Shown here in pieces: positions 1 to 32,000 of a stretch of DNA of 32,000 nucleotides. Within the stretch, counting starts at the first letter, position 1. Every line of letters begins with the position of its first letter. The DNA comes from Pseudodesulfovibrio piezophilus C1TLV30 (GTDB taxonomy: Bacteria > Desulfobacterota > Desulfovibrionia > Desulfovibrionales > Desulfovibrionaceae). A model generated the notes under the pieces. It was not told where the DNA came from. It did not search any database and worked only from the letters and a program-made list of their open reading frames with translations. The stretch is taken from the NCBI RefSeq assembly GCF_000341895.1, contig NC_020409.1, positions 1,320,001 to 1,352,000 on the forward strand. Direction: 5' to 3'. Both the position numbers and the translations under genes were made by a program.

Positions 1-26
1 GTGAGCAGGAAGACGAATTCCTGCCG

Positions 27-3000
27 TTGATGCATTTCCAGGAGACTCTCTACTTTCACCACAAAGGATTTGTTCGCAACGAACCAAGCGGCCTCAGTTG
101 CTACATTTATCTGAATGCCAATATGACAGGCCAATTGGATCTACCGACCTTCAATAAGGCGCTCAACTATGTCGTGAGCCGGCACCCCGTGTTGAGAACT
201 GTCATAGACGAGGAACAGGCCAAACCTCGTATGCGAGTTCTCGCCGAAGTGCCTGAAATTGAGACAGGCTACATTGAACAAACCCACTTGTCGGAGAAAG
301 ACCGCGCTGAATACATCCGTTTGCGTGGTCTCGAACATAACGACTACCGCTTTGATGTGACCCAATGGCCCCTATTTTTCTGCGAAATCACCAAATTCGA
401 AGAGGAGAAGCATGTCTTCATGATGAATATCGACCACCTGCTGGTGGACGGCTACAGCTATATGCAGGTTTTCGAGGAACTCTTCAATACTTACGACAGG
501 ATGCGCCGAGAGCAACCATGGGAGCTGGAGCCGCCACAAATGACCTTTGGCGACTATGTCCGCATCGAGGGACTGCGCCAACGCACCGCTGAATACCAAC
601 AAGCCATGAAATTCCAGCTGGAAGTCTTCAAAGACCTGCCGGACAAGGCGACCCTGCCTTTTCGCCGGAACCCGGCCATGCTGAAAAAAGTCGAATTCGA
701 CACTTTTTACCAGGAGATAGAGCCGGAAATAATCAACGAGCTCAATTCCATCGCAATGGAACACCAGATATCCCTCAATGCCATGCTGCTGGCTGCCTAC
801 TTCAAACTGATGAATATATGGTGCCATCAGGATGATCTCATCATCAACATGCCAGTGTTCAACCGTGAACAATACTTCGCCGGAGCCCGAAAGACTGTCG
901 GCAGTTTCATCGACATATTTCCGGTCCGTCTGAAAACATCGTTTGAAGAGCCAATACTGGATATCGCCAAAAAAGCTGAGGCCTTTACCCGAAAGCTTCT
1001 GGAAGTTCCGGTATCCTCGATCGAACTCTCCCGACGCATTTTCGAACGGGAGGGACGCCGAGCGACCTCCATGAGTTCAATTATCTTCAGCAACTCCATC
1101 GGAATGTATGCCGGAGAAGTGAGCAAGATGGAAAGCCTCAAGCTGGATACTCCCGAATTCCGCACCGGCGCTCCAGGCACTTTCATCGATCTTGTCATAT
1201 ACGACTACCGTGCTCGAATGGATCAGGAAGATACCTATTATTTCAACTGGAACTATATCCGGGACAGCTTTGACATTCAATTCATCCAGATTATCTCGGA
1301 GCAATATGAAACTCTCCTCCAACAGGTTATCAGCAGTTCCAGAACACGAGATGAAGAAAGCCAGTTCACATGCGCGGACATCATTCCCGAACAGTACCGT
1401 TCCCTTATTGAGAACGTCAACCAAACCGCAGTCGAGATACCGGAGAAAACACTCCATGAATTGATCGGACAAACCATGGAAAAACATCCAGACAAGACTG
1501 CCATAACATCAAAAGAACAGACCATCAGCTATCAGCAGTTCAACACGCTTTCCGGCGATGTGGCCAGGACACTTGCACAGCATTCCATCGGCAAGGGTGA
1601 TTTCGCGGCCCTGTATATGGGCAGAGACCAGACACTTCCCATGGCTCAGCTGGGGGCCATGCGAGCTGGGGCAGCTTATGTCCCTATAGACATTGATTAT
1701 CCCATAGAACGTATTGCGTATGTATTGGCTGATTCCGGTGCCCGTGTCCTGCTGACACAATCACATCTCCTCGGGGCACTGCAAGAGCATCTCAAGACGG
1801 TTGAATTGATTCTTGTCATGAATGAGGATGTCGAACCACAGGATATCCCATCCTCTCTGCGCGAAAAGACCATCCTTCCCCACGAAGTCTTCACCGAAAA
1901 ACAGGATATTGCTCTCCCGATATGTACACAGGATGACCTCGCTTACATGTTGTATACATCCGGCTCCACCGGCAATCCCAAAGGGGTGATGGTTACTCAC
2001 CGAAATATTGTCAACTTTCTTCACTGGGTGCATCGTGAGATCGGCATTTCGCAAGAAGAACGCATGGCCTTATTGACGTCCTATGCTTTTGACATGACCC
2101 TCACAAGCAACTGGACCGCATTCCTCGCCGGTGCCACACTGCATATATTGTCGGAAGAAGACACCAAAGATGTGAAAACCCTCCTGCTTTTCCTGCAAGA
2201 AAAGGACATCACCTTCCTGAACGTTACTCCGTCCCACTTTTCTCTCATCGCCAATGCACGAGAATATATCTCGAATGACTCCATGCCCCTGTACCCAACC
2301 ATGCGCGTGATGCTTGGGGGTGAAATAATCAATACCAAAGACCTGAATCTCTGGCTCTCACACTACCCGCAGCACAGATTCATCAATGAATATGGTCCCA
2401 CGGAGACCACTGTGGCTTCCACATTCTTTCCCATTCCGGTGACAGATGAAAACACGATAGATTTGCACACTGTCCCTATCGGCAAACCGGTATACAATAC
2501 GGAAGTTCACATTCTCGATGCCGACATGAATCCATGCATGGTCGGTGTTCCCGGTGAATTGTGCATCGGGGGAATGGGAGTCACCAATGGCTACCACCAA
2601 AAACTTGACAAGAATGAAACCGCTTTCGTGCCCAATCCGTTTGATGACGGGATCACCAAAATATACAGGACCGGTGATGTGGTGCGTATGCTGAGTGACG
2701 GCACCCTCCAGTATCTCGGGCGCAATGATCATCAGATAAACCTGCGCGGCTACCGGATTGAAGCAGGAGAAATTGAAGCTGCCATGCGTGCCCATGAATC
2801 CGTAACTGAAGTGGTCATAGTCCCCCGTGAGGATATTTCCGGGAGCCTTGTGCTCGTTGCATTCTACACCGGGCCACATGGTCAGGCAGAAACCCCTTCC
2901 TTGCGCGCCTTCCTGGCAAAAGGCCTCCCGGAATACATGATCCCATCCCACTTCGAACATCTCGAAAGGATGCCGTGCACCCCAAGCGGAAAACTCGATA

Positions 3001-4028
3001 TAAAAGGACTTCCCGAAGTCACGATTACCGCTGAGCAGTTCAGTGATGGTTCAGAGACCCCCACAACAGACCTGGAACTTCAGATCGCAGCCATCTGGGA
3101 AGACGTACTCGGCATGAGCGGACTTGGATTGAACAACAATTTCTGGGATGTGGGCGGCGATTCGCTCAAGGCGATGCGGCTTATAATGCGCATGAAAAAA
3201 GAAGGGTACATTGATTTCGGCCTTCGCGAAGCCTTTCAGTACCAAACAATCGCCTCCATCGTAGAACACATAGAAAAACAACATGAAAAAAAACAGGCAG
3301 AATCCGATATACTGACTCTCTCCTCCCGACAGTTCCCACTGGCACAAGTCTTCTGCCTACCATATGCCTGCGGCAACCCGACCATGTATAGAGAACTGGC
3401 TGCCGAGCTCCCCACAGATTATACGATCCTGGCCGCAAACATGCCCGGACATGGCAAGGAAGGAGAACCGCTTGATTCGATTGAATCACTTGCAGCCATG
3501 TACACGAAACACCTCTCCGAAAGGGCTCAAGAAACACCTCTCTTTCTCGTTGGATACTCATTTGGGGGACACATAGCCTATGAAATAGCCCGTACGCTGG
3601 AAGCACACGGTACTCCGGCCAGCGGTGTTGTCATCATTTCAAGCCCCCCTCCGGGCGTCTTGGAAGGCTTGAACTCTCTCCTCAGCAGCTCTGACGAAGA
3701 ATTGCTCCACCATTCAAAATCAATCTACAAGTATGACTTCAGCCAGATGATTGAAAGCGAAAGGGATCGATACCTCGCGACACTCCGGGTGGATACCAGC
3801 GCCATGGTCAATCACCCCTTTGCAGAGACACTGGCGACGCCTGTCCTGATCGTGACCGGAAAGAATGAAGAGGAACCGGCCATCCACAGCAAAGCCCGCG
3901 ACTGGGAGAAGGCTTTTTCAAAAGCTCAGTACAGGGAACTCAATGGAACACACATGCTCATAAAAACTCATGTCAGCGAACTGGCAAAACATATCTCGAA
4001 CTTTATTGACGAGTTGTCCATTACATAA
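27..4028 (+). CDS. Non-ribosomal peptide synthetase, one module: condensation, adenylation, thiolation (PCP), thioesterase. Possibly 5'-partial.
   Basis: C-domain motifs PLMHFQETLYF (C1-like) and NIDHLLVDGYS (HHxxxDG). A-domain motifs LAYMLYTSGSTGNPKGV (A3), NEYGPTETT (A5), YRTGDVVR (A7), GRNDHQINLRGYRIEAGEIE (A8) and PSGKLD (A10). PCP motif FWDVGGDSLKAM. TE motif GYSFGGHIAYE (GxSxG). The same frame has no stop back to nt 3, so the gene may continue upstream of the window. Confidence 0.95.
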   Translation: MMHFQETLYFHHKGFVRNEPSGLSCYIYLNANMTGQLDLPTFNKALNYVVSRHPVLRTVIDEEQAKPRMRVLAEVPEIETGYIEQTHLSEKDRAEYIRLRGLEHNDYRFDVTQWPLFFCEITKFEEEKHVFMMNIDHLLVDGYSYMQVFEELFNTYDRMRREQPWELEPPQMTFGDYVRIEGLRQRTAEYQQAMKFQLEVFKDLPDKATLPFRRNPAMLKKVEFDTFYQEIEPEIINELNSIAMEHQISLNAMLLAAYFKLMNIWCHQDDLIINMPVFNREQYFAGARKTVGSFIDIFPVRLKTSFEEPILDIAKKAEAFTRKLLEVPVSSIELSRRIFEREGRRATSMSSIIFSNSIGMYAGEVSKMESLKLDTPEFRTGAPGTFIDLVIYDYRARMDQEDTYYFNWNYIRDSFDIQFIQIISEQYETLLQQVISSSRTRDEESQFTCADIIPEQYRSLIENVNQTAVEIPEKTLHELIGQTMEKHPDKTAITSKEQTISYQQFNTLSGDVARTLAQHSIGKGDFAALYMGRDQTLPMAQLGAMRAGAAYVPIDIDYPIERIAYVLADSGARVLLTQSHLLGALQEHLKTVELILVMNEDVEPQDIPSSLREKTILPHEVFTEKQDIALPICTQDDLAYMLYTSGSTGNPKGVMVTHRNIVNFLHWVHREIGISQEERMALLTSYAFDMTLTSNWTAFLAGATLHILSEEDTKDVKTLLLFLQEKDITFLNVTPSHFSLIANAREYISNDSMPLYPTMRVMLGGEIINTKDLNLWLSHYPQHRFINEYGPTETTVASTFFPIPVTDENTIDLHTVPIGKPVYNTEVHILDADMNPCMVGVPGELCIGGMGVTNGYHQKLDKNETAFVPNPFDDGITKIYRTGDVVRMLSDGTLQYLGRNDHQINLRGYRIEAGEIEAAMRAHESVTEVVIVPREDISGSLVLVAFYTGPHGQAETPSLRAFLAKGLPEYMIPSHFEHLERMPCTPSGKLDIKGLPEVTITAEQFSDGSETPTTDLELQIAAIWEDVLGMSGLGLNNNFWDVGGDSLKAMRLIMRMKKEGYIDFGLREAFQYQTIASIVEHIEKQHEKKQAESDILTLSSRQFPLAQVFCLPYACGNPTMYRELAAELPTDYTILAANMPGHGKEGEPLDSIESLAAMYTKHLSERAQETPLFLVGYSFGGHIAYEIARTLEAHGTPASGVVIISSPPPGVLEGLNSLLSSSDEELLHHSKSIYKYDFSQMIESERDRYLATLRVDTSAMVNHPFAETLATPVLIVTGKNEEEPAIHSKARDWEKAFSKAQYRELNGTHMLIKTHVSELAKHISNFIDELSIT

Positions 4029-4169
4029 CGTTTTGAAAACATGCCAACAGCATGGGTTTCGCAGGACCATTCTCAGTACGATAGAAAAAGAGAATACAGG
4101 TTCCCCCCTCTTTCATTCGAAAAAGGTTGTGGAACCTGTTTCATCCCATTGACGCAAAGGATATTGTTC

Positions 4170-5366
4170 ATGTTTCGATATACACACAAGACCTGCTCCC
4201 GCTGCCACCTCCAGCAAGACTCATATCACAAAGTTATGCTCAATGAGGATGGCGTGTGCTCATTTTGCACTCAAAACCTTGTTGCACCGAAACGCAATTG
4301 GGAACAGCTCAAGAACATCTTCGAAGAAAAAATACAGCAGGCGAAAGGGAAAGGAGAATATGATGGGTTGATCATGCTGAGTGGAGGAAAAGACAGTGCG
4401 TATATGGCCCACATGCTCACCAGAAAATACAACATGAAACTACTCGGATTTATCATCGACATCAATTTCGAATACCCGGAAACCTTTGAAAATGCGGCAA
4501 CCATAGCAGAAAAGCTGGATATGCCCTCCGTCATTTTCCGCCAAGACCCTGAACTGATGCGCCAATACTACGCCTTTCTATTCTGCAACAAGACCATTCA
4601 CCAGGAAGACTGCGGACAGGTTTGCACATTCTGCGGCCGTTTTCTCATTCAAACGGCAACGGATTTTGCACGTCGAATGGAGATTCCATTGGTCTTTTCC
4701 GGTCACAACCCTGACCAGATATTCCTGATGGGAGAGAGCATTGAAGACGATCCTGCACGCCTCCTGACCATGGAATTCAATATGGAAGTGGTTGCCGAAG
4801 AAACAGAAAGAGCGAGAAAGGCATGGCATCAAAAAGAAAAAACACCACAAGATCGCCTGTTCCCTTCGAAAATACACGCTCAAGGGGTGGAATTGGTCTT
4901 CCCCTTCCAGCACTTTCGCTATCAACCGGAAGCAATGATTGAAACAGTCAAAAAAGAACTGGACTGGGTCCCTATCAAACGTTTTTCCAAGACATACATT
5001 GCCTCTGGATGTAGTCTCGTCAAATTGTGGGCGTATTTGGCTTACAGCAACAATACCAACAGCTATGTGGATTTCGAATTCAGCAATCAGGTCCGGGAAG
5101 GGGTACTTTCAAGCGACAAGGTCGCACAATTCTACGAGCAATCAGACAAAGGATATGAAGAATTGGATGAAATTGTCATGAAACTTGGAATACGAAATGA
5201 AATCATGCAGATGCTACTGGAACGAAAAGGAGAAAAAGATGGACTTTATCAATACCTGACACAGACTGCGCACGCCACGCAAGCCTCTCCCCCGGAAGTC
5301 CAAACACACACCCAATCAACCTTGACAAATCGCCCCCCCCATAAGAGTGATTTCTTTAATCCTTGA
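4170..5366 (+). CDS. PP-loop ATP pyrophosphatase, N-acetyl-sugar amidotransferase-like (WbuX/PseA-type), with an N-terminal Cys-rich zinc ribbon.
   Basis: CSRCHL...DGVCSFC is followed by the PP-loop motif LSGGKDSAYM. A second Cys cluster is CGQVCTFCGRF. The ORF track starts at 4041, but the ATG at 4170 has an AAAGGA Shine-Dalgarno about 8 nt upstream and places the CxxC motif at the N-terminus, as is typical for the family. Confidence 0.7.
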   Translation: MFRYTHKTCSRCHLQQDSYHKVMLNEDGVCSFCTQNLVAPKRNWEQLKNIFEEKIQQAKGKGEYDGLIMLSGGKDSAYMAHMLTRKYNMKLLGFIIDINFEYPETFENAATIAEKLDMPSVIFRQDPELMRQYYAFLFCNKTIHQEDCGQVCTFCGRFLIQTATDFARRMEIPLVFSGHNPDQIFLMGESIEDDPARLLTMEFNMEVVAEETERARKAWHQKEKTPQDRLFPSKIHAQGVELVFPFQHFRYQPEAMIETVKKELDWVPIKRFSKTYIASGCSLVKLWAYLAYSNNTNSYVDFEFSNQVREGVLSSDKVAQFYEQSDKGYEELDEIVMKLGIRNEIMQMLLERKGEKDGLYQYLTQTAHATQASPPEVQTHTQSTLTNRPPHKSDFFNP

Positions 5367-6831
5367 GCGCGGCGATGACATCCACCCGTGCAGCCTGCCA
5401 TGCGGGGTATGCCCCGGCGCACAGTCCGCAGCACACCGAAGCCAGAATGATACCAATAACCATGGAAACATCGTAAAATGCCGGGAGAAACCCAACCGAA
5501 TAAATGGCCGTAGCAATACCAAGAGCCACGCCGGTTCCCAAAACCCCGCCCGAACCGGCCATAAGGACCGACTCCAGCAGGAACTGGCAGACAATATTGG
5601 TCGGAGTGGCCCCAACAGCCCTGCGCACACCAATTTCGAGCCTTCTGGCGCGGACAATAATCGTCATGATGGAAAGAATACCCAGCGTACCTATACTAAA
5701 GGAAATTCCTGCGCCAATGGCCCCAAGAACCCGAACCAGACGCATGGCCTTGGCCTGCATATCGTTGACCTGCTCGGAAAAAACGACAGAAAAGTCATCA
5801 GGAATTCCGGCTGAAAGATGATGCCGTTCGCGTAGGAGCGTTGTCACTGCAGTGGTGATGCGCGGAACCGATTTCCTGGAAGTAATCCGTAGCAGGGCAC
5901 CAGAGACATGGTCCTGCCTATTCAGTCTGTGTATATACGTTGTCACCGGGACATAAACCTGCTCATCAACATTGACCCCGGAACTGTCCTGACCTTTCTT
6001 CTGCATCACGCCAACGATCAGCATCTCGGCAGTATGAAACCGGAGATATTGCCCAGTTGCAGCGGCTGGAGAAGGGAAAAGCCGATCGGCAATATCATAC
6101 CCCAGCACGCACACCAACGCCTTGTGCGTCACTTCCACCTGGGAAAAATATCGACCATGCAACACGTCCATATTTCGAATGACATCAAACATGGCTCCTG
6201 TCCCGAGCAGAGGGCATGACGTCTTATTACGCCCAAAGGCGACTGTCGCATGTCCCAGGACATAGGGCACCACCAGTTCAACCTGTGGCACTCCCGCCCG
6301 TATGGCGTCCACATCAGTCAAAGTAAAAGTCGCAGCATTCATGCCGCCTGCACGATTTTCTATCCCACGGGAAAGAGCAACCCGACCTGCAGTAGCATCA
6401 ATAATACGCGCACCCAACCGTTCACTTTCATGCACCACCTTCAATCCCACAGCATTGGATATATGCATAACCAACGTCAACATGAACGCACCGAGAAAGA
6501 CTCCAAGAATTGCCATGAACGTTCTAAGGCGATGCGTTGTCAGCGCCTTGACAGCAGTCCGGATATTACGAACCTGCACAAGCCTGGCAAGCTGAAGAAC
6601 CTGTTGTTGATCCGAACGGGAAAAATGAGGCGGAAGAATGGTCCTTAACGCCGCAATCCAAGATTTGACAAAAGAACCTGACAGGGAAGGAAAGACAGGA
6701 TAAGCAGGCGTGCCATCTTTGCTACAGGAGTCATTTCTCGCAATCCTGTGCGCACTCGGCTGAAGCTGGATTGCCTCAGACTGATGCCGCAATGCACGCC
6801 AATATTCAGCAAGAGAAAAGTGACGCATCAT
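5356..6831 (-). CDS. ABC transporter permease, MacB/FtsX family.
   Basis: N-terminal TM helix (FMAILGVFLGAFMLTLVM), a large periplasmic domain, then a C-terminal FtsX-like 3-TM bundle (EIGVRRAVGATPTNIVCQFLLES). The start overlaps the stop of the upstream permease (ATGATGA at 6826-6831), indicating translational coupling. Confidence 0.85.
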   Translation of the reverse strand: MMRHFSLAEYWRALRHQSEAIQLQPSAHRIARNDSCSKDGTPAYPVFPSLSGSFVKSWIAALRTILPPHFSRSDQQQVLQLARLVQVRNIRTAVKALTTHRLRTFMAILGVFLGAFMLTLVMHISNAVGLKVVHESERLGARIIDATAGRVALSRGIENRAGGMNAATFTLTDVDAIRAGVPQVELVVPYVLGHATVAFGRNKTSCPLLGTGAMFDVIRNMDVLHGRYFSQVEVTHKALVCVLGYDIADRLFPSPAAATGQYLRFHTAEMLIVGVMQKKGQDSSGVNVDEQVYVPVTTYIHRLNRQDHVSGALLRITSRKSVPRITTAVTTLLRERHHLSAGIPDDFSVVFSEQVNDMQAKAMRLVRVLGAIGAGISFSIGTLGILSIMTIIVRARRLEIGVRRAVGATPTNIVCQFLLESVLMAGSGGVLGTGVALGIATAIYSVGFLPAFYDVSMVIGIILASVCCGLCAGAYPAWQAARVDVIAALKD

Positions 6832-8147
6832 CGCCCCTCTTTCAACGCAAGTACCGGCTCAAGTTGAGCAGCCCTGCGAGCGGGTTTGAGGCCAAAGGCA
6901 AATGCTACGACAAGCGCGGCCAGACAGGCTGTTGCAAAAACCGTTGCTGATAACTTCAACTCCAACATATCAAACTCAGCCAGAATGTCAGACAGCACCA
7001 CACCAAGCATCAGACCAAAGACCGCTCCCATAAGGGTAAGGGCACAAGCCTCCATCAAAAATTGGAGCAAGATTGAACTATCAGAGGCTCCGACAGCTTT
7101 CTTGATGCCTATTTCCACCTGACGTTCCGTGACGGACAGATGAAATAGATTAGCGAGAATAACACCTCCTACGAGCAATGCGGCCAACGCTGTCACACCG
7201 AGAAAAACACCAAATCCGCCGCGCAAAAAACTCACGAACTGCAAGACTACAAGGGGAGAAATAACCAGAAAATCATCCGCCCCCCCCTCCTCTATTCCAT
7301 GTAAATTCCGCATAAGAGCCTGCACACGCAACGCATTGCCCTTCATATTCCGTGTAGAAGCAAAGTTGATTCTGATGCCGTTGAGGTATTTCCTGTCCAA
7401 ATTAAACCGCCGCAGCATGGTTGACGCAGGAAGGACCAGCCTGTCGTCCTGCTCTACTCCGGCAGCGACGATATTACGCGGGGTCAACACGCCCCGGACT
7501 ATCAAAGGAGTACCTTCCAATGTCACGATTTTTCCCACAGGATTCTGACTGCCAAACAACCCGCGAGCCGCAAGGGTTCCCAACAGGCAGACGCTTGCTC
7601 CACTTGCCACATCATGTGCACTGAAATCCTCACCGTCCTGCAAATCCCAATTCCATGTGGCTTGATAATTTTTCCCACTCCCCACCACACTTGCCACAAT
7701 ATGACGCCGGGATGTCGCAGATGCGTGCATTTTTTCTCGAAGCAGAAATGGCTGCACAGAAACAACACCGGGAAGAGCCGTGCGTATCCGTTCAATATCA
7801 TTCCACGTCAAGGTTCTGGGCCGATTTCCCATGGGCTGGTACATCAGATTGCCGCCAGCCACAAAAATGGCTGAAGGGCCAAAGGTCTCCGCCATCTCCT
7901 CCGCTTTTTTGGATGCTCCTTCCATGGCAGCGGTAATAATGGTCAAGGCTCCCACTCCCAGTGCGACGGCAAGCAGTATGAAAAGGGTACGTGCTTTGAA
8001 AACCCAAAGCGCTTTGAGTGAAAGTTTCAAGATTCTTGGGAAAATAGCCCACACATTGATGCTGGATGGAATATTTTCCTGAATCCCGGGAAGAGCATGC
8101 GGGAAAAAGAAACTTTTCCCACGAAAAAAAAAGTCGGAAACACTCAT
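6828..8147 (-). CDS. ABC transporter permease, MacB/FtsX family (second paralog).
   Basis: Same architecture as the neighbouring permease: N-terminal TM helix, periplasmic domain, and the FtsX core motif EIGIKKAVGASDSSILLQFLMEA. It has a 4-nt overlap with the upstream ATPase gene. Confidence 0.85.
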   Translation of the reverse strand: MSVSDFFFRGKSFFFPHALPGIQENIPSSINVWAIFPRILKLSLKALWVFKARTLFILLAVALGVGALTIITAAMEGASKKAEEMAETFGPSAIFVAGGNLMYQPMGNRPRTLTWNDIERIRTALPGVVSVQPFLLREKMHASATSRRHIVASVVGSGKNYQATWNWDLQDGEDFSAHDVASGASVCLLGTLAARGLFGSQNPVGKIVTLEGTPLIVRGVLTPRNIVAAGVEQDDRLVLPASTMLRRFNLDRKYLNGIRINFASTRNMKGNALRVQALMRNLHGIEEGGADDFLVISPLVVLQFVSFLRGGFGVFLGVTALAALLVGGVILANLFHLSVTERQVEIGIKKAVGASDSSILLQFLMEACALTLMGAVFGLMLGVVLSDILAEFDMLELKLSATVFATACLAALVVAFAFGLKPARRAAQLEPVLALKEGR

Positions 8148-8893
8148 GCGACCCGTCCGTCAACTATATTGATGCATCTGTTGGCAGCAGCCGCGACTTG
8201 GGCGTCATGCGTAACAATAACGACAGTCGTCCCGCCAGCATTGATGGTCCCAAAAAGTTCCAGGATAGCGTGTCCTGTCACGGAATCGAGCTGCCCTGTC
8301 GGCTCATCCGCAAGCAATATATCCGGTCCATGCAGGAGTGCACGAGCCAAAGCCACACGCTGCTGTTGCCCACCAGAGAGTCTCGCGGGGGTATAATCCA
8401 TGCGATCTGCCAAACCGACTTGCTCCAGTAAGGAGGACGCCCGTTCTTCCAACACCTTGCTTGGAGTCGTCACATAGCTCCCCGGAAGGAGAACATTTTC
8501 CAATGCTGTGGCGTACGGAAGCAGAAAAAAATTCTGAAAAACAAATCCGATCATACCGCCACGCAAGGCACTTCTCTGATTTTCATCCAGTGACGTGGTA
8601 TCGACACCGTTCAAGGAGTAAGAACCGGAAGTGGGGCTATCCAGCAATCCAAGCAGATGCAACAAGGTGGATTTGCCGGAACCGGAACTTCCGATCAATG
8701 CCGCAAATTCTCCCTTACTCAATGACAAGGTAATGCCGTGCAGGACCTCGACAAAAGAATCTCCCTGTGGGTAACGCCGCGTAACATCATGCAATTCAAC
8801 GACAATATCAGCAATCTCCGAAGAAGCCTGAGCCTCATGGGGGGTCACTACATCCACTCCGCCATCCGACGCTTTTACAGCTGACACATCCAC
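8144..8893 (-). CDS. ABC transporter ATP-binding protein (MacB/LolD-like).
   Basis: Walker A GSSGSGKST, Q-loop, ABC signature LSGGQQQRVALARAL, Walker B ILLADEPTGQLD, and an H-loop (VTHD). Confidence 0.95.
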   Translation of the reverse strand: MDVSAVKASDGGVDVVTPHEAQASSEIADIVVELHDVTRRYPQGDSFVEVLHGITLSLSKGEFAALIGSSGSGKSTLLHLLGLLDSPTSGSYSLNGVDTTSLDENQRSALRGGMIGFVFQNFFLLPYATALENVLLPGSYVTTPSKVLEERASSLLEQVGLADRMDYTPARLSGGQQQRVALARALLHGPDILLADEPTGQLDSVTGHAILELFGTINAGGTTVVIVTHDAQVAAAANRCINIVDGRVA

Positions 8894-9636
8894 CCTGACA
8901 CCGCCTTGCCGTAAGAGAGATTGACCGTGCCCCCAAGTCCATGGGACAGGCGACCGACAATGCCCCCATATTCATTGAAACCGAGCAGCCCAATTGCAAA
9001 AACAAACAAGGCAAGTCCTACAGAAGCTTGACGGCACCAAAATCCACTGACTGCATCCATATACTCTCTGTAGGCATCTCCGAACCGAGGCAAAAGGACC
9101 TCTGATTCCTCAATGTACGTTGTCATCCACAGCATGGGTACAAGCAAAGGAAGCATAAGCAACGTGTAAAGAGCACCTGTCGCCAGACACAAACCTGAGA
9201 TGAGAAAAAACATGGCCACCACACCGGGATGACGTAATTGCCCATATATACCGGTACGAAGCAGCTCTGTGGGAATCGAATAATCCTGCATCGTCACTGC
9301 AAAATTTGTACGGACAAAACGAAAACAATAATATCCGCCCGCCAATGCCAGAAGCACACCTATCATGCCCACCATCATTGCATTGGAACCGGAAGAAAAC
9401 ATGGTCCAAACAGTCTCGGAACTCCCACTTCGCACTTGCGGCAGCCACGGCATTACCAACCAAATATGGCCTGTGGGGATGCCCAGCAAGTGAAGAACAG
9501 GAATCATGTTCTTGGGCGGCAACCCCTTTCTGCGTCGTCTCTCCCGGTATCGGAAATAGATCAGATACATGAGCGCCCCCGGGAATCCACTGGCCGCGCA
9601 CGCCAACTGAACCCAAAACCACACGTCCGACGACAT
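8875..9636 (-). CDS. Integral-membrane methyltransferase, isoprenylcysteine carboxyl / phospholipid methyltransferase (ICMT/PEMT) family.
   Basis: Multi-TM protein carrying the family signature LRTGIYGQLRHPGVVAMFFLISG ... EESEVLLPRFGDAYREYM. It is the first gene of the minus-strand operon that continues into the ABC genes. Confidence 0.7.
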   Translation of the reverse strand: MSSDVWFWVQLACAASGFPGALMYLIYFRYRERRRRKGLPPKNMIPVLHLLGIPTGHIWLVMPWLPQVRSGSSETVWTMFSSGSNAMMVGMIGVLLALAGGYYCFRFVRTNFAVTMQDYSIPTELLRTGIYGQLRHPGVVAMFFLISGLCLATGALYTLLMLPLLVPMLWMTTYIEESEVLLPRFGDAYREYMDAVSGFWCRQASVGLALFVFAIGLLGFNEYGGIVGRLSHGLGGTVNLSYGKAVSGWMCQL

Positions 9637-10225
9637 GGCACGTCCTTATTCTTTGTATTTTTATTAAAAATGAAAATCATTCTCACACACAAATTTTGAT
9701 AATACGAACGTTCATTCTATGTCAACGCCAAGTTTATTTTTACCAGAAGAGAAACTTTTTCGAATCATCCATGTGCTCGCTTTTCACAAAAAATCCCGAA
9801 GCGCCGCTCCAGATAGCGTGCTCTTCTTGCACTCAGACAAAATCCCGCCACGAACTGGTCCCGATTTTCCAGCAATATCGAGTGATCGTACATGAGTTGC
9901 ATCGCAAGCCTGGCACCTTCTCCTCAAAGCCCACAGAGATTCCAATTCCCTGACAGGAAAGTCCACCGATTTCACTTCATGGCAAAGACGGCAGCCTGAC
10001 GTCCATAGGAGCAAAGTTCGGAACCAACCGCTTGCCAGCCCTCGGTCCTCCTTTCTACGCTGATTGACACGCCATTTGAGAAACCACTGAGTATTCGGGC
10101 CACCCCAGTGATATAAATCCCAAAAACCTAGCCGCAATGTTTTTTTTGTGGCAGTATTCCCAATATCCGGCCTCTTTTGGGGGCAACAAAAAGAGGCCGG
10201 ACGCATTCTGAAAACAGGAGGAGGT

Positions 10226-10813
10226 ATGAAGCGAAAAACCAAATCGCTTTTGCTCATCGTCGTTGGTGTTGCAATAGCGTTTCCGCTCTTCAGCATGACT
10301 TACTATACCATGGTACGGACTTCGACGCCGGAATTCTGTGGCCTATGCCACGAAATTCAGCCTGCCGTGATGGGATGGAAATCGTCAACGCACGTCAATA
10401 ACGGTCAAGGCTTTGTGGCCGACTGTATGGACTGTCATTTGCCTGCCCCGCATGACACGTTTGACTTTTTCTACGCCAAGGCAGCGCACGGTCTCAAAGA
10501 CGTTGTTTCCCACTACACAGGTGGTGCGGAGACCTATGATCGGCAAGTCATGAAAGAGCACGTCTGGTCAACCATGAAAAACGACCAGTGCACGAAATGC
10601 CATCGCAACCTGCTGCATATGCCAGCAAAACGTGGCGCAATGCTGGCGCATCGCAAAGTTCTCTATGCAAACAATGGCGAGGAGTACCGATGCACGGATT
10701 GCCACAGAGAGCTGGTTCACAATGATCGACAATTTTACGAGTACAAGCAGTTCAAAGCACCTTACCGGGCGAACGGACTGCGGAATTTAGGACACCAGGA
10801 GGGTTCGGAATGA
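10226..10813 (+). CDS. NapC/NirT/NrfH-family membrane-anchored tetrahaem cytochrome c.
   Basis: Four CxxCH motifs (CGLCH, CMDCH, CTKCH, CTDCH) follow an N-terminal TM helix (LLLIVVGVAIAFPLF). The ATG at 10226 is preceded by AGGAGGAGG. The ORF-track start at 10148 lacks an RBS. Confidence 0.88.
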   Translation: MKRKTKSLLLIVVGVAIAFPLFSMTYYTMVRTSTPEFCGLCHEIQPAVMGWKSSTHVNNGQGFVADCMDCHLPAPHDTFDFFYAKAAHGLKDVVSHYTGGAETYDRQVMKEHVWSTMKNDQCTKCHRNLLHMPAKRGAMLAHRKVLYANNGEEYRCTDCHRELVHNDRQFYEYKQFKAPYRANGLRNLGHQEGSE

Positions 10814-12189
10814 AAAGGAGTGTGATTGTACTACTGATGGTCACGTTCACAGCCCTGTTCGCAACAGTGGCTGCGGCGCAAAATTTCCCAAAAGTTCGGG
10901 AGTTGCGCATGGATCGGGCGACGCCTCCTCAAGGAGTTGCATGTATCGAATGTCATAAAAAGGAAACTCCAGGAATCTTTGCTGATTGGGCCATGAGCCG
11001 CCATGCTTCGGCGGGCATCACCTGTCTCGACTGTCACCAGGCACAGCCTGGGGACAAGGATATCTCTGTCGACCACGAAAAATATTATTCAAGGAGCGAT
11101 ATGCCTATGGGGGAAAAGCAATACTTTGTCCCAGTGGCATCCCCCGTCACTCCCAAAGATTGCTCTCGTTGTCACCCTGATGAGGCAAAGCAATATTCCA
11201 AAAGCAAACACGCGAACACCATTGAGATCATGTGGAAGATTGACCCTTGGCTGAACGGGGGCATGAATTCCGACAATGAGCGCAAGACGGGGTGTTACTA
11301 CTGCCACGGTACGGTGCTGAAGATGAAGGACGGTAAACTCGACCCGACTTCTTGGCCCAACGTCGGTGTTGGCCGTGTCAACCTGGATGGCTCTCTCGGC
11401 AGTTGCACCAGTTGCCATACCCGTCACCGTTTCTCCGTGATGGAAGCACGCAAACCTGAAACCTGCGGGCAGTGCCACCTTGGCCCGGATCATCCGCAAA
11501 TTGAAATCTATAACGAATCCAAGCATGGTGATATCTATCAGGCCTTCAAGCATGAATATAACTTCGACTCTGCTCCTGGCGCCTGGACTCCCGGAGTGGA
11601 CTATCGCGCTCCGACATGTTCCTCCTGCCACATGTCAGGGTCCGGGATGCAACCCACTACCCACGATGTGACTGAACGCCTGTCCTGGGAACTCCAGGCC
11701 CCGCTGACTGTTCGCCCGCAGGACTTCAAGCCGTTCCCCTCCGGTACAGACTGGACAGTTGAAAGGAACAAGATGAAGGATATCTGCAAGCAATGCCACG
11801 GAACCGCCTGGATTGAAGATCACTACACCCAGACTGACAAGGCTGTGGAAGAATACAACGAAAACTACTTCAAGCCCGCCAAGAAGATGCTTGATGACCT
11901 GTACACCAAGGGACTGCTCGACAAGTCCAAGTTCTTCGATGAACACCTTGAGGTAGAATTCTATGAATTGTGGCACCACGAAGGTCGCCGAGCAAGAATG
12001 GGGTCGGCCATGATGGCCCCTGACTATGCTTGGTGGCATGGGTTCTATGAATGCAAACACCGCTACAACAAGTTCATGGAAGAAGCGCGTCACCTCATTG
12101 AAATCAACACCAAGGCCTACAGGTATCCAGACTTCCCGAATACGGGTGGAGATACCACCAAGCCGGTGGAAGTTTTTGGCAAGCAGTAA
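10810..12189 (+). CDS. hao: Octahaem cytochrome c of the hydroxylamine oxidoreductase (HAO) family, with a signal peptide.
   Basis: Eight CxxCH motifs. Blocks such as CTSCHTRHRFSVMEARKPETCGQCHLGPDHPQIEIYNESKHG and APTCSSCHM closely resemble what I recall of Nitrosomonas HAO ([42 protein letters not shown] and APTCAACHM). It has a 4-nt overlap with the NrfH-like gene. Confidence 0.88.
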   Translation: MKRSVIVLLMVTFTALFATVAAAQNFPKVRELRMDRATPPQGVACIECHKKETPGIFADWAMSRHASAGITCLDCHQAQPGDKDISVDHEKYYSRSDMPMGEKQYFVPVASPVTPKDCSRCHPDEAKQYSKSKHANTIEIMWKIDPWLNGGMNSDNERKTGCYYCHGTVLKMKDGKLDPTSWPNVGVGRVNLDGSLGSCTSCHTRHRFSVMEARKPETCGQCHLGPDHPQIEIYNESKHGDIYQAFKHEYNFDSAPGAWTPGVDYRAPTCSSCHMSGSGMQPTTHDVTERLSWELQAPLTVRPQDFKPFPSGTDWTVERNKMKDICKQCHGTAWIEDHYTQTDKAVEEYNENYFKPAKKMLDDLYTKGLLDKSKFFDEHLEVEFYELWHHEGRRARMGSAMMAPDYAWWHGFYECKHRYNKFMEEARHLIEINTKAYRYPDFPNTGGDTTKPVEVFGKQ

Positions 12190-12206
12190 CACGCTCAATC
12201 ATTAAC

Positions 12207-12250
12207 AAAAGAAAGAGGGAGGGCTTATTACCCTTCCTCTTTCTTTTGTT
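12207..12250 (+). terminator. Rho-independent terminator of the nrfH-hao operon.
   Basis: The inverted repeat AAAAGAAAGAGGGAGGG / CCCTTCCTCTTTCTTTT has 1 mismatch and a 7-nt loop. It is followed by a T-rich tract and begins 18 nt after the hao stop. Confidence 0.75.
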
Positions 12251-12345
12251 ATTCAACGCCTTGAATCGATAATTGATTCCTTCAATGGCATTATCCGTTT
12301 TCTCGTCTTGGGTTACGTTTGGAAAGTTGGGTTCAAGAGAGTAAA

Positions 12346-12533
12346 TTCTTCTTGACCAATCCAGGCATGAACACGGCAAACCGAGTTTCATCATTAACCA
12401 GAAGAACGGATTTTCTACGAAAGAATCTGAAGATATTGCCATGCCAACCTTGCCCACGTTGGTTGCTAGACTCCAGGATTTATGCTGGCTTGATCTCGGC
12501 CAAAAGCTTCTGAATACATCCGATGTAAGGTAT
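12346..12533 (-). pseudogene. Truncated, inactivated copy of the N-terminal ~63 codons of the 21187..21792 hypothetical gene.
   Basis: Nucleotide homology to 21605..21792 continues upstream (sense direction) into the same REP-like repeat. The start codon is ATA instead of ATG. An in-frame TAA replaces the CAA codon (KPA*ILE versus KPAQILE). Homology ends after ...FMPGLVKK. Confidence 0.65.
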
Positions 12534-12639
12534 TGCTTATCTCAACTCGCTGGGTGATGAAGGATTCCTCACTTAGATAGCCACAATCAGGATCAGGATC
12601 AACTCAGATGGATCTTCTAGGGTCATGTGGTGGGTTATT

Positions 12640-12716
12640 CATTAAATAGGTATCGTGTCCCTCTAATTCCTAACTCCAAAAACGAAATATAATTAGGGAG
12701 GTGTCCCCATAATTTT
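12640..12716. repeat. REP-like hairpin repeat units (AATTAGGGAGGTGTCCCCATAATT family).
   Basis: GGTATCGTGTCCCTCTAATTCC and AATTAGGGAGGTGTCCCCATAATTTT are present. The same units recur near 21100, 21903-21972, 24166-24320, 24779-24832, 26651-26679 and 29221-29425. Confidence 0.7.
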
Positions 12717-12734
12717 GCACCCTTTGATATGCAT

Positions 12735-13220
12735 TTACTGGCAAAGGTTTTCAAGGTCTTCTGGATGCTCACGGTAATGCGATAAATCGCGGTGAAATAT
12801 CTTCTTGAGTTCTGGACAAGAGTACTTCTGATACACTCCATAGAAGCGAGTATATACACCGCAATAATGGAATACATCTGCTTGATGAACTGTTAACTGA
12901 TTATCACCGAAAGTCATTGAGACTGCACCCTGATCTCCCATGTCGGTCGGAGGGAAGTCAGCTATGAGTTTCATTCCTGACAGTTTCCCAACACCACCCA
13001 CATCACAATCCCCTGAGATCATGGTTTTAGGGCCATTACCGACATGCCCTCCACTGAGAGCGACTGTCACATCATCGCCCTCGACAGTCACATGGACAGT
13101 CGAATAGACATCACCTTTGTTGAGATACCAGCCAGCAATATCTGCCTCACCACCTGCCAGGGAATACGAAGCAGCTATTAATACAAGCAGAAATGCGATT
13201 AACAGTCTAATGCTGGTCAC
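12735..13220 (-). CDS. Secreted candidate immunity protein for the muramidase-like toxin domain (paralog of 27405..27896).
   Basis: Signal peptide MTSIRLLIAFLLVLIAASYSLAGG. It aligns along its whole length with the 27405..27896 product and shares the C-terminal block C..Y.RF.G.Y.KY.C.E.KKIF.RDL......P..LE.LCQ. It lies immediately downstream of, and overlaps by 14 nt, the orphan toxin fragment. Confidence 0.7.
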   Translation of the reverse strand: MTSIRLLIAFLLVLIAASYSLAGGEADIAGWYLNKGDVYSTVHVTVEGDDVTVALSGGHVGNGPKTMISGDCDVGGVGKLSGMKLIADFPPTDMGDQGAVSMTFGDNQLTVHQADVFHYCGVYTRFYGVYQKYSCPELKKIFHRDLSHYREHPEDLENLCQ

Positions 13221-14220
13221 CTTTCACTCCACCAAGTTCTTTATCGAACAATTCAAGAGCTTCTTTTTTCTCAAGAACCATTCTTCGATCATACCCTTTC
13301 TTCTGATTGGGTGGACACTTCTTACACCTTGTAGCCCTTTCATCATAGATAGCTTCAATCACTTTTCTTTCGTACTCAGGACTTGAACTATCCATACCTT
13401 TTGTTGTTTTCTCGACACGTTTAGCGGCGGCACCGATAAGCTCTGGCCCTTTGTGCTGCACACCAGTTGACCAGACCACATCTCGCAAAGTGGCAGAACC
13501 TTCAGTAGCATCCAGCCCGACCTTATCTTTCAAAGCGGACGCTGTTGGTCTGTAATGCGTTTCCTTGATGAAGGAGTGCTGGCTCTTTCTGAACTCTTCA
13601 GGATGCTTTTCAGAAAACTCTTTCCACCTATCGGAAAATCGTCTGATTCGACATATTGTTCGACAGTGCCACCAGTTTCACCTGTTTCGTGGTTCTTGCT
13701 CGTCATCTGATACAGGCCATACGATACACCGCCTGGGTCACCTTTGCCAGTAGAAACTGTACCGGCACCACGACCTCCGGTTTCGTATTTCTCTGACAGT
13801 TTACCCAAACTGAGAGGGTCTTCAGGAGTAGATTGTGGCTTTCCCTTATCTCCTTCTTCACCATTTGGAGCAGAACTTTCATCTGCTTCAGGCTTTGCTC
13901 TCTTCTCACCACCAGCATCACTCGCAGTGCCGGTGTCGTTCTCAGCATACATCTCGGCATCTTCCATCTTGAATCCTGGTTTGGCACCCGGAACATCTTC
14001 ATTTTCAGACGCTCGCGCTTTCTTTAGGTCAACACCAGCATATGTCAGATACTTGTCGTACATGGCATCAGCATCTTTCTCGTCAAACTTGGCCTCTGAC
14101 AGAACGTATTTGTTGATAAGATCAAAAGCTGCATCGTCATGCGCCTGAACACCTTTCTCATCTTTGACTCTTGGCGAGACGCTGCAAGCCTTAGTCGAGG
14201 ACGTTACGGGAACGCTCGTT
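13207..14220 (-). pseudogene. Orphan polymorphic-toxin cassette A: 5'-truncated and degraded, with a muramidase-like C-terminal domain.
   Basis: It retains family sequence only from ...LNERSRNVLD onward. There is a TAA at 14191-14193 where paralogs have Lys, plus a small deletion. The C-terminal domain (LSEKYETGGRGAGTVSTGKGDPGGVSYGLYQM...) is split into two ORFs (13530..14063 and 13207..13533) by a 1-nt loss in the homopolymer run at 13635-13638. The alternative frame reads FSDRWKEFSEKHPEEF..., matching the cassette D paralog. Confidence 0.75.
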
Positions 14221-14264
14221 ATTTTTTTTCAATTAAAACTACAGCCATAGACAGGTGATATCGA

Positions 14265-14729
14265 ATGGGGTATTTTTCTTATATGGAACACGCTAGAAGA
14301 CACGTACATCTCTTGTTGCTTGGTATTTTTTGCATTTCTGCAAGTTACTCATTTTGGGTATACTCCAATGCCCCTCAGTACCCTTTACTTATCCCAATTT
14401 GCGCAACCATTTTGCCTTGCCTCTTGGCCTATCTCTGCTGGAATCTTTTTATTAAAAACACCCAGAATAAGAGCAAGGCAATAGGACTTGTAATGGGATT
14501 TGCGTGCGGATGGTCAATCCTCTGCTTTGGTTTTGTAGGATGGCTTTTGGATGCAGTGATCACTGGACGGACAGGTCAGTTGAACTTTGGAGACTTCTCC
14601 TCGATTGCACAACTGATATTTTTTTTCGGCCCGACTTACCTATTACTTTTGAAGGGGTGGATTCCCTTACTGCTTTGTACGCTGCTTGTCTTTTTTCTTG
14701 CAGGCAACATTAGTAATAAACAAAGGTAA
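14265..14729 (+). CDS. Small polytopic membrane protein (about 4 TM): candidate immunity protein for the unknown helical toxin domain, encoded convergently to the toxin.
   Basis: Hydrophobic segments run throughout the protein. Its upstream DNA (GATATCGAATGGGGTATTT) is homologous to the DNA upstream of 25155..25616, which holds the same position relative to the paralogous toxin. The real start may be the ATG at 14283. Confidence 0.6.
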   Translation: MGYFSYMEHARRHVHLLLLGIFCISASYSFWVYSNAPQYPLLIPICATILPCLLAYLCWNLFIKNTQNKSKAIGLVMGFACGWSILCFGFVGWLLDAVITGRTGQLNFGDFSSIAQLIFFFGPTYLLLLKGWIPLLLCTLLVFFLAGNISNKQR

Positions 14730-14755
14730 AGCCAGAGGCCCTAGCCTCTGGCTTT
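14728..14755. terminator. Bidirectional hairpin terminator between the convergent immunity and toxin genes.
   Basis: AAAGCCAGAGGC-CCTA-GCCTCTGGCTTT is a perfect 12-bp stem flanked by A and T runs. Confidence 0.7.
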
Positions 14756-14767
14756 CTTTCCTCAGTC

Positions 14768-16248
14768 CTATTTGTAAACGGGAGGCTGTATTGGTTTCGT
14801 ATCTACTCTTGAATCGATGGCCTTTGCGAGTTCATATTTGCTGGGCATGAGGTGCTTAATACCCGTTCCAATTGTTTCGGCAGCCTTGCCAAATCCTTTT
14901 TTGTCATAGATTTCATAGGCAACTTCAAGAGACTCTTTGATCGCTTTTGAATCAATCATATCCATACGATCCACGACCTTGATTATCTTATCAATATCTT
15001 CCTGCGGCAAATCAGCCAATCCAGCTTCAAGATACGCTTTGGAATGAGAATCATAAGCCTTCTCTTTCAGTTTCTCAGGTTTTGATTCGTCCCACTCGCC
15101 GCGACGAAGGCCTGCTTCCATCTTGAACTGCAACTGGTCTTTGGTTCGTTCCATCCATTCCTGGCCTTCCTTGGAAAGTTCAGGTTTCAGCTTGTCGAAC
15201 CGCTTGACGTACTTGTCGCCATACTCGCGATAGTAGTAGGAGCCTCTTTGCCCAGATTGCGCTCCTCAAAGTCCTGGGCGCGTTTTTCATAGTATTCGGT
15301 TTTACCCAGGTCGTCCTTGATCCATGTGGGCTTGGCTCCCGGCTTCTGCCTGTAATGCTCCTCAACATCCTTCACGCTATTTCCGGTTTGCTTTTCCCAC
15401 TCACCTATGAGTCGAGCAGCTTTCGTTGGGGTGTCAGGCTTGGTGGCTTCAGCTTCCATCTCCCCGGCATGCTCTGCAGAAGACTTGGTAGGAGGCGCTT
15501 CTTGAACTTCTGTCGGCTCTCTGGCCGCCGCTTCATTTTGTTGCTGCGCCGGCTGCTCCTCTGGAGCGCCATCGGCGACTGTTGGAGCATCCGCAGGTTC
15601 TGCCTTTTCAACGCCTGCATAGCTCAAATACGTATCGTACATGGCATCAGCATCTTTCTCATCGAACTTGGCCTCGGACAGCACATATTTGTTGATGAGG
15701 TCGAAGGCCGCATCGTCATGCGCCTGGACGCCCTTGTCGTCCTTTGCGCCGAGCGCTCCCTGAGCGATACGCTGTAAGCCTTTGTCGAGCACGCTTTTGG
15801 AGCGCTCGTTGAGCTTATCAACGGCGAACCGATGGCCCTGTTTCAGGAAGCCGTCCTTGATCTTGGGTAAAGTTTCAGACAATGCTCCATGTCGCTTTCC
15901 TCCCTTGGGGAGATCAGACAGAATGCCATGCTCATAGTCGTCGAACTGCTTTTTCAGATTGGTCGCATCCTTGGACGGTTTCTTGCCAGTGACGTTCTTC
16001 TGCCAGCCGGCCAGCCCCTTACCGAAGAAGTCGTGCGCCTCGTTTTCCTTCTCAACAATTGTATTGAGCCGATCCAGATCATGGTACGCATCACGCTTCT
16101 GTTGTCGTGGTTGCTGCCGTTGGTTTTGATTCTTGAAGCCGATGCCCATTTCCAGCGCAGATTTACGCTGTCCGGGTGTTGCATTGTCGAGCATATTCTT
16201 CTGCTCGTCCGAGTTCATATTGATAAGTGATTTTCCAAAATCAAACAT
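14768..16248 (-). pseudogene. Full-length polymorphic toxin B (MFDFGKSL N-terminal domain plus unknown helical C-terminal domain), interrupted by a 1-nt frameshift.
   Basis: ORFs 15187..16248 and 14768..15154 together are colinear with the uninterrupted paralog 25636..26613. GATAGTAGT-AGG at about 15237 contrasts with GATAGTAGTCAGG at about 26096, so one C is missing. This may be a genuine pseudogene or a sequencing error. Confidence 0.8.
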
Positions 16249-16425
16249 ACTTCAGTTTCTCCTGTCACGATGTTGATTGATAAAGATCAAGCATCATAAC
16301 CTGGGTTTTCGGCTCAAGATAAAAACGGGCGAAAAAGGATACTCAAAGGATGAAAAAGCATAAGAAAGCAGCTTGACATGGTTCAAAGGCAAGGTCTGGC
16401 GAAAGGACGGCCGAATAAAATCTTG
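16249..16425 (-). promoter_or_regulatory. Conserved structured 5' leader / promoter region of the toxin genes (copy 1 of 3).
   Basis: It aligns with 20532..20705 and 31175..31350. It contains a hairpin just upstream of the RBS, a second element with alternative pairings (TTTTCGCCC / CCCGTTTTT / CGAAAA), and the invariant block CATGTCAAGCTGC (sense strand). Confidence 0.55.
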
Positions 16426-16660
16426 TGAGTGTTATTTCAAAAAGTTGCTGAGCTGTATTTTCGTCCCTACAAGGTGTTGGAAATGGCCTCGGGGGAAAAG
16501 AGGCATAAATGGATATCGAAAGGTATAAAAAAGCAGAGCACCTACTTATCATTGAAGACCGCTTAATTGCTTTACCAGTAAGATTTATAATTACAGTGAA
16601 ATAGCACCCTACTGGATATATTGCAGAATTCTGTTCTGACCTCATTCGTCTATCCACACG

Positions 16661-16752
16661 AAAAAGGCTTAGAAGGAAAACCTTCTAAGCCTTTATAGTC
16701 ATTGGTGGAGCTGGAGGGAATCGAACCCACGACCTCTTGAACGCAATTCAAG
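16661..16752 (-). repeat. tRNA-Ala-derived 3' half (nt 16703-16752, anticodon stem to CCA) plus its terminator hairpin; att-like direct repeat, copy 1.
   Basis: The sense strand reads CTTGA-ATTGCGT-TCAAG-AGGTC-GTGGG-TTCGATT-CCCTC-CAGCTCC-A-CCA, then GGCTTAGAAGG-TTTTC-CTTCTAAGCC-TTTTT. No D-arm or 5' acceptor strand lies upstream, so this is not a complete tRNA gene. Confidence 0.8.
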
Positions 16753-16775
16753 AAATCTTTCTTTACACATTGAGA

Positions 16776-17186
16776 TTATTGAAGATAAGAATTCACCTTC
16801 TCTGGGCACATATCCATCGCTGCACCCAAAGCTTTGTCTGGCGTTAAAAATTCAACACTAAACCAATCCCCTCCAGTGGAGATCGCATGTTTGGGTAGCT
16901 CGAAACCACTTGATCCGATTCGGACAATGACAGTCTCATATGGACAGTTAAGCCGAACCTCTTTCAACTCGTTCATTTTCTCAATGAGCATCACACTCGT
17001 CACATAGATCGTTTCTTCCACTCCATCCGCCAAATGCCGCCTGCCCTTACCAACGTATATTATCTCCACGTTTTCGCATAGCACAACAGTTTCGCACGCG
17101 GATGACAGGTCAACAAAACCCACCATCCACATACATATAACAATCACGGCAATGCAGATTCTATTCACTCCACACCTCGTGCTCAA
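16776..17186 (-). CDS. Hypothetical secreted or membrane-anchored protein; candidate immunity for the upstream MuF-motif fragment.
   Basis: N-terminal hydrophobic segment ICIAVIVICMWMVGFV. It overlaps the end of 17161..17721 and I recognised no motifs in it. Confidence 0.45.
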   Translation of the reverse strand: MSTRCGVNRICIAVIVICMWMVGFVDLSSACETVVLCENVEIIYVGKGRRHLADGVEETIYVTSVMLIEKMNELKEVRLNCPYETVIVRIGSSGFELPKHAISTGGDWFSVEFLTPDKALGAAMDMCPEKVNSYLQ

Positions 17187-17721
17187 GAGTGTAGTTGATC
17201 ATAACGTTGTCCGAACCGGCAGCGACCATATGTATCCGCCAATGCACCGGCGGCTCCTGGCTTGCGTCCAACGAAGTTGAGTTGCTCGAAAACGACATAC
17301 ATGTAATCTGCTCAGAATGGTCGTGGTTAGTCGACAAATGGACACCAGAAGTAAGCCCGCCAGAGATGCCCTCAAAAAATATTTTAACATGATCTCCACC
17401 CGTAAAGGTCTCATATGCATGCCCCGTTAACGGCCCATTAATATATCGTTTCGGTCTCCGCAATGGATGTTTCTTTATCTCGCATTTACATTTAGGATGC
17501 GGACGTTCCGGTTCTTCTATAAACTCTTTTCCTTCCATAGCCTTACATGTTTCACATGCTCTCTCTTTAGGATGCACAGTCCAGTAGTAATTACCTTTTG
17601 GGTTTTTAGGTGGTTTTTGATTATTACTATCATGCTTCGCTCCAGCCTTTTTGAACTTCGCTAGGCTCTCTTGAGTTGAAATCCCCACCATACGTTTTGG
17701 CATCCCGTGTCCCGTGAACAA
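17161..17721 (-). CDS. Fragment of a MuF/SPP1-gp7-like polymorphic toxin: C-terminal MuF motif plus an unknown C-terminal domain of about 100 aa.
   Basis: ERACETCKAMEGKEFIEEPERPHPKCKCEI matches the end motif of phage head-morphogenesis (MuF/gp7) domains, (D/E)RxCxxCxxxxGKxF...PxHPxCxC. Only about 60 aa precede it. The listed start is a TTG; an ATG is at 17703. The frame opens only 24 codons upstream of 17721, so the MuF domain is truncated. Confidence 0.45.
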   Translation of the reverse strand: MFTGHGMPKRMVGISTQESLAKFKKAGAKHDSNNQKPPKNPKGNYYWTVHPKERACETCKAMEGKEFIEEPERPHPKCKCEIKKHPLRRPKRYINGPLTGHAYETFTGGDHVKIFFEGISGGLTSGVHLSTNHDHSEQITCMSFSSNSTSLDASQEPPVHWRIHMVAAGSDNVMINYTLEHEVWSE

Positions 17722-17994
17722 ACTGATCGCCTCAAATGTGTTGTACCCGCTTCTCTGCCATCTCTCTTCTCCTTTTGCCCACAGGGCTGTTTATGTGTTT
17801 GCGGGAAGCCTACCACTGGTTTTTCGGAGAAAATCATCGAAACACGACACTGTCGGTCAAATACACTCTGTCGCCCGTCAAACACTCGCTCTGGTTGCTG
17901 AAATACACATTAATTTCAGCATGTTCCTCTTGACAGCTTTTTGAGGAGCTTCGATTTTTGGTCAACAGAATTGTATATTTTTTTGTATATTCCA

Positions 17995-18089
17995 CGAAAA
18001 AAGGCTTAGAAGGAAAACCTTCTAAGCCTTTATAATCATTGGTGGAGCTGGAGGGAATCGAACCCACGACCTCTTGAATGCTATTCAAA
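17995..18089 (-). repeat. tRNA-Ala-derived 3' half (18040-18089) plus terminator hairpin; att-like direct repeat, copy 2.
   Basis: Same 50-nt block as copy 1, but the anticodon loop reads ATAGCAT. The flanking DNA on both sides is homologous to copy 3. Confidence 0.8.
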
Positions 18090-18231
18090 GTCATCGTTTG
18101 TAGTTGTTTGGAATACCTATCGTTTTGAGCGAGGAATATACATCGAGGGTATATTTGCGGGTAAAAGGTATATTTTTGTATATTCCTGGGAGGTATAGAA
18201 ATGGTATATCCGGCCTCCCAGCCGCCCTACT

Positions 18232-18426
18232 CTACAGGGCTAATTTGTTCTCGGACCGGAGACAATCGGATATCCAGACCTTGACCAAAGCCTGTCTGGA
18301 AAGAACGAACCTCCGGGCCTTCTCGTCCATCTCGTTGACCATCCACACCGGGAAACCCACGTTCACTCGCTTGATCTCGCGATCAAAGGTTTCAGAGCCA
18401 ACATTTCTGTTGTCCTTGGACTTCAT
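18232..18426 (-). CDS. CopG/ribbon-helix-helix antitoxin, BrnA-like.
   Basis: KRVNVGFPVWMVNEMDEKARRFVLSRQALVKVWISDCL follows the pattern I recall for antitoxins paired with BrnT (DUF497) toxins. A near-identical paralog lies at 26981..27184. Confidence 0.6.
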   Translation of the reverse strand: MKSKDNRNVGSETFDREIKRVNVGFPVWMVNEMDEKARRFVLSRQALVKVWISDCLRSENKLAL

Positions 18427-18560
18427 AACCCACCTCGCAAGTTTTCATAGAACGGACGACATAGACCAACCATGGCCTTAGTCGGAGAAATTATGACGGT
18501 ATCCCAGAGGTGGACCATGGCTAGGACTTTGTCCGTAGACACTGATATTCTTGATGAAAT
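18423..18560 (-). pseudogene. 5'-truncated remnant of a BrnT (DUF497)-like toxin gene.
   Basis: The frame ending in a TGA that overlaps the BrnA-like ATG reads ...STDKVLAMVHLWDTVIISPTKAMVGLCRPFYEN.... This resembles the BrnT C-terminus (L.VVHT.R.D.IRIISARKAT..E...Y). There is no N-terminal half and no start codon. Confidence 0.3.
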
Positions 18561-18602
18561 GGTATACTTTTTATATCAGAAGTACACCATTTTGAATTGA
18601 GC

Positions 18603-18636
18603 AAAAAAAAAGGGTGAGGTTACGACCTCACCCTTT
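18603..18636 (-). terminator. Rho-independent terminator downstream of immunity gene C.
   Basis: The sense strand reads AAAGGGTGAGG-TCGTAA-CCTCACCCTTTTTTTTT. Confidence 0.8.
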
Positions 18637-18640
18637 ATTG

Positions 18641-19099
18641 TTATTCGCTTGTTGGGATTTTCTGCCCTGTAGCCGTTTCATACTCCTCGACAGGAACCCA
18701 CCTAACTGTACCGCAGCAAACATCACCCTCAATGGTGCCGATAATCCACTTTTTGATCAGGCTTATTCTCTCTTTAACCAGATGCAACGACTCCATGGGA
18801 GCACAGAAACTCATGGAACTTCCATAATTCTCTCTACCTCCAGGGTAGAGTGCTTGGATGTGTAGTCGTCGGTACTCATCCCATGCCTTTTGTGAGGCAT
18901 TGAATTTTTCCAAAAACTCTGGCTGATCTGAATAGAGCTCATTGATTTCTGCAATCATGGAATTCATAGTTTTCATTGCTTCGGCGTGCGTCAACTGAGT
19001 ATTATCTACCATTTGTTTGTACTCATCTTGAGCACACACAGTTGAAGAGATGACCAGCACCCAAACAACGGCCACAACGCTACGAAAGCACCTATTCAT
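18641..19099 (-). CDS. Periplasmic lysozyme-inhibitor-like protein (LprI/DUF1311-like); candidate immunity to the GH24 toxin.
   Basis: Signal peptide MNRCFRSVVAVVWVLVISSTVCAQ. A helical domain carries the ...ASQKAWDEYRRLHIQALY... pattern typical of DUF1311. The ATG at 19099 overlaps the toxin stop (ATGAATAG). The ORF-track start at 19135 would add 12 aa ahead of the signal peptide. Confidence 0.65.
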   Translation of the reverse strand: MNRCFRSVVAVVWVLVISSTVCAQDEYKQMVDNTQLTHAEAMKTMNSMIAEINELYSDQPEFLEKFNASQKAWDEYRRLHIQALYPGGRENYGSSMSFCAPMESLHLVKERISLIKKWIIGTIEGDVCCGTVRWVPVEEYETATGQKIPTSE

Positions 19100-20531
19100 T
19101 TGTTTTCCCTTTTCTACGGAAACGGCCTGCTTCATTTTTCCTACGATTAATCAAACCGTTGTTCCGTACTTTCTTACCTGTTTTGAGATCAGTGGTATAA
19201 ACCCACCGCTCCATTTCTCCTGCAACGGAATCATAGTCTTTCTTGTTAAGTTTCTTCAACAAGGTTGATGTTTTGAAATTCCCTGGCCCAACATTATAGA
19301 CAAAGCTACTGAGAGCTTCAAACTCATTTTTACTAAGAGGAACTTTTACCATGTCTTTCACGGTTGACTCTGCACTCGCCATATCTTCATCAAAGAGCTG
19401 CATTGCTTCTTCTTCCGAAATCCCATTTCCATAATTTTCCTTGTCTTCCTGGGAACATGACCCATCGTGCAGTTTGTGTCCAAATCCAATGGTACAATGC
19501 CCTGAGGCATCATTATAAAGCTTCGATTCGAAACCTTCGAACTGCCGCACCTCTTTTCGAGCATCATCACTGGAAGAGAGATCTTTTAGTGATGACCGTT
19601 GCCATCCAGTCTGAGCACCTTCCGAAGGAGACTCAACAGCGTCCGATTTCTTTTCCTCAGGTTCCTTCTGACCAACTTGTTCTTTGACCTTCCCACGGTA
19701 CTGGTTGTCGTCATACACCTCATCCTGGCCTTCTGGAATCTGAAGCTCGGCACCCCCTGCTTCGTTCTCACCTCCAGCATCACTCACAGTTCCGGTGTCG
19801 TTCTCAGCATGCATCTCAGCATCTTCCATCCTGAAGCCCGGCTTGGCACCCAGCAACTCTTCGTTCCCGGACGCCCGCGCCTTCCCTACGTCAACACCGG
19901 CATATCCCAGGTACTTGTCGTACATGGCGTCGGCGTCCTTCTCGTCAAACTTGGCCTCGGACGTCACATATTTGTTGATGAGGTCGAAGGCCGCGTCGTC
20001 ATGCGCCTGGACGCCCTTGTCGTCCTTTGCGCCGAGCGCTCCCTGGGCGATACGCTGTAAGCCTTTGTCGAGCACGCTACGTGAACGCTCATTGAGCTTG
20101 TCCAAAGCAAACTGATGCCCCTGCTGCAAGAAACCCTTTTTGATCTTGGGTAAAGTTTCAGACAATGCCCCGTGCCGCTTTCCTCCCTTGGGGAAATCAG
20201 ACAGAATACCATGCTCATAGTCGTCGAACTGCTTTTTCAGATTGGTCGCATCTTTGGAAGGCTTATTTCCGGTGACATTCTTCTGCCAGTCGGCCAGCCC
20301 TTTACCAAAGAAGTCATGCGCTTCGTTTTCCTTCTCAACAATGGTATTGAGCCGATCCAGATCATGGTACGCATCACGCTTCTGTTGCTTCGGTTGCTGT
20401 CGTTGGTTTTGATTTTTGGTACCAATGCCCATTTCCAAAGCAATCTTGCGCTGGCCGCCGGTTGCGTTGTCGAGTCTCTTCTTCTGCTCGTCGGGGTCCA
20501 TGTTGATGAGTGATTTTCCGAAGTCAAACAT
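19092..20531 (-). CDS. Polymorphic toxin C: conserved MFDFGKSL N-terminal domain plus a C-terminal GH24 (T4/lambda-type) lysozyme.
   Basis: Residues 1 to about 250 align with the paralogs. The C-terminus VRQFEGFESKLYNDASGHCTIGFGHKL...EFEALSSFVYNVGPGNF...NGLINRRKNEA carries the GH24 catalytic E...D...T(IG.GH) pattern. Confidence 0.85.
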   Translation of the reverse strand: MFDFGKSLINMDPDEQKKRLDNATGGQRKIALEMGIGTKNQNQRQQPKQQKRDAYHDLDRLNTIVEKENEAHDFFGKGLADWQKNVTGNKPSKDATNLKKQFDDYEHGILSDFPKGGKRHGALSETLPKIKKGFLQQGHQFALDKLNERSRSVLDKGLQRIAQGALGAKDDKGVQAHDDAAFDLINKYVTSEAKFDEKDADAMYDKYLGYAGVDVGKARASGNEELLGAKPGFRMEDAEMHAENDTGTVSDAGGENEAGGAELQIPEGQDEVYDDNQYRGKVKEQVGQKEPEEKKSDAVESPSEGAQTGWQRSSLKDLSSSDDARKEVRQFEGFESKLYNDASGHCTIGFGHKLHDGSCSQEDKENYGNGISEEEAMQLFDEDMASAESTVKDMVKVPLSKNEFEALSSFVYNVGPGNFKTSTLLKKLNKKDYDSVAGEMERWVYTTDLKTGKKVRNNGLINRRKNEAGRFRRKGKTNE

Positions 20532-20705
20532 ACTTCAGTTCCTTTTGGGATGTCGATTGTTCAAAGATCAGACATCCTAACCCCGGTTTTCGCCCCAAAA
20601 TGAAAACGGGCGAGAAAGGGTACCGGAAGGATAAAAAAAGCATAAGAAAGCAACTTGACATGGTTTTGAAAAAGAGGATTTAAAAAACAGCGACCGAATA
20701 AACTT
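20532..20705 (-). promoter_or_regulatory. Conserved structured 5' leader / promoter region (copy 2 of 3).
   Basis: Sense-strand hairpin GGATGTC...GACATCC lies just before the AAGGA RBS. Alternative pairings are TTTCTCGCCC / CCCGTTTTC / GGGGCGAAAACCGGGG. The CATGTCAAGTTGC block is present. Confidence 0.55.
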
Positions 20706-21186
20706 GTGCTATTCCATCCATTTACAGAGCCGGCTTTTCGAAAACAACTCGATGTCGAAAATGGCCTCAGACAAAAAAAGGGGTATAAAAGGATATCAAA
20801 AGGTATAAAAAAGCAGTTCCTCTTTTCTTTGGCGCACTTATTCAGAAGGTATTTTCAATTGGTCTATTTTTACAGGTATTTACAAGACAGACAAAAAATC
20901 TTCTGAATTTTATTCTGAACGGCAGTACTTCCAGGTTGAGGCTGCCTCACGTATGCTGGCGATGCTATAGGTAACATTAACAATTGAAAAAACTAACGCC
21001 TGTTATGGCGACACCCTATGCCCTACCGATAACTGATAGTGATCATTCACTAAAAGAACTCACCAAGAGTGTTATATATACTCAAACATGTGTATTCAGA
21101 ATTAGGTAGACACCATACCCCTTAATCCAATTTCCATCCACCTGATATCATTTGTATATTCTCTTGTATATCCCACGAAAAAAAAG

Positions 21187-21792
21187 CTAAAAAGGAGAAC
21201 CTTCCAAGCCTTTAAAATTCTTGGTGGAGATAGCTGCGTTTCTAGCCTGACAGAAACCCATTCCCCTACTTCTCGGACCATCTATCAACCGCAACATGTC
21301 CCTCTCAGCGAACACGCAGCCATCAATGTCTTTGCCGCTATAGGGTGTATCGTTGAGTAACCCCGTAATCCATTGAATCTCACTACGAGTCCTCGGTAAA
21401 TGACCAAGCCGATTCTTCAACATGTACTCCATATTAAACTTCATGTCGTTCATCGTTCCAAGGACACTTCGACTATGGGTCTTGCCATATGAGAACGGGC
21501 CGAGCAGCAACTTGGCTTGAGCTATTTGCGCTGATGTTGCCCCAACACCCAGAAGAGCTATCTCGAAGTGCTCGATGAACACCTTGTCGAAGTTCATGAA
21601 GTCCTTCTTGACCAAGCCGGGCATAAACACGGCAAACCGGGTTTCATCGTTGACTAATAGCACGGACTTTCTACGAAAGAATCTGAAGATGTTGCCCTGC
21701 CAGCCTTGTAGCCCTCGTTGACTAGTAGGCTCTAGGATTTGTGCTGGCTTGATCTCGGCCAAAAGCTTTTGGGTACATCCGATGTAAGGCAT
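21187..21792 (-). CDS. Hypothetical protein. I cannot name the family.
   Basis: Long ORF with plausible composition (MPYIGCTQKLLAEIKPAQILEP...WQGNIFRFFRRKSVLLVNDETRFAVFMPGLVKKDF...). The N-terminal part is duplicated as a pseudogene at 12346..12533. The last ~12 codons run into a degenerate copy of the tRNA terminator / 3'-end repeat, so the C-terminus may be a fusion artefact. The ORF-track start at 21831 is 13 codons upstream. Confidence 0.55.
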   Translation of the reverse strand: MPYIGCTQKLLAEIKPAQILEPTSQRGLQGWQGNIFRFFRRKSVLLVNDETRFAVFMPGLVKKDFMNFDKVFIEHFEIALLGVGATSAQIAQAKLLLGPFSYGKTHSRSVLGTMNDMKFNMEYMLKNRLGHLPRTRSEIQWITGLLNDTPYSGKDIDGCVFAERDMLRLIDGPRSRGMGFCQARNAAISTKNFKGLEGSPF

Positions 21793-21902
21793 TGTTGATC
21801 TCATCTGGTTGGGTGGTAAAAGATTCCTCACTCAGAGAGCCACAATCGAACTCAGGATCAACTCAGATGGATATTCTCGGATGCTGTGGTGGGCTATTCA
21901 TT

Positions 21903-21972
21903 AAATAGGTATGGTGTACCTCTAATCCCTAACTCCAAACCCGAAATATAAGGGAGGTGTCCCCATAATTTT
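21903..21972. repeat. REP-like hairpin repeat units.
   Basis: AAATAGGTATGGTGTACCTCTAATCC and AAGGGAGGTGTCCCCATAATTTT are colinear with the 12640..12716 copy. Confidence 0.65.
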
Positions 21973-22182
21973 CCCCTGTAATTTCAGCATCCTCTCAAAA
22001 CCTGTCAAGCCTTAATTACGGGAATGTACTTGTTTTATACCGACCGGCCCGTGCATTTGACCGACATCGGGCTGCATTTGACCGACACGCTTTGCGCAGA
22101 CCGCCTCTTCCCTCAAAACCCCATGCTACGCTAACCGCAAATCAATAAAGGGCCGCCTGCTCTGCGGTCCGAAGGAAACTAT

Positions 22183-23430
22183 ATGAGCGTATATGAAATG
22201 AGGTTGAAGCACGATCAGAACGGTCGCATTGCGGAGAAAATTGAAACCATCAAAGGCAAGTCCATCAAGTGGACATACTCCTATGACAAAAAGGGGCGTC
22301 TGTTTGAGGCGCATTTGGACAATCGGCTGGTCTGCCAATGTCATTATGACAGGGGTGGCAGGCGACAGCAGGACTACTTCCCCAGGACCCATGGCAGTCA
22401 ACTGCGGAATTACCACTACCGCATGGACAACCGGCTGCAACAGGCCGGAAACAACGGCTACACCCATGACAAACAGGGATTCCGGTCCATCTGGAATAGC
22501 GGAGGCAAGTATACGCTCTATGAGTACAAGTCTGACTATCGGTTGCTGAAAGCGGAGAAACGGGAGACATGGGAAATCTTCGAGTTCTCGCACGACGACA
22601 ACGGCCAGCGGCAAGTGAAAACCTGCAACGGCGAGGTTGTTGAAGCCTACCAATGGCTCGATTTTATCCGGCTGGCCGGATTCCATGACGGCGAGATCGG
22701 CTACCGCTTCATTTATGAAGACAAAGAACGTACACCCTACGCCATGCAACGTGAAGACGGTGCCGTGGCCTACCTGTATTACGACCAGATCGGCTCCCTG
22801 CGGGTGGTTGCCCACAAGTCCGGCAACGTGATAAAGGAAGTCTTGTACGACCCCTTCGGTGGGATTATTGAGGACACCAACCCTGACTTCCGCATACCCA
22901 TCGGATTTGCTGGTGGATTGCATGACCGGGACTTGGGTTTCGTGAGATTCGGCTGGCGGGATTACGACACCTTCACCAGCCGATGGACTGCGCCAGACCC
23001 GATAGGTGATGCTGGAGGCGACCCGGATTGGTATGGGTACTGTCTCGATGATCCGGTGAATGGGATTGACCCGTTGGGATTGTTCGTTTTCGGCAAAACA
23101 GGACTGGGCATTTTCCCCGGAATAGGAACCGATGGTTCAACTGCGGACAAAAGGAACTATGAGTTGAAACATGAGCATGGTTTCTATGAAGATGGTACGG
23201 GAGACAATATCGGCCTGTTTGATGGCGGTCCAAAACGAACAGAGGACATCACAAAGTACAAACTTGATGAAACGCACTTTGACGACAAGCGCATGCGACA
23301 GGCCGAAAAGAGTCTTGATCCGGGAGAGTACAAGATGTGCAAGTGGGGCGGCAAATCTAATAATTGCCAGGATTATGCCGATGCTCTGCGCGAACGTTAT
23401 CGGTTTATACGCACTGCGGAAAAGCACTAA
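22183..23430 (+). CDS. Orphan Rhs/YD-repeat C-terminal fragment with a variable toxin tip (possibly LRAT-like / permuted NlpC-P60).
   Basis: YD-type repeats (YSYDKKGRL, YHYRMDNRL, GYTHDKQG, YEYKSDYRL). The Rhs core end motif is FAGGLHDRDLGFVRFGWRDYDTFTSRWTAPDPIGDAGGDPDWYGYCLDDPVNGIDPLGL. The tip of about 110 aa contains KHEHGFYEDG...NIGLF and NNCQDYADAL, which resemble the LRAT His-box and NCEHF Cys motif. At 415 aa it is far shorter than full Rhs proteins. GAAGGA RBS lies 6 nt upstream. Confidence 0.75.
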   Translation: MSVYEMRLKHDQNGRIAEKIETIKGKSIKWTYSYDKKGRLFEAHLDNRLVCQCHYDRGGRRQQDYFPRTHGSQLRNYHYRMDNRLQQAGNNGYTHDKQGFRSIWNSGGKYTLYEYKSDYRLLKAEKRETWEIFEFSHDDNGQRQVKTCNGEVVEAYQWLDFIRLAGFHDGEIGYRFIYEDKERTPYAMQREDGAVAYLYYDQIGSLRVVAHKSGNVIKEVLYDPFGGIIEDTNPDFRIPIGFAGGLHDRDLGFVRFGWRDYDTFTSRWTAPDPIGDAGGDPDWYGYCLDDPVNGIDPLGLFVFGKTGLGIFPGIGTDGSTADKRNYELKHEHGFYEDGTGDNIGLFDGGPKRTEDITKYKLDETHFDDKRMRQAEKSLDPGEYKMCKWGGKSNNCQDYADALRERYRFIRTAEKH

Positions 23431-23480
23431 CGCAATAATACAGCCGGGGGGCAGCTATCTCCCAGCTGACAAGGATGCCC

Positions 23481-24017
23481 ATGAAAGGTTTAAAAATCTT
23501 CCTTATCTGCATAGTTCTCGGTGGGGTGTTTGTTTATAACACTAACTGGTTTCAATCCTTTTTCTTGTACAACCGCTTTTTAGAGAGCATTGCCGATGTC
23601 CCGTTTGACGTGACAAAAAAAGGGGAGACGATTTCAATCCCGCTCAAGCATAAATTCAACACTTGCTATGAGCTGAATGTAGCAGTCCCTGATAAGAATA
23701 TATTTCATGACAACATCGTTGGCCCAGGGGCCCTGAGGTACCGCTTTGTTTCCGGAGGAAAAATACTGGCAAAGGGATTTACCTTTCCTGCAGTACGGCA
23801 ACACCTCACGCTTTATCGTGGAGTTACATTGATAACCATACTGGTATTCGACCTCCCTACCCCCGGCGCTGGGAATGATGTGTCACTGGAATTGACAGTA
23901 GATACCCCCATGGCCTTCCTCAATAAATATGCTGGCAAGATTAAATGCAACATTCGGCCTAACTACAGTGCAAAGGCTGGAGGCTGCTATAATGAAGAGC
24001 TCCGAATAGAATATTAG
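23481..24017 (+). CDS. Candidate Rhs immunity protein with an N-terminal TM helix or signal anchor.
   Basis: It lies immediately downstream of the Rhs tip. The N-terminus is MKGLKIFLICIVLGGVFVY. An AAGGA RBS precedes the second ATG; the ORF-track start is 23475. Confidence 0.55.
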   Translation: MKGLKIFLICIVLGGVFVYNTNWFQSFFLYNRFLESIADVPFDVTKKGETISIPLKHKFNTCYELNVAVPDKNIFHDNIVGPGALRYRFVSGGKILAKGFTFPAVRQHLTLYRGVTLITILVFDLPTPGAGNDVSLELTVDTPMAFLNKYAGKIKCNIRPNYSAKAGGCYNEELRIEY

Positions 24018-24165
24018 GCGGTACCATTGAGGATACCAATCCGGATTTGAGGATACCCAATTTGTTATACTGTCCCCCTATTTCCCTGCAAACCACAAGC
24101 TCTAGAAGTCAGGAGGGCATTCCTCATTCAGGTTCACCAGCTCGGTCTCAAGGAGCACGCGGTGG

Positions 24166-24320
24166 AATTATGGGGACTGGAATTATGGGGACAGCCACCT
24201 ATCTTTCTTCTTTTAATTAGGTGACTGTCTCCATAATTTGGAAATATAATTAGGAAGGTATCCCCTTAATTTTCTTAAACAATAGGAATTAGGGAGGTGT
24301 CCCCCTAATTCCCCCTAATT
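24166..24320. repeat. Cluster of REP-like palindromes.
   Basis: AATTATGGGGAC occurs twice in tandem. Next comes the palindrome AATTATGGGGACAGCCAC-N22-GTGACTGTCTCCATAATT, then AATTAGGAAGGTATCCCCTTAATT and AATTAGGGAGGTGTCCCCCTAATTCCCCCTAATT. The cluster is colinear with 29221..29340. Confidence 0.75.
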
Positions 24321-24342
24321 CAGGTAAGCGCGAGGAAAAACA

Positions 24343-24675
24343 ATGAAAACAATGATTGGAATAATATAGGTTGTATTTGGGGTGGGTTTATCCCTTTACA
24401 GTTTAATTGGAATAGTGGCTGAGACGGAAATAGTAACGCATGCTTTGACTTTGTTTTTTGGAATTGCTTCGGTACTGGCTGGCTGGTTATCTTTAACAAA
24501 CCGCAAAGCCTCCCATATTTGTTTATGGATCGTGTCTGTCATGATACTTTTTTATTCAGTCGCTGCTTTATCTATGGTGGGCCTGGAGTTCGGTTTTGGA
24601 TTTGTATCTGGTATCGTTTTGTTAGCTGTATTTGCGGCAATGACGATCTTCTGTCTGCTCAGGAAGCGGATATAA
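24343..24675 (+). pseudogene. Small 3-TM membrane protein gene with an in-frame TAG at codon 9, or a GTG-initiated 97-aa ORF from 24382.
   Basis: A GAGGA RBS lies 6 nt before the ATG at 24343. That ATG is in frame with the 24382..24675 ORF but separated from it by a TAG at 24367-24369. Confidence 0.4.
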
Positions 24676-24778
24676 CCAACCATGCTTCTCCACCAGCCGG
24701 GAGACAGTTGTCTCCCGGCTGACAAGGATGCCTATGAAAGGTTAAAAAAATCTTCCTTATCTGCACAGTTCTCGGTGA

Positions 24779-24832
24779 AATTATGGGGACACCTTCTTAA
24801 TTGTTGAATTAGGGAGGTGTCCCCATAATTTT
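24779..24832. repeat. REP-like inverted pair.
   Basis: AATTATGGGGACACC (24779-24793) and GGTGTCCCCATAATT (24816-24830) form a perfect 15-nt inverted repeat with a 22-nt spacer. Confidence 0.75.
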
Positions 24833-25069
24833 ACGCAAGGGAGTGAAAGGCTAACCGAGATCCCGGCTTCAGCTCGTTTCGCAAGCCGCCCTCTCTTAGA
24901 TAAGATGGTGCCGAAAGAAGGCTTTCCCAGCAAGCTCGAACGAAACTGCGCAATTGTTAAGGCAAGCCGGGACTACGGCTATTCCTACACCGCAATAGGC
25001 AAGGCTTTTTCTCTTCACTATTCTAGCGTCAGTATCATTGTAAAAACTATGAGAGATAAAACTTTATAA
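24833..25069 (+). pseudogene. 3' fragment of an IS200-like (Y1, COG1943-type) transposase carrying the C-terminal DnaA-type HTH.
   Basis: The open frame reads ...RFASRPLLDKMVPKEGFPSKLERNCAIVKASRDYGYSYTAIGKAFSLHYSSVSIIVKTMRDKTL*. This fits the C-terminal pattern RPSL.ELF....R..AI..A....GYS..EIA..LGLHY.TVS..v that I recall for this protein class. The Y1 catalytic part is absent, and the frame runs directly out of the REP pair. Confidence 0.45.
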
Positions 25070-25154
25070 TTCAAGACCTGACCCCATTCTCCCTCCTCAA
25101 CTTATGCTCACTTACAGATAGACACTCGATATCGAATCGGGTATTTATCAGCTT

Positions 25155-25616
25155 GTGACTAATTCAAGAAAATTCACATGGTTCTTTGCCTTAGGGATTG
25201 CCAGCATAGCGTCAGTTTATGCTACGGCTATCCATTTGTGGTTGGAGGATGCCTCTCACTCAGCCTCCGTAAGCGCGATCTTAGGCTCTCTGGTGCTGAG
25301 TTATGCCATCTGGCTTTGGCTGCATGAAAAACGAGGAGCGAAGGCGTTTAGTGGCGTTGTGCTCGGTGGTCTGTGCGGTTGTCTCGCCTTGATTCTTGGG
25401 CCGTTAGGCTTTGGGATAGAGGACCTTTTAATTGGTCCCAGCAAAGAGCTTGTGCTGTCAGAGTTGGTTTATATCCCCCTCATTAGCATTGCGTCTTTCC
25501 CTTTGATCTTTCTAGTTATGCATGGCTGGGCTGTAGTGTTGGCCGGTGTGCTGCTGGGGGGAGTCATAGAACAGCTGGAGCATCGTTCTTCAGAAAAGAA
25601 TGAGGGGAAGGGGTAG
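25155..25616 (+). CDS. Small polytopic membrane protein; candidate immunity (paralog by position and topology of 14265..14729).
   Basis: About 4 TM segments. It is convergent with orphan toxin E, has a homologous upstream sequence, and uses a GTG start. Confidence 0.55.
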   Translation: MTNSRKFTWFFALGIASIASVYATAIHLWLEDASHSASVSAILGSLVLSYAIWLWLHEKRGAKAFSGVVLGGLCGCLALILGPLGFGIEDLLIGPSKELVLSELVYIPLISIASFPLIFLVMHGWAVVLAGVLLGGVIEQLEHRSSEKNEGKG

Positions 25617-25635
25617 GCCTCCCCCTCGAATTGCC

Positions 25636-26613
25636 TTACTTCTTTTTTCTCGGAACATACGGATTAGTGTCCAATGCCTCCTCGGTTTCATCGTAAGCCT
25701 CCGGATTCGGTGCTGCGACTTTTTTGATGCCTGCCTTTACCGCGCCCCAGCTTTGCTCGCTGACCCCGGTCTCCTTCAGGACTTGCAGAGATTCCTTGAG
25801 CGCTGCCCCATTCGTCATATCCAATCTGTCAACGACCCCGACGATTTTTTCAATGTCCTCCTGGGGAAGATCTGCCAGACCGGCCTCCAAGTATGCTTCA
25901 GAGTGCGAATCATAAGCCTTCTCTTTCAATTCTTCAGGTTTTGATTCGTCCCACTCGCCGCTAAGAAGGCCTGCTTCCATCTTGAACTGCAACCGGTCTT
26001 TGGTTCGTTCCATCCATTCCTGGCCTTCCTTGGAAAGTTCAGGTTTAAGCTTGTCGAACCGCTTGACGTACTTATCGCCATACTCGCGATAGTAGTCAGG
26101 AGCCTCTTTGCCCGGATTGCGCTCCTCAAAGTCCTGGGCGCGTTTTTCATAGTATTCGGTTTTACCCAGGTCGTCCTTGATCCATGTGGGCTTGGCTCCC
26201 GACTTCTGCCTGTAATGCTCCTCAACATCCTTCACGCTATTTCCGGTTTGCTTTTCCCACTCACCGATGAGTCGAGCAGCTTTCGTTGGGGTGTCAGGCT
26301 TGGTGGCTTCAGCTTCCATCTCCCCGGCATGCTCTGCAGAAGACTTGGTAGGAGGCGCTTCTTGAACTTCTGTCGGCTCTCTGGCCGCCGCTTCATTTTG
26401 TTGCTGCGCCGGCTGCTCCTCTGGAGCGCCATCGGCGACTGTTGGAGCATCCGCAGGTTCTGCCTTTTCAACGCCTGCATACCTAAGGTACTTGTCGTAC
26501 ATGGCGTCGGCGTCCTTCTCGTCAAACTTGGCCTCGGACGTCACATATTTGTTGATGAGGTCGAAGGCCGCGTCATCGTGGGCCTTGACGCCATCCTCAA
26601 AAAAGACAACCAT
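25636..26613 (-). CDS. Orphan polymorphic-toxin cassette E: 5'-truncated gene with an intact unknown helical C-terminal domain.
   Basis: The family sequence starts only at ...GVKAHDDAAFDLINKYV (about residue 165 of full-length paralogs), after a junction-created MVVFFED. The C-terminal 250 aa are colinear with toxin B but uninterrupted. No leader and no Shine-Dalgarno are present. Confidence 0.7.
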   Translation of the reverse strand: MVVFFEDGVKAHDDAAFDLINKYVTSEAKFDEKDADAMYDKYLRYAGVEKAEPADAPTVADGAPEEQPAQQQNEAAAREPTEVQEAPPTKSSAEHAGEMEAEATKPDTPTKAARLIGEWEKQTGNSVKDVEEHYRQKSGAKPTWIKDDLGKTEYYEKRAQDFEERNPGKEAPDYYREYGDKYVKRFDKLKPELSKEGQEWMERTKDRLQFKMEAGLLSGEWDESKPEELKEKAYDSHSEAYLEAGLADLPQEDIEKIVGVVDRLDMTNGAALKESLQVLKETGVSEQSWGAVKAGIKKVAAPNPEAYDETEEALDTNPYVPRKKK

Positions 26614-26650
26614 AATTTTTTAAATTGCATAATCCAAAGTGATAATTCTA

Positions 26651-26679
26651 GAATTGGGGGGGGGACACCATACCTAATT
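26651..26679. repeat. REP-like unit in inverted orientation.
   Basis: GAATTGGGGGGGGGACACCATACCTAATT is the reverse complement of the AATTAGGTATGGTGTCCCC-type unit. A similar unit lies at 21100-21128. Confidence 0.6.
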
Positions 26680-26743
26680 CTCCCCCCTAAATATAATCCT
26701 CACCCACCCGATATCATTTGTATATTCTTTTGTATATTCCACG

Positions 26744-26836
26744 AAAAAAGGCTTAGAAGGAAAACCTTCTAAGCCTTTAAATTCATTGGTGGAGCTGGAG
26801 GGAATTGAACCCACGACCTCTTGAATGCCATTCAAA
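26744..26836 (-). repeat. tRNA-Ala(GGC)-derived 3' half (26787-26836) plus terminator hairpin; att-like direct repeat, copy 3.
   Basis: The sense strand reads TTTGA-ATGGCAT-TCAAG-AGGTC-GTGGG-TTCAATT-CCCTC-CAGCTCC-A-CCA. The loop AUGGCAU and the 3' end AGCUCCACCA match what I recall of E. coli tRNA-Ala(GGC). Confidence 0.8.
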
Positions 26837-26980
26837 TGCACAATCTGTAATTGTTTGGAATACTTAATCTTTATAAAGAGGAATATACATCGAGGGTATA
26901 TTTACGGGCATAAGGTATATTTTTTGTATATTCTTGGGAGGTATAGATATGGAACCTATTCTACCTCCCAAAGCCCTACT

Positions 26981-27184
26981 CTACAGGGCCAGCTTGTTTT
27001 CAGACCGGAGACAATCGGATATCCAGACCTTGACCAATGCCTGTCTGGAGATACCGAGCCGTCCGGCCCTCTCGTCCATTTCCTTGACCATCCATACCGG
27101 GAAATCAACATTCACTCGTTTGATCTCTCGCTTGTAGGTTTCAGAATCAGAGACGCTTCTCTCGAAGTTGTCCTTGGACTTCAT
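26981..27184 (-). CDS. CopG/RHH antitoxin, BrnA-like (paralog of 18232..18426).
   Basis: KRVNVDFPVWMVKEMDERAGRLGISRQALVKVWISDCLRSENKLAL. A frameshifted BrnT-like remnant (...IIPTRTKAVFVRPFYEN*) lies upstream at about 27195-27320. Confidence 0.6.
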   Translation of the reverse strand: MKSKDNFERSVSDSETYKREIKRVNVDFPVWMVKEMDERAGRLGISRQALVKVWISDCLRSENKLAL

Positions 27185-27365
27185 ACACCACCTCGCTAGT
27201 TTTCATAGAACGGACGAACAAAGACAGCCTTCGTCCTCGTTGGAATTATCATGACGATATCCAACGTGTAGGAAGATGGCTAGGACTTTGTCCGTAGACA
27301 CTGATATTCTTGATGAAATGGTATACTTTTTATATCAAAAGTACACCGTTTTGGATTGAGCAAAG

Positions 27366-27395
27366 AAAAAGGGTGAGGCCGTAACCTCACCCTTT
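27366..27395 (-). terminator. Rho-independent terminator downstream of immunity gene D.
   Basis: The sense strand reads AAAGGGTGAGG-TTACGG-CCTCACCCTTTTT. Confidence 0.75.
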
Positions 27396-27404
27396 GATCC
27401 GAAA

Positions 27405-27896
27405 TTACTGGCAGAGGTCTTCCAGTGCTTGGGGGTCATCATCCCCATAGCCTAAGTCTCTCGAAAATATCTTTTTGATTTCCGAGCAAGTATACTTCTT
27501 ATACTTTCCAAAGAAGCGTGTGTTGACCCCACATCCGGCAAAATGGGGAAGAGCATTTATGACTTCCAACTCATTATCACCGAATTCAATATGAACATAG
27601 GGGTCATCCACACGGTCCTCGAAAACATAGGTGGCTATTACACTGTTTCCTTTGAGTGTCCCTCTGGCAAGAAGCTTACAATCAGAGGGAACGGTCACGT
27701 CTTCCCGCTTGCCGGAGTGACCACCCCAAAGGCGGATGGTCACATCCCCATTATTCCCGTCTATGTAGACCAACGAATGCGCCCCACTACTGTGGACATT
27801 CAGGTAAATCCCCGAAACAGATTCGGCAGATGATGACCCTACTGAGGCAAGGATAAAGACAAAGACCAGTATCATTTTGGATGCAACATTTATCAT
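27405..27896 (-). CDS. Secreted candidate immunity protein (paralog of 12735..13220).
   Basis: Signal peptide MINVASKMILVFVFILASVGSSSAES. It shares the C-terminal block with 12735..13220. Its start lies 2 nt after the stop of the toxin D C-terminal ORF. Confidence 0.7.
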   Translation of the reverse strand: MINVASKMILVFVFILASVGSSSAESVSGIYLNVHSSGAHSLVYIDGNNGDVTIRLWGGHSGKREDVTVPSDCKLLARGTLKGNSVIATYVFEDRVDDPYVHIEFGDNELEVINALPHFAGCGVNTRFFGKYKKYTCSEIKKIFSRDLGYGDDDPQALEDLCQ

Positions 27897-27898
27897 CG

Positions 27899-29213
27899 TT
27901 ATTCTTTTCGACCCTTCTTCAATTTGTTAAGCGCATCAAGTTTTTCACGTTCGAGTCTTTTCTGAACGTTCTCTCTCACCTTCTTGGACGAACCTCCAAA
28001 GCGAGTTTTTCTTTCTTCGTAGATGGCTTCTATCAAGTCCGATTCAAACTCTTGACTCGAAGGATCGAATCGTTCCTCCTGTTTGAGTTTTTCAACAGCC
28101 TTCTTCACCACATTGGTGTCGGGGCCATGCTGCACTCCAGTCGACCATAACACTTGCTGTACTGTCTTTGAGTGCTTGTCAGCATCAAGACCAGATTCTT
28201 TTGCGCCATTTGCGACAGGCAAATAGTGACCGTCATAGATGAATTTATCTTGGCGACGTTCAAATTCCTCAGGATGCTTGTCTGCCATTTATCGCCACTT
28301 CTTGTCGAACTCAGCAGACCCCGGAGTCAGTCCTTCAAACTCGTTCTTCCAAGGAAAATCCTTAGATGTCACGAATTCTTTGACTCTACCTCCAACTTCC
28401 CCCTTGTGTCTACTTGTCATTTGATACTTGCCATACGATTTGCCACCCAAATCTCCTTCCCCAGAAGAAATGGCATGCGAACCGTCTTTGCCTGATTCAT
28501 ACTTCTCTGACAGTTCGCCAAGATCAGCGTGTGCATTGGGAGCCTCGCTCTGTGGTTTCTGTCTTTCTTTCTGCTGCTCCAGGTCTTTGACCTTCCCTCG
28601 ATACCGATGACCGTCATACATCTCGTCCTTCCCTTCCGGGATTTCAAGGTCAGCGTCTTCTGCCTTTTCCTCACCGCCAGCATCACTCGCTGTATCAGTG
28701 TCATTCTCAGCATACATCTCGGCATCTTTATCATCAAACTTGGCCTCGGACAGCACGTACTTGTTGATAAGATCGAAAGCGGCGTCATCATGGTTCTGGA
28801 TATCCTTTTCGTCTTTGGCACCGAGCGCACCTTTGGCAAGACGCTGCAAGCCCTTGTCGAGGACAGTACGGGAACGCTCGTTGAGTTTGTCCAGTGCAAA
28901 CTGATAGCCCTGTTGCAAAAAGCCTTTTTTGATGTCGGGCAAGGACTTGGAAAGAGCTTCATGCCGTTTACCACCCTTGGGTACTGTGGAAAGGACAGAA
29001 TGTTCATAGTCATCAAACTGCTTCTTGAGGTTGGTAGCATCTTTGGACGGCTGATTGCCGGTGACATTCTTCTGCCAGTCAACCAGCCCTTTACCAAAGA
29101 AGTCATGCGCTTCGTTTTCCTTCTCAACAATTGTATTGAGCCGATCCAGATCATGGTACGCGTCCCGCTTCTGTTGCTTCGGTTGCTGTCGTTGGTTTTG
29201 ATTTTTGATGCCT
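27899..29213 (-). pseudogene. Orphan polymorphic-toxin cassette D: 5'-truncated (lacks the first ~37 codons and the start codon), with an in-frame TAA inside the muramidase-like domain.
   Basis: The frame is open from the REP junction and reads GVGIKNQNQRQQPKQQKRDAYHDLDRLNTIVEKENEAHDFFGKGL.... It contains no ATG, GTG or TTG until 28942. A TAA at 28289-28291 (KKWR*MADKHPEEF) sits where cassette A reads DRWKEFSEKHPEEF. There is also an internal deletion of the YAGVD...KPGFKMED linker. Confidence 0.75.
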
Positions 29214-29220
29214 ACCCCAG

Positions 29221-29425
29221 AATTATGGGGACAGTCACCCGCTGCGCAGAATTATGGGGACAGTCACTTATCTTTCTTCTTTTAATTAGGTGACTGTCCC
29301 CATAATTTGAAAATATAATTAGGGAGGTGTCCCCCTAATTCCTGGCCAATCGCGCCAAACCATCTCCTCTTGTTATGGAATAAAGAATAATTTAGTAAGG
29401 TGTCCCCGAAATTCCTCCCCGAAAT
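29221..29425. repeat. Cluster of REP-like palindromes at the truncation junction of cassette D.
   Basis: AATTATGGGGACAGTCAC occurs at 29221-29238 and 29250-29267. The perfect 18-nt inverted partner GTGACTGTCCCCATAATT is at 29290-29307, with a 22-nt spacer. AATTAGGGAGGTGTCCCCCTAATT is at 29317-29340, and a degenerate unit (AAGGTGTCCCCGAAATTCCTCCCCGAAATT) lies near 29396-29425. Confidence 0.8.
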
Positions 29426-29427
29426 TC

Positions 29428-29799
29428 TCAAAAAAAGTCGATGTATATTCCCAGAACATATGATTCATCCTCTTTTACAATCCGTCTGACTTCTCTGTTT
29501 GGGCCGATGAAAAGCCAAATCCGTGTCGTGCCTATCTCGCTCGGATTGTCAGCAGATGGAGCGGCCATAAACTCCCACTCACCCCATGGAGTGGAATGGA
29601 CATAAAAATCCCCTTTGATATCCCATGAACAGCAGGTTCGAGGCTGCCCCAATTTGATATGAAGCTGTGTACGAGACATCCCCTTTTTAATGCTATCCCA
29701 TTGTGTCGGATACCCAGCGTAAAGATAGAGAACACTGCATCCGACACTAAGGACCAGCCAGTAAAGTAGTATTTTCATAGTAAGTAATAGAGGTTTCAT
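29428..29799 (-). CDS. Candidate immunity protein (secreted, possibly a lipoprotein) for the NlpC/P60 amidase toxin.
   Basis: MKPLLLTMKILLYWLVLSVGCSV is a signal or lipobox-like sequence. An AGGAGG RBS lies 6 nt upstream of the ATG at 29799; the ORF-track start is 29829. The gene begins 50 nt downstream of the toxin F stop. Confidence 0.65.
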   Translation of the reverse strand: MKPLLLTMKILLYWLVLSVGCSVLYLYAGYPTQWDSIKKGMSRTQLHIKLGQPRTCCSWDIKGDFYVHSTPWGEWEFMAAPSADNPSEIGTTRIWLFIGPNREVRRIVKEDESYVLGIYIDFF

Positions 29800-29848
29800 G
29801 ATCGCCTCCTTGTATATTGAAATCACCACCTAACTGGCATTATGTCAA

Positions 29849-31174
29849 CTATCTTTGATTGCCGGTTTTTCCGACATATCGTCTGTATGTTATTTCCCCG
29901 GCTTGCCCCTCTCTGAATCCCCAGTCGTTTTCGACCACTTTATTTTTTATCGATGAAGCAGAGACCGTCTTACCGTCACCGCTAACGATGCCAACGTGCT
30001 CAGAACTTGCTGCAACGTCACCAGGTTTAGGATCATCAACAACAACCCATCCATCTAATTCCATATCTTTATTGGCCCAATCGGCCGCGACGGGCGGATA
30101 CATATCATTCGACAGAGGGTTATTTCCTTCATGGATCAAGGGAACAGGTGTCCCATTTTCTTTGAGAACATCATAAGCGAATTTGTTGCACTTAGTTTTG
30201 CCCCATCCAAAGTCATCTTTGCTTTTGAACTTAGCCCAAGCATCACTCCCTACATACTTTTTCGCTACATAGGCAGAATGTTCAGTGGACCATGCTTTTG
30301 GCTTCACATCATGATCAGCACCAGCCTCCTTCGTCCTTTGCTTGTTCTCAGATTTTTCCTCAGTGTTGCCTTTCCCGGCTATTTTGGGGCCCTGCGCCTC
30401 TGTCTCTTCCTTGCCACCAGCATCACTCACAGTGCCAGTGTCGTTCTCAGCATACATCTCAGCGTCTTCCATTTTGAAGCCCGGCTTGGCTCCCGGTACT
30501 TCTTCATTCTCAGACGCTCGTGCTTTCTCTAGGTCAACACCAGCATAACTCAGATATTTGTCGTACATGGCGTTTGCGTCATTCTCATCGAACTTGGCCT
30601 CGGACATCACGTACTTGTTGATAAGATCGAAAGCGGCATCATCATGAGCTTGTATGTCATTATCACCACTGGCACCAAGTGCGCCTTTAGCCAATCGCTG
30701 CAAGCCCTTGTCAAGCACGCTACGTGAACGCTCATTGAGCTTGTCCAAAGCAAACTGATGCCCCTGCTGCAAGAAACCCTTTTTGATCTTGGGTAAAGTT
30801 TCAGACAATGCCCCGTGCCGCTTTCCTCCCTTGGGAAGATCAGACAGAATGCCATGCTCATAGTCGTCGAACTGCTTTTTCAGATTGGTGGCATCTTTGG
30901 AGGGCTTATTCCCGGTGACATTCTTCTGCCAGTCGGCCAGCCCTTTACCAAAGAAGTCATGCGCTTCGTTTTCCTTCTCAACAATAGTATTGAGCCGATC
31001 CAAATCGTGATAAGCGTCCCGCTTCTGTTGCTTCGGTTGCTGTCGTTGGTTTTGATTTTTGATGCCGATGCCCACTTCCAAAGCCAATTTGCGCTGGCCA
31101 GGTGTTGCATTGTCGAGCATCTTCTTCTGCTCGTCAGGATCCATATTGAGAAGTGATTTTCCAAAATCAAACAT
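29849..31174 (-). CDS. Polymorphic toxin F: conserved MFDFGKSL N-terminal domain plus a C-terminal NlpC/P60-CHAP-type cysteine peptidase (probable peptidoglycan amidase).
   Basis: The N-terminal ~250 aa align with toxins B and C. The C-terminus has GWGKTKCNKFAYDVL (catalytic Cys context) and PGDVAASSEHVGIVSGDG (catalytic His context), in the canonical Cys-then-His order. Confidence 0.8.
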   Translation of the reverse strand: MFDFGKSLLNMDPDEQKKMLDNATPGQRKLALEVGIGIKNQNQRQQPKQQKRDAYHDLDRLNTIVEKENEAHDFFGKGLADWQKNVTGNKPSKDATNLKKQFDDYEHGILSDLPKGGKRHGALSETLPKIKKGFLQQGHQFALDKLNERSRSVLDKGLQRLAKGALGASGDNDIQAHDDAAFDLINKYVMSEAKFDENDANAMYDKYLSYAGVDLEKARASENEEVPGAKPGFKMEDAEMYAENDTGTVSDAGGKEETEAQGPKIAGKGNTEEKSENKQRTKEAGADHDVKPKAWSTEHSAYVAKKYVGSDAWAKFKSKDDFGWGKTKCNKFAYDVLKENGTPVPLIHEGNNPLSNDMYPPVAADWANKDMELDGWVVVDDPKPGDVAASSEHVGIVSGDGKTVSASSIKNKVVENDWGFREGQAGEITYRRYVGKTGNQR

Positions 31175-31350
31175 AGTTCAGTTCCTCCTATCAGGATGTA
31201 GTTTTTTCAAAGACCAGACATCCTAACCCCGGTTTTCGCCCCAGGATGAAAACGGGCGAAAAAGGGTACTAAAAGGACAAGAAAAGAATAACTTGGCAGC
31301 TTGACATGATTTTTAAGTAGAGGTTTGGTAAAACGGCTACCGAATAAAAT
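31175..31350 (-). promoter_or_regulatory. Conserved structured 5' leader / promoter region (copy 3 of 3).
   Basis: Sense-strand hairpin AGGATGT-N18-ACATCCT lies directly before the TAGGAGGA RBS. TTTCGCCC / GGGCGAAA and CCCGTTTTC / GAAAACCGGGG are mutually exclusive pairings. The CATGTCAAGCTGC block is present. Confidence 0.55.
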
Positions 31351-31414
31351 TTTGTAGCAACTATTCCAAAGAAGTGGGTTCACTTTATCGGACCACTGAG
31401 CGGCGAATTTAAGG

Positions 31415-32000
31415 TGGACAGTTTTACGTGTTACGCCGCCTTGTGGGTCCATCCCAGAGGGGGTACCCCCTCTGGGATGGGACCGCTTTGATATATCTCC
31501 ATCGGCTTGCGTCCGTCAAAGGTCTTATGAGGACGCCGATTATTGTAGAAGTTAAACCACCAGGCCAAGGCACTCCGCAGCTCACTTCCTGTCTCCAGTT
31601 CCCGCAAGTAGACACATTCGTATTTCAAAGACTTCCAGAGTCGTTCGATCATGACGTTATCCATCCAGCGTCCTCGGCCATCCATTGAAATGCGGATGCC
31701 AGCATCCCGCAGAGTCTTTGTGAATTCATAGCTGGTGAACTGGCTCCCCTGGTCTGTGTTGAATATCTCAGGTTCTCCATAACGGTTGATCGCATCCTCC
31801 AAAGCTACGACACAAAAGTCGGCCTCCATCGTATTCGACAAACGCCACGACAATACTGCCCGGCTATGCCAATCCATGATTGCCACGAGATACAAGAAGC
31901 CTCGTTTCATCGGAATGTAAGTAATGTCGGTACACCAAACTTGATTTGGCTTTGTGATCTTCATGTTCCGCAACAAATACGGATATATTTTGTGCTGTGG
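31415..32000 (-). mobile_element. IS3-family insertion sequence, partial: 3' part of the OrfB DDE transposase plus a terminal inverted repeat.
   Basis: ORF 31431..31976 and beyond has an rve integrase core ([10 protein letters not shown]...[13 protein letters not shown]...FNTDQGSQFTS...NVMIERLWKSLKYE...YNNRRPH). A TGGACAG... terminus at about 31415 lies 16 nt beyond the stop. The element runs off the right window edge. Confidence 0.85.

Follow-up and report, generated by a model that had tools for sequence, protein, structure and literature searches.

Organization of the Array

Six homologous gene copies, all on the minus strand, were present within positions 12735-31174 of the 32,000-nt stretch of the Pseudodesulfovibrio piezophilus C1TLV30 genome analyzed here (the window; tblastn E values from 1e-20 to 0; table 1). 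The original prediction of six paralogous toxin genes was correct in this respect; however, it overstated the number of functional copies, as only toxins A and B are intact (2/6) and the other four are pseudogenes. Copy C, which had been listed with these two as a full-length gene, is frameshifted and reads as two ORFs (353 and 128 aa); its positions 15238-15537 (300 nt) are 99% identical to cassette D. The other three copies had been described as 5'-truncated cassettes, which holds for D and E, orphan cassettes that retain part of the N-terminal domain (N-domain), but is incomplete for copy F: it lacks the first ~33 codons, with a 92-nt palindromic repeat adjoining the 5' cut, and has also lost 33 codons in frame across the domain junction and acquired a premature stop at 28289. 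Many N-domain homologs in other loci are truncated too.

Table 1.— Features of the toxin array and its surroundings (positions in the window)
Feature	Position	Strand	Description
Toxin A leader	31175-31354	−	Conserved 5' leader/promoter region
Toxin A	29849-31174	−	Intact, 441 aa; N-domain (30536-31174), acidic linker, C-terminal CHAP/NlpC-P60-like amidase
Toxin A partner	29428-29829	−	Candidate immunity protein; lipobox-like signal ..LVLSVGC
Copy F	27899-29218	−	Pseudogene; VgrG3-like_C muramidase payload
Copy F partner	27405-27896	−	Candidate immunity protein; secreted, signal peptide
Island element, copy 1	26718-27395	−	~680 nt; terminator, small conserved ORF (26981-27184), tmRNA (ssrA) 3'-end fragment (26787-26818), ssrA terminator hairpin
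Cassette D	25636-26613	−	5'-truncated, starts at N-domain residue ~171; helical payload ORF intact
Cassette D partner	25155-25616	+	Candidate immunity protein; convergent, four-helix membrane protein
Gene after short Rhs toxin	23475-24017	+	Same island
Short Rhs/YD-shell toxin	22183-23430	+	Other toxin cargo, same island
Toxin B leader	20532-20708	−	Conserved 5' leader
Toxin B	19092-20531	−	Intact, 479 aa; N-domain (19893-20531), C-terminal GH24 phage-type lysozyme
Toxin B partner	18641-19135	−	Candidate immunity protein; secreted, LprI family
Island element, copy 2	17971-18636	−	~680 nt; small ORF (18232-18426), tmRNA 3' fragment (18040-18088; RF00023, E 1e-6)
MuF-like C-terminal fragment	17161-17721	−	Other toxin cargo; fused to unknown domain
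Gene after MuF-like fragment	16776-17186	−	Other toxin cargo
Third tmRNA 3'-end fragment	16703-16751	−	Partial element copy, immediately upstream of copy C leader
Copy C	14768-16248	−	Full length, frameshift near 15245; helical payload
Copy C partner	14265-14729	+	Candidate immunity protein; convergent, four-helix membrane protein
Cassette E	13237-14238	−	5'-truncated, starts at residue ~141; two frameshifts; VgrG3-like_C payload
Cassette E partner	12735-13220	−	Candidate immunity protein; secreted

The same ~135-nt leader precedes every full-start copy inspected, both here and at other loci (20/20). The modules sit on mobile islands, marked by the repeated 3' fragments of the tmRNA gene (ssrA), and Rhs-core toxins, which are also carried in the same island, are plentiful in the genus Pseudodesulfovibrio.

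Payloads and Partner Genes

Behind a fixed ..YL.YAGV junction, the copies in the window carry four types of interchangeable C-terminal domains, and at least three additional types were observed in other Pseudodesulfovibrio loci. The GH24 lysozyme originally recognized in toxin B was recovered (PF00959, 1.9e-39), the muramidase-like GD.GG.SYG.YQ domain of two copies matched PF21277 T6SS_VgrG3-like_C (171.9 bits in P0042), and the helical domain, described as unknown in the original prediction, gave no family or fold match. The NlpC/P60 amidase was supported in part: the toxin A payload itself scored 22.9 bits against CHAP, below the cut-off of 26, but its ortholog at locus L004 passed with 28.6 bits. 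In another genome, the payload is a probable M15/LAS peptidase. All assignable payloads are predicted peptidoglycan hydrolases, and no cytoplasm-acting payload was seen in the family.

As predicted, each payload type is accompanied by its own small secreted or membrane protein, and it retains this partner gene across genomes. Homologs of the toxin A partner follow CHAP toxins in L001 and L004, and the copy F partner is 91% identical to that of the intact ortholog in L001 and 38% identical to that of cassette E. The toxin B partner, whose likely start is an internal Met at ~19099, was assigned to the LprI family of lysozyme inhibitors with a score that only just exceeds the curated cut-off (PF07007, 23.3 bits vs. 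22). Sequence inspection showed a signal peptide, a lipobox or four membrane helices in every partner; the toxins have no signal peptide. Hydrolase payloads have their partner on the same strand, and the helical payload has a convergent multi-pass membrane partner; the helical tails of copies C and D are 58% identical and their membrane partners 22%, which points to codiversification.

Taken together, the N-domain with its fixed junction and swappable payloads, the type-specific exported partners, the pairing of an LprI protein with a lysozyme and the truncated cassettes that keep part of the N-domain agree with the toxin-immunity grammar proposed originally. We consider it very probable that the array consists of polymorphic antibacterial toxin-immunity modules acting on the cell envelope of rivals, and we infer that the payloads are toxic and that the partners confer immunity. 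If the genes were instead prophage lysins in decay or housekeeping enzymes that remodel the cell wall, with unrelated downstream genes, one might also find four pseudogenes among six copies, many truncated homologs elsewhere and payloads of phage-endolysin types; however, such a reading is hardly tenable for genes whose partners are payload-specific, conserved across genomes and in one case a dedicated lysozyme inhibitor, where the signal peptide is on the partner and not on the toxin, where warheads have been swapped behind one strongly constrained N-domain, and where holin genes, spanin genes and a phage context are all missing at most loci.

The Shared N-domain

The N-domain spans residues 1-213, ends at the ..YL.YAGV junction and is all-helical and elongated. 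Protein identity among the three full N-domains is 88-92% and DNA identity 83-88%, values for which "near-identical" had been too strong a term. Their dN/dS of 0.06-0.08 at a dS of 0.6-1.1 shows a protein domain constrained by strong purifying selection. It matched nothing in Pfam, NCBIfam, PHROGs, PADLOC or PDB, and none of the known trafficking domains (PAAR, Rhs core, VENN, LXG, MIX, etc.) was found in it with Pfam, NCBIfam, PHROGs and PADLOC; the region described as unrecognized thus stayed so in every library and fold search done. When 1.84 billion representative proteins were scanned in full with HMMER, 27 matched, all of one family and, wherever the organism was named, all from Pseudodesulfovibrio; a word-indexed search returned 40. 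On this evidence, the N-domain is a genus-restricted, previously unrecognized candidate delivery domain.

Fold comparison pointed to one conceivable carrier, a phage-like particle. The N-domain would then be descended from, or imitate, the helical portion of hydrolase-bearing podovirus internal virion (ejection) proteins. The toxins would be packed in the capsid of a prophage, a satellite or a gene-transfer-agent-like particle, from which they would be ejected into the periplasm of the target cell; such a mechanism has been proposed for MuF polymorphic toxins. With a query that excluded the hydrolase domain, the annotated Foldseek matches among viral models (best E 2e-3, TMq up to 0.62) were for the most part either tailed-phage proteins of 550-1200 aa that contain a lysozyme, transglycosylase or NlpC/P60 domain or "internal virion proteins" of phiKMV/T7-like phages. 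In addition, a MuF-like toxin fragment lies inside the array, and in two independent contexts remnants of podovirus head genes were located less than 3 kb from an N-domain (a PF19821 capsid gene and an 82-aa gene at L015/L023/L024; a T7-type portal gene, PF12236, with Bbp19 and a scaffold-like gene at L025). Fusions of the helical payload to a second N-terminal module exist as well, and that module directly follows such head genes and occurs in a phage contig. However, no fold match reached E 1e-3, long helical models readily match each other, and profile-profile comparison with ejection-protein candidates of related phages and LKD16 gp36 found nothing; neither was there a confident profile match to any non-toxin family such as phage structural proteins. 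The N-domain was not found in IMG/VR contigs, GenBank phages or PHROGs, intact phages with the matching capsid type carry no N-domain gene, and phage structural genes are missing near most loci. Although MuF toxins and podovirus internal virion proteins (phiKMV gp36, T7 gp16) likewise place a helical N-terminal part before a cell-wall hydrolase, the array family is much shorter (440-510 vs. 750-1300 aa), lies outside phage structural modules and has cognate candidate immunity genes, for which we know of no need in virion lysins. We regard particle delivery as improbable.

Genomic Neighborhoods and Known Toxin Systems

Among the 147 neighboring ORFs of 13 family loci, nothing recurred apart from the ssrA element and the partner gene. 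This observation bears on whether the toxins are type VI secretion system (T6SS) cargo, with the N-domain as a lineage-specific loading domain for VgrG, PAAR, Hcp or an adaptor, injection on contact into the periplasm of neighbors, and the partners as T6SS immunity proteins. Leaderless cell-wall hydrolases with exported partners are the classic pattern of Tae/Tge/VgrG3-type effectors, which also occur as stand-alone mobile pairs (Tse1-3 and orphan MIX effectors are examples of such stand-alone pairs); PF21277 is named after VgrG3, effectors with MIX, FIX or RIX likewise have a shared N-terminal region of ~200 residues before varied toxic domains, and the Rhs-core toxins, the several paralogs per genome and the orphan cassettes would fit as well. 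On the other side, marker domains such as MIX, FIX or PAAR were not detected in the N-domain, no secretion-system gene (vgrG, hcp, PAAR and adaptor genes included) recurred near ~20 loci, no T6SS family was among those listed for the neighbors of the 13 loci, and none was seen in the neighbor tables of six further N-domain loci or beside a short Rhs gene. Furthermore, T6SS machinery is conserved far beyond the single genus to which the N-domain is limited, and the payloads seen act on the envelope only; none of the papers searched names both Pseudodesulfovibrio and type VI secretion, which adds slightly to this side. A T6SS route is rather unlikely, if still more credible than particle delivery.

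LXG toxins of Gram-positive type VII secretion share with the array family an all-helical N-domain of ~200 residues with very long helices, toxin domains that vary at the C-terminus and an immunity gene placed downstream; in contrast, the family has no LXG (PF04740) match and no small helical partner genes, and its host is a diderm with no type VII system known to us. Like Rhs and CdiA toxins, it has a fixed junction motif ahead of a variable toxin and arrays of 5'-truncated orphan toxin-immunity cassettes with residual upstream homology; unlike them, its members are small and have no YD repeats, FHA/TPS domain, VENN or DPxGL motif.

A Possible Bacteriocin-like Route of Delivery

Import resembling that of colicin M or pesticin is our tentative proposal for delivery, possible rather than established. 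We reasoned that restriction to one genus is expected of a receptor-binding domain rather than of a secretion-machine adaptor. Each module is a free-standing unit that has a conserved promoter/leader of its own and, besides the partner gene and ssrA element, no recurrent neighbors, T6SS genes included. The assignable warheads all act in the periplasm, as would suit a carrier able to cross the outer membrane only. The partner layout is the one described for colicins, in which the immunity gene of enzymatic types is on the same strand and that of ionophoric types, encoding a membrane protein, is on the opposite strand (PMC9517006); the helical payload would parallel the latter as a nonenzymatic warhead. 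As in pesticin/Pim and colicin M/Cmi, a leaderless modular toxin combines an N-terminal part (for uptake in those systems, with ~120-210 residues) with a cell-wall warhead, the immunity protein (here a candidate) is exported, and the genes occur singly on mobile DNA, are not accompanied by secretion machinery and have a narrow taxonomic range. A lysis gene is usually absent from group B colicins as well. On the other hand, the N-domain has no sequence or fold similarity to colicin, pyocin or pesticin domains, and no TonB/Tol box or glycine-rich disordered translocation region was recognizable on reading the family sequences, nor a LexA-type palindrome (SOS box) on reading the leaders. Having at least six paralogs per genome, together with truncated orphan cassettes, is more usual for Rhs, CDI and T6SS toxin loci, and one payload family carries the VgrG3 name. 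In Gram-negative bacteria, T6SS effectors are the most frequent kind of leaderless cell-wall hydrolase paired with a periplasmic immunity protein, and to our knowledge no such bacteriocin has been described in anaerobic sulfate reducers.

Each toxin consists of the N-domain, the acidic linker and an exchangeable warhead; under the bacteriocin-like model, it would be harmless in the producer's cytoplasm because it has no signal peptide. The exported partner, in the periplasm or membrane, would neutralize toxin that comes in from sibling cells. The modules are carried by integrative islands directed at the tmRNA gene and by other mobile contexts, where older cassettes would be displaced and then decay. 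The toxin would be released by a means, such as lysis, that needs no dedicated secretion, and its N-domain may then bind an outer-membrane receptor on related Pseudodesulfovibrio cells and take the warhead to their periplasm, and no further.

Six Toxin Copies, Two of Them Intact

Using intact orthologs of other genomes as tblastn queries, we mapped six toxin paralogs on the minus strand, designated copies A-F (table below). The number of copies in the original prediction thus stood; of the three copies read as full length, two proved to be intact. The 5′ ORF of copy C (15187-16248) comprises 353 aa and is identical to a P. piezophilus protein, and the array includes orphan cassettes that have been displaced or truncated. 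Judged from the reading frames, A and B are the candidate functional genes and the other four copies are relics. The shared 213-residue N-terminal region (the MFDFGKSL domain or N-domain, which ends at the ..YL.YAGV junction) had been described as near-identical, a description that had to be abandoned: the three complete N-domains showed 88-92% identity in protein and 83-88% in DNA. Since dS among them was 0.6-1.1 and dN/dS was 0.06-0.08, the paralogs are old and the N-domain is under strong constraint at the protein level. The N-domain is more than a tract of homology retained for recombination.

Coordinates of toxin copies and associated features (window positions unless a locus outside the window, L001 and the like, is named)
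Feature	Position	Strand	Description	Basis
Copy A	29849-31174	-	intact, 441 aa	tblastn
Copy B	19092-20531	-	intact, 479 aa	tblastn
Copy C	14768-16248	-	full length, single frameshift near 15245	tblastn
Copy D	25636-26613	-	begins at residue ~171; payload is an intact ORF	tblastn
Copy E	13237-14238	-	begins at residue ~141; two frameshifts	tblastn
Copy F	27899-29218	-	begins at residue ~34; 33 codons gone in frame over domain junction; stop at 28289	
Conserved leader	20532-20708, 31175-31354, 16249-16357		upstream of B, A and C, respectively; also at 17 other loci	
~680-nt element	17971-18636		after B module	
~680-nt element	26718-27395		after F module	
~680-nt element	near 16700		partial third copy	
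tmRNA (ssrA) 3′-end fragments	16703-16751, 18040-18088, 26787-26818	-	each with terminator hairpin	
tmRNA 3′-end fragments, other loci	L001 9219-9250, 12092-12123; L003 12606-12637; L004 2650-2681, 5740-5771			
Predicted long helices of N-domain	residues 47-85, 91-111, 118-166, 171-191, 197-210			AlphaFold2
Second N-terminal module with helical payload	L025 16487-17356; L027 1363-2496 (P0183); L028 319-1446 (P0179); L029 10001-11152			

Compared with copy A (30500-30600), the 33-codon in-frame deletion of copy F (28700-28760) removed the ..YL.YAGV junction and fused ..KDAD-AMYDKY.. to ..EDAE-MYAEND.., two similar short motifs, which is suggestive of slippage at an internal repeat or of recombination between its copies. 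The 5′ breakpoint of copy F is abutted by the right-hand copy of a 92-nt repeat (24180-24271 and 29249-29340; 92% identity) with an internal palindrome, TTATGGGGACAG..CTGTCCCCATAA, which is possibly a miniature transposable element.

Exchangeable Payloads and Their Partner Genes

The window holds four types of payload behind the same junction, and loci outside it add at least three others. The GH24 lysozyme proposed for copy B was borne out by Pfam (PF00959, 1.9e-39), and the GD.GG.SYG.YQ muramidase-like domain of copies E and F was identified as PF21277, the VgrG3-like C-terminal muramidase, which scored 171.9 bits in an intact ortholog. The NlpC/P60 amidase assigned to copy A fared less well in the copy itself, where the CHAP family reached 22.9 bits against a cut-off of 26, but its ortholog at the outside locus L004 passed with 28.6 bits. 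The payload of copies C and D is a helical domain of ~215 residues, for which no Pfam family and no fold was matched. Because its model has ten helices and its partner is a membrane protein, we considered a colicin-type pore-former, which was rejected as the domain has neither the hydrophobic hairpin nor a colicin fold match. Outside the window, family members carry a probable M15/LAS peptidase (from its motif and a Pfam match at E 0.009), a possible transglycosylase-like domain, and at least one additional warhead domain without assignment. Altogether, at least seven warheads occur behind the N-domain, and each assignable one targets the cell wall.

Each toxin is adjoined by a small gene that is specific to, and co-varies with, the payload, and each payload type retains its own partner in other genomes. 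The gene after the copy B lysozyme belongs to the LprI family of lysozyme inhibitors (23.3 bits against a cut-off of 22), the partner proteins that go with A, E, and F carry a lipobox or signal peptides as read from their sequences, and those of C and D are convergently encoded four-helix membrane proteins. Over 300 nt, the two helical payloads agree at 99% of positions; across the C-terminal ~125 residues, their protein identity drops to 58%, and the partners of the two share only 22% identity. This pattern fits co-diversification of toxin and antidote. The helical warhead and its membrane partner are an uncharacterised candidate toxin-immunity pair. Taken together, paralogs and orthologs alike carry one conserved N-terminal region in front of C-terminal domains that differ and are unrelated to one another, and the family is very probably a polymorphic toxin-immunity system. 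A role other than that of a weapon is highly improbable, as it leaves the payload-specific exported partners unexplained.

An N-Domain Confined to One Genus

The N-domain had no match in Pfam, NCBIfam, PHROGs, or PADLOC; sequence and profile comparisons with the PDB gave nothing above noise, and the spectrin and 14-3-3 matches returned by Foldseek against the PDB were likewise at noise level. The absence of known trafficking domains, claimed from the sequence at the outset, held in these analyses: no MIX, FIX, RIX, PAAR, DUF4150, or Rhs marker was found, the LXG domain (PF04740) was absent from the toxins, as were WXG100-like partner genes, and no domain showed homology to the translocation or receptor-binding domains of colicins, pyocins, or pesticin. 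A word-indexed search of 5.8 billion proteins returned 40 N-domain matches, in which every named organism was a Pseudodesulfovibrio. An exhaustive HMMER profile scan of 1.84 billion representative proteins yielded 27 matches, all of the same family, and no remote relatives. The loci number 12 in four assemblies of species-representative genomes and six in JGI metagenomes. The AlphaFold2 model (pLDDT 80) comprises three short N-terminal helices, a Gln/Asn-rich disordered loop (38-47), and long helices thereafter. No TonB or Tol box was recognisable near the toxin N-terminus in alignments read by eye.

A Shared Leader

All full-start copies, at 20 loci, are preceded by a common leader of ~135 nt with an invariant TGTCAA box. 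Directly before the ribosome-binding site lies a hairpin that we drew by hand and then tested on the alignment, in which it was 87% paired, with 4 of 10 pairs changing on both sides; RNAalifold predicted no consensus structure for the leader alignment, and the leader matched no Rfam family. In a subgroup of four outside loci (L015, L021, L023, and L024), the equivalent stem is predicted to sequester the ribosome-binding site. A sigma-70 scan of the promoter region performed no better than on shuffled sequence, and no sigma-54, sigma-28, or LexA-like sites were seen upstream by eye.

Island Structure and Neighboring Genes

The window's left third encodes an NRPS, multihaem cytochromes, and an ABC exporter of the MacB type. 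From ~12.3 kb to the right end extends an island in which toxin-type genes are mixed with repeats and pieces of insertion sequences. Fragments of the tmRNA 3′ end, recognized by partial matches to Rfam RF00023 (E 1e-6) and by three exact 32-mers where none was expected, lie in the island and also follow toxin modules at L001 (twice), L003, and L004 (twice). Within the window, every copy of the ~680-nt element contains one such fragment, with a terminator hairpin behind it. About 1 kb upstream of the L003 toxin lie genes for a DnaB-like helicase and a tyrosine integrase. No intact tmRNA gene was found in the window or the loci scanned, and the window yielded no tRNA genes and no Rfam matches at gathering score. 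The array looks like piled-up tandem remnants of ssrA-integrating islands.

Several further features of the island were noted. The ~680-nt element contains a small conserved ORF of 64-67 aa (18232-18426 and 26981-27184, both on the minus strand), which by eye resembled a BrnA/CopG-type (ribbon-helix-helix) antitoxin; Pfam returned only a HicB-like match (E 0.064), and the assignment was dropped. A DUF6933 gene (21187-21831, minus strand) matches the PADLOC defence candidate PDC-S63 (2.1e-34), and its 5′ part with the upstream region is duplicated with 85% identity at the array's left edge (12343-12692), so that the duplication brackets ~9 kb of toxin cassettes. Directly upstream of the toxin A leader, a transposase fragment, putatively of the IS3 family (31431-32000, minus strand), is cut off by the window's right end. 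In the small natural-product cluster beside the island (27-9636), an NRPS module (C-A-T-TE, 1333 aa) is followed by an ATP-pyrophosphatase-like gene, the MacB-type exporter, which comprises an ATPase and two permeases, and a methyltransferase-like membrane protein.

The island also contains an Rhs gene (22183-23430, plus strand), followed by another gene (23475-24017, plus strand). The Rhs gene is a member of a large group of short Rhs proteins (687 matches), several per Pseudodesulfovibrio genome, with a common YD-shell of ~300 residues, which is unusually short, and variable C-termini. These proteins have neither a PAAR domain nor a signal peptide. We rejected the idea that this gene is a truncated orphan of a long parent, as the best 120 of the 687 homologs were all 290-600 aa and included no long parent. 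In P. indicus, a short Rhs gene stands alone among housekeeping genes.

In an all-against-all comparison of neighbors at 12 loci, nothing recurred except the partner genes and a single non-coding element. Among 147 neighboring ORFs, no Pfam family other than the payload itself occurred in more than two loci, and none of the top 25 of 90 families listed was a T6SS family. In addition, neither vgrG, hcp, nor PAAR genes nor adaptor genes (DUF4123, DUF1795, DUF2169) recur near N-domain loci, and the gene tables of six further loci contained no secretion machinery, showing instead restriction-modification, CRISPR, insertion sequences, and ordinary metabolism. These results bear on whether the toxins are cargo effectors of a T6SS. 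In Gram-negative bacteria, proteins of this kind most often end up as T6SS cargo, and such delivery would fit the many paralogs and orphan cassettes, and periplasm-acting payloads are, by sequence, paired with periplasmic partners as in T6SS effectors; however, with zero linkage support at the loci examined, we regard it as doubtful.

Phage Carriage of the Toxins

Podovirus head-gene remnants, which match intact podoviruses in IMG/VR, were found within 3 kb of two N-domain contexts only: a capsid gene (PF19821) with an 82-aa gene in the first, and a T7-type portal, Bbp19, and a scaffold-like gene in the second. Besides the N-domain, the helical payload has another fusion partner, a second and unrelated module of ~80 residues (..WI.Y.D..FEPVR..G...WW..P..W.P) at the N-terminus. 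This module directly follows podovirus head genes at L025 and L027 and, at L029, lies in a phage contig beside primase genes; the proteins with this module are a sister family of the toxins that is carried by phages. An ORF of 186 aa (17161-17721, minus strand; counterpart at L004 10219-10809) starts right after a tmRNA fragment and weakly matches the C-terminal motif found in MuF proteins of phage head morphogenesis (Pfam 3.7e-4, PHROG 1.1e-3), followed by an unassigned domain of ~100 residues; it may be a fragment of a MuF-type toxin with its own partner gene (16776-17186, minus strand).

Such a lead raised the alternative that the toxins are loaded into phage-like particles. Against predicted viral structures, Foldseek of the N-domain gave no match at E <= 1e-3; the best, a tentative match, reached E 2e-3, with TMq up to 0.62. 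Most annotated viral matches were tailed-phage proteins of 550-1200 aa with cell-wall hydrolase domains or phiKMV/T7-like "internal virion proteins," and the query itself carried no hydrolase domain. On the other side, the N-domain was absent from IMG/VR, GenBank phages (tblastn), and PHROGs; tblastn against PLSDB plasmids found nothing, and intact podoviruses with the matching capsid type encoded nothing like it. Profile-profile comparisons (hhalign) were blank against LKD16 gp36 and against candidate ejection proteins and large virion proteins of podoviruses sharing the neighboring capsid type, and family genes are not encoded within a phage structural module. We take phage carriage as good evidence for the toxins being mobile cargo and as weak evidence for their packaging in particles, and particle loading is distinctly unlikely.

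A Proposed Route of Delivery

We tentatively favor, short of an even chance, a route resembling that of colicin M or pesticin, because the N-domain is restricted to one genus, the modules stand alone with their own leaders, no linked machinery was found, and the warheads are exclusively envelope-acting. The arrangement of the partners points the same way: they lie on the same strand for the enzymes, and the non-enzymatic warhead is accompanied by a membrane protein on the opposite strand, which is the textbook colicin layout (PMC9517006). The match to colicin-like bacteriocins, in the order of uptake and then killing and in the strand of the immunity gene, is one of layout only; there is no domain homology to the toxins described here, and this, together with the lack of a recognisable Ton/Tol or SOS motif, weakens the proposal.

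It is also conceivable, though rather unlikely, that the MFDFGKSL domain marks a route for periplasm-acting toxins outside T6SS, CDI, Rhs, T7SS, and Ton/Tol-dependent colicin import. One possible form would be a helical module derived from a phage ejection protein, which would be packed into a podovirus-like particle that has been domesticated or would cross the outer membrane by itself. The short leaderless Rhs toxins abundant in the genus might be served by the same route.

Significance of the Family

The polymorphic-toxin grammar is the known part of this system; what is new is an N-domain found in no domain library searched and confined to one genus, a helical warhead with a membrane partner, and a family with no assignable route. 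Sulfate-reducing bacteria are important in marine sediments, in corrosion, and in the gut, and, to our knowledge, such weapons have hardly been studied in them. The family offers a compact handle, in which one strongly conserved domain serves all warheads with no recognisable secretion signal or machine attached. Identifying a binding partner of the N-domain would uncover a receptor pathway for bacteriocins in this lineage or tie a new adaptor to a known machine, and the N-domain could act as a carrier with which lysins are taken past the outer membrane of such bacteria.

Follow-up and report, generated by a model that had tools for sequence, protein, structure and literature searches.

The 32,000-nucleotide stretch of Pseudodesulfovibrio piezophilus C1TLV30 DNA analysed here (the window) is a toxin-immunity island, in which three 5'-truncated cassettes (D, E and A) are probably remnants of genes of a polymorphic toxin family, left by displacement or deletion and kept chiefly for immunity. 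The family is previously undescribed and specific to Pseudodesulfovibrio, and belongs to an already known kind of system. The cassettes, formerly full-length, would have lost the leader, the start codon and the first 36 to about 172 codons, either through recombination of a new tip-immunity module into the upstream region (displacement by homology-facilitated illegitimate recombination) or by simple deletion. The evidence lies in the anatomy of the copies, their lesions and mosaicism, the chimeric structure of E and the orphan immunity genes of relatives, whose loci are numbered L001 onwards.

Family anatomy and full-length genes

Six paralogous copies, all on the minus strand, are present in the window: three full-length (F, C and B) and three truncated (Table 1). 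Each family protein comprises an all-helical N-terminal region of about 215 aa (predicted with pLDDT 77), an acidic linker and an interchangeable tip. No fold in the PDB matched the N-terminal region, which carries no signal peptide; YD/RHS repeats, haemagglutinin repeats and PT-VENN are absent from the family proteins. Tip types across the family are CHAP amidase, GH24 lysozyme, VgrG3-C-like muramidase and a helical domain without assignment. Peptidoglycan hydrolases predominate among the tips. The proteins appear to be interbacterial toxins, each tip type being paired with a cognate periplasmic or membrane protein that would confer immunity. When 1.84 billion representative proteins were searched with a profile, only 29 matched, and within the searches made the family was found in Pseudodesulfovibrio only.

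Table 1. Features of the toxin-immunity island (window coordinates).
Feature	Position	Strand	Evidence
F, full-length gene, 441 aa	29849-31174	-	ORF; CHAP-like tip; strong AGGAGG ribosome-binding site
immF, candidate immunity gene for F, 133 aa, hydrophobic N-terminus	29428-29829	-	ORF
D, 5'-truncated, VgrG3-like_C (PF21277) tip	27899-29212	-	Homology starts at 29212 = F codon 37
Palindromic repeats abutting D truncation point (24-nt hairpin, 58-nt hairpin, extra half-site)	29221-29340		
immD, intact candidate immunity gene for D-type tip, 163 aa, signal-peptide-like N-terminus	27405-27896	-	ORF
Inter-unit module, ~680 nt	26718-27395	-	Repeats, terminator, Rfam, NCBIfam
Intrinsic terminator in module	27368-27395		
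BrnA-family antitoxin ORF in module	26981-27184		NCBIfam NF047399, 64 bits
tmRNA 3'-end fragment in module, with own terminator hairpin	26787-26835		Rfam partial tmRNA, E=5.5e-5
E, 5'-truncated, intact 325-aa ORF	25636-26613	-	Family homology from 26592, ~codon 173
Convergent multi-TM (four-TM-like) ORF, ~152-153 aa, candidate immunity gene for E-type tips	25155-25616	+	
C, full-length gene, 479 aa, GH24 phage-lysozyme tip	19092-20531	-	Pfam PF00959, E=1.9e-39
immC, LprI-like immunity gene after C	18641-19135		PF07007, E=8.6e-5
Second inter-unit module copy	17971-18636	-	Terminator 18609-18636; tmRNA 3' fragment 18040-18088
Orphan toxin unrelated to family, after second module	17161-17721		
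Third tmRNA 3'-end fragment, upstream of B leader	16703-16751	-	
B, full-length gene, E-type tip, broken by 1-nt deletion at 15237/8	14768-16248	-	B/E alignment
Convergent multi-TM ORF after B, candidate immunity gene, same family as 25155-25616	14265-14729	+	22% identity, E=1e-8 in small database; position
A, 5'-truncated, degenerate PF21277-type tip	13207-14220	-	Start 14220 = F codon 147
immA, intact candidate immunity gene, 161 aa, immD paralogue (38% identical), hydrophobic N-terminus	12735-13220	-	
Conserved leader/promoter region, upstream of full-length copies only	31175-31354, 20532-20816, 16249-16536	-	blastn, alignment

The tip of F matches CHAP in Pfam under the gathering score (E=1.2e-4). 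Its candidate partner immF has no match in Pfam or NCBIfam; weak homologues of it come after CHAP-type tips in L001, L002, L014 and L015. B is annotated as two pieces, 15187-16248 (353 aa) and 14768-15154 (128 aa). The orthologue in L006 is continuous (464 aa), and both halves lie in one ORF in two distant homologues (P0074, P0075). The smaller ORF was considered as the immunity gene of B and rejected, since it is the 3' part of the B toxin, separated by the deletion. In the leader, two hairpins 5' of the Shine-Dalgarno sequence (SD) are predicted by RNAalifold, with compensatory pairs across 10 loci.

Truncated cassettes and their candidate immunity genes

The sequence-only reading had placed the 5' ends of D, A and E at about codons 38, 150 and 165; the homology in fact begins at codon 37, about 147 and about 173, and the order it gave (F followed by D and E, B followed by A) is correct. 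Its statement that each orphan precedes its own immunity gene holds for D and A, which are followed by intact ORFs with hydrophobic N-termini, but not for E, after which no same-strand immunity gene is present and whose candidate partner is convergent. Neither D nor A is intact. D carries a TAA (28289-28291) in the middle of PF21277 and has lost 33 codons in frame close to where the conserved and variable parts meet. A carries three lesions: a TAA in frame (within 14185-14199), the loss of 11 nt (within 14159-14178) and, near 13635, a frameshift.

The position of the D stop codon is occupied by Glu in L002, Asp in L005 and Glu (GAA) in L012, a sister-strain contig of 99.86% identity. The dN/dS of the D tip against full-length orthologues is 0.18-0.20, purifying selection indistinguishable from theirs. 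This selection, together with the absence of the nonsense codon from L012, indicates that D could still serve as a cassette until very recently, a history also compatible with a maintained reservoir. The dN/dS of immD is 0.12-0.15, and its homologues adjoin D-type tips, with 91-96% amino acid identity in L002 and L005 and 66% in L017.

Full-length genes carry D-type tips in relatives. One such gene, in L002, bears the same D tip with immD and has the 680-nt module and a leader ahead of it. Where L002 has this stretch, the window has a different CHAP allele, immF and the palindromes, with the join at codon 37. Further copies of the palindromic repeats lie at 24180-24313, 24779-24830, 21947-21970 and 12691-12714, and none was found in the relatives' loci. 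In L015 an E-type tip and a convergent ORF of about 155 aa, with no detectable similarity to the TM family, precede a different orphan truncated at codon 195. Orphan immunity genes without a toxin (immA-like, immD-like and immC-like) occur in L014, L015 and L001, L014 holding relatives of both immA and immD; its immA-like copy is 81% identical. These toxin-less genes imply that the toxin part is dispensable and favour displacement with retention of immunity (PMC5361080).

E is chimeric: a C-like conserved part is joined to a B-type tip (98.3% identical to B over 522 nt), so E does not encode a toxin of a different type from B. The tip has no match in Pfam, and the search for its homologues returned only 25, all in Pseudodesulfovibrio records or metagenome contigs. 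Homologues of the multi-TM ORF beside E are also convergent after E-type tips at B, in L004 (11608-12066) and in L006 (11488-11943), and another lies among E-type tip fragments in L017 (5481-5939).

The 325-aa ORF of E could be read as one of several independent genes starting internally and acting without the N-terminal region, their products being intracellular or exported by another route. This ORF is intact, ATG-initiated and annotated by gene callers, its start is the same on L011 (P0035), and a weak promoter-like match is located at 26717-26690. However, no SD is found in front of the ATG, promoter-like matches are no commoner than in shuffled sequence, and the ORFs of D and A start at arbitrary internal codons and are broken. 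Moreover, the truncation codon varies by genome (29, 37, 64, 147, 173 and 195), which is the pattern of accident and not of a conserved isoform, and independent genes are therefore very improbable. Both immD and immC are followed by strong terminators, and there is another hairpin after the tmRNA fragment. As the orphans have no leader, no SD and no N-terminal start, and E lies behind terminators, the sequence suggests that they are not expressed as deliverable toxins.

Recombination among the copies

The conserved 5' parts, earlier described as near-identical, show 77-83% identity to the neighbouring full-length genes: 82.5% over 491 nt for D-F, 79% over 334 nt for A-F, 77% over 203 nt for A-B and 82% over 116 nt for E-F. 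Only local tracts are highly similar, namely C-E (93% over 125 nt, including an 89-nt exact run) and D against F, C and B (92-95% at nt 152-271). Exact runs of 53 and 49 nt are shared by F and D, and none of at least 17 nt by F and E. The recombination-breakpoint analysis that the sequence-only reading had proposed revealed significant mosaic tracts (P<=0.001): by Sawyer-type permutation, P<=6e-4 was obtained for F-C, C-B and C-E, and P=0.001 for F-D. No significant conversion tract was found between A and any other copy.

Comparison with relatives, also proposed, revealed tip exchange. In L014 two tandem genes agree exactly in their N-termini, down to a shared TAG at codon 129, and have different tips. 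The metagenome contig L011 is 100% identical to the E junction and continues into the C tip, the C immunity gene and the C flank; this is the product expected of E x C direct-repeat recombination, although the assembly may instead have joined two sequences wrongly across the shared 89-nt run. Searches of contigs for the predicted junctions, F leader to D tip or F leader to E tip, returned nothing, and no contig spans them. Some frameshifts in the relatives may be errors, as several of these genomes are low-coverage MAGs. The copies demonstrably recombine, and the breakpoints fall inside the conserved region or at its edge. Being direct repeats, they undergo RecA-type gene conversion and unequal crossing-over in and next to this region, which over evolutionary time homogenise patches, swap tips and remove intervening cassettes.

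Of the earlier proposal of toxin switching, recombination between the copies therefore stands (permutation, the B-E tract, L011, L014), whereas the orphans as a ready reservoir are not supported (identity of 77-83%, lesions). According to that proposal, the orphans are a maintained silent reservoir, and recombination with the expressed gene replaces its tip in adaptive switching, as in Rhs/CdiA arrays. The shared conserved sequence of the direct repeats, the F-D runs and conversion tract (which make F x D recombination mechanistically possible), the selected D tip that is intact in L012, the intact E and the tip swaps of L014 and E are consistent with it. There is also experimental precedent in Salmonella Typhimurium, where an rhs-CT-orphan is activated through 95% homology with rhs-main over 522 bp (PMC3967940). 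The identity in the window is lower, though, and E shares only about 125 nt with full-length genes. Two of the three orphans (A and D) and full-length B carry inactivating lesions, A being also free of conversion tracts. With a simple crossover between F and D, or between F and E, immF would be lost and the cell made susceptible to its siblings. In L011, the sole recombinant observed, a full-length gene has become an orphan and no orphan has been activated. A maintained reservoir is thus rather unlikely, and relics kept mainly for immunity are the preferred reading.

Origin of the array and known systems

Site-specific integration could be the main process behind the array: every unit, composed of leader, toxin, immunity gene, brnA and tmRNA 3' fragment, would be the end of a small integrative element that targets ssrA. 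Repeated integration would have stacked the units, and later deletions would have taken the element backbones and some gene 5' ends, leaving orphans. Upstream of E, C, a MuF-like orphan and B, the units are bounded by three tmRNA 3'-end fragments and a further, degenerate copy; each fragment is adjoined by a BrnA antitoxin gene, and the E junction lies about 195 nt after one. The same fragment follows units in L001, L002, L005, L011, L012 and L013 and opens contig L015. In L005 a tyrosine integrase and a DnaB-like helicase are encoded just upstream of a full-length D-type unit. On the other hand, an integrase and an intact tmRNA gene are absent from the window and from most loci, and the D and A junctions are not adjacent to tmRNA fragments. 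The module, also found between full-length units in L001 and L002, could have spread via ordinary duplication or unequal crossing-over, and L004 and L006 have single units at unrelated chromosomal sites without the full module. Such an origin is possible though doubtful, and it is compatible with the orphans being displaced or deleted relics.

The MafB toxins of Neisseria are genus-restricted polymorphic toxins with a conserved N-terminal domain, encoded in several islands with promoterless strings of 3' cassettes and immunity genes; MafB carries a signal peptide and a DUF1020 N-terminal domain. Alternative MafB-CT/MafI orphan cassettes are described there (PMC4287609). The present family shares the genus restriction, conserved N-terminal domain, several islands and 3' cassettes with immunity genes, but has no signal peptide, an unrelated N-terminus and mainly peptidoglycan-hydrolase tips.

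Rhs/CdiA orphan arrays are alike in their conserved 5' region, variable toxic tips, adjacent immunity genes, downstream same-orientation 5'-truncated copies with varying conserved lengths, and recombination between copies. They differ in that the N-terminal domain here is novel and helical, without their repeats or PT-VENN, the homology (125-490 nt) is shorter and more diverged, several full-length paralogues have their own promoters instead of one main gene, and most orphans are already inactivated. In T7SS immunity/toxin loci, homologous recombination between tandem paralogues similarly drives cassette gain, loss and chimerism (PMC9484751), but these loci belong to Firmicutes, are T7SS-based and are mainly immunity-gene arrays.

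The T6SS effector-immunity arrays of Vibrio cholerae were formed by sequential displacement, in which new modules replace effectors while old immunity genes and effector 3' remnants shift downstream; these clusters are mosaic owing to homologous recombination and contain orphan immunity genes without effectors (PMC5361080), as do the relatives' loci mentioned above. Unlike them, the island has no VgrG, Hcp or adaptor gene nearby, and its units are bounded by tmRNA 3' fragments, with an integrase in one relative, a link explicitly lacking in that study.

Displacement of this kind, or simple deletion, is what we infer for the island. Exchange between the copies is best read as sporadic evolution and not as a programmed or ready switch. 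As tip donors, only the intact E tip in the studied genome, and D in the sister strain, could serve. Since the toxin parts decay and the immunity genes are intact, the present value of the orphans would mainly be protection against kin firing those toxins.

Full-length and truncated copies of the toxin gene family

Six minus-strand copies of one gene family extend from about 12.6 kb to past 31.4 kb of the window, and their kinship is far above chance (blastn E from 1e-16 down to 0). Three copies (F, C and B) are full-length, are preceded by a good ribosome-binding site and share an N-terminal region of about 215 aa with 87–91% protein identity. The remaining copies (D, E and A) are 5'-truncated orphans. 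A single N-terminal region (75–91% aa identity) carries a CHAP, GH24, PF21277 or uncharacterised helical C-terminal toxin domain (tip), and the conserved/variable junction is formed by the motif AMYDKYLxYAGV. The PF21277 domain ('VgrG3-like C-terminal') is found in both D and A (E=5e-23 and 2e-20).

Features of the toxin island and its surroundings (positions in the window)
Feature	Position	Strand	Remarks
F, full-length	29849-31174	-	441 aa, CHAP-like tip
C, full-length	19092-20531	-	479 aa, GH24 lysozyme tip (PF00959, E=2e-39), followed by LprI-like ORF
B, full-length	15187-16248	-	353 aa, tip without Pfam match
Leaders of F, C, B	31175-31354, 20532-20816, 16249-16536
immD, candidate immunity gene	27405-27896	-	signal-peptide-like N-terminus, after D; paralogue of immA
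immA, candidate immunity gene	12735-13220	-	signal-peptide-like N-terminus, after A; paralogue of immD
E candidate immunity ORF	25155-25616	convergent to E	multi-TM
Intrinsic terminators after immD, immC	27368-27395, 18609-18636		strong
Inter-unit module after immD	26718-27395	-
Inter-unit module after immC	17971-18636	-
BrnA-family antitoxin ORF	26981-27184	-	NCBIfam NF047399, 64 bits, above cutoff
Small ORF in second inter-unit module	18232-18426	-
tmRNA (ssrA) 3'-end fragments	26787-26835, 18040-18088, 16703-16751	-	49 nt
24-nt palindrome	12691-12714, 21947-21970, 24248-24310, 24779-24830, 29317-29340
58-nt hairpin	29250-29307, 24181-24238		island only
Orphan Rhs C-terminal fragment	22183-23430	+	YD-shell end and tip (TEN_YD-shell, E=3e-20)
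ORF downstream of Rhs fragment	23475-24017	+	180 aa
Second orphan kind	17161-17721	-	186 aa, weak match to Cys-rich end of phage Mu F domain
ORF overlapping the second orphan kind	16776-17186	-	136 aa
DUF6933 gene	21187-21831	-	E=1.6e-38, upstream of C
Partial duplicate of DUF6933 gene	12343-12692		85% identical to 5' part and upstream flank (21599-21951)
IS3-type (rve) transposase fragment	31431-31976	-	immediately 5' of F leader
Left-third gene blocks	27-4028	+
	5356-8893	-
	10148-12189	+

The N-terminal region is predicted to be all-helical, and its model (pLDDT 77) gave no PDB fold match at E<=0.001. When 1.84 billion representative proteins were searched with a profile of this region, only 29 matches were returned, essentially all from the same narrow family. 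The E-type tip has 25 homologues, all in Pseudodesulfovibrio records or metagenome contigs; a fold search with its model (pLDDT 64) was likewise without a match at E<=0.001. No match was found in Pfam, PHROGs or NCBIfam for the N-terminal region, the E tip or the ORFs of immF, immD and immA (candidate immunity genes next to F, D and A). Exact-protein look-ups of E, its neighbouring TM ORF, immC (two starts) and immF retrieved no record, and literature searches yielded no account of the N-terminal-region family or of a type VI secretion system (T6SS) in Pseudodesulfovibrio. The N-terminal region, without detectable relatives beyond Pseudodesulfovibrio, is a modest novelty.

Polymorphic toxin loci with orphan cassettes are a known class, of which this locus is a new member. 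A conserved N-terminal region with alternative unrelated tips and promoterless 5'-truncated copies downstream of full-length genes are both shared with systems of the generic Rhs/CdiA/MafB kind. Unlike Rhs proteins, which have a YD/RHS shell and a PxxxxDPxGL core, none of the six copies has an RHS or YD Pfam match; the haemagglutinin/FHA repeats and PT-VENN of CdiA are also without a Pfam match here at E<=0.1, and no cdiB-like gene was found among the window ORFs scanned. The PF21277 (T6SS_VgrG3-like_C), GH24 and CHAP tips and the LprI-like immunity are shared with T6SS peptidoglycan-targeting effectors, a likeness that is suggestive, not diagnostic. The window ORFs scanned contain no vgrG, hcp, PAAR or adaptor genes and no T6SS marker domains (MIX, FIX, PAAR), and no ORF of VgrG-like size (judged by ORF size only) flanks the related loci L001–L010. 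A role in interbacterial antagonism is suggested by the peptidoglycan-hydrolase tips and their partner ORFs of periplasmic or membrane type. An orphan Rhs fragment with a 180-aa ORF downstream lies mid-island, which implies that the genome has a main rhs gene at another site.

F, C and B are preceded by a leader of 180–300 nt. A leader of about 150 nt, also present in L002–L006 and L014, accompanies all full-length copies of six genomes and is conserved across species more strongly than the coding sequence. Two predicted hairpins just 5' of the Shine–Dalgarno (SD) sequence, with compensatory changes in 9 pairs, were obtained with RNAalifold, and no Rfam family was matched. The leader may act as a cis-regulatory RNA. 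It is missing from D, E and A, and no SD precedes the ATG of E. Strong terminators follow immD and immC, and a second hairpin, at 26745-26780, is located after the tmRNA fragment upstream of E.

The truncation points of the orphans were described correctly by the sequence-only reading: D starts at 29212 (codon 37 of F) and A at 14220 (codon 147), and homology of E begins at 26592 (about codon 173), near the proposed position. Further promoterless 5'-truncated copies are present in L008, L010 and L015, and the truncation codon is different in each case examined (29, 37, 64, 147, 173, 195). The integrity of the cassettes was overstated, since D, A and the nominally full-length B all carry lesions. 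D is interrupted in the middle of PF21277 by TAA at 28289-28291, where the orthologues have Glu (L002) or Asp (L005), and 33 codons are missing close to the conserved/variable junction. In A, the conserved part has lost 11 nt, the tip is shifted in frame near 13635, and there is an in-frame TAA. Compared with E, whose ORF is intact, B is missing 1 nt at 15237/8; the B orthologue in L006 is an unbroken 464-aa ORF. Inactivating mutations appear to be unusually common in this toxin family across genomes.

Several candidates were rejected. The ORF at 14768-15154 is not a separate (immunity) gene but the rest of the B toxin, split off by the single-base deletion, since the distant homologues P0074 and P0075 hold both halves in one ORF; the same evidence applies to similar ORFs of 120–134 aa elsewhere. 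The homologous proteins P0029 and P0030 are not orphans cut at codon 143 but full-length genes with an in-frame TAG. An internally deleted copy was observed in L006 (12288-12854), where the leader and the first 38 codons are fused straight to the last part of an E-type tip, an arrangement that also speaks for recombination among copies.

Recombination in and next to the conserved region

Near-identity of the conserved 5' parts, which the sequence-only reading took as consistent with ongoing gene conversion, was not borne out: orphans are 77–83% identical to the neighbouring full-length gene. The blastn identities are 82.5% over 491 nt (D–F), 79% over 334 nt (A–F), 77% over 203 nt (A–B) and 82% over 116 nt (E–F). 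In 60-nt windows the conserved region is a mosaic. F and C are 93–100% identical at nt 92–451, with a 122-nt exact run, and 72% afterwards; C and B are 95–97% identical there. D is 92–95% identical to all three full-length copies at nt 152–271 and about 62% at nt 331–391. The longest exact runs between orphans and full-length copies are 53 and 49 nt for F–D, 89 nt for C–E and 26 nt for B–A; F and E share no exact run of at least 17 nt. A Sawyer-type permutation of variable sites supported tracts between F and C, C and B, and C and E (P<=6e-4) and between F and D (P=0.001), and gave no significant tract for A.

E is chimeric. Its 125-nt conserved part is C-like (93%, including the 89-nt exact run). 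Past the conserved/variable boundary follows a 522-nt tract that is 98.3% identical to B and matches it without exception in the first 214 nt; beyond this tract the identity drops to 81%, 67% and then nothing. The E tip is of the same type as that of B.

A metagenome contig, L011 (JGI sample 3300009849), matches the upstream flank and junction of E at 100% up to the shared run and then continues with the C tip, immC (the candidate immunity gene next to C) and the C downstream module, a stretch of about 2.08 kb in which 26 more mismatches occur. Such a sequence would result if E (26468-26592) and C (19891-20015) recombined as direct repeats, with deletion of 6.5 kb. Since L013 from the same sample is 100% identical to the window at D, L011 is derived from a very close relative. 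L011 could be a chimera created by the assembly at the 89-nt run; that its C-like part has diverged speaks against a mere fusion of the E and C copies of this genome.

In L014, a 36-kb contig of another Pseudodesulfovibrio, tandem full-length genes (9575-10906 and 13119-14504) have identical N-terminal regions with the same TAG at codon 129 in both, and different tips. A tip swap, or conversion ending at the conserved/variable boundary, is needed to explain this combination. Sequence comparison indicates active recombination, both within the conserved region and next to it, by which tips have been moved. The proposed interpretation is supported in part: the tracts and the E chimera speak for recombination, as L011 and the tips of L014 probably do; the orphans as a poised switch are not supported. 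Exact-pattern scans of metagenomes with a D-specific 5' stretch and with the E junction gave no match, and so no join of the F leader to the D or E tip, the collection evidently being without relevant samples. A shufflon-type inversion switch was rejected: the copies are direct repeats throughout, and the window contains no invertase.

Candidate immunity genes and the probable fate of the orphans

The arrangement of an orphan followed by its candidate immunity gene was confirmed for D and A, which are followed by paralogous ORFs; for E, the candidate is on the other strand. Relatives of the E-side ORF occupy the convergent position behind E-type tips in the window (14265-14729), L004 and L006, and another homologue lies amid E-type tip fragments in L017; neither Pfam nor NCBIfam gave a match for the E-side ORF. 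Counterparts of immD follow D-type tips in four genomes, and an LprI-like ORF follows lysozyme tips. Thus, assigned by co-occurrence only, candidate tip-specific immunity genes sit immediately downstream of the toxins. The candidate immunity genes are intact and constrained, with a dN/dS of 0.12–0.15 for immD, and toxin-less immA-like, immD-like and immC-like genes are found in L014, L015 and L001.

The orphans look like recent relics kept together with their immunity genes, and not like a poised switching system. In the displacement model proposed for Vibrio cholerae effector-immunity arrays (PMC5361080), an incoming effector-immunity module would push the remnant of the old effector and its immunity gene downstream. 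The absent leader and SD, the terminators, the constrained immD, the toxin-less immunity genes and the scattered truncations fit this model. For D, it is supported by comparison with L002, where counterparts of the D tip and immD (88–91% aa) are on a full-length gene behind an inter-unit module and leader; in the window, that stretch is swapped for another CHAP allele, immF and palindromic repeats, with the join at codon 37.

A reading of the orphans as pure junk is opposed by several data. The dN/dS of the D tip against its full-length orthologues is 0.18–0.20, the same as among those orthologues, E is intact, and the D nonsense codon is missing in L012 (99.86% identical), so that D became unusable only very recently.

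As for switching, the Salmonella rhs-main gene and its orphan share 95% identity over 522 bp, and prior duplication is needed there, otherwise the main immunity gene is lost (PMC3967940). Compared with Salmonella Rhs, homology in this locus is shorter and far more diverged (77–83%), and immF would be lost if F simply crossed over with D or E. On these grounds, tip switching between F and D is possible in principle, and switching between F and E or B and A is unlikely; for D and A it is currently unproductive. The retention of relics with their immunity genes is the preferred reading of the orphans.

Unit boundaries and growth of the array

Units are separated by an inter-unit module of about 680 nt, the two copies of which are 83–91% identical. 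The module contains a terminator, a BrnA-family antitoxin ORF and a 49-nt tmRNA 3'-end fragment with a terminator hairpin; no intact brnT partner is located upstream of the small module ORFs. It also separates full-length units in L001 and L002. The tmRNA fragments are partial Rfam matches (E ~1e-5), with three exact-pattern matches against 0 expected. The third fragment precedes the B leader, and a degenerate one near 21190-21229 precedes the C leader. The fragment recurs in L001, L002 and L005 and opens contig L015. ARAGORN and Rfam revealed no intact tmRNA in the window or any related locus, and Rfam at gathering thresholds no RNA gene. Units bounded by a tmRNA fragment and brnA are a second modest novelty.

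Direct repeats of the tmRNA 3' end at unit boundaries are shared with ssrA-targeting integrative elements, and the fragments look like att scars of such elements. Just upstream of its full-length D-type unit, L005 encodes a tyrosine integrase and a DnaB-like helicase; this is the only locus with an integrase, none being found among the window ORFs scanned. Taken together, these features suggest that stacked integration at ssrA contributes to array growth, which is plausible but unproven.

Other repeats and genes were observed in the island. The palindrome AATTAGGGGGACACCTCCCTAATT (7 copies against 0 expected, island only) and the 58-nt hairpin often occur at cassette ends, and also at the D truncation point; neither is found in the loci of relatives, and they resemble REP or MITE elements. 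The second orphan kind and its overlapping ORF lie between two tmRNA fragments, and the pair is kept in L001 (10219-10951; 64% and 43% aa identity). Ordinary chromosome makes up the left third of the window, with genes for NapC/NirT and multihaem cytochromes, for an NRPS module (C-A-T-TE) and for an ABC exporter of the MacB type. The island starts right after it with the partial DUF6933 duplicate at its left edge, and the transposase fragment marks its right edge.

A broader and rather doubtful possibility is that the toxin-immunity units are attR-end cargo of small ssrA-targeting elements (proposed order: integrase, helicase, toxin, immunity, brnA, tmRNA 3' repeat) accumulated by stacked integrations, and that the N-terminal region represents a new delivery route. 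If so, interbacterial weapons would accrete much as cassettes do in an integron, each site-specific integration adding to the array, and the arrays would be pruned and reshuffled by homologous recombination between conserved N-termini. As a feature found in Pseudodesulfovibrio only, the helical N-terminal region would mark a delivery route undescribed in Desulfovibrionia.

The observation from which this analysis started is largely real, and was overstated in sequence identity and cassette integrity. With this undescribed polymorphic toxin family, which is confined to the anaerobic sulfate reducers of Pseudodesulfovibrio, the systems that trail beheaded cassettes gain a new member and a worked case where decay with immunity retention is a better reading of the trail than a ready arsenal. 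The work on Vibrio arrays sought an integrase link and found none (PMC5361080); a tmRNA 3' fragment per unit and an integrase in one relative give a hint of integrase-assisted assembly of effector-immunity arrays.

Follow-up and report, generated by a model that had tools for sequence, protein, structure and literature searches.

Toxin genes and their partners in the window

The segment under study (30425–31174, minus strand) encodes residues 1–250 of a 441-aa open reading frame (ORF) and belongs to a window of 32,000 nt, the whole stretch of DNA that was analysed. The window comes from the deep-sea sulfate reducer Pseudodesulfovibrio piezophilus C1TLV30, to whose proteins four of its ORF products are 100% identical. 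The N-terminal sequence of this protein (MFDFGKSL...) also opens two other ORFs, of 479 and 353 aa, and parts of the same region, referred to here as the N-domain, open three 5′-truncated ORFs, which gives three full-length and three 5′-truncated gene copies in the window (Table 1). The toxins are stand-alone genes found in many unrelated chromosomal contexts, in which only the immunity gene is conserved alongside and no conserved upstream neighbour was seen across the contexts compared.

Table 1. Features of the window, with positions in nt counted from its first letter
Feature	Position	Strand	Remarks
Bipartite element of the 441-aa toxin gene	31227..31312	−	
Intact toxin gene, 441 aa	29849..31174	−	N-domain, acidic linker, CHAP/NlpC-P60-like C-terminal domain
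N-domain core	30533..31174	−	Residues 1–214 of the 441-aa toxin; from alignments
CHAP/NlpC-P60-like domain of the 441-aa toxin	29972–30214	−	Residues 321–401; sub-threshold in Pfam
Immunity candidate for the CHAP-type toxin	29428..29829	−	Hydrophobic N-terminal segment, possibly a lipoprotein signal
5′-truncated orphan cassette, VgrG3-like_C (lysozyme-like)	27899..28942	−	Split into two ORFs; N-domain part opens ORF 28289–28942
Immunity candidate for this cassette	27405–27896	−	
5′-truncated orphan cassette, type D	25636..26613	−	N-domain from ~residue 174 on, intact type D C-terminal domain
Paralogue of the type D immunity candidate	25155–25616	+	
Partner of the mini-Rhs toxin	23475–24017	+	Hydrophobic N-terminus
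Mini-Rhs toxin, 415 aa	22183–23430	+	Within 22002..23430
Variant element before the mini-Rhs toxin	from 22002	+	AAACCTGTCAAG at 22002, two TTTGACCGACA repeats, then CTCAAAACCCCATGCTA
Intact toxin gene, 479 aa	19092..20531	−	N-domain and GH24 phage-type lysozyme; Phage_lysozyme E 1.9e-39
Immunity candidate for the lysozyme toxin	18641..19135	−	LprI-like lysozyme inhibitor, signal peptide; LprI E 8.6e-5
Variant element before the MuF-motif protein	from 17936	−	CTGTCAAG from 17936 down to 17929, then CCGAAAAACCAGTGGTA
MuF-motif small protein, 186 aa	17161–17721	−	Within 16776..17936; Phage_Mu_F E 3.7e-4; phrog_4728 head morphogenesis
Signal-peptide partner of the MuF-motif protein	16776–17186	−	
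Third full-length toxin copy, type D C-terminal domain	14768..16248	−	Broken by a frameshift into ORFs 15187–16248 (353 aa) and 14768–15154 (128 aa)
Immunity candidate for type D	14265..14729	+	Multi-pass membrane protein; strand opposite to toxin
Second 5′-truncated VgrG3-like_C cassette	13207..14063	−	Split; N-domain part opens ORF 13530–14063
Immunity candidate for this cassette	12735–13220	−	

At the C-terminal end, the one N-domain is combined with no fewer than four to six different domains. The T6SS_VgrG3-like_C matches reach E values of 5e-23 and 2e-20, both in copies that are truncated and split. The CHAP match of the 441-aa toxin is weak (E 1.2e-4, under the Pfam cut-off) and finds no support among PDB sequences; CHAP was matched in eight members of the N-domain family, with a best E value of 1.4e-6, and the 441-aa protein also matches phrog_329, a minor tail protein (E 8e-4). 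The type D payload has no match in Pfam or among PDB sequences, and its AlphaFold2 model is poor (pLDDT 49), so that it served solely as a control in Foldseek. In 42 members of the family, every payload that was recognised is a peptidoglycan hydrolase and none is a nuclease or deaminase, which upholds the first-pass annotation where it had said that the recognisable payloads (lysozyme, amidase, muramidase-like) attack peptidoglycan.

The same annotation had the toxins lacking a Sec or Tat signal and their candidate immunity proteins exported, and both points stand: in a Kyte–Doolittle scan (12-aa window) the toxins peak at 0.17–0.62 and show neither a hydrophobic N-terminal segment nor a signal peptide, whereas the adjoining immunity candidates reach 2.3–3.4 in hydrophobic N-terminal segments. 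Two of these candidates recur as partners elsewhere, since a homologue of 29428..29829 is the conserved downstream partner of the toxin in loci L004, L005 and L007, and a homologue of 14265..14729 adjoins type D toxins in L006, L010 and L013. No conserved small lipoprotein (lysis) gene lies beside the toxins in the contexts compared. The 186-aa protein, which has only a C-terminal MuF motif, sits in the same islands as the N-domain toxins.

The N-terminal domain

Alignments and AlphaFold2 modelling (pLDDT 82.7) divide the N-domain into a highly conserved stretch with short helices (residues 1–33), a Gln/Arg/Asn-rich stretch whose length varies between copies in the alignments (residues 34–52) and an all-helical part with five helices (residues 47–210). 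The extreme N-terminus, MFDFGKSL, is nearly invariant across the aligned family, and disorder in the model is confined to residues 39–47. Since residues 1–33 are highly conserved and short-helical, the opening ~50 residues, which the first-pass annotation had called apparently disordered, are more than a disordered tag. Readings of the toxin N-terminus as a double-glycine leader or as a FlgJ-like rod-binding region were both rejected on sequence inspection.

Sequence profiles gave no match for the N-domain in Pfam, NCBIfam, PHROG or PDB, in agreement with the first-pass view of it as new; specifically, neither PAAR, MIX, FIX nor DUF4157 was matched in Pfam and NCBIfam, nor did the N-domain proteins match MuF (PF04233) in Pfam and PHROG. 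An exhaustive profile search of 1.84 billion representative proteins returned 27 matches, all of them close family members and all from Pseudodesulfovibrio and close relatives, and the domain is absent from IMG/VR, INPHARED phage records and PLSDB plasmids. As predicted from sequence, the segment encodes an all-helical N-terminal domain that is limited to Pseudodesulfovibrio and its close relatives and falls outside the described trafficking classes.

In a Foldseek search of a viral structure library, the best matches of the N-domain model are large podovirus virion proteins, including an ‘internal virion protein B’, and the matched proteins carry GH108, LT_GEWL, NlpC/P60, lysozyme or SLT domains; the scores are a probability of 1.0, TM 0.4–0.64 and weak E values of 3e-3 to 0.1. 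The control, the second helical model (type D, itself of low confidence), reached a best E of 0.9 and a probability of at most 0.28 against the same library. Against PDB, the best E for the N-domain model is 0.23, and neither colicins nor pyocins appear in the top 50 matches. At the sequence level, hhalign of the N-domain with the large proteins of two related real podophages (L027 and L028) gave a probability of no more than 0.5%.

An upstream element shared with phage head genes

All full-length toxin genes are preceded by a bipartite element (AAACCMTGTCAAG ... CCGAAAACCGGGGTTA). Before the 441-aa toxin gene, its first half reads AAATCATGTCAAG, with TGTCAAG running from 31306 down to 31300, and its second half reads CGAAAACCGGGGTTA (31241 down to 31227), the ATG lying 132 nt downstream of the first half. 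For the 479-aa toxin, TGTCAAG starts at 20660, and for the full-length type D copy at 16378; the type D orphan cassette has no upstream element. When 541 kb of fetched loci were searched on both strands with the pattern [CA]TGTCAA[GC], ~68 nt and a CCGAAAAC-type second half, the element was found 28 times, and 24 of these sites lie in sense orientation 100–236 nt upstream of a gene from one of five classes: N-domain toxins (14), capsid genes (3), the first gene of the portal module (3), mini-Rhs toxins (3) and a MuF-like gene (1). As for the other four, the site in L036 is a canonical element running off the end of the locus, and in L021, L022 and L037 the rest of the element is missing. A tighter pattern adds the two other full-length copies of the window, further toxin copies and one more portal-module site. 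In L019, the toxin and portal-module copies of the element are nearly identical within one genome. The mini-Rhs and MuF-motif genes of the window have variant elements, and their homologues (in L033–L035 and in L007, respectively) have the canonical one upstream.

No σ70-like promoter was found upstream of the 441-aa toxin gene. Readings of the element as a σ54, σ28 or LexA-box site failed to fit when inspected, and two suspected leader hairpins were dropped, as RNAalifold predicts 0 pairs on 13 leaders; Rfam has no match in the window. A metagenome scan with the motif yielded five loci only, and of its seven matches in IMG/VR six look like chance occurrences inside unrelated phage genes.

The head genes that follow the element comprise a portal gene (PF12236, the T7 type; phrog_332, E 5e-123; WP_015415670.1 in P. 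piezophilus), which is part of a portal–Bbp19–protease module, and a capsid gene (PF19821, E 7.6e-72). Portal and capsid occupy two separate loci of conserved synteny among housekeeping genes, are present in most of the named Pseudodesulfovibrio species listed and in neighbouring genera, and show sequence identities that track taxonomy. A published prophage screening of the P. piezophilus genome found one 11.4-kb degenerate element only, at 1174880–1186253 of NC_020409. These genes look domesticated, that is, vertically conserved phage structural genes outside any mobile prophage. Because neither head locus has a tail, terminase or lysis gene within 10 kb, a complete particle stays putative. 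Less than 10 kb separates toxin genes from the capsid locus in L003 and L004 and from the portal locus in L019, which amounts to two independent cases in ~18 contexts against ~0.2 expected by chance; the toxin family is present in only a subset of the genomes that bear the head genes. From the distribution of the element we infer that N-domain toxins and head genes are co-regulated.

Secretion and injection machines

Toxins that degrade the cell wall and lack a signal are usually explained by a T6SS, and the first-pass annotation had proposed T6SS or eCIS/tailocin-type cargo, with the machine encoded elsewhere in the genome. The combination of periplasm-acting payloads and exported candidate immunity proteins fits T6SS cargo but is not specific to it; in addition, one payload type matches a Pfam family named after the VgrG3 C-terminal domain, and the N-terminus is partly of low complexity, in the manner of PVC cargo tags. 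However, TXSScan (Table S3) gives D. piezophilus C1TLV30 (NC_020409) no T6SSi, T6SSii or T6SSiii and no T2SS, T3SS or T4SS, its only systems being three T1SS, one Tad, one flagellum and two T5bSS, and Geller et al. 2021, in their eCIS census (Supplementary Data 6), record none in 64 Desulfovibrio and 6 Pseudodesulfovibrio genomes, a count at genus level. Nor do the surroundings of the toxin genes help this reading: in ~18 independent contexts, the 10 kb around a toxin gene are free of vgrG, hcp, paar and adaptor genes, and the contexts examined contain no sheath or baseplate gene near any toxin copy. We found no paper tying Pseudodesulfovibrio to T6SS or contractile injection systems. Together with the lack of PAAR, MIX, FIX and DUF4157 matches in the N-domain, these scans leave the usual T6SS explanation unsupported here, and T6SS or eCIS cargo is a very improbable reading, already largely refuted. 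The more general idea of cargo for an injection machine survives in part, as a phage-derived machine encoded elsewhere may fit, but what was found suggests genes of a domesticated podovirus head and not a contractile tail.

The machines that the genome does encode offer another route, namely export through the flagellar type III apparatus, one of the three T1SS or outer-membrane vesicles, followed by a further entry step. A near-invariant MFDFGKSL is what would be expected of an N-terminal export signal. Nevertheless, T1SS signals are normally C-terminal, and the C-terminus is the variable part of these toxins; T5bSS and vesicle loading need a Sec signal, which the toxins lack; none of these routes takes a folded hydrolase through the outer membrane of a recipient; and no export gene is linked to a toxin in the contexts examined. 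We regard such export as quite improbable. The window itself contains no secretion apparatus, its sole exporter being a MacB-type ABC transporter at 5356–8893, adjoining an NRPS gene, and the first-pass statement that these 32 kb encode no injection machine is correct.

Possible routes: release by lysis or delivery in a phage head

A scarcity of dedicated machines would also suit a bacteriocin of the pesticin, colicin M or S-pyocin type, released by lysis and importing itself: with its conserved N-terminus and helical domain, the toxin would attach to a receptor in the outer membrane of related strains and bring its hydrolase into their periplasm, and the shared promoter would only time toxin synthesis with the phage-derived lysis event that releases the toxin. 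Several observations made above speak for it, notably stand-alone genes in unrelated contexts with only an immunity gene conserved beside them, the narrow taxonomic range expected of receptor-specific modules, and recognised payloads that all act in the periplasm. The layout (conserved N-terminus, low-complexity stretch, helical domain, acidic linker, periplasm-acting enzyme and exported immunity candidate) has a parallel in pesticin, with its T4-lysozyme-like killing domain and periplasmic immunity protein, and pesticin and colicin M are likewise signal-less proteins with a C-terminal domain against the cell wall, in one case here of phage lysozyme type. In contrast, neither in sequence nor in fold do the toxins resemble solved domains of colicins, pyocins or pesticin, including the translocation and receptor-binding domains of pesticin and colicin M, and they have no recognisable TonB or Tol box, MFDFGKSL being unlike the enterobacterial consensus, which may not be that of Desulfovibrio. 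They are chromosomal and multi-copy, have orphan cassettes and share a control element with phage head genes. An adjoining lysis gene is missing, but colicin M and pesticin lack one too. A bacteriocin would leave unexplained both the fold match to podovirus virion proteins and the element common to MuF-motif and Rhs-type toxins, and we consider it rather unlikely.

As the toxin genes and the leftover phage head genes carry the same upstream control sequence, delivery by a phage-derived particle is more likely than delivery by the injection machines of the first-pass annotation. The particular form favoured here, to which we tentatively assign a probability of roughly 0.4, is that the N-domain toxins are cargo of a domesticated podovirus-type phage-head particle. 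A regulator would switch on, through the shared bipartite element, a single regulon that comprises the capsid gene, the portal–Bbp19–protease module and the toxins of all three kinds (N-domain, MuF-like and mini-Rhs). While the head assembles, the N-domain would play the role that the helical part has in an internal virion (ejection) protein of a podovirus, and the toxin would therefore be packed inside the head. Particles, presumably complete with a tail, would be released, probably through lysis of a fraction of the cells, and a particle that meets a related cell would eject its internal proteins through portal and tail into the periplasm of that cell, where the C-terminal lysozyme, amidase or muramidase would cut the cell wall unless the matching immunity protein is exported there.

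Some podovirus internal virion proteins, T7 gp16 and phiKMV gp36 among them, carry a cell-wall hydrolase domain. The toxins resemble them in combining a helical module with a peptidoglycan hydrolase and in lacking a signal peptide, and proteins of this kind are the best structural matches of the N-domain model, if with weak E values; the portal of the associated head genes is also of T7 type. Besides the absence of the other candidate machines, the shared element, the domesticated look of the head genes and the toxin genes near the head loci, two further points count in favour of head cargo: payloads restricted to peptidoglycan hydrolases fit a route that ends in the periplasm, and the MuF-motif protein, from a family associated with phage heads and portals, shares both islands and element with the toxins. 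On the other side, there is no sequence similarity to internal virion proteins, and at 350–480 aa the toxins are half the size or less, against 550–1200 aa for typical internal virion proteins. Moreover, no block of structural genes encodes them, they are polymorphic, and immunity genes lie beside them, the last an arrangement typical of bacteriocins and polymorphic toxins and not of virion proteins. Also counted against head cargo are the weak Foldseek E values and the low-confidence control model, the missing tail, terminase and lysis genes, the absence of the N-domain from phage records, the single degenerate prophage element and the presence of toxins in only a subset of head-gene genomes. 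The shared promoter indicates common induction at most and is no proof of physical packaging.

Relation to other toxin and particle systems

Polymorphic toxin systems such as CdiA, Rhs and MafB were reportedly defined by Zhang et al. in 2012 by a conserved N-terminal trafficking region, a variable C-terminal toxin, a cognate immunity protein and displaced orphan cassettes. Judged by gene organisation, the N-domain toxins can be counted among them, as one N-domain is combined with several C-terminal domains, each with a downstream immunity candidate. Unlike in described systems, the N-domain belongs to no known trafficking class and the recognised payloads are only peptidoglycan hydrolases; the 5′-truncated orphan cassettes, on the other hand, conform in retaining a stretch of the conserved region. 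Closer in the proposed route are the MuF-type polymorphic toxins of temperate phages, which Jamet et al. are said to have proposed in 2017 to travel inside phage heads. The N-domain toxins similarly have a link to components of phage heads and no secretion signal, and their islands also contain a MuF-motif protein, with its own partner, behind the upstream element that the toxins have; the N-domain proteins themselves, however, have no MuF domain, and the head genes are dispersed, conserved and chromosomal, with no prophage.

Gene transfer agents (GTAs) provide the third comparison. To our knowledge, no known GTA has been reported to carry polymorphic toxins with immunity partners. As in GTAs, the phage structural genes found here are conserved in the lineage, split over several loci and placed among housekeeping genes; they differ in that no terminase or tail gene lies within 10 kb of the head loci and no DNA packaging was seen. 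GTAs include Dd1 of Desulfovibrio desulfuricans (PMC11841831). It is conceivable, if doubtful, that Pseudodesulfovibrio and its relatives keep a podovirus-derived head particle, possibly a GTA of the Dd1 type, that doubles as a toxin vehicle with exchangeable cargo; three unrelated adaptor classes (N-domain, MuF motif and mini-Rhs shell), served by one dedicated promoter, would each bring different toxins into the head, and the periplasmic immunity proteins of the recipients would decide between killing and tolerance. Such a vehicle would inject from a capsid, a route other than those of T6SS, eCIS and tailocins, and would give particle-mediated exchange a built-in kin filter.

Should the link between toxins and head genes be only regulatory, it would still define a new toxin-trafficking domain and a new regulon. 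Should it be physical, polymorphic antibacterial toxins would for the first time be seen as the load of a domesticated phage head, and the gene set and promoter motif would give access to the poorly characterised phage-like particles of sulfate reducers, which matter for how genes move and cells compete in sediments, corrosion biofilms and the gut.

Architecture and distribution of the toxin family

The toxin genes and the other features discussed here are collected in the table. Four of the ORFs encode proteins that show 100% identity to ones from Pseudodesulfovibrio (formerly Desulfovibrio) piezophilus C1TLV30. When aligned, the copies of the shared helical N-terminal domain (N-domain) have residues 1-214 as a common core, and an acidic linker (residues 215-255) forms a second segment found only in some of them. 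The variable C-terminal payloads include a phage-type lysozyme (Pfam, E 1.9e-39), a VgrG3-like lysozyme fold (E 5e-23 and 2e-20), which in the window is confined to cassettes that are truncated and split, a CHAP/NlpC-P60-like domain under the Pfam cut-off (E 1.2e-4) and a fourth, "type D", without family assignment. Among 42 family members, the Pfam families are restricted to CHAP (8), Phage_lysozyme (5) and VgrG3-like_C (4); one further payload type gives a faint SLT match, and no domain that acts in the cytoplasm, such as a nuclease, was seen. Both type D N-domain copies in P. piezophilus (window 14768-16248, minus strand, and locus L002) are broken near the payload start, one by a frameshift and the other, close to the same position, by a stop codon, and the only intact type D payload left in this organism lies in a promoter-less orphan cassette.

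A search for a hydrophobic N-terminal segment found none in the toxins, and the proteins encoded beside them carry clear signal-like segments; one of these neighbours matches the lysozyme inhibitor LprI, and the partner of the type D toxins is a multi-pass membrane protein encoded on the opposite strand. ORFs, alignments and the hydrophobic-segment check thus bear out the first-pass annotation in its description of a shared N-terminal domain, signal-less toxins and signal-bearing neighbours.

Nothing in Pfam, NCBIfam, PHROGs or PDB sequences matches the N-domain. A word-indexed search recovered 46 relatives with identities of 57% or more, the named ones being Pseudodesulfovibrio except for one strain deposited as Desulfovibrio sp., and when 1.84 billion representative proteins were searched exhaustively with a profile, the 27 matches all came from the family itself. 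In a species-representative genome collection, four Pseudodesulfovibrio genomes carry the domain, each in several copies; it was not found in IMG/VR, phage records or plasmids. The family fits the definition of a polymorphic toxin system, but with an N-domain outside the described trafficking classes.

Coordinates of the features discussed (window positions unless a compared locus is named)
Feature	Coordinates	Strand	Remark
N-domain toxin, 441 aa	29849-31174	-	first 250 residues are the region first annotated; CHAP/NlpC-P60-like payload
N-domain toxin, 479 aa	19092-20531	-	opens with the same N-terminal sequence as the 441-aa ORF
N-domain toxin, 353 aa	15187-16248	-	same N-terminal sequence; frameshifted, remainder in 14768-15154
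5'-truncated ORFs (three)	25636-26613, 28289-28942, 13530-14063		open with progressively shorter N-terminal pieces
Variant element, mini-Rhs	22002-22130	+	
Variant element, MuF-motif	17936-17810	-	
Similar element, IMG/VR contig	L041 1595-1677	-	
Head genes in compared loci	L003 7137-8280; L004 2365-3498; L032 10001-11113; L019 13159-16319; L023 9709-12787		
tRNA 3'-end-like fragment	18040-18075	-	inside repeats 17971-18636 and 26718-27395
92-nt repeat	24180-24271, 29249-29340		copies 92% identical
DUF6933 gene	21187-21831	-	between lysozyme toxin and mini-Rhs gene
DUF6933 partial copy	12336-12572	-	75% identical; left edge of island
Left flank	27-12189		NRPS end, MacB-type ABC exporter, cytochromes
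IS3-family transposase (rve integrase core)	31431-32000	-	abuts upstream region of the 441-aa toxin; runs off the window

Secretion systems

The first-pass annotation had pointed to a resemblance to T6SS or eCIS/tailocin cargo with N-terminal packaging tags, or else to a new adaptor domain. For the P. piezophilus genome, the published TXSScan table lists three T1SS, one Tad, one flagellum and two T5bSS, and zero T2SS, T3SS, T4SS of any type, T6SSi/ii/iii and T9SS; a published eCIS census gives loci in none of 64 Desulfovibrio genomes and none of 6 from Pseudodesulfovibrio, an absence at the level of the genus only. Across about 18 independent genomic contexts, the downstream immunity genes are the sole conserved neighbours of the toxin genes. 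Loading into a T6SS or an eCIS is therefore unsupported and highly improbable. Export through the flagellar apparatus, a T1SS or vesicles, for which no supporting link was found, is also improbable, to a lesser degree.

Predicted fold of the N-domain

The AlphaFold2 model of the N-domain (17-sequence alignment) is confident (pLDDT 82.7) and all-helical, with predicted helices at residues 47-85, 91-111, 118-166, 171-191 and 197-210. The disordered 50-residue tag described earlier holds in part: disorder is predicted for residues 39-47 only, whereas residues 1-33 are almost invariant in the alignment and form short helices in the model.

Compared by Foldseek, the model matches nothing in the PDB (best E 0.23); among predicted viral structures it has about 40 matches with a probability of at least 0.9, TM of 0.4-0.64 and modest E values (3e-3 to 0.3). 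Those that carry a name are large virion proteins of podoviruses and contain GH108, goose-type lytic transglycosylase, NlpC/P60, lysozyme or SLT domains; the annotation of one reads "internal virion protein B". As a rough control, a helical type D model (pLDDT 49) reached a best E of 0.9 and a probability of 0.28 in the same library. Profile comparison with the large proteins of two real phages with related portals gave no sequence-level link. Taken alone, this predicted resemblance to podovirus virion proteins is weak.

A bipartite element shared with phage head genes

About 135 nt are conserved before every full-length toxin copy, regardless of the sequence further upstream, and the truncated orphan cassettes lack this element. 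Its first half reads AAACC[C/A]TGTCAAG-N8-TTAT[G/A]C and its second half, some 48 nt later, CCGAAAACCGGGG[G/T]TA; neither a sigma-70-like promoter nor a conserved RNA fold was found in it. The element also lies upstream of the capsid gene in compared loci L003, L004 and L032, of the first portal-module gene in L019, L023, L025 and L030, of a MuF-motif protein gene in L007 and of mini-Rhs toxin genes in L033-L035, and in the window itself the MuF-motif and mini-Rhs genes have longer variants in front of them. A loose pattern gave 28 bipartite matches in 541 kb of compared loci, 24 of which face in the sense direction and lie 100-236 nt before a gene from five classes (N-domain toxin, capsid, first portal-module gene, MuF-motif, mini-Rhs); of the remaining four, the one in L036 is canonical but runs off the locus end, and in L021, L022 and L037 the remainder of the element is missing. 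With a tighter pattern, the window's other two full-length copies, several further toxin copies and one further portal-module site are added. Three different toxin architectures are found under the promoter of the head genes, and the shared sequence would imply co-regulation of toxin and head genes.

The variants contain about 40 extra bases with two direct repeats of TTTGACCGACA, spaced by about two helical turns, which suggests a binding site for an additional regulator. On the IMG/VR contig L041, a similar bipartite element (CCATGTCAAG ... CCCGAAAACCCCATGTTA) precedes a 70-aa gene and a long unannotated ORF (>430 aa, cut by the locus end), a hint that the element may be a late-gene promoter type of phages infecting this bacterial group.

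Two toxin loci have isolated phage head genes in their vicinity: a capsid gene with an 81-82-aa gene in L003 and L004, and a module of T7-type portal, Bbp19-like and protease-like proteins in L019; the portal locus also holds a small protein gene. Toxins lie near head genes in 2 of about 18 contexts against about 0.2 expected, a statistic computed after the pattern had been noticed. Portal (WP_015415670.1 in P. piezophilus) and capsid each occur in almost all named Pseudodesulfovibrio species and in neighbouring genera, at two loci apart from each other, each flanked by conserved housekeeping genes, and with identities that track taxonomy (capsid 66-87%, portal 57-82%); no terminase or tail genes stand beside either. 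These genes are not prophage debris; dispersed and genus-wide, they look like a domesticated element of the GTA kind, perhaps a relative of the Desulfovibrio agent Dd1.

Proposed delivery of the toxins

The most economical account, to which we assign a probability of roughly 0.4, holds that a domesticated podovirus-type head carries the toxins as cargo and that the N-domain acts as a head-incorporation module, because the classical machines are absent, the control element is shared, conserved head genes lie in the same genome, the N-domain fold resembles that of hydrolase-bearing ejection proteins, the payloads are exclusively periplasm-acting and a MuF-motif toxin keeps company with N-domain toxins. 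Accordingly worded as a mechanism, the N-domain toxin would be packaged in the head, a complete particle would exist, and the toxin would be ejected from it. The concept that comes closest is that of MuF-type phage-head toxins, from which the present case differs in its head genes, which are dispersed over the chromosome and conserved within the lineage, as in a gene transfer agent.

The main rival, which we consider less probable than head cargo but more probable than the export routes discussed for secretion systems, holds that the promoter only times toxin synthesis with phage-derived lysis and that the toxins enter their targets unaided. In this they would behave like pesticin and colicin M, to neither of which any similarity was found.

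Other features of the island and its flanks

The tRNA 3'-end-like fragment (GGTTCGATTCC...CCACCA), at which ARAGORN finds no full tRNA gene, lies in a segment of 680 nt, which occurs twice in the island and is conserved in the toxin loci L005, L007 and L008; the fragment may mark the scar of an integration site or the edge of a cassette. The 92-nt repeat has internal inverted repeats (GAATTATGGGGACAG...CTGTCCCCATAATT), and its copies follow two different toxin-immunity pairs on the downstream side; it is perhaps a small element of a mobile or terminator-like kind. None of the other toxin loci was found to contain the DUF6933 gene. In the left flank (GC 50% versus 47% in the island), the NRPS end comprises condensation, adenylation, carrier and thioesterase domains, the MacB-type exporter has two permeases, and a NapC/NirT cytochrome is followed by a multihaem cytochrome c with a Multi-haem_cyto (seven-CxxCH) domain. 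Transposases break or flank family members elsewhere as well, with IS110 in L001 and a Y1 transposase in L019.
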